DNA of 64,000 bases from a virus (IMGVR_UViG_3300030330_006692:32556-96555), one strand, 5' to 3'; positions 1 to 64,000 are shown, counted from the stretch's first letter. The notes: generated by a model from the sequence alone, not told the origin. A program made the numbers and translations.

Positions 1-2
1 TG

Positions 3-428
3 GTAACTCTTACATATGAAGAAGGTACTGATGTTTTTGTTCATAATGAAACAGAAGTAGAAGATGCTATTAATCATACTAGCGTTATTAACGAGTTTGC
101 ATCATTAATTGCTCAAAGTAAGCTTGATGCACGAAATCGTTGGAGTGGAAATGTTCTAGAACATCTCCGAGCCGAAGACTATCTTGAAGATTATGAACGT
201 GGTACATACAACTTCGAAGAATACTTAGCAGAAACGTTGGCTGAAAATTTTTATGATACTGAACTAATTGAATATTCTACTGAGAAGTACGATCATAAGC
301 GCGGCTTTTGTACACTAACCGCTCAAGTAGAGGTACCGTACGAAAATTTGGTAGAAGTTGATCCTTTTATCTCTGGATGGAATGTTTCTGTTGAGACAGA
401 AAATGGAACTTTATCATTTGATGCATAA
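3..428 (+). CDS. hypothetical acidic protein, 5'-truncated by the window edge
   Basis: The frame of track ORF 237..428 is open back to position 3 (VTLTYEEGTDVFVHNETEVED...), so the true start lies upstream of the window. Confidence 0.8.
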   Translation, partial: VTLTYEEGTDVFVHNETEVEDAINHTSVINEFASLIAQSKLDARNRWSGNVLEHLRAEDYLEDYERGTYNFEEYLAETLAENFYDTELIEYSTEKYDHKRGFCTLTAQVEVPYENLVEVDPFISGWNVSVETENGTLSFDA

Positions 429-457
429 TTCCCTACTTATATTAGGAGGGTTATATT

Positions 458-520
458 ATGGAAAAATGTGAATGTTGTGGCTGCATTGCACCATGTAATT
501 GTAATTGCTGCTGCAAATAA
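458..520 (+). CDS. 20-aa cysteine-rich micropeptide MEKCECCGCIAPCNCNCCCK, metallothionein-like
   Basis: ATG at 458 and TAA at 518-520. A strong SD (AGGAGG, 444-449) and a TACTTA motif (434-439) lie upstream. Nine of 20 residues are Cys in CxC/CC arrays. It is below the ORF-track cutoff. Confidence 0.75.
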   Translation: MEKCECCGCIAPCNCNCCCK

Positions 521-587
521 ACCCCGCGCTATTCTGCTCGCTTTATAAGCAGGACGTGGTTGCCGATCGTCACGTAGGCAAAGGTTT

Positions 588-627
588 CCGGTTATCCTAG
601 TTCTAGACAGAAAACCGGTTTTATTTA
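588..627 (+). terminator. possible hairpin/terminator upstream of the tRNA
   Basis: CCGGTT (588-593) pairs with AACCGG (613-618) and is followed by TTTTATTT. Confidence 0.35.
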
Positions 628-723
628 TGGGGGGTGGCGGAATTGGCAAACGCACCCGGTTGTTTCCCGGGCGGTGATTCATGAAAATGCACCTTGAAGG
701 TTCGAATCCTTCCCCTCCAGCCA
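628..723 (+). tRNA. tRNA with anticodon GTT (Asn) on an atypical class II (long variable arm) body, CCA encoded
   Basis: Acceptor stem TGGGGGG(628-634)/CCCTCCA(713-719), discriminator G720, CCA 721-723. D-arm GCGG-AATTGGCAAA-CGC. Anticodon stem CCCGG/CCGGG with loop TT-GTT-TC. Variable region 672-695. T-arm GAAGG-TTCGAAT-CCTTC. Confidence 0.88.
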
Positions 724-751
724 TTTTTTATTTTAAGCCATAGTTACTAAT

Positions 752-901
752 GTGGAAACGGTGGCAGAATTAGCAATATTAGCTATGAGTATGTTTTTGG
801 CGGCCTTCTTTTGTTTGAAAGTTTTGTTCATACCAGATTCAGCCATAAAAACCATAGACAAAATTTATGAAGTCGAAGAAGAGATATACCAAGAACGATA
901 G
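752..901 (+). CDS. small putative single-pass membrane protein (49 aa)
   Basis: GTG...TAG ORF reading (M)ETVAELAILAMSMFLAAFFCLKVLFIPDSAIKTIDKIYEVEEEIYQER, with a hydrophobic N-half. It fills the gap between the tRNA and the 867 ORF and is not in the track. Confidence 0.55.
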   Translation: METVAELAILAMSMFLAAFFCLKVLFIPDSAIKTIDKIYEVEEEIYQER

Positions 902-1121
902 AGTTTTGGTTAAGTCGTTTGCCGGTCCAAATGTTTGTGTTGTTTTAAAAAGCCGGTACATTGTGTCAAAATCACAGTCCAAACTTGGTGTCGATGGATG
1001 GAACGCTCAAATAACAAATCAAAAAGAAGTTGAAAAACTTCGTAAACGTGGTGTACCATATAAAAAAGGTGAAAAACCCAAAGTTTGGGTATTCGACTGG
1101 CAAATAATTAAGAAATGTTGA
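867..1121 (+). CDS. hypothetical basic protein (84 aa)
   Basis: ORF track; same strand and packing as neighbours. Confidence 0.7.
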   Translation: MKSKKRYTKNDRVLVKSFAGPNVCVVLKSRYIVSKSQSKLGVDGWNAQITNQKEVEKLRKRGVPYKKGEKPKVWVFDWQIIKKC

Positions 1122-1146
1122 CACCTTTTCAAAAAAATGCTATATT
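1118..1146 (+). promoter_or_regulatory. sigma70-type promoter for hsp20
   Basis: TTGACA (1118-1123), 17-nt spacer, TG-n-TATATT (-10 at 1141-1146). Confidence 0.75.
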
Positions 1147-1212
1147 TATAGTGTAATCAGAGCAATGTGCCTGTTTACAACTTTATACTATCATTGATAA
1201 AGGAGAAATAAG

Positions 1213-1698
1213 ATGACAAGTATTATTCGCAGACCTGCGTTTCCCGCACGCAATATTTCAAAAAGGGAATTCTTAACACCGTTTGACGAATTGTTCAACA
1301 CTATGCTTGGTGATATGTTTCCAACACTTCATCAAGAGTTTGGTAACGACTTTTTTGTACAAGGTTCATATCCAAAATGCAATGTAATCACGAATGATGA
1401 ATGTGTGATTATTGAAGCTGCAATTCCCGGATTAGATAAGGAAGAGGTGGATGTTGAAATTGATAATAAGATTCTCACTATTCGTGGAGAATCAAATCAA
1501 CACGAAGACATTCGAGATGAACAGTATGTAAAGCGCGAACTCAAGCGGTCAGCCTTTCAGAGATCATTTAAGTTAGATGAAAACTTAGACGATACAACCA
1601 TTACTGGTGCTTATGATAAGGGGATATTGACAATCACGATCCCCAAGATCATACCAACCAGCACACAAGAACAAATTCGAAAGATTGAAATTAAGTAA
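1213..1698 (+). CDS. Hsp20/alpha-crystallin small heat-shock protein
   Basis: Motifs YPKCNV, AAIPGLDKEEVDVEI, LTIRGE, FQRSFKL and GAYDKGILTITIPK; SD AAGGAG upstream. Confidence 0.95.
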   Translation: MTSIIRRPAFPARNISKREFLTPFDELFNTMLGDMFPTLHQEFGNDFFVQGSYPKCNVITNDECVIIEAAIPGLDKEEVDVEIDNKILTIRGESNQHEDIRDEQYVKRELKRSAFQRSFKLDENLDDTTITGAYDKGILTITIPKIIPTSTQEQIRKIEIK

Positions 1699-1701
1699 CT
1701 T

Positions 1702-1730
1702 AAGTGCTCCCCCGAAGGGGAGCATTTTAC
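1702..1730 (+). terminator. rho-independent terminator after hsp20
   Basis: Stem-loop TGCTCCCC-CGAA-GGGGAGCA followed by TTTT. Confidence 0.85.
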
Positions 1731-1769
1731 TTGGTAAACTATTTATGGTAAGCTCTCGACAAGGTGTGT

Positions 1770-3104
1770 ATGGCTAAAAAAAATTATGTGTTAGATACGA
1801 GTGTCTGTTTGACAGATGCTGATGTAATCTACAAATTTGATAATCATGATATTTTCATACCTCTCAAGGTGTTGGAAGAGATCGATGGACACAAAAAGCG
1901 ACAAGATTCAGTTGGTTCTAATGCTAGACAATTCATTCGAACACTCGATACTTTAAGAGAGAAAGCAAATTTAGAGAAAGGTGCTCGTATCGGTAAAGGT
2001 ATGGGTATTTTAAAAGTTGTTTCATATGCAATATTGAAGGAAGTGATATTCCCACCTGACTTAGATATGAGACACCCAGATCATGCTATTATAGCAACAG
2101 CAAAAGCAATTCAATCAGACTGTGAGAACCGAAAAACAATTATGGTTTCTCGCGACATTAATATGAGGGTAATTTGCGACTCTATTGGGCTAGAAGCGCA
2201 GGATTATATTTCTGAAAAAGCTGCCCCATCGTTTGAAGAGTTGTATAACGGATTTATTGTTCAATGTTTTGATGATGAGGTTATTGATCGGTTTTATGCA
2301 GGCGAAGATATAATGATTACTGAAGACGAAGCTGAGCAACCTATGTATCCAAATCAATATGTTATGATGGTGTCAAACGCCAATGATAAAAAGTCTGCGT
2401 TAGCAAAATTTAAAAATCACCATGAACCACTCCAGAATGTAGTTAATAAAAATATTCATGATTGGAAGATAGACGCACGCAATAAGGAACAGGCATTTGC
2501 CATCGATATGCTAATGAATCCCGACATTAAAATTGTATCGTTAGTTGGACGTGCCGGATCGGGTAAAACATTATTAGCAATTGCTGCCGGATTACAGCAA
2601 ACAATAGGATTGCGTACAGATGAGAACCACTATTCACGATTAATAGTTTCTCGTCCTGTGCAGCCACTTGGAAAAGATATTGGATTCTTGCCAGGGACTA
2701 TGGAAGAGAAGATGCTTCCTTGGCTGATGCCTATTCAAGACAATCTCAAATTTCTTATGGGAGATAGGACGTCTTTAGAGATGTATATGGAAAAAGGCAA
2801 AATTGAAATCGAAGCGCTTACGTACATCCGCGGAAGATCAATTTCTAACGCATTTATTGTGATAGACGAAGCACAAAATTTAACCAAACACGAAATTAAA
2901 ACTATTATTACACGTATCGGCGAGGGTACTAAAATTATCCTTACTGGTGATGTTGAGCAAATTGACAATGTTTATGTTAATGAAACTTCAAACGGCTTGG
3001 CACACGCAGTAGAAAGCTTTAAAGAGTACCCAATCGCAGGACATATGACGTTCAAGAAGGGTGAGAGATCTGAATTAGCAACTCTTGCTTCAAAAGTCTT
3101 GTAA
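1770..3104 (+). CDS. phoH: PIN-domain PhoH-family ATPase (PhoH2/YlaK-like)
   Basis: N-terminal PIN motifs YVLDTSV, LEEID, DHAII and SRDINMR. C-terminal PhoH motifs GRAGSGKT, GFLPG, YIRGRS, IDEAQN and LTGDVEQID. ATG 1770 is preferred over GTG 1764. Confidence 0.95.
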   Translation: MAKKNYVLDTSVCLTDADVIYKFDNHDIFIPLKVLEEIDGHKKRQDSVGSNARQFIRTLDTLREKANLEKGARIGKGMGILKVVSYAILKEVIFPPDLDMRHPDHAIIATAKAIQSDCENRKTIMVSRDINMRVICDSIGLEAQDYISEKAAPSFEELYNGFIVQCFDDEVIDRFYAGEDIMITEDEAEQPMYPNQYVMMVSNANDKKSALAKFKNHHEPLQNVVNKNIHDWKIDARNKEQAFAIDMLMNPDIKIVSLVGRAGSGKTLLAIAAGLQQTIGLRTDENHYSRLIVSRPVQPLGKDIGFLPGTMEEKMLPWLMPIQDNLKFLMGDRTSLEMYMEKGKIEIEALTYIRGRSISNAFIVIDEAQNLTKHEIKTIITRIGEGTKIILTGDVEQIDNVYVNETSNGLAHAVESFKEYPIAGHMTFKKGERSELATLASKVL

Positions 3105-3127
3105 AATAGTTTATTGTATGTTATATT
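3099..3127 (+). promoter_or_regulatory. sigma70-type promoter
   Basis: TTGTAA, 17-nt spacer, TG-n-TATATT, then SD AAGGAG before 3146. Confidence 0.55.
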
Positions 3128-3145
3128 AATAAAGGAGACTTTACA

Positions 3146-3469
3146 ATGAGTAAAGAAAAAGTAACTAATATCGAAGAAATTCTTGATGCAGCTATAAGCG
3201 AAGAAGAAGCTCATTCAAATGAAATGCTAGCCATGGCAGTTAAATCAGATACGGAACTAAAGAATATTCTTGTTGAATATGTTGGAACAAAGTTTGACAA
3301 GGAAGAGGTTACCGTAAATATGATTGCAGAAACAATGGCGCACGAATTCCCAGAGTTTGTTTTTGCTTTTGCGGAAGAGAATTTTTTGCGTGGTTATCAA
3401 TTAGGATTAGACGATGCTTATAAAACACTTGATGGAAAAACACCAGACTTCACAACAAAAGAACAGTGA
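3146..3469 (+). CDS. hypothetical acidic protein (107 aa)
   Basis: ORF with SD AAGGAG and an upstream promoter. Confidence 0.8.
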   Translation: MSKEKVTNIEEILDAAISEEEAHSNEMLAMAVKSDTELKNILVEYVGTKFDKEEVTVNMIAETMAHEFPEFVFAFAEENFLRGYQLGLDDAYKTLDGKTPDFTTKEQ

Positions 3470-4109
3470 CTTCTACACGCCAACAGGCATTCACGTTTAT
3501 TTTAAAGAACCAGTTGCGTCAGACATTGATGTAGAGAATGTTGTAGCAAAATTAGAATCAAAATTACCTGCACACCTTTTAGAAGAAATTGAAATGATAA
3601 TTGTGGGTTGGTTTAAGGAATTTGAAGAGCGTGATATTAATGCTTTTTATGATGGCGGAACAATATATGTATCTAATCTACAAGATGACGAAGATGATAT
3701 GTATGACGATCTTGTGCACGAAGTGGCGCACTCAATCGAGTCACCGCATGGATATTATTTATATGCGGATGAAAAAATCAAGAATGAATTTCTTGCCAAG
3801 CGAGCAATGTTGCATGATATTTTGTGGAATATGGGATACAAGACGCCTAAATCATTTTTTAACGAGATTGAATATAATCAAGAATTTGATGATTTTCTCC
3901 ACAAAAAAGTTGGATATGATAAATTAGCAAGAGTAATGCAAGGGTTGTTTATTAACGTATACGCAGCAACCTCTCTAAGAGAATACTTTGCAACAGCATT
4001 TACAGATTTTTATTTAGATAGTAATCATAATTTTCTTCAAAAAGTATCTCCAGCAGTGTATGAAAAATTAATTAATATTCAAAATCAAGAATTACTTGAC
4101 TCCATGTAA
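3414..4109 (+). CDS. putative zincin-like metallopeptidase (HExxH)
   Basis: LVHEVAH followed by a YAATSLREYFA third-ligand-like motif. The function is inferred. Confidence 0.6.
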   Translation: MLIKHLMEKHQTSQQKNSDFYTPTGIHVYFKEPVASDIDVENVVAKLESKLPAHLLEEIEMIIVGWFKEFEERDINAFYDGGTIYVSNLQDDEDDMYDDLVHEVAHSIESPHGYYLYADEKIKNEFLAKRAMLHDILWNMGYKTPKSFFNEIEYNQEFDDFLHKKVGYDKLARVMQGLFINVYAATSLREYFATAFTDFYLDSNHNFLQKVSPAVYEKLINIQNQELLDSM

Positions 4110-4124
4110 GTATCATGTTATATT
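4096..4124 (+). promoter_or_regulatory. sigma70-type promoter for the nuclease/glycosylation operon
   Basis: TTGACT (4096-4101), 17-nt spacer, TG-n-TATATT (4119-4124). Confidence 0.7.
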
Positions 4125-4147
4125 GAAGATACATCATTGAGGCTTAG

Positions 4148-4912
4148 ATGGCACATATATCATTTTCTGAATTAAAAGACTGGGCACATTGTCCGTATTA
4201 TCACAAACTTACACGTGTTGATGGTATTGATGGATTTACTGGCAACGAATACACCGCTTTTGGATCCGCGCTTCACTCCGTTTGTGAAAAGAAACTACTT
4301 GAAGAGGAATTATCTGAAGATTTTTTTGTTCAAGAATTGAAAAAGAACATTTCTGAATTAGAGGATGATGTAGATAATAAACTAGTTCACCAAATGATGA
4401 AGCAAGGGAATGATATCATCCCAGAAATTGACGATGCACTGTCGGACTATTTTGAAGATTTTGAGGTTCTTGCTGTAGAGATGCCCTTGATGGAAGATAT
4501 TGAAGGGCATGATGAATATAAATTCAAAGGATTTATCGATGCTGTAGTGGCAACTCCAGACGGTAAAATACATATTTTTGATTGGAAGACTTGCTCTTGG
4601 GGCTGGGATGCCAGAAAGCGCGCAGAGCCAATGGTTACATACCAATTAACACTTTATAAAAACTACTTTTGTCAAAAAATGAATGTAGATCCAAAAGATG
4701 TAGAAACTCACTTTGCACTACTTAAGAGAACCGCCAATAAAAATAGGGTGGAATTTTTTAGAGTAACTTCTGGTGCGAGAAAGACAGAAAATGCCCTTAA
4801 ATTATTAAACAAAGCGTTATACAATATCAAAAAACAACGTTATATTAAGAATAAGCTGTCATGCACTAAGGGCTACGGCTGTAAATTTTATAACACAAAA
4901 CATTGCTCATAA
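4148..4912 (+). CDS. PD-(D/E)XK exonuclease, Cas4/RecB/AddB-like, probably with an Fe-S cluster
   Basis: Motifs ISFSEL..W..CP, FGSALH, LAVEMP, GFIDAV, IFDWKT and QLTLY. One N-terminal Cys plus three C-terminal Cys (SCTKGYGCKFYNTKHCS). Confidence 0.9.
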   Translation: MAHISFSELKDWAHCPYYHKLTRVDGIDGFTGNEYTAFGSALHSVCEKKLLEEELSEDFFVQELKKNISELEDDVDNKLVHQMMKQGNDIIPEIDDALSDYFEDFEVLAVEMPLMEDIEGHDEYKFKGFIDAVVATPDGKIHIFDWKTCSWGWDARKRAEPMVTYQLTLYKNYFCQKMNVDPKDVETHFALLKRTANKNRVEFFRVTSGARKTENALKLLNKALYNIKKQRYIKNKLSCTKGYGCKFYNTKHCS

Positions 4913-4923
4913 GGAATTAATAA

Positions 4924-6207
4924 ATGCAAAAAAAGAAAATTTTGGTTTTATCAGATCATCCGTTATCACCATCCGGTGTAGCAGGACAAACAAAATACTT
5001 TATCGAAGCGCTACTCAAGACGGGCAGATATAAATTTGTATGTCTTGGCGGCGCCATGAAACATGAGGACTATACTCCAGTTGCCGTCGACGGTTGGGGG
5101 CAAGATTTTGTAATCATCCCGGTTGATAATTATGGAAATAGCGAAATTATTCGCTCGATTCTACAAAAAGAACGCCCAGATTTGTTATGGTTTATGACAG
5201 ATCCTCGTTTTTATGATTGGCTGTGGGAAATAGAGAATGAGGTGAGATCTTATGTTCCCATGGTATACTATCATGTTTGGGACAATTTTCCGATACCGTA
5301 CTTCAACAAAGCGTGGTATGATTCTACAGATGAAGTAATTGCTATTTCAAAAGTCTCAGCAAAAATAGTCGAAACCGCATCACCGGAGTCTTATTCAGGG
5401 TATATTCCCCATGCTGTTAACTCTTCAATTTTTTACAAATATACAGAGTCAGACAAGTTAGCAAAAGTCAAGGACATTCGACGTCAAGTTATAGAAGCTA
5501 GCGAAAAATTTAGAAGTCCAAATAAAAAAATATTCTTCTGGAATAATCGAAATGCTCGCAGAAAGCAATCTGGAACATTAATTTGGTGGTTCAAGGAGTG
5601 GCTTGATAAAGTTGGGCATGACAAGGCAACATTGCTTATGCACACTGATGCTGAAGATCCCCATGGGCAACCACTTCCTCACTTAATTGAACACCTAGGA
5701 ATAACAGACGGGCAAGTGCTGTTGTCAACCAATAAAGTTAGCCCACAAGAATTAGCTGATTATTACAACATGGCTGATTATACAATTAATATTTCTGATG
5801 CAGAAGGTTTTGGTTTGGCTACTTTAGAGTCTTTATCCTGCGGGACTCCTATTATTGTAAACATGACTGGAGGTTTGCAAGAACAAGTAACAGACGGAGA
5901 AAATTGGTTCGGCTGGGGAATTCAACCTAGCAGTAGATCCATCATTGGTTCATTGCAGGTACCTTACATTTATGAAGATAGAATAAATCAGAAAGATTTT
6001 GAAAAATCATTATCCCAGGCTCTTAAATTAAGCAAGCCAAGATATAAAAAAATGGCTCAATTAGGCATCAATCATATTCAAAAAAATTACAATTTTGAAA
6101 CCTTTGAAAATAGCTGGATAAACAAAATTGATGAAATTATAGAAAGCCATGGCTCCTGGGAAAGCCGAAAGAATTATTCTCGTTGGACATTAAAGGAGAT
6201 AGCATGA
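4924..6207 (+). CDS. GT4-family (GT-B) glycosyltransferase
   Basis: Motifs SDHPLSPSGV, RNARRKQ and AEGFGLATLESLSCGTPII...GGLQEQ. Confidence 0.92.
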   Translation: MQKKKILVLSDHPLSPSGVAGQTKYFIEALLKTGRYKFVCLGGAMKHEDYTPVAVDGWGQDFVIIPVDNYGNSEIIRSILQKERPDLLWFMTDPRFYDWLWEIENEVRSYVPMVYYHVWDNFPIPYFNKAWYDSTDEVIAISKVSAKIVETASPESYSGYIPHAVNSSIFYKYTESDKLAKVKDIRRQVIEASEKFRSPNKKIFFWNNRNARRKQSGTLIWWFKEWLDKVGHDKATLLMHTDAEDPHGQPLPHLIEHLGITDGQVLLSTNKVSPQELADYYNMADYTINISDAEGFGLATLESLSCGTPIIVNMTGGLQEQVTDGENWFGWGIQPSSRSIIGSLQVPYIYEDRINQKDFEKSLSQALKLSKPRYKKMAQLGINHIQKNYNFETFENSWINKIDEIIESHGSWESRKNYSRWTLKEIA

Positions 6208-7448
6208 GAAAAAGCATTTTACTAAAAGGCCCACTATTGACTCGGAGTGGATATGGAGAACAAACGCGATTTGCACTGCGCGCCCTTCGTAGCCGCCCAG
6301 ACTTATTTAATATTTTTATTCAGCCGCTACAGTGGGGGCAAACTTCTTGGGTAAACGATGTAAGCGACGAGCGTACTTGGATTGATCAAACAATTGAAAA
6401 AACAATTGCACATATCCAACAAGGTGGGCAATTCGATGCATCCCTGCAGGTTACAATCCCCAACGAGTTTGAAAAAATTGCAAGATTTAATATAGGTTAT
6501 ACTGCCGGCATCGAAACAACAAAAGTGGCGCCCCAGTGGCTGCAAAATTCGAATGAAATTGTAGACAAGTTGATTGTTGTTTCCAGGCACTCGAAGAATA
6601 TATTTGAAAACACTGTGTATAGAGCCGTAAATGAACAAACCAAAGAAGAGTTCGATTACAGATTAAGTGTTCCTATTGATGTTGTAAATTATCCAACAAA
6701 AAATTATTCCAAATTACCAAATATTGATCTTGATTTGGAATATGACTTTAATTTTTTAATTGTATCTCAATATGGTCCAAGAAAGAACATAGCAAATACT
6801 ATTAAATGGTTTATGTCAGAATTCAAAGATGAAGAAGTTGGATTAGTGGTAAAGACTAATATGGCTAAAAATAGTCATATTGATTTTATAAACACGGAAG
6901 TTAAGCTTCACAAGATTATGCAAGATGTACCGGAGCTTAAGGATAGAAAATGTAAGGTATACTTACTTCATGGGGATATGACAGATGAAGAAGTACACTC
7001 TCTCTATTCGCATCCCAAGATTAAAGCCTTTGTTTCTTTGGCTCACGGCGAGGGATTTGGATTGCCATTATTCGAAGCAGCATACACTGGTATTCCTGTT
7101 GTTTCTGTTGGATGGTCTGGGCATTTAGATTTTCTAATCGACGATTCTAATAAAAGTCAATTTTACAACGTTGCATTTGATATCAATAATGTCCAAGAAG
7201 AGGCAGTGTGGGAGGGAATCATCCAGCCCGACAGCAAATGGGCATATGCTAGAGAAAATTCTGCAAAGGAGCAAATGAGGCTATGTTATGAAGATGTGAC
7301 TAACAACAACATCGATTATGTTCAGACACATGCTGAATTCCTGAGAGATAAATTTAACGAAGACGATCTTCATAAACAATTTGTTGATTCGATCATTTCA
7401 GTTGTTGGCGAAGCTGAACCCCAAGAAGCACAGGTTTTCGTATTGTGA
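6204..7448 (+). CDS. GT4-family glycosyltransferase
   Basis: Motifs SGYG, PRKN and GEGFGLPLFEAAYTGIPVV.GWSGHLDF. ATG 6204 follows SD AAGGAG and overlaps the previous stop. Confidence 0.92.
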   Translation: MRKSILLKGPLLTRSGYGEQTRFALRALRSRPDLFNIFIQPLQWGQTSWVNDVSDERTWIDQTIEKTIAHIQQGGQFDASLQVTIPNEFEKIARFNIGYTAGIETTKVAPQWLQNSNEIVDKLIVVSRHSKNIFENTVYRAVNEQTKEEFDYRLSVPIDVVNYPTKNYSKLPNIDLDLEYDFNFLIVSQYGPRKNIANTIKWFMSEFKDEEVGLVVKTNMAKNSHIDFINTEVKLHKIMQDVPELKDRKCKVYLLHGDMTDEEVHSLYSHPKIKAFVSLAHGEGFGLPLFEAAYTGIPVVSVGWSGHLDFLIDDSNKSQFYNVAFDINNVQEEAVWEGIIQPDSKWAYARENSAKEQMRLCYEDVTNNNIDYVQTHAEFLRDKFNEDDLHKQFVDSIISVVGEAEPQEAQVFVL

Positions 7449-9457
7449 AAAAAGTAATTTATTGTGCTCAATTTTTAGATTTGTCTGGGTATGGTATCGC
7501 AGCACGCAGATATCTAGATTGTTTGGACTTAGCTATTGATGATAAAGAAATAGATTTGAAAATATACTCATCGATAGCGGCACCAGTTGAGCTGACGAGT
7601 CTCACTTCTCGCGAGCAAGAGTTGATTAAAAAATACTCCTTTGTTGATGATGAGGAAATTTCTAAGTTTATCGAAAACAATGATTATGAGTGTATTTGGC
7701 ATATGCCAACTCCAATGCCTCTATTTGCTGACGAACGTTTTAAAACGACAGATGGTATCAAAACGCCATGCTTGGTTAAACTAATAAAATCATCTAAAAG
7801 AAATCATCATTTGGTTGTATGGGAGACAACTGACATATGCAACGAGTGGAGAGAGTCGCTTGAATGGCTCAAGCCACACAGCATTATCACAGCATGTGAA
7901 ATGAATGTTGAATTGTATTCAAAATATTGCGACAATGTTCTTTTAGCTCCTCATCCAATATATGATATTGATCTTGTAAAATCTAAGCCACTAAATTTAC
8001 CTAATAATCTAAAAGATAAGTTTGTGATTTTTGCAATGTCTCAATGGACACATCGCAAGGGCTTTGATAAGTTATTGGCTGCATTCACAGCAGAGCTAGG
8101 CAATCACGATGATTGTGTTTTGATATTAAAAACGTTTGAATCTTCTGAAGCCTCAACTGTTGAACAAATCGCAAATACAGTAAAGGGCATACGCGACTCT
8201 ATAAGTCTAGAAGATAAGAAAAATAACATATTATTATTGCCATCTTATGTGGAAGATTCTAATATTAAATGGCTATACGAAAATAGCGATGTTTTTGCTC
8301 TGCTGCCCCGCGGTGAAGGTTTTGGTTTAACAATTTTTGAAGCAATTTTAAATGAATTACCAGTGATTGTACCCGATCAGGGTGGGCATTTAGATTATAT
8401 TGATCCTGAAAATAAATTCATGGTATCCGGAATGTGGGATACGTGTCTTGTGCCAAATCCAGTCTACTCTATTGATAGTGAATGGTATGAGCCAAGTGTT
8501 TCAAGCGCCAGGAAAAAATTAAGACTTGCCTACGATATGTGGAAAGAAGATAAACTAGCCGCAGAAGGTAAAAAACTAAAGCAAACGCTATTGAACAATC
8601 ATAACTTTGATGCTAAAAAGATAGGAAAAGACATAGTAGAGCACGTCTTTGGTGATCTAAATGGTGCTTATTCTGAACATGTTCTTAAAAGAAACAGGCT
8701 TAGAAAAAAAATATCACTTACCAATGACTTACAAAGAAAGGTTGATATTTTAAAAGATTCTTACGAGGGCGACACGGCTTACATCTTAAATTGCGGTCCA
8801 AGCTTAGGGAATTATTCAGAAGACTTCCTAAAAGAGTTTTTATCAGACAAACTAACAGTCAGTGTCAAACAGGCTTATGATGTTTTTCCAGGTGTAACAG
8901 ATTTTCACTTTTTTAATTGCGCAAATCTGCCAATGCCTTCGGGTAAGCCGATATTGCAGCATTACACATATGATGAGCATACTCGCCCAATTGTTGTTGC
9001 CAGCAGTAATTACGATCTTGGGCAACGTTGGCATCCTTATCAAAAACATGATTTGTTTTTTAAAATTCCAATTCGGACTGAAATAAACAATGAATTTGTA
9101 ACGTTAACTAAAAAATTCGATGATTTTTTGTTCTCTAATTCCTTGACACGCCCTTGCGGACCGGGTATAATGTTAGAAACAGTACTTTTCTTAACTGTTC
9201 ATTTAGGGGTAAAAAGGATAATTGGATTAGGTTGGGATCTTACCAACGATAATGTAAACGAAGATACGTATCAACATTTTTATGGAAACACAAAAGATTT
9301 GTTTAATCGAGGAGATGTTTTGGATTGGGAAATACAAGCCGGAAGAGAATCTTCAAAGGATGTTTTCTACTGGCTTCAAAAACATGGAATTGAATTACAA
9401 TTAGTATCCGATATAAGCACTCTATATGAAGGCATAGAAAGAGTAAAATTAGATTAA
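7445..9457 (+). CDS. GT4 glycosyltransferase fused to a C-terminal CstII/Maf-like (putative CMP-nonulosonate transferase) domain
   Basis: N-half has SGYG, HRKGFDKLL and RGEGFGLTIFEA. C-half has YILNCGPSL, LGVKRIIGLGWDL and HFYG. Confidence 0.8.
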   Translation: MKKVIYCAQFLDLSGYGIAARRYLDCLDLAIDDKEIDLKIYSSIAAPVELTSLTSREQELIKKYSFVDDEEISKFIENNDYECIWHMPTPMPLFADERFKTTDGIKTPCLVKLIKSSKRNHHLVVWETTDICNEWRESLEWLKPHSIITACEMNVELYSKYCDNVLLAPHPIYDIDLVKSKPLNLPNNLKDKFVIFAMSQWTHRKGFDKLLAAFTAELGNHDDCVLILKTFESSEASTVEQIANTVKGIRDSISLEDKKNNILLLPSYVEDSNIKWLYENSDVFALLPRGEGFGLTIFEAILNELPVIVPDQGGHLDYIDPENKFMVSGMWDTCLVPNPVYSIDSEWYEPSVSSARKKLRLAYDMWKEDKLAAEGKKLKQTLLNNHNFDAKKIGKDIVEHVFGDLNGAYSEHVLKRNRLRKKISLTNDLQRKVDILKDSYEGDTAYILNCGPSLGNYSEDFLKEFLSDKLTVSVKQAYDVFPGVTDFHFFNCANLPMPSGKPILQHYTYDEHTRPIVVASSNYDLGQRWHPYQKHDLFFKIPIRTEINNEFVTLTKKFDDFLFSNSLTRPCGPGIMLETVLFLTVHLGVKRIIGLGWDLTNDNVNEDTYQHFYGNTKDLFNRGDVLDWEIQAGRESSKDVFYWLQKHGIELQLVSDISTLYEGIERVKLD

Positions 9458-9469
9458 CAAGGAGAAGGC

Positions 9470-10330
9470 ATGGAATTATTCGATCCATACAACACAAGAC
9501 AAAAGACACCATTCTTTATTGCCGAAATAGGCATTAATCACAATGGCGATTTAGATATAACCAAGAGACTTATAGACATGGCAGTTGCAGCCGGCTGTGA
9601 TGCTGTAAAGTTTCAAAAAAGGGACATTGATACAGTTTACACCGCTGAGTATTTAGCTGGAAATAGAGAAAGTCCCTGGGGTACTACACAAAGAGAGCAA
9701 AAGGAAGGCTTGGAATTTACCAAAGAAGATTACGATATAATTGATAGTTATTGTAAGGAAGTTGGCATTCTATGGTCTGCGTCAGCATGGGACATTCAAA
9801 GTCAACATTTTTTGAGACAATATAATCTTCCATTTAATAAGGTGGCATCAGCGATGTTAACTTACACTGAACTACTAAAAGAAATTGCCAGTGAAGGAAG
9901 GCATACATTTATTTCCACTGGAATGTGTAATTTTGAAGATATTGATCATGCGGTGAATATTTTTAATGAATGTAATTGTCCCTACACATTGTTTCATTGT
10001 GTTTCAACGTATCCTTGCGCCGACGAGGATTGCAACTTAAATTTGATCAAAACTCTTCAAGATCGATACAGCTGTCCTGTTGGCTATAGTGGACATGAAT
10101 CCGGCACATTACCATCTATGTTGGCTGTCGCTATGGGTGCTAGTGCAATTGAAAGGCACATTACTTTAGATAAGGAAATGTATGGCTCCGATCAGTCTGC
10201 CTCAATTGAGCCTGACGAGCTAAATGCCTTGATTGAACAGATTTCGGTAGCATCTACGATCGTTGGAACAGGCATGAAAACATTCTCAGCGGCAGAGCAA
10301 GCTGTGGCAGATAAACTTAGATATTTTTAG
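9470..10330 (+). CDS. neuB: N-acetylneuraminate synthase-family (NeuB-like) enzyme, short form
   Basis: Motifs IAEIGINHNG, GCDAVKFQKR, HCVSTYP, GYSGHE, IERHITLD and GSDQSAS. Confidence 0.95.
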   Translation: MELFDPYNTRQKTPFFIAEIGINHNGDLDITKRLIDMAVAAGCDAVKFQKRDIDTVYTAEYLAGNRESPWGTTQREQKEGLEFTKEDYDIIDSYCKEVGILWSASAWDIQSQHFLRQYNLPFNKVASAMLTYTELLKEIASEGRHTFISTGMCNFEDIDHAVNIFNECNCPYTLFHCVSTYPCADEDCNLNLIKTLQDRYSCPVGYSGHESGTLPSMLAVAMGASAIERHITLDKEMYGSDQSASIEPDELNALIEQISVASTIVGTGMKTFSAAEQAVADKLRYF

Positions 10331-10338
10331 AAGTTTAT

Positions 10339-11061
10339 ATGATAGAAATGTTTCCCATATTAAAAGATAAGAACGTTCTTATCACAGGTGCCACTGGCGG
10401 ACTTGGAAGATGCATCGCTGCTGAATTTGTTAAGCATGATTGTAATCTATTTTTAACCGGCAGGGATGAAGAAAAACTTCAAAGATTGGCAACTAAAATA
10501 GCCACCACAAATAAAGTTTTCTATATGACGGCAAATTTAGAAAACATAGGTGAAGTGAAACAATTATCAAGTTCCGCACTTGAGTGCTTAGGAAAGATAG
10601 ATGTTTTAATTAATTGTGCGGGTGTTTTTGTTGTAAAAGCCCTTAAAGACACAGAAATTGAAGATTTTAATAAATCTTTTGAATTAAATGTTCGTGCTCC
10701 GTTTTTGCTAACACAAGATCTTGTAGGTAGCATGATTAAAAATGAGTGGGGCAGAATAGTCAATATCGGCTCCTCATCTTCCTACAATGGCTTTAAAAAC
10801 ACTTCGGTATACTGTGCGTCAAAGCACGCCTTACTTGGGCTCACACGGGCAATACACGACGAATATAGGACTAAAAACATACGCTCATTCTGTTTTTCTC
10901 CGGGCTCTATTCAAACAGAGATGGGAAGAAAAGTAAAAAATCAAGATTTTGATACCTTTATTGATCCAGAAGAAATAGCTAAGCATATTGTATTTTCAAT
11001 ATCTTTTGACGGTGAGATGATATCAAATGAAATACAACTAACAAGGATAAACATTCAATGA
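10339..11061 (+). CDS. SDR-family oxidoreductase
   Basis: Motifs ITGATGGLG, INCAG, IVNIGS, YCASK and PGSIQT. Confidence 0.93.
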   Translation: MIEMFPILKDKNVLITGATGGLGRCIAAEFVKHDCNLFLTGRDEEKLQRLATKIATTNKVFYMTANLENIGEVKQLSSSALECLGKIDVLINCAGVFVVKALKDTEIEDFNKSFELNVRAPFLLTQDLVGSMIKNEWGRIVNIGSSSSYNGFKNTSVYCASKHALLGLTRAIHDEYRTKNIRSFCFSPGSIQTEMGRKVKNQDFDTFIDPEEIAKHIVFSISFDGEMISNEIQLTRINIQ

Positions 11062-11825
11062 AAATGGGCATTATACAAGGTAGACTATCTCCTCCAACAG
11101 AGGGGTTTCAGGATACTCCTTCGGATTGGAAAAAGGAATTTGATTTACTGCAAGATATGGGCTTAAATCATATTGAGTGGATTGTAACTGAAAAATCTTT
11201 TGAGAATAATCCAATTTTCACTGAAGATTTAAGCAACTATTCAATTAGCTCTATTTGTGCAGACAATCTAGTGAGTGAAAAAATTATAGATACTGAATTC
11301 TTATCCGATAATTTGACTCCAATTTGTGAAGCTGCAATTCGTAATAAAATTAAAAATGTCACCATTCCAATTTTAGAAGAGTCCAGTATGAGCGACATAA
11401 AAAAGAGAGATAAGTTCATTATTGAGATTCAAGAGTTTTCTGACAAATATAGTAAATTAAATTTTTCTTTTGAAATTGAAGACAAGATGGACGTAATTGC
11501 TGACATAATTTTTATGCGTGATAATTTCTATTTAACGTATGATACCGGCAATATGACAACGGTTGGGGTAGAACATGATGTATATTTACATTTATTTCAT
11601 GAAAAAATAAACAACGTTCACCTAAAAGACAGAAACAGGGATAATGAAACAGTTAATCCGCTAACAGGAGCAACAGAATTTGAAAAAATATTTGCCAAAT
11701 TAAAAGAATTGAGTTATAATGGTTTATATACTCTTCAAACTGCAAGAGGGAACTTTGGCGAAGAAGAGAAGACTATCAAAAATCATACAAAATTATTTAA
11801 GGAGTTGTATAATGAGTGTTCGTAA
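11058..11825 (+). CDS. sugar-phosphate isomerase/epimerase (xylose-isomerase-like TIM barrel)
   Basis: Motifs MGIIQGRLSP, IEW, SFEIE, YDTGN, VHLKDR and TLQTARG. Confidence 0.85.
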   Translation: MKMGIIQGRLSPPTEGFQDTPSDWKKEFDLLQDMGLNHIEWIVTEKSFENNPIFTEDLSNYSISSICADNLVSEKIIDTEFLSDNLTPICEAAIRNKIKNVTIPILEESSMSDIKKRDKFIIEIQEFSDKYSKLNFSFEIEDKMDVIADIIFMRDNFYLTYDTGNMTTVGVEHDVYLHLFHEKINNVHLKDRNRDNETVNPLTGATEFEKIFAKLKELSYNGLYTLQTARGNFGEEEKTIKNHTKLFKELYNECS

Positions 11826-12633
11826 AGTATTTGATTTAACTGGAAAAACTGCCATGATTACGGGTGCCGGCGGCTTGCTTGGGCCTAAGCATGCCGAAGC
11901 AATTATCGAGTTTGGTGGCAATGTTGTACTAACAGATCATCACATTGATAGAGTAGAAGCAAAAGCAAAGATGTTAAATGAAAAATACGGCGACGGCGTT
12001 GCGCGTGCATACCATATGGATGTAACTGATCCTAAGTCAGTTCAAGCTGTTGTAGATTTGTGCGATAAAATTGATATCTTAATCAATAACGCAGCGAAAG
12101 ATCCAAAAGTTAAAAAAGGCGGCGGCTTAACACCCGACAGTAGGTTCGAAACAATGACTCCGGAATATTGGCAGGAAGGTGTTGACGCCGCAATGAATGG
12201 CACATTTTATTGTTCTCAGTCTGTAGCAAATAAAATGCTAGAAAATGGTGGTGGAGTTATTCTAAATATAGCATCCGATCTTGGAGTTATTGCGCCAGAT
12301 CAAAGGCTGTATCGTCAAGATAACGTTGATGAAAACATGCAGAACGTCAAGCCAATCACCTACTCAGCAGCAAAATGGGCAATTGTAGGAATGACAAAGT
12401 ATCTTGCTGTATATTTTGCAGAAAAGAACATCAGAGTGAATTCTATCAGCCCTACTGCTGTTTATAACAATCATCCGGAAGAGTTTGTGGATAAATTAAC
12501 AAACATAATTCCTATGAATAGAATGTCACACATCGACGAATACAAGGGTGCAATCGTTTTCATGTGCTCAGATGCCAGCTCTTATATGACTGGAGAAAAT
12601 GTTGTTATTGATGGAGGAAAATCAGTATGGTAG
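11812..12633 (+). CDS. SDR-family oxidoreductase (PtmA-like)
   Basis: Motifs ITGAGGLLG, LINNAAKDP, YSAAK, RVNSISP and SSYMTGENVVIDGG. ATG 11812 has SD AAGGAG, while the track start 11719 overlaps the previous gene. Confidence 0.92.
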   Translation: MSVRKVFDLTGKTAMITGAGGLLGPKHAEAIIEFGGNVVLTDHHIDRVEAKAKMLNEKYGDGVARAYHMDVTDPKSVQAVVDLCDKIDILINNAAKDPKVKKGGGLTPDSRFETMTPEYWQEGVDAAMNGTFYCSQSVANKMLENGGGVILNIASDLGVIAPDQRLYRQDNVDENMQNVKPITYSAAKWAIVGMTKYLAVYFAEKNIRVNSISPTAVYNNHPEEFVDKLTNIIPMNRMSHIDEYKGAIVFMCSDASSYMTGENVVIDGGKSVW

Positions 12634-12995
12634 AGCACCTTATTCATCCTCCAATGAAATATGTTGAAAAAGGCTGGGGATATGAAAAATGGATTGTAAA
12701 CAAAGAGGAATATTGCGGAAAACTATTATTCTTTAAGAAAGGAAAGCAGTGTTCTTGGCACTTCCACAAAAAGAAAGACGAAGTATTCTATCTCCAGTCA
12801 GGAAAAATGATTGTAAAGTATAGCGATGGCGATAATCCAGAATTAGCTAAACAGATTATTTTGGAAGCAGGGCAAAATTTCTATGTACCGATTGGCTTAA
12901 GGCATCAAATGTATGCCCTAGAAGATTCGTATCTTTATGAGTTTTCCACGCAACACTTTGATAGTGATAGTCATAGGATACACCGCGGAGACTGA
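12627..12995 (+). CDS. cupin-fold sugar isomerase-like protein (mannose-6-phosphate isomerase-like)
   Basis: Motifs VEKGWGYE, SWHFHKKKDEVFY..SG, P.GLRH and YEFST. Confidence 0.85.
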   Translation: MVEHLIHPPMKYVEKGWGYEKWIVNKEEYCGKLLFFKKGKQCSWHFHKKKDEVFYLQSGKMIVKYSDGDNPELAKQIILEAGQNFYVPIGLRHQMYALEDSYLYEFSTQHFDSDSHRIHRGD

Positions 12996-13696
12996 TGAAG
13001 CGCTTAGAGGACATATGTGTTATTATCCAAGCGCGCCTTGGTTCCCAAAGAATCCCGCAAAAAATGATTAAACCTTTTGCCGGGACTACCTTGTTTGATT
13101 TATCAATACAAAAAGTTTTAGATTCAAATTTCATACCTAAAGATAATTTTTATGTTTCTGTTTATGAGCAGGAGCTAATTGATATCGCAAACAATCGAGG
13201 CGCCAATGTCTTTTTGAGAAGTGAAAAATCTGCAAACTCAGAAGGAACCCCTATGACTGATATGTACGAGTGGTGGGACAAGTTACCATTTAAGTATTGT
13301 GTTTTAGTTAATGGCTGCACACCTTTTCTAGAGACATCGACAATTGACGGGTTTGTTAAGGCATACATGCAAACAGATTCAGAAGGATTATTCGGTGTTA
13401 TGGAAAAGAAAAACTATTTTTGGAATAAAGATGGCACCCTACAAACACCATGGCCTGCCTCTGAGGCATGTATGAACACAAAAGTAGTTGAGGTTACTTA
13501 TGAGGCTGCACATTGTCTTTATGCCGGGAAGATGGAGCCCATTAAAAATGGTATTTGGATGGGTGATTTTCAAAAACCTGGGGATATTGAACTCTATCCA
13601 ATGAAAGAGCGTGAATGTCTGGATATTGATTATCCATGGCAATTCGAATTGTGCGAGACATTGTACATTGATTCGTTGAAGGAGAATCGAAAATGA
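12995..13696 (+). CDS. neuA: acylneuraminate cytidylyltransferase (NeuA/KdsB family)
   Basis: Motifs IIQARLGSQRIPQKMIKPF, CTPF and LDIDYPWQF. Confidence 0.92.
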   Translation: MKRLEDICVIIQARLGSQRIPQKMIKPFAGTTLFDLSIQKVLDSNFIPKDNFYVSVYEQELIDIANNRGANVFLRSEKSANSEGTPMTDMYEWWDKLPFKYCVLVNGCTPFLETSTIDGFVKAYMQTDSEGLFGVMEKKNYFWNKDGTLQTPWPASEACMNTKVVEVTYEAAHCLYAGKMEPIKNGIWMGDFQKPGDIELYPMKERECLDIDYPWQFELCETLYIDSLKENRK

Positions 13697-14526
13697 GAAC
13701 ATACATAATTGCAGAGATTGGCATTAACCATAATGGCTGCTTGAACACAGCGAAAAGATTGATTGATATTGCATCTCTATCTGGTTGTGATGCAGTAAAG
13801 TTTCAAAAAAGAAATCCAGATGTATGTGTCCCAGAACACCAAAAGGCAGTTTTACGCGAAACTCCTTGGGGAACAATGAGTTACTTAGAGTATAAGTATC
13901 GAATGGAATTTGGAAAAAAAGAGTATGATGAAATAGATGAGTATTGTAAAGTAAAAGAAATAGCATGGTCCGCATCTCCTTGGGATATGGATAGTTTAAA
14001 GTTTCTAGAGAAGTACGATATTCCATTTATAAAAATGCCATCAGCAATGTTAACTCATGAAGAGTTAATGAGAGGATGTGCAAGAAGCGGCAAAAAGGTT
14101 ATTTTTTCGACAGGCATGAGTACCGTAGAGGAAATAGATACCGCTGTTAAGTGGCTTCGCGAAGAGGATTGCGAGTTTGCACTTCTGCACTGTAATTCAA
14201 CATACCCGGCGCCCCTAGAAGAATTAAATTTGCAATGTATCAAAACTTTACGAGAAAGATACAACTGTGAGGTTGGATATAGTGGGCACGAATTCCGTTT
14301 AGGGACTACTGTTTCCAGCGTTTACCTCGGCGCTACGATCGTCGAGAGGCATATCACGCTCGACAGGACAATGTGGGGCTCTGATCATTTAGCTTCGCTT
14401 GAGCCTCAAGGGCTAATAAAACTAGTGAAAGGTATAAGAGAATTAGAAATAGCACTTGGTGATGGCGTCAAAAGACTTTATGACGGAGAGTTGCCTGCAC
14501 GTAAGAAGTTGCGAGGACTAGACTAA
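13693..14526 (+). CDS. neuB: second NeuB-like synthase, short form
   Basis: Motifs IAEIGINHNG, GCDAVKFQKR, HCNSTYP, GYSGHE, ERHITLD and GSDHLASLEP. Confidence 0.95.
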   Translation: MRTYIIAEIGINHNGCLNTAKRLIDIASLSGCDAVKFQKRNPDVCVPEHQKAVLRETPWGTMSYLEYKYRMEFGKKEYDEIDEYCKVKEIAWSASPWDMDSLKFLEKYDIPFIKMPSAMLTHEELMRGCARSGKKVIFSTGMSTVEEIDTAVKWLREEDCEFALLHCNSTYPAPLEELNLQCIKTLRERYNCEVGYSGHEFRLGTTVSSVYLGATIVERHITLDRTMWGSDHLASLEPQGLIKLVKGIRELEIALGDGVKRLYDGELPARKKLRGLD

Positions 14527-15293
14527 TGTATATCGATGTTTTCCAGCATCATAGAGCAATTAGTTCATTTCCCAATTGGGTTATAAACGACTGTAAAAAT
14601 TCAAATCCAGAATCTTTCAAAAAAATTGTTAAATCAGTTGTGGCGGATTCAAACGTTGTGTATTCTAATTTAGATTATTTTAAAAAATATAAAGACTCTA
14701 AAGTTTTATTTGTTGCCGGCGGCCCATCTTCGAAAGAAACCGAATGGAGCACTGAAGGGTATGATTATATATGGTCGTGCAACCATTTTTTTAGACACCC
14801 GCGACTAAAAGATTTAAAAGTTGATTTAGCAATGATAATGCCCGAAGTTGACTTGCAATCTGAGGAGTTTCTACAATATCGACAGAAACATAATCCGTAT
14901 TATGGTTTTGAAATTCACGATAAGTGGGTAGCGCACGCCTTTGACGACTACGAAAGATATTTTTGTATGCATACAAGATTTTACAGCAAGATTGGAATTG
15001 GCGCCCGAATGCTTATATTTGCTGGCGCTTTAGGCTGTAAAGAAGTTTCTTTTATTGGCTTAGATGGTCCAATATATCAGATAAAAGGTAACCATGGTTT
15101 CGAAACCGGAAAGAATAGCTTTCCTTCATGCTATCATGGAGTTTCGCAAGAGGTGATTCTTAAAAGTTACTTAGATCAACATAAATTGCTTTGGGAGCAT
15201 ATTAATAATTTTTATCCAAACACTGCATATAAAAATTTGGGTTATGGCGAAGAACAGCATGCGTTTATAAAAAACAAAGGATTCAAAGAATAA
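14526..15293 (+). CDS. CstII/GT42- or Maf-like putative sialyl(nonulosonyl)transferase
   Basis: Motifs VLFVAGGPS, WSCNHFF, GARMLIFAGALGCKEVSFIGLD and a C-terminal His. It sits directly after neuA/neuB. Confidence 0.7.
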   Translation: MYIDVFQHHRAISSFPNWVINDCKNSNPESFKKIVKSVVADSNVVYSNLDYFKKYKDSKVLFVAGGPSSKETEWSTEGYDYIWSCNHFFRHPRLKDLKVDLAMIMPEVDLQSEEFLQYRQKHNPYYGFEIHDKWVAHAFDDYERYFCMHTRFYSKIGIGARMLIFAGALGCKEVSFIGLDGPIYQIKGNHGFETGKNSFPSCYHGVSQEVILKSYLDQHKLLWEHINNFYPNTAYKNLGYGEEQHAFIKNKGFKE

Positions 15294-15296
15294 GTT

Positions 15297-16211
15297 ATGA
15301 ATTGGCTAACTCCAACATCTCCAGCTTTTTACAAAGGCGGTACTCAATCAGTTCAGTGGTATAACGAGCGTATTACTGAGCGACGAAAAAAATACCCTAA
15401 TTTATTAGAAAAATTCTCTAACTACGATTCCAAAGAGATATCAAATCAAATTAAAGAAAAAGGATGGTTCAAGATAGAGAATTTTTTTGATCTTAATGTA
15501 TTAAACTATGTAAAAGACGCTACTAAATCAGTGTTGATGGAAAATAATCCGGATATCGTGAGACAAGCTAATGGCGGACAACATCAATATATTCATATGC
15601 CATTTTTGAATGTTCCAGCTGTGAATAAGATCGCTTCCGATAATCGGATAGTATCTATAGCCACCAGTTTTTTTGGATGCTTTCCTGGAATTGGCACAAG
15701 TAATTTAAGATATAGCGATAGTAAAAATTCTATAGCATCAGGAACGTGTCTGTATCATAATGACTTTAATAGTCCGGTAAAATTATTAAAGTTTTTTATC
15801 TACTTGAATGATGTAGACATGTCAAATGGACCGTTTACTTATGTTGAAGGGAGTAATTCAAAGAAGCCTTTGAGTCCTTTTTGGTTGGATTATCATCGAT
15901 GGAGTGATGAGCAAATAGAACAACTATACGGCAAAGACAAAATTATACCTTTAACTGCTAATTACGGCGATTTGCTAATTGCCACAACAAACGGGTTTCA
16001 TAAAGGGATGCCACTTAAACAAGGAAACAGGCTGATGTTAACATTGAATTATCTAGTTCATCATGAGTTGGATAATAATTTAGAAAATCTTATAGAGCAC
16101 CCGACATATCACCCCGGTTCTCCATATAGCGCCCTACACAAAATTTCAAAAGATACGTATAATAATAACTTAGAAATTGAGCCTCTTTATGATTTTATGG
16201 AGAAAGTTTAA
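15297..16211 (+). CDS. 2-oxoglutarate/Fe(II) dioxygenase (PhyH-like)
   Basis: Motifs YHND (HxD), KFFIYLNDV..NGPFTYVEGS, GDLLI...GFHKG and RLML. Confidence 0.9.
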   Translation: MNWLTPTSPAFYKGGTQSVQWYNERITERRKKYPNLLEKFSNYDSKEISNQIKEKGWFKIENFFDLNVLNYVKDATKSVLMENNPDIVRQANGGQHQYIHMPFLNVPAVNKIASDNRIVSIATSFFGCFPGIGTSNLRYSDSKNSIASGTCLYHNDFNSPVKLLKFFIYLNDVDMSNGPFTYVEGSNSKKPLSPFWLDYHRWSDEQIEQLYGKDKIIPLTANYGDLLIATTNGFHKGMPLKQGNRLMLTLNYLVHHELDNNLENLIEHPTYHPGSPYSALHKISKDTYNNNLEIEPLYDFMEKV

Positions 16212-16790
16212 ATGAAAAAAGTTTTTATTGATTGTGGCGCCTACAATGGCTCATCAGTTAGAAAATTTAGAGTCCTGAGACACGATAGTCCAGATTTTGA
16301 AATCTATTCTTTTGAAGCTAATCCTGTTTTTTATGAAGATATTGAAAAAACGGGTACCAAGCTGTTTAGAAAAGCAGTCTGGACGTCTAATGGAAAAAAA
16401 GATTTCTTTATCGTAACTAAAGACAAGTACGGCTCCGAAGATATGCGCACGGGCTCCAGTACGTTAAATGAAGAAAAAAACAAATTTAATAGCGTAGCAC
16501 ACAAAAGGACTGAGGCTTTTACTGTTGATACAATTGATATCTCCACGTGGATAACAGAAAATTTTTCTAAAGAAGATTTCATTATTTTGAAAATGGATAT
16601 TGAGGGATCTGAGTATGATGTGCTCAATAAGATGATAGTAGATGGCTCGATTGATTTAATCGATAAATTGTGGATTGAGTTCCATCACACAAAATGTGGC
16701 ATATCTCAAGATACTCACGATAATCTTTTAGTTAAGCTCAAAAATACTGGTATTGAAATTGATGAAACTTGGGATTCGATGGGATTTTAA
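16212..16790 (+). CDS. FkbM-family SAM methyltransferase
   Basis: Motifs FIDCGAYNG, SFEANP, LKMDIEGSEY and IEFH. Confidence 0.92.
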   Translation: MKKVFIDCGAYNGSSVRKFRVLRHDSPDFEIYSFEANPVFYEDIEKTGTKLFRKAVWTSNGKKDFFIVTKDKYGSEDMRTGSSTLNEEKNKFNSVAHKRTEAFTVDTIDISTWITENFSKEDFIILKMDIEGSEYDVLNKMIVDGSIDLIDKLWIEFHHTKCGISQDTHDNLLVKLKNTGIEIDETWDSMGF

Positions 16791-17084
16791 ATGATAGTTT
16801 ATATTGATATTGACGAAACGATTGCAAACACTCCGGATGATAGAAATTACAGCAACTCTACTCCGATTGAGGAGAATATTGCAAAAGCAAATAAGTTTTA
16901 TGATGATGGACATACTGTGGTATACTGGACTGCCAGAGGCTCAGGCACGGGCATTGATTGGTATGATGTGACAAAAGAGCAGCTTGTAAGATGGGGAGCA
17001 AAGCACCATGATCTTAAGCTTGGAAAGCCTATGTATGATTTATTTATCGACGACAAGGCAATAAACTCAGAGGATTGGAAGTAA
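16791..17084 (+). CDS. small HAD-family phosphatase (capsule-biosynthesis type)
   Basis: Motifs YIDIDETI, YWTARG and GKP.YDLFIDDKA. Confidence 0.88.
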   Translation: MIVYIDIDETIANTPDDRNYSNSTPIEENIAKANKFYDDGHTVVYWTARGSGTGIDWYDVTKEQLVRWGAKHHDLKLGKPMYDLFIDDKAINSEDWK

Positions 17085-17085
17085 A

Positions 17086-17745
17086 ATGAATAAAGGATGG
17101 AACTCAACAATAAAACACGAAGTGTACTCCAGCGACTGTTATGGATTTAAAAAAATTAATTTCAATAGAAGTCCTTTACATATCGTTGACATAGGCTCAA
17201 ATTATGGATGGTTTTCGGTTTTAGCAGCAGAGAAATATCCAGACTGCAATATTTATGCTTACGAGTTAATCGAAAGAAATTACTTGGCAGCCAAACAAAA
17301 TTTAGAAAATTTTAAAAATGCGAATGTTTTTAACGCCGGCGTCACGGGTAAAAATCGTATTAGTAAAATATTAGAAGCCGGACATAATGATGGTGGACAT
17401 AAGCCACTGTACGCAGGAAAAGATAGCTACATATCTGAAGAAAGATTTAAAAATGACAGATCTACAAATATAATACATGAAAATATTCCTGATCAAATAT
17501 CTATAAAAGAAATTTTTGATATTAATAATATAGATTATATTGATTTTCTAAAACTAGATTGCGAAGGCTGCGAATATGAAATATTTGATCAAATATTTGA
17601 GTACGATTTAGATAAAAAAATTAAAAATCTTGCTATGGAAGTTCATGGCAAGGGGCATCCTGAATATAAAAAACTAGAAAAACAATTACAAAAAAGGTTC
17701 TCAACCTTAAAATGGGGCAAAATAACACACGCCAGTAACGAATAA
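17086..17745 (+). CDS. FkbM-family SAM methyltransferase
   Basis: Motifs IVDIGSNYGWFS, YAYE, FLKLDCEGCEY and MEVH. Confidence 0.92.
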   Translation: MNKGWNSTIKHEVYSSDCYGFKKINFNRSPLHIVDIGSNYGWFSVLAAEKYPDCNIYAYELIERNYLAAKQNLENFKNANVFNAGVTGKNRISKILEAGHNDGGHKPLYAGKDSYISEERFKNDRSTNIIHENIPDQISIKEIFDINNIDYIDFLKLDCEGCEYEIFDQIFEYDLDKKIKNLAMEVHGKGHPEYKKLEKQLQKRFSTLKWGKITHASNE

Positions 17746-17759
17746 CAAAGGAGACAAAA

Positions 17760-17930
17760 ATGGCAACAGTAAAAGAATTAAAAGAGGAGATCACCAGACT
17801 CCAGAGAAGATTAAACTCATTCAGTGACGAAGTGCACACTCTTAAAACAGAATTGAATAGGTTTAAGAAAGACGTGGCATCTGATGTCACATATCTCACA
17901 AATAAAGTAGAAGGAAACATAAATGGATAA
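17760..17930 (+). CDS. small coiled-coil hypothetical protein (56 aa)
   Basis: SD AAGGAG, then MATVKELKEEITRLQRRLNSFSDEVHTLKTELNRFKKDVASDVTYLTNKVEGNING with a heptad pattern. It is below the track cutoff. Confidence 0.8.
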   Translation: MATVKELKEEITRLQRRLNSFSDEVHTLKTELNRFKKDVASDVTYLTNKVEGNING

Positions 17931-18150
17931 TCAAAACGAAGTCACATTTAAGCTCTCTAATCAGGCATTGGGATCGATTATGATGGCACTTCAAGAATCT
18001 CTTTTGAATGAGATTGACATCGTTCCAATTTTAAGAGGATTCGAACTGACTAATAGCACCGAAGGGTTGGTAGTTAAAAATCCTCCCACTGTTCGTGTTT
18101 CTAATGAACAAAACATCAGTGAGCAAGATTTAGTTAATATGGTGCGGTAG
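17923..18150 (+). CDS. hypothetical protein (75 aa)
   Basis: ORF translationally coupled to its neighbours. Confidence 0.8.
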   Translation: MDNQNEVTFKLSNQALGSIMMALQESLLNEIDIVPILRGFELTNSTEGLVVKNPPTVRVSNEQNISEQDLVNMVR

Positions 18151-18416
18151 TGCCAAAATATTATTATCACTGCCACAATTGTCATGGTGATTTCTACGTT
18201 TATCACATGATGTCTGAGCAACAGGAACTTTGTACTATTTGCGATGCGCCTGACATTAGTAAATTACTAACAAAACCGCTACATGTTATAAAAAAAAGTA
18301 ATTCAAAAAAGACTGGTGATATAACAAAAAAGTATATCGATGATAATAAAAAAATTCTAGAAGATATGAAGAAAAAAGCAACATCCGCAGCGCACAGTGA
18401 AAAAAATGAAAGTTAA
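18150..18416 (+). CDS. FmdB-family zinc-ribbon protein
   Basis: MPKYYYHCHNC...CTIC pattern. Confidence 0.8.
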   Translation: MPKYYYHCHNCHGDFYVYHMMSEQQELCTICDAPDISKLLTKPLHVIKKSNSKKTGDITKKYIDDNKKILEDMKKKATSAAHSEKNES

Positions 18417-19236
18417 AATTAAAAATAATGGAAAATACGATTTAAATGATTCAGATGCTTCTAATGAAAAAGAGGCTATAGCAGAGATAAGAAAGAATTG
18501 TATAAGAGACATGAAACAAATATTTGTTCATGTGCCTAAAAATTATGGAACTTCCACAGCACACATCATTTTTAAAATGACTGATTCTGAAGATCCTGAT
18601 TGTGATGCTAATGTAACAACTCACATGACAGCAAATCAAATGCTGTCCATTAAAAAGTATTCTGATCATGGAACGTTCTGTATTACCAGGAACCCTTATT
18701 CAAGATTTTGCAGTGTTGTTAACTGGCGCAGTCGCCCAGGAAAAGATTGGCTTATGAAAGAGTTAACAAACTTGAAAACTCCCATTTATTCAGGCAACGA
18801 TCATCACTATTCTAATCAAAATATAAGATACATAAAAATAAAATCTCTAATATATACAATTTTAACAGAATATCTTTTTGAAGATATTGTTCAAAAGCCA
18901 ACTCAATATGGTTGGGATCGCGATTCGAATAAGCTGGATAGGATGTTTTTGCCACAAACAACTTGGCATTCTGAGTCGACTAAGCTATACAAGAGTGAAG
19001 ATTATCATAACGAAATGATTCGTCTAGTGAGGGATTTAAAAATTCCAGAAAAAAATAGATCTTTGGAATCTCTTCTTGGGACACATCACAATAACCAACG
19101 AGGATCGAGACGCGGCGAAGCGAATAGAGCGTTACATACGATATTAAAATCAGAACCAGAACTTCATAAAAAATTTCTTGAATATTATCATGATGACTTT
19201 CTTTTATTTGATTATGGAGATTATGTTCTTAAATGA
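18397..19236 (+). CDS. sulfotransferase family 2 (carbohydrate sulfotransferase-like) protein
   Basis: 5'-PSB-like FVHVPKNYGTS, 3'-PB-like TRNPYSRFCS, FLPQ and C-terminal YYHDDFLLFDY. The start could be ATG 18406. Confidence 0.8.
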   Translation: MKKMKVKIKNNGKYDLNDSDASNEKEAIAEIRKNCIRDMKQIFVHVPKNYGTSTAHIIFKMTDSEDPDCDANVTTHMTANQMLSIKKYSDHGTFCITRNPYSRFCSVVNWRSRPGKDWLMKELTNLKTPIYSGNDHHYSNQNIRYIKIKSLIYTILTEYLFEDIVQKPTQYGWDRDSNKLDRMFLPQTTWHSESTKLYKSEDYHNEMIRLVRDLKIPEKNRSLESLLGTHHNNQRGSRRGEANRALHTILKSEPELHKKFLEYYHDDFLLFDYGDYVLK

Positions 19237-19586
19237 GTAAACTAGAAATAATACTAATTTGCGTATCAACACTTTCGCTTATCTTTAATGTGGGTGTTTT
19301 TGTGTATGCAAGAAATGTAATCTCGCAATTACTATCTGTCTCCATGGAATTGGGAGATCTTAAAGATATGGCAGATTCCCTTGCAGCGCATACTAAAGAA
19401 GTTTATGAATTAGAGATGTTTTATGGCGATGACACATTGCACCATTTAATGGAACATGCGAGATCCTTCAACGATTATCTTGACACATTTGAATATATTT
19501 ATTCTCTAACAGGTGAAGAGTTTGTTCCAGCAGAAGCAGATATAAAGGAAATAGAAATTGAAACAGAAACCCAAAACAAGAGCTAG
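19233..19586 (+). CDS. hypothetical protein with an N-terminal transmembrane helix
   Basis: Hydrophobic segment IILICVSTLSLIFNVGVFVYA. Confidence 0.75.
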   Translation: MSKLEIILICVSTLSLIFNVGVFVYARNVISQLLSVSMELGDLKDMADSLAAHTKEVYELEMFYGDDTLHHLMEHARSFNDYLDTFEYIYSLTGEEFVPAEADIKEIEIETETQNKS

Positions 19587-20259
19587 AAGAAAAAAGAATC
19601 ATTATTTTACAAAAGTACATGAAGACGCAATAATAAGATATTCACAAACAAATTGCATTAAAGAGAGGACAGAGCTTTACGTAAATTACATACAACCAGC
19701 CTTTAACGAAATGGTTGATAAAATTGTGTTTACGTATAAGTTTACAAATTTGCCGAATATAGATTCATTAAGAGATGAGTGTAAGATTTGGCTAATGACT
19801 ATCCTCGATAAGTACGACTCTACAAAGGGCTCTAAAGCCTTTTCCTACTTCAGTGTTATTACAAAAAACTGGTTTATTCATCGAGTCAAAAAGCAACAGA
19901 AAAGAAACCAAAGAGAAGTTGACTTTGACAACATTGCAAAACATTATGAAGAGAGGTATCTATCAACAGATGATTCATACCTTAAAGATAGAGAGGAAGA
20001 AGAATTTTGGAACTCCTTCTACAATGAGCTAAAATCATGGGATGAATCCCAAATGAAAGATAACGATCTCAAGGTATACAAAGCAATAAACATTTTATTT
20101 GAATCAAAAGACGACATTGAGATTTTTAATAAGAAAGCTATTTACCTATACCTTAGAGAAATTACGGGCTTAAACACCAAACAGATAGTAAATTCTCTGA
20201 AAAAATTTAGAAAAAGATACTATAACTTTAAAAGTGGATGGCAAAATGGTGATATATGA
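19558..20259 (+). CDS. phage sigma factor, T4 gp55-like (late transcription)
   Basis: N-terminal KNHYFT and a sigma region-2-like LDKYDSTKGSKAFSYFSVITKNWFI. It precedes the structural module. Confidence 0.7.
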   Translation: MKQKPKTRARRKKNHYFTKVHEDAIIRYSQTNCIKERTELYVNYIQPAFNEMVDKIVFTYKFTNLPNIDSLRDECKIWLMTILDKYDSTKGSKAFSYFSVITKNWFIHRVKKQQKRNQREVDFDNIAKHYEERYLSTDDSYLKDREEEEFWNSFYNELKSWDESQMKDNDLKVYKAINILFESKDDIEIFNKKAIYLYLREITGLNTKQIVNSLKKFRKRYYNFKSGWQNGDI

Positions 20260-20546
20260 GTAAGGAAAATTTAGATAATTTAATAGTTGAAGCACTTGAT
20301 AATATTCGAAGCGATCGCAAAATAGCAAAAGAATTCCTAAACGAAATAGCAACACAGATTGCGAATGACGCTGATAATAATCGTAGCCTTAGTCCTGTTG
20401 CAGCCAAGCATATCGAAACTATGCAGCGTTCCAACGAGCAGCTTGTAAAGATTATTGGAATTAAACAAAAGACAATTTCTTCTTCCGATGAATTGTCTTC
20501 AATGGATAAAGATAATTTATACGACATAATACAAGGAAATTCGTAG
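20256..20546 (+). CDS. hypothetical helical protein (96 aa)
   Basis: ORF with an ATGA overlap to the sigma gene. Confidence 0.75.
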   Translation: MSKENLDNLIVEALDNIRSDRKIAKEFLNEIATQIANDADNNRSLSPVAAKHIETMQRSNEQLVKIIGIKQKTISSSDELSSMDKDNLYDIIQGNS

Positions 20547-20547
20547 C

Positions 20548-21789
20548 GTGTCAAAGCGTTTTTTAAATCGTTCGAATCTTGTATCTATTGATGGCTCCTT
20601 AGATCTTTTACGTAAATCTATATCTGAATCCGTTTCTTTTGATGCATATGGAGAGCAGGATATATTTCCAGCGATGGTGTTGGTGCCCCCCAAGCTGCTA
20701 ACTGTTACTGAGGCATCTTCTTATGGAACCGCAACCAAGGCAGATCTAGGACAGCAGGCAAAAATATATACGTATATAACAAAAGTTAGAATTATTAGTG
20801 ACAACTCCCCACATCAGTACTTACCAGATCCGACAAACCCTGCATTTAACGTTCTATCAGTCACCGATGATGAGTCCGCTACTCCGACGCTGGACGCCCT
20901 AACCATAGTTAATTTACACACAACAGTGGTTATCAGAACTGCCGGTAATCTTGGTATTGCAATGGGTGATATCATAGATATTAGACTAAAAAGAGATGGT
21001 ACTGAAGGGGCACTTAACATGCAAACGGGAGAGTATGTTGGTACTGCTGGCGGAGCTGGGCAGGGAGGAACAAACTTTACACGCAGCACTGGTGCACTTT
21101 TGGGTTCAAATTTTGATTATCTAGAGGGGGCTGCCACAGGCGGCGCAAAAGACGATCCTACGTTTAGTAAATGTCGCCCTTCAATATACCCCGGATTAGA
21201 AAAAAAGCCGACGAGGTTTATATCATACGGCTCCGATCGAGTGCTCGACTCATTATCGAGCCTCGGAATCGAAGGGGATCAACTGGCAATAATGTGGGCG
21301 TTTATGAATATGGAACAACCCGGGTTCTCATTTCCAGCAAATAATGTTGCAGGTATTCAGCTTGATAATCGTCGTCCGTTTACGGGAGCACAAAAATCAG
21401 ATTTTGATTATCAAACCTGTTTTCGAGACAATGGCGGAGATCAAAGAATTTTTGCCGGTTTTGATAACCTAGAAAGAGGAATGGCAGCGTTTGCAAAAAT
21501 TATTAAAGGCAAAATGAGTTCATTTAAAAAACTACCGGGTACCGGCATTGCTGATGATGCAGAGGCACTAACGTGGAACTATTACCGAAATTGGAACACT
21601 CAGTTTTCAAAACAAGAATTAATAGAATTAAAGGCATCTGGAAGAGTAGTAAGGGACGGAGAAGTAATTGAAAGAAGTTGGAGCACTACCTCAAATGTTT
21701 TTCATAACGCACTTCAACAAATTTCAGACTATGAATTAGCTGAAAGCTCCACAGCCGACGACGATTTATACGGTGAAAGTGAAGTATAA
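20548..21789 (+). CDS. putative baseplate hub/spike-associated protein with a C-terminal lysozyme/GH73-like domain
   Basis: A Gly-rich linker (GTAGGAGQGG) is followed by AFMNMEQ...NNVAGIQ...RIFAGFDNLERG, which resembles the E...NNxFGIK...FRxFxSxxxG pattern of glucosaminidases. Confidence 0.5.
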   Translation: MSKRFLNRSNLVSIDGSLDLLRKSISESVSFDAYGEQDIFPAMVLVPPKLLTVTEASSYGTATKADLGQQAKIYTYITKVRIISDNSPHQYLPDPTNPAFNVLSVTDDESATPTLDALTIVNLHTTVVIRTAGNLGIAMGDIIDIRLKRDGTEGALNMQTGEYVGTAGGAGQGGTNFTRSTGALLGSNFDYLEGAATGGAKDDPTFSKCRPSIYPGLEKKPTRFISYGSDRVLDSLSSLGIEGDQLAIMWAFMNMEQPGFSFPANNVAGIQLDNRRPFTGAQKSDFDYQTCFRDNGGDQRIFAGFDNLERGMAAFAKIIKGKMSSFKKLPGTGIADDAEALTWNYYRNWNTQFSKQELIELKASGRVVRDGEVIERSWSTTSNVFHNALQQISDYELAESSTADDDLYGESEV

Positions 21790-21866
21790 ACTAGACACTT
21801 ATTCGAAGGTTTAACTGAACAAAAAACGTTTTTTTTGATACTTATATAATATAAAAGGGATAATTT

Positions 21867-22850
21867 ATGTCTTTCGATCCGAAAAAAAAGGCGTTTGAGC
21901 CTGTTGGAGCACAGGATACACTTTACAACCAGATCAAACAAGCCCCTGAAGCAGTTCAGATGGTTCCACAAGATTCTGGGATATTTCATACTGTAGTTCC
22001 GATGAAGAAGCTTCAGTTTAAATTAGCCGCCGGTGAATCAATTATTGAACACCAAGGCGCCTCAATTGTACTAGGTACAGATCGTCCCGACACCATTTTT
22101 AGTGGTTTCGGCGCCCGCGGCTATCAAAATGCATCGACTATTGATTTAGTTGTTGGTAGGGGCGCTAGCGCCAGGAAGGGGAAAGGAGCAAAAAAAGGTT
22201 CAGTGGTGTCGAATATGTTTTCGGCAGATGCTGCCAGAATTTACATAAGTCAATTGACTAAAATAGATCATAACTTTGGAATTGCTAATGGTGTTCCAGG
22301 TAAAGTCCGGCCGGGAGCCGGAATAGGAATAAAGGCTGATGACGTCAGAATTATTGCTAGAAATAGCTTCAAATTATGTACTGGGCGCGCCGATGGTGTA
22401 GAGGGTCATGGCTCTAGAGGGGAGACTAACGCATTTGGTGGTAAAAGCACCATTGCCCCAACCATTGAACTAATTGCGGGTAACTATTCTTCAGACAAGT
22501 GGGTATATGGCGGACTTAAAAACCCAATTGAAACTGTTCCTTATTTGCAAGCGGCGGTGAAAGGAGAAAACTTAACCAAAGCATTGCTAGAAATGAACGA
22601 AATTATGGGTAACATATGGTCTGCAGTATACAACTTGTTGCTAATTCAATGTGGATATAATGTTACTAACTCAATTGATCCTTGGCGCCCATGGAACGCA
22701 GCGCAAGGCCCTCCCGCGACGGCTGGGCAATTGACTTTTGGACTACAAAACCTGTGGGCTACTCGCGTTAAAGCTACTATGTGGGAGCAATACTACATGG
22801 TACCATCAGGCTATAGATATGTTTGTAGTCCAAATATATTCCTAACTTAA
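21867..22850 (+). CDS. putative baseplate spike (gp5/gpV C-terminal-like) protein
   Basis: Short beta-strand repeats (SIVLG, IDLVVG, RIYIS, IGIKADDVRIIAR) and AAVKGENL..AL, upstream of the gp25-like gene. Confidence 0.5.
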   Translation: MSFDPKKKAFEPVGAQDTLYNQIKQAPEAVQMVPQDSGIFHTVVPMKKLQFKLAAGESIIEHQGASIVLGTDRPDTIFSGFGARGYQNASTIDLVVGRGASARKGKGAKKGSVVSNMFSADAARIYISQLTKIDHNFGIANGVPGKVRPGAGIGIKADDVRIIARNSFKLCTGRADGVEGHGSRGETNAFGGKSTIAPTIELIAGNYSSDKWVYGGLKNPIETVPYLQAAVKGENLTKALLEMNEIMGNIWSAVYNLLLIQCGYNVTNSIDPWRPWNAAQGPPATAGQLTFGLQNLWATRVKATMWEQYYMVPSGYRYVCSPNIFLT

Positions 22851-22868
22851 TAAAAGAGAAATAAACAA

Positions 22869-25800
22869 ATGGCTGATTCTAAGTTTTTAAAATTTCAAGA
22901 TGTCGATAGAGACGGTCTTATAGACGTCTGTGATGACATCATCACCACACCAGAAGTACCATGTAAGGGTCCTTGCACGCCTAATCCAGCTGCATTGAAT
23001 CCTCAATGGAGAAATAGGGATATTGATGAGCCATTTTTAAACGAAAAGAAATGTTTTTATCAAGTAACCAAAGTAACTTCTCATAAAGTTATAAAGCCTA
23101 ACGTAGATGACAACTTTGATGAGTTTAAAGAAGAAGCAATTGAAAGTTTATTAAATTTTTATGATAAAGATGATAGCGTTTCATCAAAAGAAAAGGTTAG
23201 AAATGCAATTATATATGACAGATATGACTTGGCTCCAAAGAATTTCTCAAGATTAAAATTATTATACTCTGTCCCATTTGATACGATTTACGATCTTCCG
23301 CCACGTGCTCCAGAACCAGAGCCCTTCGAAGATGATGAGCCCGGCACAGTAAAGGTTACTTATAATGCCGCTCAACTAACAACGCAGATTATTCGTGTAA
23401 GAAAAGGGTTGAACATGTACGGGAGGCTTTTAAAAGTATATCGTTCTATAGGCGAAGGCAATGCTTACTATAAGGCTAACAGAACAATCTTTAATTTAGA
23501 AGATTATGGAGACGACGGCATCTTTGGCAGCGGAGTAATGCGAAGCATGATGAACGACTTCGAAGCTTTCCTAGACGCGAAAAACTACAGATTGCCCGGG
23601 CAACTATTTGGGTTATTTAGTACTGATGATCTTGTAACAAAAGTTAAATTTGTTTTTAAAAATTATGAATTGCACTCTATGCGCTTGTGGACTGTTGCCT
23701 GTGGTAGTACTCCTATATATTTTTCCAAAAAGAGGCTTAAGCCACTGAATGCTCAAGGTCCTTGGAAAGATAAAACGGCAGTAGCTTATTTTGCGCAAAT
23801 ACCTCAAATGGCACGTGCTTTGAATGCCCGCGTTCAAATACCGTGGCAAGATTTTGTTGAAAAATATACATATCCAAAAGTATTTTTTGACATCAAAGAA
23901 GAGAACACAGAGCAATCGATCGCGTCCTGCGTAGGTGATGCACTGGCTGAAGAGTTTAAAGAACTTGGACAGGATATTCTTGACGAAGTGTTTAGCATCG
24001 GCGATGCCGTAGCATATCTATGGAGAAAGTCAATATGCAGGGATAGCATAAATGAGTCTTTGTCCGATGATTATTTAGCTGGACTATATCCAGGCGAAGG
24101 CGCTATGGATATGACAAAAGCATATGCGATGGCTCAAGAGCAGGCTTTTGGAAAATTATCAAAAGATGACAATGTGTTTGTGATGCTGTGTTTGTCTGTT
24201 GCGGCATCTTCGTCTAATCTAGGATCTGTTTCATCATTAATGGGAACAATGTATAAGTTTGGTTTTCAAAGAATTAAAATTTGTGGGTTGTTTGATCTTC
24301 TCCAATCAGTGATTCAGTGCTTAACTGGCGGACTAACACTAGACGAAGCTCTCTCTAAAATGCTTATGTCTGCTCTTCAGAGCATGGGTATTGAACAGTT
24401 TGGCGACTTGTTTGGAGGACTACCTGAAGATAAACAAAAAGAACTAGGCGCCATGGTGGAGAAACAATTAAGGGAAGGCAGCTTTTTTACGAGTCAGGGT
24501 GTCATACCTAAGCCATGGGAAATGCAATCTGTTATCGATAAAGAAAGAGAAAATATGGCAGAAGATAACTTTGAGGGTATGACACCGACACCAAACTCTC
24601 AAGTTTCAGCTGGTAAGTATGAAAGAACGTTAGTCGAGCAAAATGATCGAGCGCGTTCGGGAATGGATGACGTGCCTGTTGATAATATAATGCAAGCATA
24701 CATAAAAGCTCTTTTGGAAGTTTATAGTGATAACTTGTTTGAGCTTCTAGACGAATTAAATAAATTTCCTGGTGCTCAAATAATTGCTAGTATTATTAGC
24801 ACATTAGATTGCCCACATCCTCCTTTACTTAATCCTTCATTTCCGGATTTCATAAAATCAATTATATTTCCTTTTTGTAATGGAATGTCCGAATTTACAT
24901 TACCAAGATTAGAAAACCCCCTGCAGTACTTCCCGGATTTTGCAGATATTACACAAGCAATATGGATGATAGCGAAATTTATAATAACGCAAATTATCTG
25001 GAGAGTATTAATGATACTTATGGTTAAAATCTGTGAACTTATCGGTAGCGCTATATGTAAGGCATTAGAACTTGGTGGTGCTATTGCAGTAGCACTTCCC
25101 GGGGCAATGGCAGGTACTGCTGATTTAGCACAAGTTATTAAAGATACTATCTGCGGTCCAGACGCAGATGACAAACAAGTAGAAGATACAATATTAGATC
25201 TAATGAGTCAGCTTGGACTTGGTTCGGCTGCATTTGCTAATCGTGACAGGACAATGCAATTTGGATTAGATTTATCTTCTTCTTTAACTACTTCTGAGCT
25301 TACAAATGCTTTACTTGGAAATCCGTCAGCAGAGTTTTTGGAAATTGTAGATCATTTAATCGAATACGAATATCCAGAATTTAGAGATGGTATACCAAAC
25401 AGAAATTCTGCAGCAAGATTTTTCAACAATATTGGAAACTTGATACCGATTGATGCTCGTTCTCAACTGGAAGATGCAGCTGCGCGAAATATATGGGGGA
25501 ACCCAGGCTCCGGTATGCCAAGTGTTGATGAAGAAATGTTGCCGGCAAACCCATCCATGTGCTCCACACCAGAGCAAATTCAGCAGTTTAAAGATTTAAG
25601 ATGTCAATTACTGGAGGGGAGAGCGTCACCAGAACAGTGCCACGAAATGTTCTGCAATATAAGAGAAAACACTCTAGAAGATCTTGGAGATCTTTCTGAC
25701 ATACTTCAAGGTGGTTTGGGTAACCACATTGCCAAAAATATGCCACCATTGGTGAGTGAGCCCGGCTGTGATGACGGAATATTTCCCTTCGAATCACCAG

Positions 25801-28800
25801 AAATGACTGCTCTTGGATCTTTTGCTTTAGCTGGTAATTTAGAAATGCTTAAAATAGATTATGGTAAAGATATGATGGGTAATGGTAATTTCTGGAATAG
25901 TGATTCGCAATGGGGATTTATGAACCTCATGCTGGCGGACACGCAGGGTTTTGCCCTTACCAGTCACCATGCAAAATCATCCAATAGTAAGGCTTACGTA
26001 AATTATGCAACTAACCTTCCCAATGGTGGTGAAGCTACAAGCGGCTTCTTTTCGTTTTTTCAATTTAGCCAAGGGTTCAGTGGACAATATGGACAATATC
26101 CCTATTATGTAGGGGAATGGATGAAAAGGCAATTCTTAAATGCTGGAATGCCCGACGACGATAGAACATCTTTCACCATCAAGCCTGGATTTTACACACT
26201 AACTTCAATGGGCAATGACTTAAGAAAATCGTTGGATGATGGCGACTACGGATTCAAAAGCAGTAACAAGTCCACAGGACGAAACCACAGATATGTTGAC
26301 TTTGAAAAACTTCAGTATAACAACTTTTTTGGTTCACTAACTCAAGGTGTTAATTTATTTATGGTTCCTGATTTTGGGTATAATACCTCTCTTTATGCAG
26401 ATCAAAGTAGGGAGCAAGTTAGGGTTACTAGAGAAATTAGAAAGGGCTCTGGCATCTCTGTTAACGGCGGGGATGGCGCCCATTCTGGCAAATCACTCTA
26501 TTCCCCGGATGATTTAGGGTGCGATATTGTTCTCGATTTTAGAGATAACGCCGCCGGTATGCGTTATGGACCAAAAGCCTTTGATGGCGCCGGCTCCCAA
26601 TACTATATTTCTACCAATAATGGCGGAGAGCCAGGTTCAGGAATGGGTTACGAAGGAGGATATGCTGGTACCCAGTGGTCTTGGGGATATGAAGTTCAGT
26701 GCTATTTTAATGATATTCACGAAGATGAAAATGGAAACGCAAGAAATAGATTTGATGATAACATGAGAATAGAATTGGTAGAAAAAGTAAATTATGGTTC
26801 AGATCATTTAGGTCCATTAGGTAAAGCAATGGAAGATGAAATGACAGCAATGCAGCCATTTGACTTACCAAATTGGATTGAAGCTATTCCAATTGTTGGT
26901 TGGGCTTTTGAGAGTTTGATTAACCTAATACTAATGCCTTTTACTAAATTAGTGATAAGAAATATTAAGAGATTAGCATTGAGATGGAGTGAAGAGGTAT
27001 ATCGTATTAGAGAGTTCGAATTTTTAGGCATCGACGATTCATTAGACGTTTTTCATGTTGAACCAGATCCAGAAAAAATGAAAACGTATAGCTCACCATG
27101 GCCAACGTTGTCGGACTATCCTCATTTCTCTACTGTCAAGACATCACTTCCAGAGCACTCTCCGCCAGTTTTGCTTTTAGCAGATATGATAGGAACAACT
27201 CCAGACGCCGCAAAAGTAAAATATGATCAAACTATGACTAATATGTTTAAGAAGTTTGCATTAGAAATCGGAGATGCACAAAATGAAAGTGGCGGTTGGC
27301 TTTATGGTGCAGATTATGATTACCTAACCCAAGATGATATCAGATATGGCGTAATCCTAGACAACGGAGAATGGGTTCCGTACTATGCTTCGGGATACGA
27401 AGAAGAGGATATGGTGCTGGGTGTTAGTTGGGATCAGTACAACAATCCAGAAGATCCGAGAGTGATTTATTTGAATCCTGCGATATATGGTGGAAGCTAT
27501 AGCAAGCCAAATCTGCATATTAAACCGCTAAAATATAAAGGTTGGATGGGCTTTGTTCAGGTTTTCTTTCCCGAAAGCACCGCTTGTAAGCCACATTCTG
27601 TAGATTTGGTTGACTTTGGAGAAATTGAGAGATTTATACAAAATCATTTCCCAAATATTGCGGATGATCCTCGTCTTACGCAAGATCCAGAGTGCATAAG
27701 GGAAGTTCCATTTAAGCGCATTTTAACAAGGGGTGGAAAAACTGGCTTATACTCTCTCATAATAGCTGCTATTAGAGTTTATGCCTCAACTCATCTTTTC
27801 AAAGCGATGGGTACATTTTCAAAAATTATGCCAAAATTTCCTGACAATTTCAGTTCGATTTATGCTGCATATATTGTTGAAAGAATGGAAGAAGATTTTA
27901 GAAACGCACCAGACGGTTTTTGGGGCTGGGCACAATCATTTAAGGACGATGAATTTTGGTATGGGTTTTTAGAACAGTCGGTTGAATGCTATGATTTTCT
28001 TGTTGATGCTGGAGAAATTCAACTCCCCACAGCCGGCGGACATTTGCAAAGAGCTTTTGATGCGATTAACGATTTGCAAACTGAATATGAATTTCCACTT
28101 CGTCCCACATACACTAGAGAGTATACGAATAAAGATGGCGAACAAGATAAGCAAAGAGTTTTAGGTCTTTGGGATGCTAAATTAGCTGGAGAAGCCGGCT
28201 TTTTCCAATCATTAAAAGGATACCGCTCAGATGAAAACTTTGAAGCAATCCAATCAGTAGAGGAACACGCAAAAGCAATTTTGATGCAACTGGTGAATTT
28301 TGAACTTACTAAAATGGGAGATAGACTAGTTGACAATATGAGGCAGTACGGCTTTAATCCAAAAATATTTGACTTAGATTATTATATTTTCCAGGAACTA
28401 AATTCAGCCAATCCTGATTCGCGTCGAGGAGAAATTGACGGTTCCTTATATTTCGCAGGTCCTAAAAAAGTAGATATGATTGTTGCATTGCCTACTCTTG
28501 AAAATCCTGATCCTCGCGGCGAGGGAGTTTCCTGGCCGGGCCCGTATTATACACCCGGCGGTGAATTTAGAGTAGCAATTAACAAAGATCCAAATAATGA
28601 ATTTTCTTATTCTGATGAATATGTTGGATATTACCATGCACACATTGATGAAGAAGGAGACGTTATATATATGGCAGGAGAGATGCACATCGGTGCTGAT
28701 CATGATGTTCTAACTCCTGTTGATAATCTAATCGCAGTTGGAACTGAGAAGTATATTGATGAAAGAGTCAATATTGATAGTGAATATGAATCGTCTTCGG

Positions 28801-30014
28801 GAGCTTCCAGAACATCCGGTGACGCCGCCGAAGCTGCTCGCGAGCGACAAAGTTCGCCATATCCCAAGCTGTCCACTCAAAAAGTCTATATAGGTACTCC
28901 TGCTGAATTTGGAACAGCGCCCCAAGGCTCCCCAGAGAAGCCATATGCAATAGAGCAATATGTTTCAATAAATGGCGAAAAAATGTCTCCCGGCGCAGCA
29001 AAACAAATAATTCAATCTAATAACGGTAGTTTAAGAATATCTGATGTTTATCCCGGTAGCTTAGAGTTAGTATACAACGATCTTGGTGCAGAGGTGGGCA
29101 TTAAAGGAAACATTGGAGTACGCTATGGCTTAGCATTTTACTATGTTGATGGAATGAAAAAACTAATAACATCTGTTGAGGTTGATTCGTTGGATGTTAA
29201 AATTAATCAGTGGAATGTAATGCAGCCAAGCAGTAAGCTTTTGATGTGTTTATTGGACAAGCTTAAAGAAGATGAGAGATATAAGCTTATGACAAGTTAT
29301 ATTTTCCCATTAAAGAAAGTAACTGCTACGTGGGCAATTTACAATGATTTTGGAATTATGTCCTCATTAGGTGAAGTTACTCCTGGTGGCGGCGATGATA
29401 CCATGTGGCTCCCTACAGGCGTTGCCGGCGCAATTCTGGCTGTAGTAGGTATCGATGCTGCTGATATATCAAATCCGAATGATTGGTTAAGCAACACCCC
29501 CTTCTCACAGGTAAAAGTGAAGCCTGGATCTCGTGCATATATCCATCGCGATGTGGTTGAAAAAAGTGTTTCAATGTCACAAGAGCAGAAAAGAATGATC
29601 ATGCCATTCATGGTGCCATGGCATGACGACGATATAGAATATGAAATAGTTAGCTATGATCCAAATAAGAGTGGTGTGACAGGCAATGAAGGCTGGGCTA
29701 ACTACAATGATCGAGGCGATGCACCATTAGCTGGGTGGTGGCGCACGACATGGGATGAGTGGGATCGAGTACTCCTCAGAAACAGCGTGTATAGAATTAA
29801 AAAATTATTTAAAACGTATTATTATTCTCGAGACTTTAAGCCTGGAGATCATCTCTTGGGTGAAAATGAAAGGCCTTCCTTCCTTTTCTTGAAGAACCTT
29901 AAGGCAGCGATGTTCCCTGTTCCTGGAAAGGGAATGCTACCATGGTGGCAGAGAGGCAGATTGCGTCCAAGCCCCTATAATTCAAAGGGAGAAATGTGTA
30001 ATCGTAGAGACTAA
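22869..30014 (+). CDS. large (2381 aa) putative virion/tail protein with hydrophobic segments
   Basis: Uninterrupted ORF between the spike-like and gp25-like genes; no family recognised. Confidence 0.75.
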   Translation: MADSKFLKFQDVDRDGLIDVCDDIITTPEVPCKGPCTPNPAALNPQWRNRDIDEPFLNEKKCFYQVTKVTSHKVIKPNVDDNFDEFKEEAIESLLNFYDKDDSVSSKEKVRNAIIYDRYDLAPKNFSRLKLLYSVPFDTIYDLPPRAPEPEPFEDDEPGTVKVTYNAAQLTTQIIRVRKGLNMYGRLLKVYRSIGEGNAYYKANRTIFNLEDYGDDGIFGSGVMRSMMNDFEAFLDAKNYRLPGQLFGLFSTDDLVTKVKFVFKNYELHSMRLWTVACGSTPIYFSKKRLKPLNAQGPWKDKTAVAYFAQIPQMARALNARVQIPWQDFVEKYTYPKVFFDIKEENTEQSIASCVGDALAEEFKELGQDILDEVFSIGDAVAYLWRKSICRDSINESLSDDYLAGLYPGEGAMDMTKAYAMAQEQAFGKLSKDDNVFVMLCLSVAASSSNLGSVSSLMGTMYKFGFQRIKICGLFDLLQSVIQCLTGGLTLDEALSKMLMSALQSMGIEQFGDLFGGLPEDKQKELGAMVEKQLREGSFFTSQGVIPKPWEMQSVIDKERENMAEDNFEGMTPTPNSQVSAGKYERTLVEQNDRARSGMDDVPVDNIMQAYIKALLEVYSDNLFELLDELNKFPGAQIIASIISTLDCPHPPLLNPSFPDFIKSIIFPFCNGMSEFTLPRLENPLQYFPDFADITQAIWMIAKFIITQIIWRVLMILMVKICELIGSAICKALELGGAIAVALPGAMAGTADLAQVIKDTICGPDADDKQVEDTILDLMSQLGLGSAAFANRDRTMQFGLDLSSSLTTSELTNALLGNPSAEFLEIVDHLIEYEYPEFRDGIPNRNSAARFFNNIGNLIPIDARSQLEDAAARNIWGNPGSGMPSVDEEMLPANPSMCSTPEQIQQFKDLRCQLLEGRASPEQCHEMFCNIRENTLEDLGDLSDILQGGLGNHIAKNMPPLVSEPGCDDGIFPFESPEMTALGSFALAGNLEMLKIDYGKDMMGNGNFWNSDSQWGFMNLMLADTQGFALTSHHAKSSNSKAYVNYATNLPNGGEATSGFFSFFQFSQGFSGQYGQYPYYVGEWMKRQFLNAGMPDDDRTSFTIKPGFYTLTSMGNDLRKSLDDGDYGFKSSNKSTGRNHRYVDFEKLQYNNFFGSLTQGVNLFMVPDFGYNTSLYADQSREQVRVTREIRKGSGISVNGGDGAHSGKSLYSPDDLGCDIVLDFRDNAAGMRYGPKAFDGAGSQYYISTNNGGEPGSGMGYEGGYAGTQWSWGYEVQCYFNDIHEDENGNARNRFDDNMRIELVEKVNYGSDHLGPLGKAMEDEMTAMQPFDLPNWIEAIPIVGWAFESLINLILMPFTKLVIRNIKRLALRWSEEVYRIREFEFLGIDDSLDVFHVEPDPEKMKTYSSPWPTLSDYPHFSTVKTSLPEHSPPVLLLADMIGTTPDAAKVKYDQTMTNMFKKFALEIGDAQNESGGWLYGADYDYLTQDDIRYGVILDNGEWVPYYASGYEEEDMVLGVSWDQYNNPEDPRVIYLNPAIYGGSYSKPNLHIKPLKYKGWMGFVQVFFPESTACKPHSVDLVDFGEIERFIQNHFPNIADDPRLTQDPECIREVPFKRILTRGGKTGLYSLIIAAIRVYASTHLFKAMGTFSKIMPKFPDNFSSIYAAYIVERMEEDFRNAPDGFWGWAQSFKDDEFWYGFLEQSVECYDFLVDAGEIQLPTAGGHLQRAFDAINDLQTEYEFPLRPTYTREYTNKDGEQDKQRVLGLWDAKLAGEAGFFQSLKGYRSDENFEAIQSVEEHAKAILMQLVNFELTKMGDRLVDNMRQYGFNPKIFDLDYYIFQELNSANPDSRRGEIDGSLYFAGPKKVDMIVALPTLENPDPRGEGVSWPGPYYTPGGEFRVAINKDPNNEFSYSDEYVGYYHAHIDEEGDVIYMAGEMHIGADHDVLTPVDNLIAVGTEKYIDERVNIDSEYESSSGASRTSGDAAEAARERQSSPYPKLSTQKVYIGTPAEFGTAPQGSPEKPYAIEQYVSINGEKMSPGAAKQIIQSNNGSLRISDVYPGSLELVYNDLGAEVGIKGNIGVRYGLAFYYVDGMKKLITSVEVDSLDVKINQWNVMQPSSKLLMCLLDKLKEDERYKLMTSYIFPLKKVTATWAIYNDFGIMSSLGEVTPGGGDDTMWLPTGVAGAILAVVGIDAADISNPNDWLSNTPFSQVKVKPGSRAYIHRDVVEKSVSMSQEQKRMIMPFMVPWHDDDIEYEIVSYDPNKSGVTGNEGWANYNDRGDAPLAGWWRTTWDEWDRVLLRNSVYRIKKLFKTYYYSRDFKPGDHLLGENERPSFLFLKNLKAAMFPVPGKGMLPWWQRGRLRPSPYNSKGEMCNRRD

Positions 30015-30065
30015 GATTCTTGGAGCGTAAAAAAACAATGATTCTACTTATTAATAGGAGAAAAC

Positions 30066-30434
30066 ATGTCCTCTTTATCAGTTAAGCTACCAATAACAAG
30101 AGATTCTGCTGATGGGTTTACAATGATTAAGGATTTTAAAACGCTTATACGTCAAAATCTTAAAATGCTTGTTTTAACCGCCCCCGGTGAAAGAATAATG
30201 GAACCAACATTTGGTGTGGGTGCCCGGCAATATCTGTTTGAAAATTTTAATGATACAATATATGAAGAAATCTCCGCCAACATTCGTTCCCAAGCTAGAA
30301 GGTTTATTCCAGCCATTGGCATCCGGCAAATTAACTTTAATAATAATGAAGTAAATCCTAATCTTTTAGGAATTAGTATAGTCTACACTATACCCGATAT
30401 CGGTGTGACAGATTTGTTGGAATTTACTATTTAA
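30066..30434 (+). CDS. baseplate wedge protein, T4 gp25/GPW family
   Basis: Motif IRQNLKMLVLTAPGERIMEPTFGVG..YLFE. Confidence 0.92.
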   Translation: MSSLSVKLPITRDSADGFTMIKDFKTLIRQNLKMLVLTAPGERIMEPTFGVGARQYLFENFNDTIYEEISANIRSQARRFIPAIGIRQINFNNNEVNPNLLGISIVYTIPDIGVTDLLEFTI

Positions 30435-30446
30435 AAAGAGAATTTT

Positions 30447-32243
30447 ATGGCAAATGAACAGAAAAAAATATTACCGATTGATTATACTAGTAGAGATTTT
30501 GAATCAATCCGGAGCGATTTATTAGAAATTGCTGAAAGACTTTACCCTGACTCTTTTCAAGACTTCAGTGAAGCGTCTTTTGGCTCTCTTGTAATAGATG
30601 CTGTTTCTTATATCGGTGATCAACTCTCGTTTTATTTGGACTATAACGTAAATGAATCTTTTTTAGACACAGCATATCAATTTAATAATATTTTACGTCA
30701 TGGAAGAGTCCTCGGTTACAAATATACCGGCCGTCCCAGTACCTACGGAAAAGCCGCATTGTTTGTTTTGGTACCAGCGTCTCAAACCGGCTTGGGCCCA
30801 GATAATAAATATATACCGGAGCTTAAACGCGGAGCACAATTCACAAGCACAACAGGGCTTAATTTTTCTTTGTCAGAAAACATAGATTTTGCAGATCCAA
30901 AAAATCCCGTTGTGGTAGCTAAAGTCGATAACGTAACTGGTGCGCCAACACATTACGCCATAAAAGCGTATGGCACGGTAGTTTCAGGCATTTTAACCAC
31001 AGAAAGAGTCGCTGTGGGTTCATATGAGAAATTTAAAAAGGTAACATTAAGAACCCCTAATGTAGCAGATATAATTTCTGTACATGATACAGATGGAAAC
31101 GAATATTTTGAAGTAGATTATTTGGCTCAAGATATGGTTTTTAAAGAGGTTTCTAATAAAAACTTTAAAAATGATAATGTGCCCTCTATCTTAAAGCCAT
31201 TTTTGGTGGCTAGAAAATTTGTTGCGTTAAGAAACGGGAGTACAACAGTTTTACAATTTGGGAGCGGTAAATTTGGTGAAAGTGATGTAGTTGCAAACCC
31301 GCAAACAGTAGCAATGAATAGCTGGGGAAAGACATATACAACATCACTCACTTTTGATCCCACCAAATTATCAACTAATCAGAGTTTAGGGATTGTTCCA
31401 CAAAATACAACGCTAATTGTTACAGTGAGAACCACTAACCCAACAAATTCCAACTTAGCAGCAGGACAATTAAATACGGTAGCATTCTCAGAACTTCAAT
31501 TTTCTGATAGAACCGTATTAACAAATGACAAAATAATCTCCGTTCAAAATTCCATAGAAGTATCAAACGAAGAACCAATTACTGGAGATGTAACAAATCC
31601 AAATTCTGCAGAAATTAAACAAAGAATTTTCGATACCTTTCCGACACAAAATAGAGCAGTAACTCAAGCAGATTATGAAAATGTAACATATAGAATGCCG
31701 GCAAAATTTGGCTCCGTGAAACGCTGCTCAGCTCAAAGAGATCCCGATTCTCAAAAAAGAAACTTAAATATGTACGTTTTGTCCGAAGATTCTTTTGGAA
31801 AATTGATTAAAACAAATTCAACTATTAAGAATAATTTAAAAAAATGGTTAAATGAATATAAAATGATCAATGACACTATTGATATTTTGGATCCATTTAT
31901 TATAAATGTTGGAATTAATTTTTCTATAAAAACAATCAATGGCGCAAATAAATTTGATACGTTAAATCAGTGTGTCGCTAAGCTAAGCAATTTTTACAGG
32001 AATGGGTTTTTTATTGGAGAGCAGCTTAGTGTTGGGGACATATACCAAGAATTAAAAAATGTTAGTGGAGTTTTGGATGTGATCAATGTTCACATTGTTG
32101 GAAAAACAGGCGCCAATTATTCAGCATCTAGTATCGATATCAATAAAAATCTTTCTCCAGACGGTGGTAGTCTTATTTGTCCAAAAAACGCAATTTTTGA
32201 AATTAAATTTCCGTCACAAGATATACAAGGAAAAGTTAAGTAA
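30447..32243 (+). CDS. baseplate wedge protein, T4 gp6/baseplate J-like
   Basis: Motifs IDYTSRDFESIR, FQDFSEASFG, LSFYLDY..NESFLDTA, LQFGSG and QNRAVTQADYE. Confidence 0.92.
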   Translation: MANEQKKILPIDYTSRDFESIRSDLLEIAERLYPDSFQDFSEASFGSLVIDAVSYIGDQLSFYLDYNVNESFLDTAYQFNNILRHGRVLGYKYTGRPSTYGKAALFVLVPASQTGLGPDNKYIPELKRGAQFTSTTGLNFSLSENIDFADPKNPVVVAKVDNVTGAPTHYAIKAYGTVVSGILTTERVAVGSYEKFKKVTLRTPNVADIISVHDTDGNEYFEVDYLAQDMVFKEVSNKNFKNDNVPSILKPFLVARKFVALRNGSTTVLQFGSGKFGESDVVANPQTVAMNSWGKTYTTSLTFDPTKLSTNQSLGIVPQNTTLIVTVRTTNPTNSNLAAGQLNTVAFSELQFSDRTVLTNDKIISVQNSIEVSNEEPITGDVTNPNSAEIKQRIFDTFPTQNRAVTQADYENVTYRMPAKFGSVKRCSAQRDPDSQKRNLNMYVLSEDSFGKLIKTNSTIKNNLKKWLNEYKMINDTIDILDPFIINVGINFSIKTINGANKFDTLNQCVAKLSNFYRNGFFIGEQLSVGDIYQELKNVSGVLDVINVHIVGKTGANYSASSIDINKNLSPDGGSLICPKNAIFEIKFPSQDIQGKVK

Positions 32244-33787
32244 TGTCAATTAAAAGATATGTAGCCGACTTAGACAATACTATAGTTAATGCATTTCAGC
32301 CAAACATGAGCACCCGCGGCACAGGCTCAAATAGCGGACAAGCAGATATAGTTGAAGTTTATTCTGTTTTTGCTAGACAGCAGAACAGCAGCTCCGCGAC
32401 AACTGGATCTCAAGAATTATCTCGTGTTTTGATGCGATTCCCAGTTAGTAACATATCAAACGATCGATCAAACAGTAAGATTCCGGCTAGTGGTAGTGTG
32501 AGTTTTTACTTGCGATTATACGATGCAAAGACATCGAAAACCGTTCCAAAAAACTACTCACTTGTGGTTCAGGCTATATCTAGATCATGGGAAGAGGGTG
32601 ATGGATTAGATTTAGAAAACTATCAAGATTTAACAAGAGGCGGCTCTGGATCAAATTGGGTTATGGCTAGCAAAAATCAAGCTTGGAGTAGTGTGGGTGG
32701 TGATTATCATTCTGCGCCAACGTTTAAGCAATACTTTAGTGGTGGTTTGGGTGATTTAGAGGTTGATATAACTCCATTAGTAGAGCAGTGGATAGCCGAA
32801 ACTAAGGATAATTACGGCTTAGGCATCCGCCTCACCGCGAGCAATGAAGCTTACTTCTCCAGTTCTGCTGGGACAGATTCGGGCAGTGTTATTCAAAATC
32901 CGGATGGCGCCAAAACTTCCTACTACACTAAAAGATTTTTTGCACGCGGCACTCAGTATTATTTTAAACGTCCCGTTATTGAAGCTAGATGGGATTCAGT
33001 AACTAAAGACGACAGAGGATCCTTTTTCTTCAGCAGTTCTTTGGCTAGCTCAACGGAAAATTTAAATAAACTCTATCTTTATAATTATGTGAGAGGTAGA
33101 TTAAGAAACATTCCAGCAATTGGAACCGGCTCGATATATGTTAGCTTGTATTCCGGCTCCTCCGACAATACAGAACCAAGTGGATCCAAGCTGGTTCTGT
33201 ACGACGGTAAAACTGCACTAACAGGAGGCTATTCGGAAACTGGAATTTATACGTGTTCTGTTGCTGTGACAAAATCAACATCCGTGACATTAAATACGCT
33301 TTATGATGTGTGGCATGATAATTCTGGTAATGAATTTTTTACCGGCTCAATAAAGCCATACTTGTTGCGCGCCTCGAACCAGAGCAGAGAGCCTACATAT
33401 TACCTTTCAATTACAAACTTACAGAATTCATATATGAGAGATCAGAATGCACGCCTTAATTTATATGTGCGAGAAAAAAATTGGAGCCCAACAATCTACA
33501 CTAAAGCAGTGGATAGTGCTCCAAACTTAACTATTTATAGTGCCTCTTTCCGAGTCATTAGGACTATCGATGGATTAGAGGCTATATCTTTTTATACAGG
33601 CTCAAGTGATAAAAACGCCACAGGATTGTCGTATGATGTCTCTGGTAATTATTTCGATTTAGACATGAGCCTGCTACAGCCAGGATATGAGTACGCACTT
33701 AAATTTGCATTTTATGATGATGAACTAAAAAGCTGGCAAGAGCAGAATGAACAATTTAAGTTTCGAGTAGAAGATTATGAGCATTAA
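32243..33787 (+). CDS. structural protein with a DNRLRE/CBM96-like beta-sandwich domain
   Basis: Motifs DNTI, SRVLMRF, YLRLY, SWEEG, DLEVDITPLVEQWI..NYGLGIRL and RPVIEARW. Confidence 0.7.
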   Translation: MSIKRYVADLDNTIVNAFQPNMSTRGTGSNSGQADIVEVYSVFARQQNSSSATTGSQELSRVLMRFPVSNISNDRSNSKIPASGSVSFYLRLYDAKTSKTVPKNYSLVVQAISRSWEEGDGLDLENYQDLTRGGSGSNWVMASKNQAWSSVGGDYHSAPTFKQYFSGGLGDLEVDITPLVEQWIAETKDNYGLGIRLTASNEAYFSSSAGTDSGSVIQNPDGAKTSYYTKRFFARGTQYYFKRPVIEARWDSVTKDDRGSFFFSSSLASSTENLNKLYLYNYVRGRLRNIPAIGTGSIYVSLYSGSSDNTEPSGSKLVLYDGKTALTGGYSETGIYTCSVAVTKSTSVTLNTLYDVWHDNSGNEFFTGSIKPYLLRASNQSREPTYYLSITNLQNSYMRDQNARLNLYVREKNWSPTIYTKAVDSAPNLTIYSASFRVIRTIDGLEAISFYTGSSDKNATGLSYDVSGNYFDLDMSLLQPGYEYALKFAFYDDELKSWQEQNEQFKFRVEDYEH

Positions 33788-36700
33788 AAAATTATTTGAA
33801 GACGCAAATAAAACAAACACTTATTTAGCCCAAACAAACGAAAAGGATGCTTTCGAGCCAATCGAGTCTGAAAGAAATCTGAAGCAAAAAAAGATTTCCC
33901 AAGAACGGTATGTTCCTCAGATAGATTATTCGAATCCAGAAAACTTTGTTAAATACGGATCGGCAAGATTGTATTATGAGTCTGCATTCAATAGAATTTT
34001 GGATTATTATCCATATGATGGCTCTGAAGCTGAAATAACCAAGTTTCACAACGACAATCTTGATATAGAAGAGTACATTTTAGAAAAAAAATATCCTAAA
34101 AGCAATGGATATATTATTCTAGCAAAAGACGGCTACAGCGTTAGCTCTAAGCAAGATGACTATGGGATCCCTACAACTAACGAATATATTGACTTAAAAG
34201 GCGGCCCGGGAACAGGCTCTGCTAATTCTACATTACTTAAAGACTTGCTGCCAAATCCTTATACGGACAGCCGCAAAGAATCAAACTTATACAGCACTGA
34301 CATCTATTCAAATTCAGGGTTACCATCCGATTATGGAAAGGGCAGTAGAGAGTCTAATTTACGTGCTAATTTTGACGATGGTGTTACTGTTGAGTTTTGG
34401 ATGAAAACCGGCTCTATTGAAAGGCGTGGTGGCAAAACAGGTAGGCAAGTAATTTTCGATAGTTGGAATAATGAATCGGAGCATTCTAACAAATACTCTA
34501 GGCTCACAATCGAACTTACAGGGACTACAACTTCTGACGGCGGGGTAAATAAACGTCCATTTATAGTTACAATTCAGTCTGGTGCCAATCAACCTCGCTC
34601 TGTAGACACAATGCAATTGCTTGGTGCTGCTTCACTTCAAGAGAATATGGGAGATTGGAACCATTATGCGCTCAGACTCTACAATACTGGCTCTAAAAAC
34701 AAAACTCTTAAAACTGAACTCTATGTTAACGGTAGGCGCTCTGATAGCTCTTCTTTTGCTTGTTATAGCTTGACTTCTAGCTTGGGATTGGAGCTAACGC
34801 AACGTAACCTTACTAAGCCCGATTGGTTTTTAAATAATACTAAATATAGATACTCATCAGCAGATACCCTCCAAGGCTGGTGGAGATTAAACAGCAGCAC
34901 CATTACAACGGATTCACCCGAGCCCGACTCTAGTGGGAACAATCGTACTGGCTCAATATCTGCAGCTGCAGAAGCCCCCGCAACCTCCGATCTTACTCCG
35001 AGTAGATATATACAAAATGGCTCAAACACCTTTGGTGCCGATGCTGCAGATGGGATTAATATCGGCTCGAATCCTACTTGGGACGCAATTATAGGTAATG
35101 CCGCCGGCTCAACTAGAAAAATGACACTTGCCGCTTGGGTATATAAAACTGGTGACGGTGGCGGAAGCCCGGGATTCGGGCGAATAATGGATTTTGGTTA
35201 TGGTGATATCTCGTTATTCTCGGATCCGCTCGATCGAGTGAGATTTAGCGTCAAATGGGACGCTTCCTCGGTTGTTTGGATTACAGGTGGGAACGAACTA
35301 CCCTTCAACGAGTGGCATCATGTTGCAGTGACTTACGATGCAAACGATCCTAACGCTGATCCTAAGATATATGTAGATGGAGTATTAGAATCTTCCTCGT
35401 TGTTCTCTGGCACAAAGGGTGGCACTTACAGCGGTATTGCCGGCGGCACCTCAAGATGTATGATTGGAAATCGATACTCCGACTCCACCGGCGCTGATCG
35501 AAATTGGGAAGGAAACCTAGCTGACGTAGCGGTTTGGAATTCTATATTATCAGAGGATGAAATTAAATCACTCTATGCAGCTGGATCTTACTATCAGCCA
35601 TTTGATGGCATAACGGAATTAAATTCTAAAAACATGGTGGCAAGAATCGGCGCCTTGGTTACTTCTCCAAATAGCTCTTCCGCTCCTGCAGGCGCAGGTA
35701 GATTAACGGGCTCTCTTGATGAGTTTAGATATTGGAAAGCTGCCAGAAATGAAAAGCAAATTGGGCAATATTGGTTCGATCAAGTTAGGGGCGGCGCAAA
35801 TTCAGACATTTCTAATGCTGATCTAGGTGTTTATTATAAATTTAACGAAGGAATTACAAATAATTCATCAATTGATAGTGTGGTTTTAGATTATGCTGGC
35901 CGAGCTACAAATGGTACGTGGACAGGATATTCATCCGGCGCAAGGAACACGGGATCTGCAATTCTATCTGCTAGCACTAATGCACGCAGCGCACTTAATA
36001 ACGGAAACAACTGGCCAACTAAAGAGTTCAAAGATCCAGTAGTCCGTGCGAGTCATCCGGACGTCGTTAGCCTTAAAAGTGAATTAATTACATCTGGTAC
36101 ATCATATGATTATAATAACAATGCATCGCTATTTTCTTTAATGCCCGGCTGGGTACAGGACGAAGTAGCAGATTCAGAAAATTCTGATTTATATTATATT
36201 ACTCATATTGGCGCAACATACCTAGACAAATTGCACCTTCAAATATCCCAACTGCCTAATTTGAGACATTTAAACTATGTTAGTTCGTCCAATAAACCGC
36301 TACCCTTCTCCAAACACTTGCCCCAGTCATTAGGGTTGTATTCTCCAGAGTTGTTTATTGATGCAGATATTTTGGAAAATTTTGCTGATAGAGGCTCAGA
36401 GCAGATTTTTCAAGATAAATTGCAAGAAACAAAAAATCAAATTTATCAAAATTTATACAATAATATGGCGCACATTTTCAAGAGCAAAGGGACAGAAAGA
36501 TCTCTTCGAAGCTTGTTGAGATGCTTAAATATAGATAATGGCTTATATCGAATAAATGTTAATTCAAATAACGAGAAATACACTTTAACCAATAATTTGA
36601 AACAAACTTTAATGAAGAAAAAGTTTTTGAATTTCAATTCGCCGGAAAATGTTGGAGGTGTGATTTATCAGAAAGAAGAATCGTCATCGCCAACCAACCT

Positions 36701-39700
36701 TTACAGGGGTTACATCAAAACAAATAGCACTGTTTTGGATGATCAAGTTGTAAAAAAATCACTTTATCACGGCTTTACGTGCGAATCTAATATAGTTTTC
36801 CCTTCATATGTGAGTTCGCCAAACATACCCTCCTTTGAAAGAGACTCTTCTTACAATAGAATAAGCTTGTTCGGTATAGAGCAAGTTAATAAAGATGTAA
36901 CAGATTCTCTTGATGGTACAATCACACACTACATTGAAGATAGAAACGCTACCTTTAGAGTGTACGCGGTTAGAGATGGAGTTGGCTCCAAGAATGCCTA
37001 CTTCCACTTGACTTCTTCTCGCACTGATGGGAATGGAATAAGTCTTTCAAGTTCTGTTTTCTTGGACGTATATGACAATGAACCGTGGAATTTGTCAATT
37101 AGAGTGAAACCTATTCGGAAATACCGCGCCGGCGTGATACCTGCGGGCACCGCAACAGTGCGCTATAAAGTTGTATTTTCTGGATATAATCCAAAAACAC
37201 CTGATGATATCGATAGCTTCGTGGTATCTCAAAGTGTTAGTCAAACAATTGGTGAGCAATATATAACTGGTTCTCGCCGAGTGTTTGTTGGAGCCGATCG
37301 AAATGATTTAACGGGAACTTTGAATTATAAGAGTGATGTGTTGGTATCTTCAGTTGCATACTGGTCTAAATACATGCTTGATGATGATCTAAAACAGCAT
37401 GCGTTAGATTTTGAAAACATTGGTGTTTCTGATAGAGATAGAACATTGTCACCTTTTGATAGCGGCTCTGTTGACATTACAAATAAAAATGCCTTAGTTT
37501 TAAATTGGAATTTTGAAAATGTAACAACGTCGGATGCAACCGGAAGCTTCTACACGGTAGACTACTCCTCGGGATCGTCGGATTTGGCGATGATGGCATC
37601 ACCCGGATATGTAAAGAATAAGGGATGGAATGGATATTTATCAGGCTTTTTGTATAGCGGATACGGTAAGGGGTTTGCGAATTCCTCAACAGAGGTAGTT
37701 AAAGAAAGAGAAATAAACACATACAAATTCATTAATCCAGAACATGTAGTATCATCAAATATGGTACAGACGTTTTCAGATGAAGATCTATTGTTTTCAA
37801 ATCTTAGAAAAGATGAAATCGTTCCTAATTACGTATTTTCGATTGAAAAAAGTATCTACAATGCAGTCAGCGAACAAATGCTTGATTTTTTTGCCGGCGC
37901 AATAGACTTTCATAATTTAATTGGACACCCAGTTCACACTTACCGCCACCGATATAAAGAAATTGATAAATTAAGACAGCTGTTCTTTGAACGTGTCCAA
38001 GAAGTTAAACAAACCGAAAAGTTTTTAAATTATTATAAATGGTTTGATAAAGCCATATCAACTATCTTAAGTCAATTTATACCAGCATCAGCAGAATTTG
38101 TTGATAATATGTTAAATGTGGTAGAAAGTCATGTTTTAGAAAGGAATAAGTATCAAAATAGGCTCAACATCATAGATTCAAATACATTCTGGAGAGACTT
38201 TTCTTCCGGCATCTCATCGATGCGTTTTGCTGGGCAAACTATTCCATGGGAAGGCGGCGCCAGCGCCACATCCTTGACTTCGCCACCTGAGTCACCAAGA
38301 AATACAAATATTGGTATAAAGTATTGGCAAACAAGAGCAGAAAGATCGGGAGATGATATAACATCTGGAGTCGCTGCTATAGATGCTCAGCGAGAAATAT
38401 ATCGTAAGGTTATATGGTCTAAACCTCACGGTTCTTCTTCGCTAGATAAATTGTTTACTGTAAATGGGACTCAGTACAATAAAACTGAATTTTTAAGAAA
38501 CAATTCTAGCATGACTCCAGATATTCGAGCCTATGTTGATAAGGCTAGTGACGCAATATACAAGTGGCAAATACCAGAAAAAGATAAAACAGAAATACAC
38601 GGCGGGGTTAATTTTAGTAGAAATAAAAGTCTTGAATACGCGTACGCGTCGGTATTACCAGGAGGGCCAGTTAGTCTTTCTGGATCTGGATTTGTTCCTT
38701 TAAATGTTTTAGTTGGACTCGTTAGAGATTCAACTGAATTAACAAAGTACACAAATGTAGAATGGGACTCGGATTTTATTAGGACTCGCGAACAGGTATT
38801 TAAAGTTCAAAATGCCAGACATTGGGAAAACGGAATTGGCTATAAAAATACTAAATCAACTTTTGCCTTTCCATTCAACGTTTTAAGTTCTAGTGTAGAA
38901 GTACGAACCGGTTACAATAAAGATGTTATCGAGCGTGTTGGAAGAAATTTAACAATAACAAACTTACACAACGATGCATATGGCAGCATGATGGAAATAC
39001 CGATGCAAGGGCCTTTCACAGAAGAGGTTGTCGGTGGGCATCAATCAAGACACATATCATTGAATGAAGGTACAGATACACAAAGAAATCGCGCCGAAGC
39101 ATGGAGAATTCTTCTTGGAACGTGTACGGTTGTTCCTTCTGGTGCTATTGGATTAGTCGGTCCAGATTATCCACCGCCTACCTTTAATCCAAAACCCGGG
39201 CGCCCTTTCAACAGAATATATCCTTACCCGATGCACGAAAAGGCATATCTATACAGAGACTTTATCGCAAAGCGTCCAGTTAACATAAAAAACATAAACA
39301 CAAAGAATTCAACAAATACAAAAACACTCCCTGGAAACTTTGCTCACAATTATGAAGTAATCAGTTCATTTGGGGCTTTCAATAATCCTCGTGCATTTGT
39401 AGAAAAACAACCAACATTGCCGGCACAGGTATCATTGACAAGTGACACTACAAATGTTAGAACTATTCTAAATAATCACCGCCGCGAACAAAACCATTTC
39501 GAAACAATTGGAGAATACAGCACATCATACTTGACAGGAACCACAAACAAGTCTATTGTGGTGACAAGATTTGCAGCCCCGGGCGGTATAGAAGTTGAGA
39601 CAAGAGGATATCAAGATTTTAAATCCTCCGAATATAGTCCCTATAACTCTTTAGCATATCGTAACTTAACCGTTAAAAAGCCCTCACAAGGACCTTCCGG

Positions 39701-42700
39701 AAGTTTTTCTGAGCCCCGGGGCGGTAGCCCTTCAACATCAAGAGTTTACGACATACACGGTAGAGATTATGGTTTAAATTCTCACCGCGCACGACATGCT
39801 GCTAAATTTGGTAGAGATTCATTAACGCCTCCAATCATTACGTATGATCTTGGCAAGAGCATGCGCATAAGCGCTCCCACTACATACACTTATAACTACT
39901 CGTCTGGGCTTCAAGCATGGTGGCGCCTGAACAAAAACGTATCAACTGCTGGAGTAGTGGAAGATAGCAGTGGCAATGGAAGAACAGGCTCTTTTGCAGC
40001 TGCCTCGAATAGACCCGCGTTTAGCTCTACTCTATTCCCAGGTAAATTTATTCAAACTGGAAGCTGTACGTTTGATGGCGGCGCCGGCGCGGACGACAGT
40101 ACCAGCGTAGGTTCAGCCGCTACCTGGGATGCAATTATCGGCAATGATACCGGAAATGGCTCCACTCAAAAAATGACACTTAGTGCTTGGATTAGACCTC
40201 TTAGTGACGGTGAGGGTAATTTTGGTAGAGTAATTGATTTTGGAGCACAAGATGTCGCCATATTTGTTGGCGGTGAATCAGGGGGTTCAGCATACTTATA
40301 TTATTCTGCAAAATTTACCGGCGGAACAGGTACCTGGAATACATCTTCTCGAGTGATAACACTAAATCAGTGGACGCATATAGCCGTAACATTTGATGCA
40401 TCGTCGGCATCTAACGATCCGATAATTTATATAAATGGAACAGCAGTTAATATATCCGAAAACGCTACTCCCAGCGGGAATTATGATGGTATCACTACGT
40501 CAACATGTCACATTGGTAATACCGCTAACGGAACTCGCACATTTGATGGACAAATAGTGGATGTGGCTGTATGGAACAATATCTTAAGCTCGGCTAATAT
40601 TCAGGCAATATATCAAGTTGCAAATGTGTCGTATGCTGAGTCTATTACGGGAACAACAATCTCTACACCTGGCGAGTCTTATGATCAACTTCCGGCAATG
40701 TTCAAGATAAACAGAAATAGAAAAGCGCTGATTAGGGGATACACAACTTCAGAAGTGTTCAACCGAAATAATATAACCAATGCTTTTGGATTACTTATGA
40801 GCGGTTCTTCAACAACTGGACAAAAAGGAAAGCTATACCACGGTACCGCATTTAAAGACAGCACTGGACAATCATGGACAGGTAAAAAGTTTACTCTGAG
40901 CGCTTGGGTTTACTTGGGCAAAGGCTTGGGTAACCAAGAGTCAATTTTAACATTAGGCGATAATGGACAAGCCACACACCGAGATCAAGCCCTTGGATGG
41001 CATCTGGATAACCAAGAACGTCCCGAGCTTTGGATTCAAACAAGCGTCGGAAATAAAGCCAAATGGCGCCAAACAACAGCATTAGTTACCGGCTCTTGGT
41101 ACCACTTGGCAGTTGTATACGATGGTGGATCGTCCGCAAATGTGCCAACATTCTACATGAATGGTGCTTCTCAATCGATGACATTGTATAATGGCTCAAT
41201 GACGAGTTCAATGGAAAGTATCAATGGCAGAGGGGCAGGAAAATCATTTATTGGCGCAAGTAATCGCAATAATATTACAATGATACCGTTTGTGTATGCA
41301 GCATTCGATGAAATTGCAATTTATGATGATACGTTTAGTTCCTCCGAAATATCTACTTTGTATTCTAGCGGAAAAATTTTAGATCTTACTGCATCATTTG
41401 CTCCAAAAACTTCATCTTTAGCGACATGGTTACGATTAGGCGATAATTCCGGCGATCCCACCACAAACGCTGTGATGACTCAAAGTTCTGGAGTTGGACC
41501 TATTTTTTACGATGCGAAAGGTAACAATAATTACCAAGTTGTCGCCGGCTCCACCGCGAATATTCAACTCTACATGATAAGTTCATCTTACGAAATTGCG
41601 CCTGTCTCCACAGCTAACATTCCTGGTGTGAGAGATTCAGTAGTGACATACAGCTCGTCAATGTACGATAATTTTAATGTTAGCCGACAAATTCCCAGAT
41701 CAGATAGGCAATACTTGTGGATATCAAACTCAGTAGTTGACGTTTCAAATACAAAATATGCTGGATTTCAATATTCACGTCCCGGACCTTCTGTAAATCT
41801 TGATACCCGCTTTGGTTTCCGCTCCTCTTCATCAGGAATGTTAAGTTATTGGGATTTTGTAAGTAGTTCAAGTGCCAAAACGGGAAGTTTTTTCCAACCC
41901 ACAAACAGACTAAACATCATTATAAACGATCCCGTTGATCGTACTGCTGGAACAATAGGAACTTTAGATGTCTCATCGTTAATAAACGACGATTTAGTAG
42001 GTAATACTCCAGCCACAGTTAATCCAGATTACTTAAATCAGTTATTGGCTGCCCGCGGCGCCAACTATGGCTGGGGATGGAACATGTTTTATCAAGGTGA
42101 CAACCCTGTCACACGTGCTCAAAAACAGAACAACAGTATTACATTTGTAGATAATACCTCAACGATGACGTCAGCAAGCTATAGACTGCCTCCATTGTCC
42201 CTAAAAGGAAGAAGATCAATGATAAATTACTCTTATTTCCCGGGCGGAGGCTCAAGGGAAGAGTCAAACACAACATTGAAAATTGGAAATACAAATCAAA
42301 AAATATTCTTTTCTGAAAGAGACTTTAATGAATACGCCAACATAAATCTAGATGCAATTTTCACACCCCTACATAGCGTTTTGGATGTTGTTCATACTAC
42401 AAATCCAAAGTATAATCTTAATTGGGTGCAATATACGCAAAATATTTTCCCATCAATGAGAAATGAATTTGTTAGCTCTTCTTCAAGAAGGCTTGATTTT
42501 GATAATAAATATTGGCGCACTATTCAAGCAGATAGAATAGCATTAGGAAACACTTTACCAAACTCCTTTAATATTCGCAATGTGGGTGGCAGTGAAAATT
42601 TGCTTATAAGTCAGAGTAGTTGGGTTCTAGATGCCCCAGTTAATTTCTTAACAAGAAGCTCAGTTCTAGTGCACACGGGCTCTGGCGATCTTAGGAAGTA

Positions 42701-45700
42701 TAACTGGCAGCATACCCAAGCTGGTGAACTCCAAAACACTTATTTTAAGTATATAACCGTCCCAGCAAATTTCTTAAAAGCCGGCGCCATGTACGCCAGA
42801 ACTCATGAACTGGATACAATGACATCTGTTGTTTCGCCACAAGGGCCGCGAATACCAGAGACTGGCTCAATAACACCAAGGGGCTCTGCATCCTTCGCTG
42901 CAGCAAAATCTTTGAAACAGCCATTTGGTGGCGAAGCAGTTTGGGAGGCAGGAACACAGGCAGGAGTTATTGGCAAAGGCTTGGGTGGACAAGTGTTTGC
43001 GTCCGCCTCGTCAGAGCCGTGGTTTGGAACGTATGATGAGTTTAATGATAATTTGAGATTAAAAGCAAAAGGGTTCGCGGTTATTCCAGAATTTAGGATG
43101 AGCGAGCAAGTAAACAGATACAGTAAATATGGCTACATGAATCCTACGGTTGACAATATGTTAGAGATCCCTGGAACTGTATTCTCAAGTACTACTGCGT
43201 CTTTCTATAAAGATTTTTCTAATACTGATTTCTTACAAGATTTCTTGGGAATTAAAGTTAAAACCCTAATGGATGCAAAAGAAATACGCCTATCGTGCAC
43301 CGGTGCCATTAAATATAATGCGTACGATGGTTTTTATCCAGCACAAAGAACCGTGAAATTGGTATCTCAATTCAGTTCTTCTTATGCTGAAAATTTGGCA
43401 GCTTGGACAGGTTTAGAGGGCGTTATTTCAGCAGCAAGCGACGGAGTTGGCTTCTTTTTAATTAAGGGATCTACGCAGTTAAAAAATCTTGCTGACGGTG
43501 TTTTTTCCCCCGGTATTTTATACAATTCAATTAAATCAGGAATAGCAGTCGATTATCCATTTATTCATGATCCATCAAAAAGATATACAGGTTCATTTGG
43601 TGGGAGTGCTACTCCGACAAATAATTATGCTCTCATAATAACTGGATCAAATCCTTCCGGCTCCAATAAGACGACTGGATATAATGGAGGGATGATATGG
43701 GATCGAAGAATGCCATTTGAGGCTATCATAAATCCAGAAGATCATTTACCTGGGTATAAATATTACTCTATGGAAAGCCATCCTTCAATGAGCTTGATCA
43801 ATTATACAGACATAGCAAATCAATACTTAGATGCATATGTAACTATGGAACCCGGCGGTGACAATGTTTATTCAATGATGGCGTCCAACTTTTTTGGGCA
43901 GGCAACCTCCTTTTTCTTAAAAGAGTCTGGCTTAACTAAACTAAAATCAAAAACGATCACAGATGATCTACAGTTTTCTGACGGTGAAGTTTACATGAGT
44001 AGAATCAAACTACGTCGCTCTCATAACGGTGCACGTACATATGATTTTGAATATGATTCTCGCGGACAGAAAGCTACAAATGGCGATAGAGCTTCAGTAA
44101 ATGTTACTGCAAATACATCTAGTGCGTGGGGTAGGTTTGGGGCTAGAGTGATAACTAGCGGCTCCTCTTACGAATTGCACGATAGTGTTTACCCAGTACC
44201 TCAAGATCCGAAAAGAAATCCAGGATTTTACGAAACATTTACCATGTACTCACGCCCAACTGCTTTTGGGCCATCATGCGCCGGGCGCCCAACGGGCTCT
44301 AATGCTGTAAGTGGGGCATTTAGATATGCTGCATTGGATAGCTTTGAGGGTTACAATCCAGCATTCACTCCGCCATATACCAATGGGGAGGCTTGGGCAG
44401 ATTTGATTTTCCGTCCAACAGCTGGAATATCTTATGATTTAGAAAGAATTTTGGCAGAGACTCAAGTTATTTGCTGGAGATTTGATGCAGGATACAAAGT
44501 TCAACAGCCTCCTTTTGATCGCGCGCGAGCCGAGTTTGATTTTTCAGGCATGTCGTCATCAATGGAATTAATTGAGGATTCTGAATACAAGATAACAACA
44601 ACTGATGGCTCATCACTGACATATGTGATGAAGTCGGGATCAACCGCAGGAACTTCAGGTAGCAGCGGAATAAGATTTAATTATATAGAACACGCTGCTG
44701 ATGGTCCAGATGCAACATTTGCGCTAACACAGCTTTCTGCTGCAATTAATAGTAATGCCGGACACAACGCAGGTACCCCAGGCTCTAAAATTATCTTAAA
44801 TAAAAACACGACACATGGAGTTTTACAGTTAACTCAGTCTCTTGCTGGTAGATTAGGGGAGTCAGAAATAGAACGTAATTTCAGGGCAAGAGTAAACGGA
44901 ATACGAACTTCCAGTTTCTTTAGCCGTGCACGCCCTGAACCGGCAATGCCGGCATTGATACCTGTTGAAAAGGCATTGTTATCAAATGGAACCGTGAGGC
45001 AGTCACCAAATGATGATTACACAATGCCATCAATTTATGATGGATATAGAATTAATGTTAACTCAATGCAACTTACATCAAGCTTAGAAATATTTGGTAT
45101 TGAAAGAATATTAGAACAAACAACAGGTAAATTTAATCAAATAGGTGAATCAATTAATAAAACTGTTGGTAAAAAATGGATCATTTCTCCAAAATGGGAA
45201 TGCCCAATGATGAATTTTTCCGATAAGGGGGTTCATCCAATTAAAAACGCAGCTGGAACGCTGACGTTACCGCAATACGCATCCGCATCTGTACCTCGTG
45301 GTATGTGGCATCAATTTGGTATCTTGCCAACTGATCCAAAAACAGGAGTGTTTATGGAAATTGGAATGATTCCGGAGGAATGGCTAAGAAATCATTATGA
45401 TGTCCGAATAAATCCCACAATATACAACAACTACGATCCTAAAAATTCTCAAAGCATATACAAAAAAGCAAAATCTTTAGCTAAATTATGTGGATTCGAT
45501 GGAACAAATTCTTCAGTTCGATTGGGAGAATTGAAAGAAAAAACTGTGATTAAAGAAGCAATTGTTGCTATTCCCTATGTTTTAGATGCACTGGGAGAAG
45601 CTGAATTTAATAAGTTAAGTATAAATTCTGATCAACGAAGAGATAGAAAAAAGTTAATTTCAATTCCGAAGGACAGGTTTAAGTCTGCTCTTAAGGAAAA

Positions 45701-46208
45701 TGAAGGCTCACTTGAGGGAGACAGTCTTGAAATTGCTGGAGCATCGATAAGAAAAATGGTAAAAGCAATGGAGCAATACGTATTACCCCCTCAGTTTGAT
45801 TTCTTAAATAATCCCGATATTGATCCTTTCGCAATGTATATATTTGAATTTAACTATGAGCTTGATAAAGATGATTTGTCATATATCTGGCAAAACATGG
45901 CTCCCCGAGATTATAAAAAATTAGAATTTCAAGCTGCATCAATTTCTCATAATTTGGGAGATGGTGAGCTTATTAATCACGAAGTTTTAGAAAATCAAAA
46001 CTTACGATGGATGGTTTTTAAAGTCAAGCAGCGTGCAAAGGATAATTACTATGATTTACTTCCTGATGTTGTTGGTGGCTCTACTAAACAAATTGATTTT
46101 CAAACCGGACAACGGGGAGAGTACCAGTTCGGATTCAACTGGCCGTATGATTACTTATCTTTTGTTGAACTAATTAAAATGGACGTGGATATATTACTCA
46201 AAAAGTAA
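33777..46208 (+). CDS. giant (4143 aa) baseplate/tail-fibre protein with several LamG (concanavalin A-like) domains
   Basis: Repeated LamG motifs (MTLAAWVY, WHHVAVTYD, IYVDG, DVAVWN; TLSAWIR, WTHIAVTFD; FTLSAWVY, WYHLAVVYD, DEIAIYD) and a baseplate-wedge-like IFKSKGTERSLRSLL segment. Confidence 0.85.
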   Translation: MSIKKLFEDANKTNTYLAQTNEKDAFEPIESERNLKQKKISQERYVPQIDYSNPENFVKYGSARLYYESAFNRILDYYPYDGSEAEITKFHNDNLDIEEYILEKKYPKSNGYIILAKDGYSVSSKQDDYGIPTTNEYIDLKGGPGTGSANSTLLKDLLPNPYTDSRKESNLYSTDIYSNSGLPSDYGKGSRESNLRANFDDGVTVEFWMKTGSIERRGGKTGRQVIFDSWNNESEHSNKYSRLTIELTGTTTSDGGVNKRPFIVTIQSGANQPRSVDTMQLLGAASLQENMGDWNHYALRLYNTGSKNKTLKTELYVNGRRSDSSSFACYSLTSSLGLELTQRNLTKPDWFLNNTKYRYSSADTLQGWWRLNSSTITTDSPEPDSSGNNRTGSISAAAEAPATSDLTPSRYIQNGSNTFGADAADGINIGSNPTWDAIIGNAAGSTRKMTLAAWVYKTGDGGGSPGFGRIMDFGYGDISLFSDPLDRVRFSVKWDASSVVWITGGNELPFNEWHHVAVTYDANDPNADPKIYVDGVLESSSLFSGTKGGTYSGIAGGTSRCMIGNRYSDSTGADRNWEGNLADVAVWNSILSEDEIKSLYAAGSYYQPFDGITELNSKNMVARIGALVTSPNSSSAPAGAGRLTGSLDEFRYWKAARNEKQIGQYWFDQVRGGANSDISNADLGVYYKFNEGITNNSSIDSVVLDYAGRATNGTWTGYSSGARNTGSAILSASTNARSALNNGNNWPTKEFKDPVVRASHPDVVSLKSELITSGTSYDYNNNASLFSLMPGWVQDEVADSENSDLYYITHIGATYLDKLHLQISQLPNLRHLNYVSSSNKPLPFSKHLPQSLGLYSPELFIDADILENFADRGSEQIFQDKLQETKNQIYQNLYNNMAHIFKSKGTERSLRSLLRCLNIDNGLYRINVNSNNEKYTLTNNLKQTLMKKKFLNFNSPENVGGVIYQKEESSSPTNLYRGYIKTNSTVLDDQVVKKSLYHGFTCESNIVFPSYVSSPNIPSFERDSSYNRISLFGIEQVNKDVTDSLDGTITHYIEDRNATFRVYAVRDGVGSKNAYFHLTSSRTDGNGISLSSSVFLDVYDNEPWNLSIRVKPIRKYRAGVIPAGTATVRYKVVFSGYNPKTPDDIDSFVVSQSVSQTIGEQYITGSRRVFVGADRNDLTGTLNYKSDVLVSSVAYWSKYMLDDDLKQHALDFENIGVSDRDRTLSPFDSGSVDITNKNALVLNWNFENVTTSDATGSFYTVDYSSGSSDLAMMASPGYVKNKGWNGYLSGFLYSGYGKGFANSSTEVVKEREINTYKFINPEHVVSSNMVQTFSDEDLLFSNLRKDEIVPNYVFSIEKSIYNAVSEQMLDFFAGAIDFHNLIGHPVHTYRHRYKEIDKLRQLFFERVQEVKQTEKFLNYYKWFDKAISTILSQFIPASAEFVDNMLNVVESHVLERNKYQNRLNIIDSNTFWRDFSSGISSMRFAGQTIPWEGGASATSLTSPPESPRNTNIGIKYWQTRAERSGDDITSGVAAIDAQREIYRKVIWSKPHGSSSLDKLFTVNGTQYNKTEFLRNNSSMTPDIRAYVDKASDAIYKWQIPEKDKTEIHGGVNFSRNKSLEYAYASVLPGGPVSLSGSGFVPLNVLVGLVRDSTELTKYTNVEWDSDFIRTREQVFKVQNARHWENGIGYKNTKSTFAFPFNVLSSSVEVRTGYNKDVIERVGRNLTITNLHNDAYGSMMEIPMQGPFTEEVVGGHQSRHISLNEGTDTQRNRAEAWRILLGTCTVVPSGAIGLVGPDYPPPTFNPKPGRPFNRIYPYPMHEKAYLYRDFIAKRPVNIKNINTKNSTNTKTLPGNFAHNYEVISSFGAFNNPRAFVEKQPTLPAQVSLTSDTTNVRTILNNHRREQNHFETIGEYSTSYLTGTTNKSIVVTRFAAPGGIEVETRGYQDFKSSEYSPYNSLAYRNLTVKKPSQGPSGSFSEPRGGSPSTSRVYDIHGRDYGLNSHRARHAAKFGRDSLTPPIITYDLGKSMRISAPTTYTYNYSSGLQAWWRLNKNVSTAGVVEDSSGNGRTGSFAAASNRPAFSSTLFPGKFIQTGSCTFDGGAGADDSTSVGSAATWDAIIGNDTGNGSTQKMTLSAWIRPLSDGEGNFGRVIDFGAQDVAIFVGGESGGSAYLYYSAKFTGGTGTWNTSSRVITLNQWTHIAVTFDASSASNDPIIYINGTAVNISENATPSGNYDGITTSTCHIGNTANGTRTFDGQIVDVAVWNNILSSANIQAIYQVANVSYAESITGTTISTPGESYDQLPAMFKINRNRKALIRGYTTSEVFNRNNITNAFGLLMSGSSTTGQKGKLYHGTAFKDSTGQSWTGKKFTLSAWVYLGKGLGNQESILTLGDNGQATHRDQALGWHLDNQERPELWIQTSVGNKAKWRQTTALVTGSWYHLAVVYDGGSSANVPTFYMNGASQSMTLYNGSMTSSMESINGRGAGKSFIGASNRNNITMIPFVYAAFDEIAIYDDTFSSSEISTLYSSGKILDLTASFAPKTSSLATWLRLGDNSGDPTTNAVMTQSSGVGPIFYDAKGNNNYQVVAGSTANIQLYMISSSYEIAPVSTANIPGVRDSVVTYSSSMYDNFNVSRQIPRSDRQYLWISNSVVDVSNTKYAGFQYSRPGPSVNLDTRFGFRSSSSGMLSYWDFVSSSSAKTGSFFQPTNRLNIIINDPVDRTAGTIGTLDVSSLINDDLVGNTPATVNPDYLNQLLAARGANYGWGWNMFYQGDNPVTRAQKQNNSITFVDNTSTMTSASYRLPPLSLKGRRSMINYSYFPGGGSREESNTTLKIGNTNQKIFFSERDFNEYANINLDAIFTPLHSVLDVVHTTNPKYNLNWVQYTQNIFPSMRNEFVSSSSRRLDFDNKYWRTIQADRIALGNTLPNSFNIRNVGGSENLLISQSSWVLDAPVNFLTRSSVLVHTGSGDLRKYNWQHTQAGELQNTYFKYITVPANFLKAGAMYARTHELDTMTSVVSPQGPRIPETGSITPRGSASFAAAKSLKQPFGGEAVWEAGTQAGVIGKGLGGQVFASASSEPWFGTYDEFNDNLRLKAKGFAVIPEFRMSEQVNRYSKYGYMNPTVDNMLEIPGTVFSSTTASFYKDFSNTDFLQDFLGIKVKTLMDAKEIRLSCTGAIKYNAYDGFYPAQRTVKLVSQFSSSYAENLAAWTGLEGVISAASDGVGFFLIKGSTQLKNLADGVFSPGILYNSIKSGIAVDYPFIHDPSKRYTGSFGGSATPTNNYALIITGSNPSGSNKTTGYNGGMIWDRRMPFEAIINPEDHLPGYKYYSMESHPSMSLINYTDIANQYLDAYVTMEPGGDNVYSMMASNFFGQATSFFLKESGLTKLKSKTITDDLQFSDGEVYMSRIKLRRSHNGARTYDFEYDSRGQKATNGDRASVNVTANTSSAWGRFGARVITSGSSYELHDSVYPVPQDPKRNPGFYETFTMYSRPTAFGPSCAGRPTGSNAVSGAFRYAALDSFEGYNPAFTPPYTNGEAWADLIFRPTAGISYDLERILAETQVICWRFDAGYKVQQPPFDRARAEFDFSGMSSSMELIEDSEYKITTTDGSSLTYVMKSGSTAGTSGSSGIRFNYIEHAADGPDATFALTQLSAAINSNAGHNAGTPGSKIILNKNTTHGVLQLTQSLAGRLGESEIERNFRARVNGIRTSSFFSRARPEPAMPALIPVEKALLSNGTVRQSPNDDYTMPSIYDGYRINVNSMQLTSSLEIFGIERILEQTTGKFNQIGESINKTVGKKWIISPKWECPMMNFSDKGVHPIKNAAGTLTLPQYASASVPRGMWHQFGILPTDPKTGVFMEIGMIPEEWLRNHYDVRINPTIYNNYDPKNSQSIYKKAKSLAKLCGFDGTNSSVRLGELKEKTVIKEAIVAIPYVLDALGEAEFNKLSINSDQRRDRKKLISIPKDRFKSALKENEGSLEGDSLEIAGASIRKMVKAMEQYVLPPQFDFLNNPDIDPFAMYIFEFNYELDKDDLSYIWQNMAPRDYKKLEFQAASISHNLGDGELINHEVLENQNLRWMVFKVKQRAKDNYYDLLPDVVGGSTKQIDFQTGQRGEYQFGFNWPYDYLSFVELIKMDVDILLKK

Positions 46209-46223
46209 TTAAATTTTATAAAA

Positions 46224-47348
46224 ATGGCAAAATTTTTAAATAAAAAGGAACAAGTAATTGATTTTCAATTAACTCCGTACGGCAGACAAAGATTGTCTGT
46301 GGGCTCCCTAAAGCCTGCGTACTATGCTTTTTTTGACGATGGAATTCTATATGATTCAGAATATGCAGGTATTTCAGAAAATCAAAATAAAATACACAAT
46401 AGAATAAAAGAATCACAATATTTAGAAGGACTGACAAGGTTCGAGGAAATTGAAACTTCAGAACCGCCCCCAACTTTACTGGAAATAACTGCAAAAGAAG
46501 CAGCAATTCATGCCGGCGACATAGATATATCTCCACCAAAAAAATTGGCTAATGTAAATAAATATGCTTTTGGTTCAGCGATAGGTTCTGCTCTTTTTGA
46601 TGGTAAAAATATACAAGCTGCGCCGGCTTGGAAAGTTGTTGCATGTCAAGGGAATATAGCAAAATCTAGCGTTATTGACACTTCAAATTATGATTTCACA
46701 AAGGCAGAGTTTGATCAAGAAGCATCAGAGTTTAATATCCCACAAATTGACATTACCTCTACCTATACAATAGAGGCATCGCCCCCTACGTCATATATTG
46801 ACAGAGATACGGTATCTGATATTGTTAGCGAAACAGCTGCTTTTGCTGACGGAAATGTCATAAAACTAGTTAGAAATGATGTTGTTTTGTATGTTGAAGA
46901 ACAAAACACCGAATTACTGACAGAAAACTTCGACATTGAGGTTTTTGAAATTCAGGATGTTGGTGTCGCCGACGGTTCAACAGAGGGTGTTCGAACACTT
47001 GAAAGAAAGTATTTTGAAAAAGAAGTCAAACAAATTGTTAATGACTTGATGGTACTTCCTAATCCGATGTCAAACAAAGAAAATTTAAAATTGTCAACTG
47101 ACGCAGTAGAATATTTTTTCGACATCTTAAAAGATTCAGAAATAGATGCTAAAATAGGCTGTAACTGTGCAAGTACATTTAATAGAGGTTCTTATTACAT
47201 TGATCTTGATTATGAATGTGACACAAAAGCTTCGATTGATGAAATATATTACGATATTTACGGCAGCGTCACTGTTCCCGAGCTATGTGATCCATACCTT
47301 TCTGCTGACAACACTGATCCGGAATCGTGCGAGGACGACGAAGAATGA
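46224..47348 (+). CDS. structural protein, paralog of 57637 and 58828
   Basis: Shared N-terminus LTPYGRQRLSVG....YAFFDDGILYD. Confidence 0.7.
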   Translation: MAKFLNKKEQVIDFQLTPYGRQRLSVGSLKPAYYAFFDDGILYDSEYAGISENQNKIHNRIKESQYLEGLTRFEEIETSEPPPTLLEITAKEAAIHAGDIDISPPKKLANVNKYAFGSAIGSALFDGKNIQAAPAWKVVACQGNIAKSSVIDTSNYDFTKAEFDQEASEFNIPQIDITSTYTIEASPPTSYIDRDTVSDIVSETAAFADGNVIKLVRNDVVLYVEEQNTELLTENFDIEVFEIQDVGVADGSTEGVRTLERKYFEKEVKQIVNDLMVLPNPMSNKENLKLSTDAVEYFFDILKDSEIDAKIGCNCASTFNRGSYYIDLDYECDTKASIDEIYYDIYGSVTVPELCDPYLSADNTDPESCEDDEE

Positions 47349-50300
47349 CAAAAATTAATCCACTACACATAGATCAAAGAAGGCTATTGGGAAAAAATTT
47401 ACCAACGCCTATTTTTGAAAAAATTATTTTAAATAATCCCGATCCTTCCGAAGCAAACCGGGGAGACTTGAGAATAGATCACAAAATTTCAATTTCGTTT
47501 ACTTTGCCCCCAGAGGGAAGACATGATGCACAATATCTAGAGGCAAAAGACATAGTTAAACACTATCTTGATGATTTATATTTGTATGTATACGTTTCCC
47601 CATTTTATAGTATAAACACTGCATTGGAGGAAAAAAGACTAAACATAAGAGATCTTTTCGCTGCGTACTCAGATAAAGAAATGACAAAACACAACTTTGT
47701 AGGTCCGGGATATGAAGGTACTGGTTTGGCATGGGATTTCCCAACACAGATATATCCTTATATTATAGAATATATGCAACAAATATTTCTTAACAAAACA
47801 GCCCCCTCGGGTGACAATTGGTTTGAAGATCTTTCGAAAGCCACGGATGACGACGGAACAATCTTGGGCTATGATAAAGAAACTGCTCGCACTATGTTAA
47901 ATAACCCATCATTTAATGCGATCGACGGCTTAGACTTTAATCCCATATTTAGAATATTTTGGGGTAAAAAAGGCATCTCAGGGCGATGGAACGGCAGTGA
48001 TGATGTTTATACCGGGACTGGCGGCGGCCGAGATGGCGGTGGGATGAAGGCATGGATGGATGAGAACGGCTACACTTTAAAAATATACGACGGTGATGTT
48101 GATGGATCCAGCTTCATGTACCACTATTTGGAATATACGTTATCGTTTCTTGTGCGCGGCGGCTACGATTCAAACGCCACTTATCGAAGAAAAATACCGC
48201 TAAAAGATCTTGTCGCTGAAGATAATGACTATGAATCAGTGCTTTCTAATGGCATAGAGTACACTAAAGAGGGAGATGAAATATTCAAAATATCAAATAT
48301 CTCTACTTTCACTTTATTTAATCTAACAGGCGACACCAGCGGCGAGCTGATTGATAGCTACACGTCGCGTTTGAGTTTTGTTGAAAAATTGTTCTCGATA
48401 GCTTTCGTAGGGGTTGACGTGGATACTTTGCAGGCAAAAACGCACCCCGAAGACTCGCGTTCAGAATCTTATGGGTGGGGAATTCCATACTACTCAGAAG
48501 ATTCTGAATATGCCGGTGTTTCTTTCGGCGGCTATGCAGCACAATATGATCTGATGCCGCGGCGCCCACTTGCAAATGCATATTTTGGAAATATAGTTTA
48601 TGAACATATAATGCAAAATTCAAAAGTAGTGGAAAGACCAGAAGAGGCATTCTACAGAGTTAGTGACAATGTTCAATACGATGAAGTGCCGCTCACTTCT
48701 TGGGACTTAAGATATTACGAGCAAAAGCCAGTTGGTAGGGCTCAAATTATTAATGCAATGCGTAATTTGATCAGCAATTATTCTGATCGTAGAGGCAGCG
48801 TCGGTTCCAAGCTCGACAACAACATTAGGGGCTTAGAATACATACTAGAAGTACACAAGGATTCAGCAGATCTGCTAATTAAATTTAGAAATTATATGGG
48901 AACATATTCAGACAAATCCCCAGCTACTCCATCTGGAACTTTTTACAGTAATTTTAAAACTATAGCCACTGATTTTGCGAAAGCTGTAATGAATCAGGAG
49001 AGAGTTACAAAAAGGCTATTTAGGAACGTAATTGTACAGGATAACAGAGCTTTTTCCGGCTTGCTCTCGGCAGGCCAGGGATATGTCGCACCAAGGACAT
49101 ACAATGAAGACGTGCAGTACCGATCCGGCACCGAAGATGAGCCATTCGGTGACTACATACCTCGAAACTGGACAAGATATCATAGTGCTGTATATTTCAA
49201 AAAAGGCGCCGATGGAACCGAGTGGAATAGAGAAGATTCAGAGTGGTGGCAAATATATTTGAGTTTTTTGGCTGCCTTTACTGGAATGCACGGTGAATAT
49301 TCATCCAGTACAACTGGTTTAGGTTATGATATTGATTTAAGAAAAAAATCTGCAGATTTAGAAGGATACGCCAGCGGCGATACAGATCGCCTCGAAAGCT
49401 ATCAATCTGCGTTTGCGATGGAGCTAGAAGGTTATGGCTGGCAAGAGATGAGCGAACTGGCAATAAAACAAGCAAATCTGTGGTTCCACAACAACATGGA
49501 ATATTCTATTTTAGGGCTTCACGATACTTATGATTCATTTGGTTTTGCCGGCGGCGGCTGGAGTAGTTACGATCATAAAGGTGATAGAGTAGTTATAAAT
49601 AAGGGACATTTCTTTTTTGATTGGGAAAAAGCTTTAGGTACCCAATCTGCATTGTCACAAGTCCTCAGTCCTGCTGCTATCGAAAGATTTTTAGGTTGGA
49701 AAATTCCTTACAAAAGATTTCCCGTTATTATTTCTTCAGTAGCTCGCTGTGGTGCATTCAATGAAACGGTGACAGGGAATCAATATATTGAGTGTCGGAT
49801 GGGCGCCAGGCCCGAATATAATGACTATACCACCGGGACGACATTCCATTACCCCAGATCAATATACTCTCTTTCAAATTGTACAGGAAAGCTTGGGTAT
49901 GTTGGCCATCAATATGCACACTGCAACTACCCGGGCGATGTCGGCGACTCCTCTGACGATCCGATTCTTTTCCAAACTTATCTTAAATTCATCAATTTTG
50001 ATGTGGTGAATGGAGACACGTTTACAGGAAAAAGAACTCTTCGTGACTATACCAAGTGGACTCCTGAATGGCCATTTAATCCAGTGCTCCTCGGCACGGG
50101 CGTTTGCGGTGATTACAGGCTAATGTGCTTTGAGTTTCAGGATATAATGGACGATAATTATGCTTACTTTAATTTTTATGTAGGGCACATGGACGATGAT
50201 GATAAGAATGACTATGAAAGCGACATTACGATACATCTTGAGTCTAAGAACACTGAAGGCGAACCATTTGCTCAATATAAATTTTATGTTGGCTGCTATG

Positions 50301-51820
50301 ATGATTCGCTACTTACAATAAAAGATATATATGATTATATCATAGTGCCAGTGCGTAATAGATTCAATACATATAGTCAATATTGTACAGATTTTTGCAC
50401 TTATAATAATATTGAAAATAAGTTTAATTTGTTTTTTGCTAATTCAGTAGAAGAACATTATAATGTTGGTACCAAGCCGACAAAAACAACATTTGCTGGT
50501 GCACCACCACCACAGCCACCATGGTTTGAAACACCTTACCTCATTGCTGCGCTTAGAATGCTAGTTTTTAGAAAATATGATCTCGGCAACGATAAATCAA
50601 ATTTGAACTTAGAGAGACAAATTATGACTGAAGCTCAACAGCTTTCTAAGCAGTGCAATCCGAGAACAGGTACCAAAGAAGGAGTAGAAAACATTAAGCA
50701 ACTTTTAGAGGGATTCTATGACATGTTCAGACTCCAGGAATCAGGTATGTTGGATAAAATTCACGAAGTGACAGGCATAGACACAATTGGCAGTTTATCA
50801 GATTTACAAAGTGCAACATATGCAATCACCTCAGTTACAAACGCTTCCGAAGGGTTTGAGCAAATGCACTGGCGCGGCGGCGCCCTGCCCCTAAAAGCAG
50901 CATATTTTGTTGGCTCAGTACAATGTGATCAGAGAATATTCGGAGAAGTTCTGATAGAAAGTCGCTCTCCGGGTGACATTGAGTTTGTTGATCCCGCAGA
51001 TATCCCGGAACTCCAGTTGGAGCAAGACGATGTCAACGCTACTGACGCTGGACCAGCAGGTGATGGTTTCGAGGATTACGGTTCAATCTACGAAATGAAT
51101 GTCGTAGATAACATACTTGGAGCCACTGCTCAAAAATTAAACGATATGTTAGAATTGCAGAGTCTAGTTCAAGAATACAATTTCGGAAGAGCTGGTATGG
51201 TTGAGTCATTGGCTGCGATTGAAATGGCACTGGGATTGGGAGTTGGCGGCTCTATGATGGAACCTTTAGCCCAGCCGTCTGACTGGGTATTAGATGGAAC
51301 GATTATATGGGAATCAATAGTAAACACTTTAGTCACCAATGAGGCTGGAACCGGGATGCATGCTATGGATAGAAGTTCGCTGCTGGGTGGGGGTTTTGCA
51401 TCTCCAGACATAAGAATAGCGGCTGAAAATTTGATCAATGAAGAAATGCTGAGCATGACTGTTGACAGCAAAAATATTATAAAACAATTTGAAGGTGCCC
51501 ATACGAATGGTATCCAGCCTTCATTTTTAGCCTCTTCAGGCGGATTGTTAAACATGGACAACGGCCTTCTTTCTCTCGGTGGAGCCGCCGGCACTAGAGG
51601 CATCCGCGGCTTTGCTGCACCAGAAAATTACCCAAGCAGAGGAGACTACTTAGCACCCCCGGGCGCGACGTCAACCACAAGACTCTCGCTATCCTCTATT
51701 GGAGTTGGCGCTGCCGTGTATGGCGGGTTTAGTACGGGTATGGCGGCAATAGCAACATACACAGGCTTTGATGATGTTACTGCAATCACATCCATGGTTG
51801 ATATGAATGTTTGGGCGTAA
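47345..51820 (+). CDS. large (about 1490 aa) putative structural protein
   Basis: Long ORF with an ATGA overlap at 47345-47348 and a Gly/Ala-rich hydrophobic C-terminus. Confidence 0.75.
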   Translation: MTKINPLHIDQRRLLGKNLPTPIFEKIILNNPDPSEANRGDLRIDHKISISFTLPPEGRHDAQYLEAKDIVKHYLDDLYLYVYVSPFYSINTALEEKRLNIRDLFAAYSDKEMTKHNFVGPGYEGTGLAWDFPTQIYPYIIEYMQQIFLNKTAPSGDNWFEDLSKATDDDGTILGYDKETARTMLNNPSFNAIDGLDFNPIFRIFWGKKGISGRWNGSDDVYTGTGGGRDGGGMKAWMDENGYTLKIYDGDVDGSSFMYHYLEYTLSFLVRGGYDSNATYRRKIPLKDLVAEDNDYESVLSNGIEYTKEGDEIFKISNISTFTLFNLTGDTSGELIDSYTSRLSFVEKLFSIAFVGVDVDTLQAKTHPEDSRSESYGWGIPYYSEDSEYAGVSFGGYAAQYDLMPRRPLANAYFGNIVYEHIMQNSKVVERPEEAFYRVSDNVQYDEVPLTSWDLRYYEQKPVGRAQIINAMRNLISNYSDRRGSVGSKLDNNIRGLEYILEVHKDSADLLIKFRNYMGTYSDKSPATPSGTFYSNFKTIATDFAKAVMNQERVTKRLFRNVIVQDNRAFSGLLSAGQGYVAPRTYNEDVQYRSGTEDEPFGDYIPRNWTRYHSAVYFKKGADGTEWNREDSEWWQIYLSFLAAFTGMHGEYSSSTTGLGYDIDLRKKSADLEGYASGDTDRLESYQSAFAMELEGYGWQEMSELAIKQANLWFHNNMEYSILGLHDTYDSFGFAGGGWSSYDHKGDRVVINKGHFFFDWEKALGTQSALSQVLSPAAIERFLGWKIPYKRFPVIISSVARCGAFNETVTGNQYIECRMGARPEYNDYTTGTTFHYPRSIYSLSNCTGKLGYVGHQYAHCNYPGDVGDSSDDPILFQTYLKFINFDVVNGDTFTGKRTLRDYTKWTPEWPFNPVLLGTGVCGDYRLMCFEFQDIMDDNYAYFNFYVGHMDDDDKNDYESDITIHLESKNTEGEPFAQYKFYVGCYDDSLLTIKDIYDYIIVPVRNRFNTYSQYCTDFCTYNNIENKFNLFFANSVEEHYNVGTKPTKTTFAGAPPPQPPWFETPYLIAALRMLVFRKYDLGNDKSNLNLERQIMTEAQQLSKQCNPRTGTKEGVENIKQLLEGFYDMFRLQESGMLDKIHEVTGIDTIGSLSDLQSATYAITSVTNASEGFEQMHWRGGALPLKAAYFVGSVQCDQRIFGEVLIESRSPGDIEFVDPADIPELQLEQDDVNATDAGPAGDGFEDYGSIYEMNVVDNILGATAQKLNDMLELQSLVQEYNFGRAGMVESLAAIEMALGLGVGGSMMEPLAQPSDWVLDGTIIWESIVNTLVTNEAGTGMHAMDRSSLLGGGFASPDIRIAAENLINEEMLSMTVDSKNIIKQFEGAHTNGIQPSFLASSGGLLNMDNGLLSLGGAAGTRGIRGFAAPENYPSRGDYLAPPGATSTTRLSLSSIGVGAAVYGGFSTGMAAIATYTGFDDVTAITSMVDMNVWA

Positions 51821-51883
51821 AGTTCTAAGAACAAAGACTACAAATTTGTAAATGATATATTTATAAAATAGAGGAAATTAGAA

Positions 51884-52522
51884 ATGTCGGTTTTTAACCC
51901 AAGGCTCTTGAGTAAAAAAGGTAATTTAAAAAATAGGATAATTACATCCTCTCCACACGATATATTAATCAGTACTGTGCAGGATGTTTTGATAACAAAA
52001 GGCTACTTGTTTGATCACAATCCATGCCCTCAAACCCTTATCCCAATGTCCGCAGGTATTTTGGATACCTTTGAGATTGTTTTATCTAATGAGAAAAAAA
52101 CACACTCGTTAATACAAAAACAGACTTCTAATTTTAAAATCGATAATCCAAATATTCTAGATCCTCAGATTTCCTTAGTCACGCAAATTGAAAAAACCAC
52201 AAAAGAGCTAGGAATGACGTTTGATATAGGCAGTACTTTATTTGAGCAAGATTACAAACTTACAACTAATGAAGAAATACTTTATAAACAAAATAAATCA
52301 ACGCTAAAAAATAGTGCTAGCGGATTATCATTTATAGCGTTATTTTTTTGTGGTGAGCAGCTTGGCGCTCTTACAAGAGACAATAAATATATGATAGATA
52401 AAGAAAAATACACTAAGATTTTAGTGCAAGGCACTGGCAGAAGTGCAAAAAACGAAAAATCAATGATTATACGCCCAAGCGCTCTAGAACAACATATTTG
52501 TAGAGGTGTCGGAAGTATATGA
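51884..52522 (+). CDS. hypothetical protein (212 aa)
   Basis: ORF with SD GAGG and an upstream TATTTA motif. Confidence 0.7.
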   Translation: MSVFNPRLLSKKGNLKNRIITSSPHDILISTVQDVLITKGYLFDHNPCPQTLIPMSAGILDTFEIVLSNEKKTHSLIQKQTSNFKIDNPNILDPQISLVTQIEKTTKELGMTFDIGSTLFEQDYKLTTNEEILYKQNKSTLKNSASGLSFIALFFCGEQLGALTRDNKYMIDKEKYTKILVQGTGRSAKNEKSMIIRPSALEQHICRGVGSI

Positions 52523-54333
52523 GATCTCACGATGGAAGCCACGAATGGTGGAACTGGATGCTTCCAGGGCCATATAACCAATTTATGATCACCAGTTACC
52601 CCGACGACACAGATGGATACGCATATAAGGGCTACTCTTTACAAGATGCTGTTGAGACAATAACTGGTGATAATTTTGACAATTTTTCCGAAATTGTAGG
52701 CGAAGGACTTTCTGATCTCTCCTTTACCGACGGCTCCTACGCCGGCGGCTATGGTCGTCAAGGCATGACATCCACCATTTATGAAAGTGGCGAATTTCAC
52801 GATTCAGAGACTCCAAAAGAGGGCTATGAAGTTATCGGCAGATTAGCATTGACAGCAACTGAAAATAACGATTTACATGCATTTTTTCCAAACGCGTCGA
52901 AAGATTGGACAGAAACAAATGGAGAAGCCTTTATAGTTAAAATGTTAACTGATCGAATACCATACCAAGTACCTCTTGATAATTATAATGGATACCTAAG
53001 TTCTGCTTGGTGGTTCGCTTGGAGTCAAAAAATGAGATTTTATTCGGTGACTTCCGCGACAACAAAATCTGACATGCAGGCAGCCTCAGCCGGGTTCGAA
53101 GATATAAACTACTCATTAATTAATCCATGCCCTGATTGTCAGACAATCGGTAGAGCAATTAATGAATGGGAAAGAATGTCATCGTTTTATTATGGCTATG
53201 GCGGCGCTGGTGTTTATGACTACTTCGCAGCCGAAGCAGGGTTTCTGACTAATGTTTCGCAAGGTATTCAAGGTATTGATCAAGCCCGGGCAGACGGATC
53301 CGCCTCGGCTGGTTCTGGATTTGTCGGAACCGCAACCTACCAAGACACCGTGGATAGTTATATGGATTCTGAGTCTATTTTAAGAACCACGCAAGATGTA
53401 CTACTCGCCTCCGATGCGCTAGCGCCAATAGCCGCGGCATACGGGGTTGTTGATGCATCTGGGATAGATACCCTAAGATGGGAGTCGGAAATCAACACTA
53501 ATACATATGGCTCTGCATACTGGACTAGCCTTAGATCACAGCGTCAGTTCTTCGGAATCTTAACAAAGTTTACAGGAGTTTCTGACTCGGATAATGTAAT
53601 GCCAGATTTTTTTAATATTAGCTTTTTCCAAACTCATGCGCGCCAACGCGTGCTCGGCTACAGCGGAGATGTTCACAGAGGTGGATACGAAGGCAGAAGC
53701 TCCGAGACAAGAGAGACTTCGACATCAGATGCGGCAATTACCTCAACGCTCCATGGCAATCATATTGATGCGATTACAGATAATACTGATCCAAAGCGCT
53801 CAACTGTTCCTTATACTCCATATATAAAATCATATGACTACTCCAAAAGCGCTGAAGTTACCGCCGAGCTTTTTGGAACAACGGATGTAACAAATTGGGG
53901 AGAAGGATCAATCACAACAGAGGAAACATACGGTATGTATCATCTACATACATCCACTGGTGTCATCGTAGATCTCATAAATAGATTTGGTGCCACCAAT
54001 AGCAGCTACAAGGGCTCTACTACCGGAGTCAGCGCCGACGCGTCTGTCATGACAATGAGAGATAGAATGTCCTACTTAGGTGCTATAGACAAGTCAAAAG
54101 GATTTCTTGCAAACAAAGCATGGCTTTTACAAATATCTTTGGATGCATGGACAGGAAATATGGAAAATAAAATAAACCAGCAGCTTTCTCCAACTCTAGA
54201 TATTAAAATGATGAACCCAGTAGGAGACATATACGGCGGCTATACGGCAACAGAAGCTTCTTCAATGCCAGCTGATTCTTCAATGATGGGTGATTCTGGA
54301 GATTCTTCTGGCGGCTCTTATGGTTCGTATTAA
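52519..54333 (+). CDS. hypothetical acidic Ser/Gly/Thr-rich protein (604 aa)
   Basis: Long ORF with an ATGA overlap and a low-complexity C-terminal tail. Confidence 0.75.
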   Translation: MRSHDGSHEWWNWMLPGPYNQFMITSYPDDTDGYAYKGYSLQDAVETITGDNFDNFSEIVGEGLSDLSFTDGSYAGGYGRQGMTSTIYESGEFHDSETPKEGYEVIGRLALTATENNDLHAFFPNASKDWTETNGEAFIVKMLTDRIPYQVPLDNYNGYLSSAWWFAWSQKMRFYSVTSATTKSDMQAASAGFEDINYSLINPCPDCQTIGRAINEWERMSSFYYGYGGAGVYDYFAAEAGFLTNVSQGIQGIDQARADGSASAGSGFVGTATYQDTVDSYMDSESILRTTQDVLLASDALAPIAAAYGVVDASGIDTLRWESEINTNTYGSAYWTSLRSQRQFFGILTKFTGVSDSDNVMPDFFNISFFQTHARQRVLGYSGDVHRGGYEGRSSETRETSTSDAAITSTLHGNHIDAITDNTDPKRSTVPYTPYIKSYDYSKSAEVTAELFGTTDVTNWGEGSITTEETYGMYHLHTSTGVIVDLINRFGATNSSYKGSTTGVSADASVMTMRDRMSYLGAIDKSKGFLANKAWLLQISLDAWTGNMENKINQQLSPTLDIKMMNPVGDIYGGYTATEASSMPADSSMMGDSGDSSGGSYGSY

Positions 54334-54354
54334 TAAATTAATTGAGAATATAAA

Positions 54355-57300
54355 ATGGCGACTAAATTAGAAAGAAAAAAAATAACAATAGTAAGTAAAG
54401 AACTGTTGAACACCGGCCCTGATCGTCTAAAAGTGGCGCTGGGAGATGAGTTCTATATTGCAGAAGAGGCTGAACCAGCTTACAGACTTCCAGATTCCAA
54501 TTCTGCAGTTTATAATCAGTATTATGAAAGAACAAAGCCTACCTCTGATGCTTATGTGCAAGAGCATATATATGGAGATTTTCTCGGAGAATATGACAAT
54601 AATTTGCCTCGAGCAATGGTTGATTCCACTATTATGCCATTCGGTGTACCGCCACTGATAGGAGAATGGGAGGCTAATTTTTATAATGTAGATATGATTA
54701 GTCAGAATGCATACGTTCCTAACTTCAAAGTGCCTATAAGGTTTTTTGCATCTTGGGATAATTCCAAAGGAGATCTTTATTGGAACAAATATTGGATGGG
54801 AGGAGTTTGGGATGGAAAAGAATACGCGCCCCTCATCGACGAAAATAAGGTGCTTTATATAATTAAATCCGATTTTTATATGCCGTATTCAGATGAAATG
54901 ATGAATCATTTTGATGCAGAATATTATGATGGAATTCCGTCATTGAAGTATTCAATTAATGCTTTTTATGAACATTACGATAGAGATATTCAAAACAGAA
55001 TCGATTGGGAAAAAGACATAGAAGAAAAGCTACTGCCAAGCTATCTATTTGTTCGCGATCGCTACCAAGGAAATTTTAGTGAAACATATTTTGATTCTTC
55101 AGATACTGGAATAACTGTTGCCAACGAATCCGGCGGATCACTGTGGAGAAACTATACTTTTCAAGAAATAAATTTAGCGATATGGCACTTTGGCAGAAGA
55201 AAAATGGTAGGCGATATCGACGATGCACCAGCTAGAGCCGCAGCAAACAGAAAAAATGACTACTTTAATACAAACTGGCCTAAAACATGGGATTTGGAAG
55301 ATGTGGCTGCAGCAAGAGAGCATGCTCGCCGTCATCTAGAAAATATATTTATTGATCAATTTTATTATGAGTATTATGGTGAGAGTGACGGTGATCTTGC
55401 GACAGGCGTGACATCCGATGATCACAGCGACAAGGAGACCGCCGATGAACGACATAAGAACATTATAGCGAGCAGCAAACCTTATGGAATAAATATTGGG
55501 TTTGATCGACATAAAACTAATGAACCCGCAGACGGCTTCGAGCAACATAATGTTCATGCACAAAGCGAAGGTAAAGCAAATTACAACACAGGTAAAAATT
55601 TAATAAGAGATGTTATCGAAGAAAGTAAATTTTCGACTAAATTTTTAGAAGCACTTAAAGATCTTGACGATGGACAATTTCCTAATTTTCCGCAAAAAAC
55701 TAAAGAATATTCAACACAATTATGTGCCGCCAACAAACACGGACTAACCGATGTGAAATCGATATCTTCCGATGGCGCCTCGTGGTCCGACGTGAGTTTC
55801 CTTCCGGAAGAAAAGACTATCGAAAATCGTAAGTTTAAATGTTTTGAATTTTTGGATTTGCTTGGGTACTTGTACAATAATCAAGAAATTGCAATTAATG
55901 ATAACTTTACAAACTTAGGGCCGGCTTCTATTTCTCATCAAACAACAGTAGCAGATAGTACTTTGTATCGATATGTAGATCAGACAAAATTACTATTAAC
56001 TATGGATAAGACGATGGATTACTTAGGGCAATATTATAGTCCATATTTTGAGGCGTTAAGACAAAAGCAATATTATCTACATCCTGATCCTGATCGAGTC
56101 GAAGATCCTCTGCTGATTAGTCTGACTGATCGAAAAACCTATCTTGAACAACTCGCCAAAAATTTTTTCATGATTCATACTAATACTCCTTTGCACGTTT
56201 TAGCATATCGAATTGATAAATATGAAACAACAGACGCCGGCGATCCAGTGGGAGATCCGATACAGAAATTTTGGATTTTTAATTCGTCAAACGCCCCTAA
56301 CAGAATTAATATAAAAGATACCCAAGTAAAATTTGGAAAACAATATTGCTATAAAGTTTTTGCATACACTTGCGTTCTTACCAGTAAATACAAATATGAT
56401 AACTTAAGATTAACAAAACAAATTGCAAGATATGATAGATTTGGTGAAGACGAGCGCGCGACTCTCCGCGGAGACAGAGAAAACGCCCTAGGCATTGAGA
56501 CATATTGCGTTCAATTTTATAATCCTTATAGCGAAGAGTTGGCTGATCAGACATTTAGCAGCACGCTAGGAGAGTACGGTGGCGATACTGACAGTATCAC
56601 ATACCAACAAACAGTCTTATCAGAAGAAAATCTTTTTGCGACATTAGGGCAAGAGATTATTCGATATCCCCAGGCGGCAGATATATATTTTAATTTTCAA
56701 CCGTGTTTGGAAATTTTAGAAATCCCAATGATAGAAAAAACTATTGGAGTTTTTGATAATCCATCTTATGCATTATCTCCTCAGCCATTTCATTTTATGG
56801 ATACTACAAATAGATTAGCATTTTCTTTACGCGGCGAACCGTTTAAGCCTTATTTTTATCCTCCAATTATTAATCAAGAAGATAAAGTACTTCAAAAAAA
56901 ATATATGCAATCGCGAAGCTTGTATAATTCTGATTTCGTATCTGAGTATTCTCGCTCACCAGCAAGGTACATAGAAATGTATAGGATATCGAAAACTCCA
57001 GAATCGTTCGCCGATTTTGCAAATAATATGGTGAGTCGAATTGATTTAAGAATCCCCGATAGCAAATATAATGTTAAAGATTATGTAGCAACAGATCGAG
57101 TTTTAGCCAATAAAAAATATTACTACGTGTTCAGGACTGTAAATGAAGCCGGTATGCCCTCCTGGCCATCTCCAATTATAGAGTCAACCTTGGTGGATGA
57201 TGGCGGATATATCTATTCTATTTTTGATACATATGATACATCTAATTTCTTAAACGATCCGTTTAAAGAGCCTTCTGTTCAAATCAAAAAAATGTTGCAA

Positions 57301-57600
57301 CTGGAGCCAAATATTAAACAGATGCAATTTGACATAACCGGAGTAGACTTTAAACAGCCCGCCCAAACACAATTAGACAACATTCAGCTGGGCACCACTG
57401 ATGGTGAAAGATTGTGGGATAAGAAATTTAAAATTCGTTTAACATCAAAAAAGACAGGTAAAAAAATAGATATCAATGTTACGTACGAGATTAACAAGTC
57501 TGTTAGTACGGAAGAACACATAGAAATATCATATCTTGATCCGGACTCTGATTTGCCGTACCCACTGTGGCTGACTTCTACTGGGTATAGCTCGAGCTAG
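54355..57600 (+). CDS. hypothetical structural protein (1081 aa), possibly with fibronectin-III-like C-terminal segments
   Basis: DTQVKFGKQYCYKVFA and DRVLANKKYYYVFRTVNEAG resemble FN3 F/G-strand patterns. Confidence 0.7.
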   Translation: MATKLERKKITIVSKELLNTGPDRLKVALGDEFYIAEEAEPAYRLPDSNSAVYNQYYERTKPTSDAYVQEHIYGDFLGEYDNNLPRAMVDSTIMPFGVPPLIGEWEANFYNVDMISQNAYVPNFKVPIRFFASWDNSKGDLYWNKYWMGGVWDGKEYAPLIDENKVLYIIKSDFYMPYSDEMMNHFDAEYYDGIPSLKYSINAFYEHYDRDIQNRIDWEKDIEEKLLPSYLFVRDRYQGNFSETYFDSSDTGITVANESGGSLWRNYTFQEINLAIWHFGRRKMVGDIDDAPARAAANRKNDYFNTNWPKTWDLEDVAAAREHARRHLENIFIDQFYYEYYGESDGDLATGVTSDDHSDKETADERHKNIIASSKPYGINIGFDRHKTNEPADGFEQHNVHAQSEGKANYNTGKNLIRDVIEESKFSTKFLEALKDLDDGQFPNFPQKTKEYSTQLCAANKHGLTDVKSISSDGASWSDVSFLPEEKTIENRKFKCFEFLDLLGYLYNNQEIAINDNFTNLGPASISHQTTVADSTLYRYVDQTKLLLTMDKTMDYLGQYYSPYFEALRQKQYYLHPDPDRVEDPLLISLTDRKTYLEQLAKNFFMIHTNTPLHVLAYRIDKYETTDAGDPVGDPIQKFWIFNSSNAPNRINIKDTQVKFGKQYCYKVFAYTCVLTSKYKYDNLRLTKQIARYDRFGEDERATLRGDRENALGIETYCVQFYNPYSEELADQTFSSTLGEYGGDTDSITYQQTVLSEENLFATLGQEIIRYPQAADIYFNFQPCLEILEIPMIEKTIGVFDNPSYALSPQPFHFMDTTNRLAFSLRGEPFKPYFYPPIINQEDKVLQKKYMQSRSLYNSDFVSEYSRSPARYIEMYRISKTPESFADFANNMVSRIDLRIPDSKYNVKDYVATDRVLANKKYYYVFRTVNEAGMPSWPSPIIESTLVDDGGYIYSIFDTYDTSNFLNDPFKEPSVQIKKMLQLEPNIKQMQFDITGVDFKQPAQTQLDNIQLGTTDGERLWDKKFKIRLTSKKTGKKIDINVTYEINKSVSTEEHIEISYLDPDSDLPYPLWLTSTGYSSS

Positions 57601-57636
57601 ACAACAAAAAATAATATTAGAGAAACTATTTAAAAC

Positions 57637-58752
57637 ATGGCATACATAAAAAGAAGCGATTCAATTGTAGTAACTGCAACTTTAACTGAAAAAGGTAAAA
57701 GATTATTGTCGCGTGGCAAATTTAAAGTATCAAAATTTGCACTTGGCGACGATGAGATTGATTACGATCTTTTTGATCCAGACCGTTACTCCACCGATGC
57801 TTACAACCCAGCACTCGTAAACTCACTAATGTTAGAGGCTTTTAAAAAAGATAATGTCAATATTTTTTATGGACTGGACTCATATGAATCAGGGATATTG
57901 TATTTATCGAATGAAGAGATCAGCGCCATGGGGGGAGCAAGCTTGCATGCAAGCATTGAGTATCTACCAATTTTAATAAAAAATCCTAATACCAAGCTTT
58001 CACCTACTCTTAGGGATTCGGTATATTACTTATCTGCAAATAGTGAAACTACTGAAAAACTAGACTCAATTGGTAATTTTAGATTTTTGACTACAGATAA
58101 ATTAGAAAATGTAAAAATTATAATTGAATCTGGAATTGATAATCCAGATGGTAGTCAAGATGCAACACGCCCAACAAAATTAAATCAAGAAAAAATGATA
58201 TTCCAAAGATTTTTGTTGGATATGGATTATTATGTTTACGCGGATAATAGGTTTATTAATAAAATATGCGGAATAAAACCAAATTCTCAATATAAAAATT
58301 ATGCTTATGATATGAAGAGGTTCGACATAAATTTCATAACATCGGAACCCGCCCCACCAATTTCTTTATCGTCAGAATTTGAAAACTATGCCACGTATAT
58401 AATTAAAGGCATTATAAATAAAATGTTTTCTCATAATAATTACGATCACTTTGAAAGTTCCTGGGACGCCATTGATGCAGCCCAAGCGATTCAATCGGGC
58501 GGCTCTCAACTTAACGGCCCAAGAGGTGGAATTGTTGCATTAAATCCAATTATAAGTGAAGAATTAAAAGAAAACTCATTGGGAATTAGAGACTTTAGAT
58601 ACTCGGATTATGGCTTTGTCGACAAAATACTTTTTAGTGAATTGCCCACAAGTAAGTTCGATTATATTGATACCACTATTTATGTTATAGGGTTGTCTTC
58701 AAATGCTAGAATTCAAATTCCTATACGAATAGTAAGATACGCAGGTACATAA
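57637..58752 (+). CDS. structural protein, tail-collar/fibre-attachment N-half-like paralog
   Basis: Motif LTEKGKRLLSRGKFKVSKFALGDDEIDY, with a C-terminal FDYIDTTI...QIPIRI shared with 58828. Confidence 0.75.
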   Translation: MAYIKRSDSIVVTATLTEKGKRLLSRGKFKVSKFALGDDEIDYDLFDPDRYSTDAYNPALVNSLMLEAFKKDNVNIFYGLDSYESGILYLSNEEISAMGGASLHASIEYLPILIKNPNTKLSPTLRDSVYYLSANSETTEKLDSIGNFRFLTTDKLENVKIIIESGIDNPDGSQDATRPTKLNQEKMIFQRFLLDMDYYVYADNRFINKICGIKPNSQYKNYAYDMKRFDINFITSEPAPPISLSSEFENYATYIIKGIINKMFSHNNYDHFESSWDAIDAAQAIQSGGSQLNGPRGGIVALNPIISEELKENSLGIRDFRYSDYGFVDKILFSELPTSKFDYIDTTIYVIGLSSNARIQIPIRIVRYAGT

Positions 58753-58827
58753 ATTTTAAAATAAATCAATAATATAGTAAACTCTTTGTATGAAATTTAC
58801 TATTTATTTAGTTAAAGAGGAAAATAA

Positions 58828-59820
58828 ATGGCTTTTTTAGATAATTCCGGAGACATCATACTCGACACAGTACTTACCGAAATAGGTAGGAAAAGAATGG
58901 CTACAGGAAATTTTAAGATTACTAAGTTTGCGCTTGGTGATGATGAAATCGACTATAGCCTATACAATAAAAATCACTCGTCAGGATCGGCGTATTATGA
59001 CTTAGAAATTTTACAAACACCTGTATTTCAATCTAGTACCGGCGTGAATGCAAACATAAATTATGGACTACTTTCATATCGTAACGCGAATTTATTATAT
59101 CTACCAAATATAAAAAGAAATAATTTAATTACTAATTCGGTAGCAATGCGCGATAATGTTTTTTACTTAGCTGTCGATGATGGACAGGTAACCTATGACG
59201 CACTAATGACAGCATTCGGCGGCGTGCAAGGCGGTGGCTCTCGACAATTACTGAAATCAGGAGACATGAATGGGCCGGTTATCTGTATTGAAACAGGAAT
59301 AGACAATGCGGACATCCTAGCGACACCAGAAAATAGACAAACATTTATTGTTGGGCAGGGCTTAGTGGATACCGGCTTTCAGATATCACTAGATAGAAGA
59401 TTTTTTACTGCAGTTCTCGGCCCAAGTGGGCAGGCGACATTCAATAATCAAGGTAATTTCGGAGCCGCAAATATTCGAACTACGCTAATATCGAATACGA
59501 TAACTAATGTCAATAACCAACTTGGAGAAAATTTCGGAATATCTCAGATAAGAGCACTGCAGAATAATGTGACATATAGCGCTGGGAACAATACATCAGA
59601 TACGAGCATATCGGTAATTGCAGGCCCGCGTTCGGCGGTTACATTTATTAATTTTACTGCTTTGGATATCTCCACTTCTGATTTTTCCAAACATGGGAAA
59701 ACAGGACAAACCATTTCCGGAGCAGCGGGAACATATAAATACATTGATACAATGGTTACGATTCTTGGATCAACTGGAACACAAGATCAATTACCAATCA
59801 GAATTATACAAAAAGAATAA
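58828..59820 (+). CDS. structural protein, tail-collar/fibre-attachment N-half-like paralog
   Basis: Motif LTEIGRKRMATGNFKITKFALGDDEIDY, with a C-terminal YKYIDTMV...QLPIRI. Confidence 0.75.
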   Translation: MAFLDNSGDIILDTVLTEIGRKRMATGNFKITKFALGDDEIDYSLYNKNHSSGSAYYDLEILQTPVFQSSTGVNANINYGLLSYRNANLLYLPNIKRNNLITNSVAMRDNVFYLAVDDGQVTYDALMTAFGGVQGGGSRQLLKSGDMNGPVICIETGIDNADILATPENRQTFIVGQGLVDTGFQISLDRRFFTAVLGPSGQATFNNQGNFGAANIRTTLISNTITNVNNQLGENFGISQIRALQNNVTYSAGNNTSDTSISVIAGPRSAVTFINFTALDISTSDFSKHGKTGQTISGAAGTYKYIDTMVTILGSTGTQDQLPIRIIQKE

Positions 59821-59833
59821 CGGAGTTAAATAA

Positions 59834-60880
59834 ATGCCAGTAAAAAGTTTTGAAGCGATTAATCCAGCTACAGATATTACGTCTACAAGGACGTTTCTTC
59901 ATGAGGTTATCCCCATCACCGGTTCCATTGTAAGTGGTACATACAGTGATAACAATATTAAAAATTACGTGCATGGAATGTTCCAAAGCGTATACGATTA
60001 CCCTTATCTAAGTTCTTCGGCAAACCATATTTTTGATTTGTCGCTAGGATTTGATGAAAGCTCTGTGCTTTCGGGATCGGCGAATGTTACTCAAACTTCG
60101 AAAAAGATAAATATGTATAACCAGTTTGCACAAGTCCTATTGGGATATACTGGCTCAAAAAATGACGTTAGAATGTTTGAGAGTGATTTATCCCTAGACA
60201 TGACTGGATCAATGAAAGAAGTTTTCTTTATTAATTTTTCCAGACTTCTAACAAAAGACGAGATTAAAAAAGGATCCTTTAGATTATCATTGAGCACTGC
60301 AGCATGGGCGAACCCAAACCAAGGTACTTTGACTCTGGGTGACTATGTTGCAAGAGTTGATGGAACTGGAGTAGCCAACGCCGCCGGCGGCGACTACGCT
60401 ATTCTACACACTAGTTCTACCGCAAATATTGGCGAACTTGGACATGGAGTGATATTTTATCAATCTGGAATAGCAGTCATAACATCTTCAGTATTTGCTG
60501 GAGTCGCACAGTTCAATCAGGCTAATGGAGTAAATCGAACAGTCAACGAATCTTTGGTTTCGGCATCGATTACAGGTTCACTAGATGCCCTAAGACATAG
60601 AATCCAGAACATATCATTCAACAATACAACAGAAATTAACTCAACGATTTATTTCTGCAGGGCGCCGGCTAATAAGTTTAATTATAGTTCAAATCCAACA
60701 TATACAACGGGAAGTAAAATTCGTGTCAAGAATATTGCTTCTGACAACCCCGTATCGTATATCACTACCGTGGGGCTCTACAATGCAGCTAATGAGCTTT
60801 TAGCTGTTGCGAAACTCTCTGAGCCGCTTAAGAAGACTGTAGATACTGATTTGACAATCAGAGTAAGATTGGACTACTAA
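59834..60880 (+). CDS. structural protein, paralog of 60882
   Basis: Motifs IKKGSF, GVIFYQSGI, FNYSSNPT and YITTVGLYN...LLAVAKLSEP...IRVRLDY. Confidence 0.75.
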   Translation: MPVKSFEAINPATDITSTRTFLHEVIPITGSIVSGTYSDNNIKNYVHGMFQSVYDYPYLSSSANHIFDLSLGFDESSVLSGSANVTQTSKKINMYNQFAQVLLGYTGSKNDVRMFESDLSLDMTGSMKEVFFINFSRLLTKDEIKKGSFRLSLSTAAWANPNQGTLTLGDYVARVDGTGVANAAGGDYAILHTSSTANIGELGHGVIFYQSGIAVITSSVFAGVAQFNQANGVNRTVNESLVSASITGSLDALRHRIQNISFNNTTEINSTIYFCRAPANKFNYSSNPTYTTGSKIRVKNIASDNPVSYITTVGLYNAANELLAVAKLSEPLKKTVDTDLTIRVRLDY

Positions 60881-60881
60881 G

Positions 60882-62162
60882 ATGTCTTACCGTAAGTTCG
60901 GTAAAAATGATGTTTTAATAAATACGATGACAACCAATCCTCGTAGTAATTTTTACATCTATAGTGGCACCATTTTTTATAACAATCGCACGTCTCACCC
61001 GGGAGAAATAAGAACTGGACTAAACAATGTATACATGACAGAGCCGGGGTATGTCAATCTTTATGAATATAATATTGATCGTGTTGCTGGAACAAGTGAT
61101 TTAATTTATCCATTTTTAGTGAAAGATGGAAGCCGAGCAATGTTTTTTATATCTTCTTCGGGCCCAATGTCTATGGAAGAGTATGCAGCCGATGGCTATG
61201 GAGATGTTTTCACAGGAAGTTACCCTCAGTTTGCTAGTATAAAAAGAAGATATATCATAAATCCATCGCAATCCTGCGGTGAAAGAAGAAGAGATCATTG
61301 CGATCATGTGATGGCATATTGGTCTATTAGGAATGTTTTAAATCACTATACAACCATTAGCCCTCATTACGCTGTAAAACACGGTACACCCCCTTCATAC
61401 ACCGATGGATGGGATAAGGACAATCAAAATTTAAATCTTATTTATATACCATCCATATTTTACGGAAATAGAATAAAACCGGGCACTGTATGTTTGAGGT
61501 GGTATTTAACTGGTTCTGTGATTGGAGAGCTAAAAGACAGTAAAGAAAATGGCGAATTAATACAAACTGTGGGGAGTACGTGGGATAATTCTACTAGTAC
61601 ATATAGTAGCGATAACATAGGCTCTGTTGCTGGTGTTGTTTTATATAACGAAGGATTTATTATATTAACCGGCTCATGGCCACTTTCTGGAAGAACTATT
61701 AAATTACACAACAAAGGCAACTATTTTCCTCGATGGAAATATTGGGGTTTTGGTGCTCGCGATGGAGAAGAATGGGATCTTTCCGCGGGTAAAAGCGCCA
61801 TCAGCGCATCTTTCAGTTTGGACTTTGAGGGAGAAAACACCACAGAAGTTATGACTATGTACGCTCATGCACCCCGCGGCGAAGTTAATTATTCAAATAA
61901 TCCGACGTTTTTAGAATATAATCAAAGAATAACATCATTTACATCTTCCAATATCTATGAAGAAAACCCAAACAGAAGAATTAAAAACACCGTTTCATCA
62001 AGTTATTTGGGACACAATGAGTCTTTTAAAAGGCAGGTATACATAAATAAGGTGGGCATATATGATGAGCAGAAAAATCTAATTGGTGTTGCAACATTGG
62101 CAGATCCTGTTCTCAAAGAAGAAGATCAGGATTTAACTTTTAAAATTAAACTGGACTTATAG
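60882..62162 (+). CDS. structural protein, paralog of 59834
   Basis: Motifs IKPGTV, GVVLYNEGF, VNYSNNPT and YINKVGIYD...LIGVATLADP...FKIKLDL. Confidence 0.75.
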   Translation: MSYRKFGKNDVLINTMTTNPRSNFYIYSGTIFYNNRTSHPGEIRTGLNNVYMTEPGYVNLYEYNIDRVAGTSDLIYPFLVKDGSRAMFFISSSGPMSMEEYAADGYGDVFTGSYPQFASIKRRYIINPSQSCGERRRDHCDHVMAYWSIRNVLNHYTTISPHYAVKHGTPPSYTDGWDKDNQNLNLIYIPSIFYGNRIKPGTVCLRWYLTGSVIGELKDSKENGELIQTVGSTWDNSTSTYSSDNIGSVAGVVLYNEGFIILTGSWPLSGRTIKLHNKGNYFPRWKYWGFGARDGEEWDLSAGKSAISASFSLDFEGENTTEVMTMYAHAPRGEVNYSNNPTFLEYNQRITSFTSSNIYEENPNRRIKNTVSSSYLGHNESFKRQVYINKVGIYDEQKNLIGVATLADPVLKEEDQDLTFKIKLDL

Positions 62163-62174
62163 TACAATAGTAAC

Positions 62175-62753
62175 ATGATTTTAGGCGTAGATGTATCAAC
62201 TAGTATTACTGGGTTTGCGATAGTTGCAGAAGAGCAGTTAGTTTTTTATGACTCAATTGATTTGAGAAAACATAAAAATGTTTTTGATAAGACGATAGCC
62301 ATAAAAGAAAAAATTTTAGATTTGTATGAAATGTATCAGTGTAACAATGATGATGTTGCTGTAGGGTATGGTGCTTCCGAGTATCCTATTGAGCACATTT
62401 ATATTGAGCAGCCGTTTACTTTTTTTAATTCTGGCGGCTCTTCCGCAAAAACAATGGCAGCTCTTCAAAAGTTTAATGGTATAGTCTCATGGTTGCTTTT
62501 TGAAATTTTCGAAATTCGCCCAGAATATGTGGGTGCGACTTCCGCAAGAAAACATTGTGGAATAAAAGTACCAAGAGGACAAAAAGCCAAACAGGTTGTT
62601 CTAGAACATGTACTCAAATCGGAGCCGGCATTTAAAATAGAGTACACCAAGAAAGGAAACCCAAAACCTGAATCTTACGATCGCGCAGATGCAATAGTAG
62701 TTGCGTACGCAGGTTCAAAAATAATTAACGAAAAACTTGACATCCTTAATTAA
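62175..62753 (+). CDS. RuvC-like Holliday junction resolvase
   Basis: Acidic catalytic motifs ILGVDVSTSITG, IYIEQP and YDRADAIVVA. Confidence 0.88.
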   Translation: MILGVDVSTSITGFAIVAEEQLVFYDSIDLRKHKNVFDKTIAIKEKILDLYEMYQCNNDDVAVGYGASEYPIEHIYIEQPFTFFNSGGSSAKTMAALQKFNGIVSWLLFEIFEIRPEYVGATSARKHCGIKVPRGQKAKQVVLEHVLKSEPAFKIEYTKKGNPKPESYDRADAIVVAYAGSKIINEKLDILN

Positions 62754-62765
62754 GGATGTTACTAT
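62737..62765 (+). promoter_or_regulatory. sigma70-type promoter overlapped by a perfect 20-bp palindrome
   Basis: TTGACA (62737-62742), 17-nt spacer, TG-n-TACTAT (62760-62765). The palindrome ACATCCTTAATTAAGGATGT spans 62740-62759. Confidence 0.7.
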
Positions 62766-62799
62766 ATACAAGCATTTTCATTTACAAGAAGGAGAAAAA

Positions 62800-63249
62800 A
62801 TGATAGCAAAAAACGGTAATACAGTTAATGTTCACTTCATCGGAAAACTGAGTGACGGAACGGAATTTGATAACTCACACAAAAGAGGACAGCCACTTAG
62901 CTTTCAAATTGGTTCAGGAAGGATGCTTCCAGGATTCAATGATGCTGTAGTGGGCATGCAAGTAGGACAGAAGAAAACTATTAATCTTGCAGCTAATGAT
63001 GCTTACGGTCCGCGTTTTGAGGAAGCTGAAACAGTTGTGCCAAGAGAAAAGTTTAGTGGAATTGATAATTTTGAGATTGGTGGAATGGTTCAAGGCAATG
63101 GACCAAACGGTCCCTTCTTGGCTAAAATCAAGGGATTAGCAGAAGATACAGTTACTTTGGATTTGAATCATCCATTGGCTGGTGAAGATCTGCAGTTTGA
63201 ACTTGAGTTAGTTTCTGTTGATGAGCCAGAATCGATCGAGCAAGATTAA
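62800..63249 (+). CDS. FKBP-type peptidyl-prolyl isomerase (SlyD/SlpA-like)
   Basis: Motifs VHFIGKLSDGTEFDNS, PLSFQIGSG.MLPGF, DAYG and LDLNHPLAGEDLQFE. ATG 62800 follows SD AAGGAG. Confidence 0.95.
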   Translation: MIAKNGNTVNVHFIGKLSDGTEFDNSHKRGQPLSFQIGSGRMLPGFNDAVVGMQVGQKKTINLAANDAYGPRFEEAETVVPREKFSGIDNFEIGGMVQGNGPNGPFLAKIKGLAEDTVTLDLNHPLAGEDLQFELELVSVDEPESIEQD

Positions 63250-63263
63250 TAATTTAAAATTAG

Positions 63264-63292
63264 TTGACACTGGTTGATAGATCGCTTATAAT
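63264..63292 (+). promoter_or_regulatory. consensus sigma70 promoter for the primase gene
   Basis: TTGACA (63264-63269), 17-nt spacer, TATAAT (63287-63292). Confidence 0.85.
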
Positions 63293-63306
63293 GTTTCTGA
63301 GGAAGC

Positions 63307-64000
63307 ATGGATAAAAAAGAAGCGAAAAGGATTTTACATGAAACTCTTGGTGCTTACTATGATAAAGGTGAAGAACTACTTTTTACATGCCCTTCGTGCA
63401 ATCATCACAAGCGTAAGTTCTCTGTTAACTTGGATAAGGACGCTTATAAATGTTGGGTTTGTGATTATAGGGGTCGCAATATTAGGCGCCTTATTAGGCG
63501 TTTTGGTACCTATACACAACTCACTCGCTGGGACGAAATATCAGACAAAGGAAGTCTTCAGAGGTTTGATGATCTCTTTGTGGAGAAGCGCCTCTGCGAG
63601 AGCAAGGTTAAAATATCATTACCAAATGAATTCAGAAGCCTCACAAGCGAACGAATCCCAGCAACCGGAGTAAACGCAATTAAATATTTGCACTCTAGAG
63701 GCGTAACAAAAGCCGATATTCTTAAATGGAAGATCGGCTTTTGCTTTGAGGGTGAATATCGCAATAGAATCATTGTGCCATCTTTTGACGAAGATGGCGA
63801 TTGTAGCTACTTTATCGCTAGATCCTATACTGGTGACTCATATAAGTATAAAAACCCAAGAGCGTCCAAGGATATAGTATTTAATGAGCTATTTATTGAC
63901 TGGAATTCAGATTTAGTATTAGTAGAAGGAGTTTTTGATGCATTGGTCGCCGGAAATGCTGTTCCTATATTGGGTTCAACCTTACGGAAAGGGTCCGACT
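63307..64000 (+). CDS. DNA primase (zinc finger plus TOPRIM), 3'-truncated by the window edge
   Basis: Manual translation from ATG 63307 gives CPSCNHHKRKFSVN...CWVC (Zn finger), YLHSRGV, RNRIIVP, YFIARS, KYKNP and VLVEGVFDA...PILGS. It is absent from the track because there is no stop in the window. Confidence 0.92.
   Translation, partial: MDKKEAKRILHETLGAYYDKGEELLFTCPSCNHHKRKFSVNLDKDAYKCWVCDYRGRNIRRLIRRFGTYTQLTRWDEISDKGSLQRFDDLFVEKRLCESKVKISLPNEFRSLTSERIPATGVNAIKYLHSRGVTKADILKWKIGFCFEGEYRNRIIVPSFDEDGDCSYFIARSYTGDSYKYKNPRASKDIVFNELFIDWNSDLVLVEGVFDALVAGNAVPILGSTLRKGSD

Follow-up and report, generated by a model that had tools for sequence, protein, structure and literature searches.

A [ST][GAS]S tripeptide enriched in virion proteins of a marine T4-like phage: a candidate O-glycosylation sequon and its co-occurrence with a glycosyltransferase pair

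Mycobacteriophages encode soluble glycosyltransferases (GTs) proposed to decorate the phages' own virion proteins (Freeman et al. 2023, as cited in PMC10877033 and PMC12619734). According to the summary of that work in PMC12619734, the glycans are located at the C-termini of capsid and tail-tube subunits. In Gram-positive bacteria, serine-rich-repeat (SRR) adhesins are O-glycosylated at Ser/Thr in the cytoplasm by GtfA/GtfB, a linked pair of GT-B proteins, and variable GTs extend the glycan. The DUF1975 domain mediates the contacts between GtfA and GtfB and with the acceptor, and GtfB acts as a non-catalytic chaperone (PMC6973325). Maf- or FlmG-type O-glycosylation of flagellin, which adds pseudaminic or legionaminic acid, is likewise cytoplasmic; it is sequon-poor and targets surface-exposed Ser/Thr of a self-assembling structure (PMC7591256). 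No published description of a [ST][GAS]S virion tag was found in the literature searched.

The window considered here (the whole analysed stretch of viral DNA, 64,000 nucleotides) belongs to an abundant marine T4-like phage. A preliminary description, made from the sequence, had pointed out the tripeptide Ser/Thr-Gly/Ala/Ser-Ser ([ST][GAS]S) in a subset of structural proteins and proposed it as an O-glycosylation sequon. The most likely reading, to which we assign a probability of roughly 0.45, is that Phi-[ST]-[GAS]-S would be a sequon for virion O-glycosylation by a pair of GT4 enzymes encoded in the same window.

Motif counts in virion proteins

The genes compared are as follows.

30447..32243, plus strand: gp6-like baseplate wedge protein, 598 aa; 1 copy against 1.6 expected, not enriched
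32243..33787, plus strand: 514-aa protein directly after gp6; 15 copies, including 5 TGS
33777..46208, plus strand: 4143-aa protein containing LamG (Laminin_G_3) domains; 61 copies, dispersed
46224..59820, plus strand: contrast set of seven tail-module proteins (374, 1497, 212, 604, 1081, 371 and 330 aa); none above expectation save the 212-aa protein
59834..60880, plus strand: 348-aa protein, penultimate tail-module gene; 10 copies, including 5 TGS
60882..62162, plus strand: 426-aa protein, paralogue of the 348-aa protein; 7 copies

Expected counts were obtained from composition-preserving shuffles. The 514-aa protein contains 15 copies against 3.9 ± 1.9 in shuffled sequences (z 5.9), the LamG protein 61 against 20.3 (z 8.9), the 348-aa protein 10 against 2.1 (z 5.5), and the 426-aa protein 7 against 1.4 (z 4.8), that is, a three- to fivefold excess. 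The earlier hand counts for the three shorter proteins were thus exact, and the "dozens" given for the LamG protein are 61; the low-copy contrasts also hold, with one copy each in the gp6-like protein and the protein at 58828, and none in that at 57637. The excess remains when shuffling is confined to local windows of 10 to 80 residues, the observed count being matched in at most 1 of 500 shuffles in any of the four proteins, which excludes an effect of S/T/G-rich patches. The non-enriched tail-module proteins taken together contain 10 copies against 19.9 expected (P 0.011). Among them, the 604-aa protein (11.3% Ser, 9.3% Thr, 9.9% Gly) has 1 copy against 4.1 expected, and the small 212-aa protein is an exception with 2 against 0.5.

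In an unbiased scan of all tripeptides, TGS ranked first (30 copies against 3.5 expected, p 2.5e-18), followed by SSS (25 against 7.4) and SGS (15 against 5.3), whereas the reversed tripeptide SGT was flat (4 against 3.5). In the remaining 8672 aa (proteins encoded from 20548 on, mostly of the tail module) TGS does not occur, 3.2 copies being expected. The preliminary description had called the copies dispersed, variably encoded and often preceded by a hydrophobic residue. All this is borne out: they are scattered along the 4143-aa protein, the 30 TGS copies are encoded by 18 distinct 9-mers, and position −1 is hydrophobic in 47–49% of sites against a background of 31%. The specificity of the three positions was computed on 13.3 kaa of pooled sequence with 228 sites. 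In xGS, T (62/8.8) and S (51/11.9) are the sole enriched first residues; in TGx, enrichment at the third position is confined to S; and in SxS, the enriched middle residues are G, A and S only. L, I, V, M and H are preferred at position −1, and acidic residues are depleted upstream of the motif (9 against 23.4 expected at −1). The general O-glycosylation sequon of Bacteroidetes, D-[ST]-[AILVMT], has an aspartate immediately ahead of the acceptor; in this respect the sites studied do not fit it.

The carriers of the motif are diverse and include LamG domains, sheath, a capsid insertion and the unmatched fold of the 348-aa protein. Only the proteins at 59834 and 60882 are paralogues (29% identity over the C-terminal half); the others are unrelated. 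The 514-aa protein matched no Pfam or PHROG family; its 30 homologues, down to 42% identity, all have 11–18 copies (z 4.6–8.3). The 4143-aa protein matches PF13385 (Laminin_G_3 / concanavalin A-like lectin) above the gathering score (E 1.7e-56, 191 bits, three stretches), and its 3902-aa orthologue in the related genome G008 has 68 copies against 14.9 expected. Orthologue by orthologue, G008 proteins split into enriched and non-enriched just as in the window. In the whole G008 proteome, 10 of 155 ORFs contain 216 copies against 71 expected and the other 145 contain 96 against 88, the excess being confined to virion proteins. Genome G012 has 94 TGS in 11.8 kaa against 6 in 34.9 kaa. We conclude that the motif is a directional feature selected at the protein level; neither a signal in the DNA nor a local patch of composition nor inherited paralogy explains it.

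The preliminary description had named outer baseplate and fibre proteins as substrates. This list is too narrow, as carriers in relatives are also the sheath, a capsid insertion (in G008, the capsid sites lie within residues 170–275 of 585), a neck adaptor and a giant S/T/G-repeat protein. Enrichment of the sheaths of Mel-JY01 (11 copies against 3.2 expected) and immuto (10 against 3.8) was forecast before inspection. No excess was found in 26 structural proteins of T4 (maximum z 2.5) or in Atu_ph07, the two control phages, or in the homologous sheaths of LR756508, RM378 and T4. In LR756508 the proteome excess is just 1.24-fold, the two sheaths having 1 and 0 copies; four ORFs remain modestly enriched. 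RM378 shows a modest excess in two ORFs only.

Position on structure and turnover of sites

The AF2 model of the 348-aa protein (pLDDT 89, pTM 0.81) matched no known fold convincingly, and that of the 514-aa protein is of low confidence (pLDDT 65). In the former, all ten sites are predicted at strand ends, loops or helix starts. Within the sheaths of the clade at large, enrichment is 2.7-fold in the variable part and 2.2-fold in the 340 conserved residues at the C-terminus, so that "exposed parts only" fails as a general rule. Three or four of the ten modelled sites sit at the N-terminus of a helix, a place where structure itself favours a Ser/Thr cap; this weighs against reading them as tags.

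Copy number in the 348-aa family ranges from 0 to 13. Full-length homologues with about 40% identity have 0–2 copies, the sites being replaced by the turn residues D, N, K or E; since the fold is alike, it does not depend on the motif. The motif-free homologues are located on contigs too short to span the GT4 pair and lie outside the co-occurrence test described below. The family has 6.8 sites per sequence distributed over 91 alignment columns, with no column common to 90% of sequences. Sites elsewhere than those of the query exceed shuffles 2.0-fold in the 348-aa family and 2.8-fold in the 514-aa family. Hence the sites turn over between homologues while their count is maintained.

An unmodified structural or physicochemical motif is the alternative that survives best, though we regard it as unlikely. 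It would be a strand-terminating turn or helix N-cap in exposed beta-rich decoration domains, selected for folding, solubility or weak glycan/water hydrogen bonding, with the GT4 link reflecting shared ancestry. The placement of every site in the confident 348-aa model is in line with it, as are several sites of this protein that are 98–100% conserved where homologue identity is at least 60%; the near-loss of the motif in homologues of the same fold and the turnover of sites at a constant count speak against it. Similarly, enrichment of the conserved sheath core over its own composition and the periodic, solenoid-turn-like recurrence of the motif in fibrous S/T/G-rich proteins would suit a structural element, but the sheaths of LR756508, RM378 and T4 are homologous and show no excess, and the non-enriched tail proteins of the same virion stay at or below expectation. 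Turn propensities would hardly account for a sevenfold excess of TGS that neither TGT nor SGT shares.

Glycosyltransferase genes and candidate writers

The candidate writers and the adjacent sugar genes are as follows.

4924..6207, plus strand: GT4#1, GT-B glycosyltransferase, candidate writer (PF00534, PF13692, PF20706; EGFGLxxxE)
6204..7448, plus strand: GT4#2, GT4 family, candidate writer; homologues start at ORF residue 8
7445..9457, plus strand: GT4#3, 670 aa, accessory; N-terminal GT4 domain with EX7E, C-terminal half without assignment
9470..19236, plus strand: accessory sugar island with nonulosonic-acid, methyl- and sulfate-transfer gene content

The EX7E motif of GT4#1 is kept in at least 97% of 120 homologues, and both its glutamates in GT4#2 in at least 97% of 115. 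The listed ORF of GT4#2 starts at 6183; translation likely begins at the ATG at 6204, giving a 4-nt overlap with the stop of GT4#1. GT4#1 was found in all five complete relatives (54–61% identity). GT4#2 is present in G006–G010 and G021–G024, and in the phage collection full-length homologues occur in Mel-JY01 and immuto only. GT4#3 is limited to some relatives (ORFs of 689, 660 and 679 aa). Similarity of actinophage GTs to these enzymes is weak and generic to GT4.

The preliminary description had suggested looking for co-occurrence of the motif with the GT4 pair in related phages. The adjacent pair is present in 11 of 11 complete motif-positive genomes tested (G006–G010, G021–G024, Mel-JY01 and immuto), and LR756508, which has GT4#1 and lacks GT4#2, has almost lost the excess. 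In the tree of the gp6-like protein, used as a phylogenetic marker, LR756508 groups with Mel-JY01 and immuto (99/99), nested among motif-positive phages. Although its excess is modest, RM378 encodes a homologue of GT4#1, with a weak GT4#2-like match next to it. Unbiased phyletic profiling of the 155 G008 ORFs showed that PhoH and a small baseplate protein also track the positives and are missing in LR756508; no other G008 gene has this pattern. GT4#2 is the best phyletic correlate of the motif among the genes examined, and the correlation rests on few independent events, essentially one loss (LR756508) plus outgroups.

A further reading, which we regard as quite unlikely, is that the motif is modified by some enzyme other than the GT4 pair, from either phage or host (for instance a kinase, an acyl- or phosphoglycosyl-transferase, or one of the transferases in the accessory islands), while the pair glycosylates phage DNA or a polymer of the host envelope. 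Phosphorylation and acetylation are reported for structural proteins of marine phages (PMC12014285), and in LR756508 GT4#1 is located beside genes for a PD-(D/E)XK nuclease, thymidylate synthase and DNA methylase. The GT4 pair may act on DNA, given that GT4#1 weakly matches PF20706 ("GT4-conflict", GT4 in conflict systems; E 1e-8) and adjoins a PD-(D/E)XK nuclease in the window, and that viral GTs are known to attach sugars to DNA (Pyle et al. 2024, as cited in PMC12619734); this remains the main alternative role of the enzymes. On the other hand, profiling gave only PhoH and the small baseplate protein, and GT4#2 follows the motif better than any other gene examined. A host-encoded writer is further argued against by the unrelated hosts of the positive phages (Flavobacterium, Microcystis and a marine host).

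The idea that the whole island is the writer, with a nine-carbon sugar as the defining, flagellin-like modification, is very unlikely and fails in general; the preliminary description had put forward the island as writer. One same-strand block indeed contains the three GT4 genes together with those of the island (two NeuB, two SDR, TIM-barrel, cupin, CMP-cytidylyltransferase, PhyH-like, two FkbM methyltransferases and a sulfotransferase), and in LR756508 a cytidylyltransferase and a GT29-like gene follow GT4#1. However, the motif and the GT4 genes are retained in all five related contigs and NeuB in only two of them, which leaves the nonulosonic-acid genes an accessory, decorating role at most; LR756508, with these CMP-sugar and sialyltransferase-like genes, shows almost no excess; and Pfam at E ≤ 0.001 reported no Maf or FlmG family. 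Finally, a chance product of composition, Ser-rich proteins (9.6–13.6% Ser in the four cases) yielding many S-containing tripeptides, is refuted by the whole-protein (z 4.8–8.9) and local shuffles, by the 604-aa protein and by the flat SGT.

Proposed mechanism and comparison with known systems

Under the sequon reading, Phi-[ST]-[GAS]-S would be a selected recognition tag on those portions of virion proteins that face outward. In the cytoplasm, at a late stage of infection, the adjacent retaining-type GT4 pair (4924 and 6204) would transfer sugar from nucleotide-sugar donors to the tag hydroxyl, consistent with the EX7E kept by both. Position 1 accepts Ser as well as Thr and position 3 Ser alone, which makes the first residue the probable acceptor. 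GT4#3 and the island, with its nonulosonic-acid, methyl and sulfate genes, may extend or decorate the glycan in the present phage and those closest to it. Tentatively, it is possible that a widespread clade of aquatic myoviruses sugar-coats its virions at a short, dedicated O-sequon written by a conserved two-GT4 core and diversified by swappable accessory islands. Microcystis phage Mel-JY01 and Flavobacterium phage immuto belong to this clade, as do marine T4-like phages, whose metagenomic relatives number in the thousands. If so, the island of this phage would diversify the coat with a methylated, sulfated nonulosonic acid, the coat might be protective or adhesive, and the system would be a bacterial-virus counterpart to the sequon-directed glycan shields of animal viruses.

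Like flagellin systems, the window has nonulosonic-acid genes, but here they are accessory and do not travel with the acceptor sites (NeuB in 2/5 contigs, motif in 5/5), and the loose acceptor context of flagellin contrasts with the sharp specificity of the phage tripeptide. The DNA-glycosylating alpha- and beta-glucosyltransferases of T4 are likewise GT-B enzymes conserved in T4-like phages, and GT4#1 has the PF20706 match and nuclease neighbours; a role in DNA glycosylation would leave the protein motif and the GT4#2 link unexplained.

Acceptor units of GtfA/GtfB such as S-A-S resemble [ST][GAS]S, and among the proteins of relatives is one of 1451 aa with S/T/G repeats. GT4#1 and GT4#2 share with GtfA the GT4-type catalytic signature and its nucleotide-sugar binding C-domain (PF00534; EGFGLxxxE in at least 97% of the homologues of each). 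Unlike GtfB, GT4#2 keeps EX7E and is predicted to be catalytic. At Pfam E ≤ 0.001, the two proteins matched only Glycos_transf_1-type families and PF20706, with no DUF1975. In contrast to SRR adhesins, the phage tags are dispersed in folded proteins with no long tandem repeats, and the SecA2/Y2 export associated with GtfA/GtfB has no counterpart in the phage system. As to mycobacteriophages, which differ in host range and phage clade, their glycans are C-terminal, whereas here dozens of three-residue candidate tags are dispersed over sheath, baseplate and neck as well as a capsid insertion and giant proteins; both systems would have phage-encoded GTs with the phage's own virion proteins as putative cytoplasmic acceptors.

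Motif excess in the tail proteins

All large ORFs of the window lie on the plus strand, and the genes considered here are arranged as follows.

Left part of the window, plus strand: Hsp20, PIN-PhoH and PD-(D/E)XK nuclease
4924, 6183/6204 and 7445, plus strand, after the PD-(D/E)XK nuclease: three GT4 glycosyltransferases (GT4-1, GT4-2 and GT4-3, respectively)
After the GT4 genes, plus strand: sugar island with two NeuB-family synthases, SDRs, cupin, CMP-cytidylyltransferase, two FkbM methyltransferases and sulfotransferase
From 30066 to 62162, plus strand: tail module with gp25-like, gp6-like, 514-aa and 4143-aa LamG proteins and nine more proteins
After the tail module (past 62162), plus strand: RuvC-like resolvase and primase

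The [ST][GAS]S tripeptide had been proposed in the preliminary description as an O-glycosylation sequon. The copy numbers claimed there are exact: 15, 61, 10 and 7 copies are found in the 514-aa (32243), 4143-aa (33777), 348-aa (59834) and 426-aa (60882) proteins, respectively. Composition-preserving shuffles yield 3.9, 20.3, 2.1 and 1.4 (z 5.9, 8.9, 5.5 and 4.8). The proteins cited as contrasts are indeed motif-poor, with one copy in the gp6-like protein, one in 58828 and none in 57637. Pooled, the non-enriched proteins of the tail module fall short of expectation, with 10 copies vs 19.9 (P 0.011); the figures for the non-structural proteins of the window are 8 vs 7.4. TGS tops the enrichment list of all 8000 tripeptides in the four proteins (30 vs 3.5, p 2.5e-18), followed by SSS (25 vs 7.4) and SGS (15 vs 5.3); it is absent from the remaining 8672 aa (proteins from 20548 onward; 3.2 expected).

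The excess persists when residues are shuffled inside windows of 10–80 residues and therefore is not an effect of local S/T/G patches. A DNA-level signal is ruled out by the 18 distinct 9-mers encoding the 30 TGS copies, which also bears out the varied codon usage noted earlier. Paralogy or shared repeats are rejected as well, the only related pair being 59834 and 60882, similar via their C-terminal halves.

Specificity was analyzed in a pool of enriched proteins (13.3 kaa) from the window and one complete relative. In xGS only T (62 vs 8.8) and S (51 vs 11.9) are enriched, in TGx only S (TGT, 10 vs 6.6), and in SxS the middle residue is enriched for G, A and S only. All three positions are sharp, and therefore the original definition of the motif is close to optimal. 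Position −1 prefers L, I, V, M and H; acidic residues are rarer from −4 to +1 (9 vs 23.4 at −1) and commoner at +2. The reversed tripeptide SGT is not enriched.

Several other window proteins deserve mention. The products of 57637 (371 aa) and 58828 (330 aa), at 57637–59820, are full-length paralogues (25% identity, E 3e-27) without motif excess. The first ~50 residues of 58828 are common to 46224 (46224–47348; E 0.001) and perhaps serve for baseplate attachment. A 231-aa protein between PhoH and the PD-(D/E)XK nuclease (3414–4109) has sub-threshold matches to metallopeptidases (anthrax lethal factor-type domain, M90).

Co-occurrence of the motif and the GT4 pair

The deposited relatives closest to the window are Mel-JY01 (Microcystis), immuto (Flavobacterium) and LR756508 (484 kb, uncultured), with RM378 (Rhodothermus) being farther. 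These, two other phages and environmental genomes were compared for GT4-1, GT4-2 and motif excess.

Table. GT4 pair and motif excess (observed vs expected) in related and reference genomes
Genome; GT4 genes; motif
T4; GT4-2 not found, no GT4-1 known to us; no excess in 26 structural proteins (max z 2.5, two TGS in all)
Atu_ph07; GT4-1 and GT4-2 not found; no excess in 40 kb around the gp6-like gene
Mel-JY01; GT4-1 and GT4-2; seven enriched tail-region proteins, sheath 11 vs 3.2
immuto; GT4-1 and GT4-2; enriched tail proteins including a 1053-aa spike (60 vs 20), sheath 10 vs 3.8
G006–G010 (complete, marine); GT4-1 and GT4-2; 5–11 copies in each homologue of the 348-aa protein (expected 2.2–2.7)
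G021–G024 (complete, second lineage); GT4-2 with an adjoining GT4 gene (PF00534); sheaths with z 3.5–4.2
LR756508; GT4-1 without GT4-2; 1.24x proteome-wide, TGS 38 vs 30, sheaths with 1 and 0 copies
RM378; GT4-1 at 24% identity, weak adjacent match to GT4-2; 1.7x overall, two enriched ORFs

T4 and Atu_ph07 rule out a generic property of myovirus tails. In the phage collection, GT4-1 homologues are found in all seven records with the 348-aa family, along with weaker partial matches in nine unrelated phages, and full-length homologues of GT4-2, in Mel-JY01 and immuto only. RM378 had appeared motif-negative from 33 kb, which is refuted by the 1.7x excess over its whole genome. The only clearly enriched proteins of this thermophilic phage are encoded by two adjoining ORFs (NC_004735, 64825–67547; 483 and 423 aa; 8 vs 1.8 and 6 vs 1.2).

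In the gp6 tree LR756508 clusters with Mel-JY01 and immuto (99/99) as a sister of Mel-JY01 (87/85), and therefore it is best interpreted as a lineage in which both GT4-2 and the motif have been lost. In place of GT4-2 it has an unrelated 261-aa ORF without an assigned family, followed by a CMP-sugar cytidylyltransferase and a GT29 sialyltransferase-like gene. At this locus (303.7–309.9 kb; L142:4691-10878) the order of the PD-(D/E)XK nuclease and GT4-1 is the same as in the window, with a small SLOG-like ORF between them in one of the two; thymidylate synthase and DNA methylase genes are located upstream. A 70%-complete environmental contig of the LR756508-like sheath group (G013) carries homologues of both GT4-1 and GT4-2 with 35–37% identity (42.7–45.3 kb; L183), and therefore the pair is distributed over the wider clade.

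The motif excess is highest (494 vs 200; TGS 100 vs 27) in G012, a contig of 176 kb (92% complete). GT4 genes were not found on this contig; its single GT-B-like ORF, a marginal one, shows no relationship to GT4-2. G012 is ruled out as a counterexample: in its four complete close relatives the GT4 pair is situated 12–14 kb from tandem Mom genes, and the G012 contig ends 1 kb from these genes, so that the pair should lie in the missing 8%. This contig end (L234:13675-15226) contains two tandem genes of the Mom family (DNA adenine modification) and a ParB-like gene; the other end (L226:126-1022), a RimK-like ATP-grasp gene and a metallophosphoesterase gene.

Carriers of the motif, site turnover and structure

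Among the five complete marine genomes, the whole proteome was scanned in G008 (203 kb). Ten of its 155 ORFs account for 216 copies where 71 are expected; for the other 145 the figures are 96 vs 88. The split into enriched and non-enriched tail proteins matches that in the window orthologue by orthologue. Further carriers are two sheath paralogues of ~1000 aa, a neck adaptor, a 645-aa protein and a 1451-aa S/G/T repeat protein adjoining the capsid gene. The case is weaker for the major capsid protein (5 vs 2.0, z 2.2), whose five sites, at residues 170–275, lie outside the best-matching HMM stretches (31–102, 315–562). The terminase, the portal, gp6 and the hub/tape-measure-sized protein of G008 show no enrichment.

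The 1451-aa protein (122699–127054; L127:2699-7054), encoded just upstream of the major capsid gene, consists of 18% Ser, 17% Gly and 16% Thr. With its periodic ~33-residue repeats and 81 motif copies (26 TGS), it looks like a protein of the serine-rich-repeat type, perhaps a head fibre or decoration.

The two sheath genes are adjoining (L127:14132-17161 and L127:17289-20261). The sheath HMM covers only the C-terminal 350 residues of their products, leaving ~650 residues of extra domains in each. All 12 sites in these two sheaths precede residue 660, none falling in the conserved C-terminal core. The restriction to positions outside the core holds for G008, Mel-JY01 and immuto; it is not general. 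In 78 environmental sheath homologues the site density is ~3x higher in the variable part, and the fold over local composition is similar (2.7x in the variable part, 2.2x in the last 340 residues). Hence we do not claim strict exclusion of the motif from the sheath core.

The 348-aa family is very large (>8000 close relatives, 2352 representative clusters). At ≥60% identity several sites hold the motif in 98–100% of homologues; at greater distance there are 6.8 sites per sequence over 91 alignment columns, none of them common to 90% of sequences. For the 514-aa protein, 11–18 copies are retained in each of 30 homologues, the most distant at 42% identity. Sites more than four columns away from any query site exceed shuffles 2.0x in the 348-aa family and 2.8x in the 514-aa family. 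Six full-length homologues of the 348-aa protein, mostly at ~40% identity, have 0–2 copies, and D, N, K or E occupy the equivalent turn positions. Given this turnover at a sustained count and the 0–2-copy homologues, it is the number of motifs, not their position, that is kept, and the 348-aa fold is able to do without them. Every homologue recovered in a locus search across the family had at least four copies; for the motif-poor ones (P0259, P0224 and others), whose contigs are ≤20 kb, the related-locus search gave no close relatives. Some close homologues of the 59834–60880 product (P0034, P0043, P0046 and others) have 475–491 aa and align in two pieces, which suggests a ~130-residue domain inserted in their middle.

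AF2 models the 348-aa protein with confidence (pLDDT 89, pTM 0.81). All ten sites, nine of them in well-predicted blocks, map to the last residue of a strand, a loop or a helix N-terminus, and none is inside a strand or helix. Foldseek gave no match of this model to solved structures at E ≤ 0.001, and a phi812 baseplate chain, the best VIA-align match, is too weak (Z 4.2) to be accepted as its fold. The 514-aa model is weak (pLDDT 65) and was left out of the fold search.

One main rival explanation is an unmodified turn or cap motif whose link to the glycosyltransferases comes from shared ancestry. The sites do lie at such positions; the motif-poor homologues and LR756508 are the observations that bear on it from the other side. 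Taken together, the data fit a tag on virion proteins that is under selection, does not depend on the fold and would rely on the GT4 pair for its upkeep. O-glycosylation would be the simplest mechanism for such a tag.

Candidate writers and known systems

GT4-1 and GT4-2 have more than 7000 close relatives each. GT4-2 most likely starts at 6204, with a 4-nt overlap with the GT4-1 stop. EGFGLxxxE is present in all three GT4s, and both its glutamates are kept in at least 97% of aligned homologues of GT4-1 and GT4-2. The solved structures matching the GT4s are generic GT4 enzymes. Two sequential transfers by the pair would be as likely as a heterodimer. The sugar island had also been suggested as the writer; this does not hold in general: with NeuB in just two of five related contigs, the nonulosonic-acid genes form an accessory module. 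Unbiased phyletic profiling found no other candidate writer.

According to the second main rival explanation, the virion proteins are modified by another writer, while the GT4 pair acts on DNA. It is favored by the PF20706 match of GT4-1 and the nuclease genes beside it; moreover, viral glycosyltransferases that glycosylate DNA are known (cited in PMC12619734). The result of the phyletic profiling speaks against this rival.

If the sequon reading is true, an abundant clade of aquatic phages uses a short predictable O-sequon on its sheath, baseplate, neck and capsid proteins, and this sequon would be the first sequence rule to predict modified sites on phage particles. It would give a reason for the conserved glycosyltransferases and variable sugar islands of these phages, be relevant to adsorption, to how virions withstand proteases, defence sensors and grazers, and to ocean virus decay, and offer a compact tag-and-enzyme pair for glyco-engineering. 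This reading is directly testable, since the motif-positive Mel-JY01 and immuto are in culture.

In the literature searched, there is no account of this tripeptide or of glycosylated virions for these phages. To our knowledge, virion glycosylation by phage enzymes is chemically documented in actinobacteriophages only, at C-terminal tails. DUF1975, present in the GtfA/GtfB complex (PMC6973325), was not detected in the phage GT4 pair, which therefore, strictly speaking, does not qualify as a GtfA/GtfB complex. The closest published case of virion glycosylation, cited in PMC10877033 and PMC12619734, is that of mycobacteriophages, whose capsid and tail-tube proteins are glycosylated at their C-termini.
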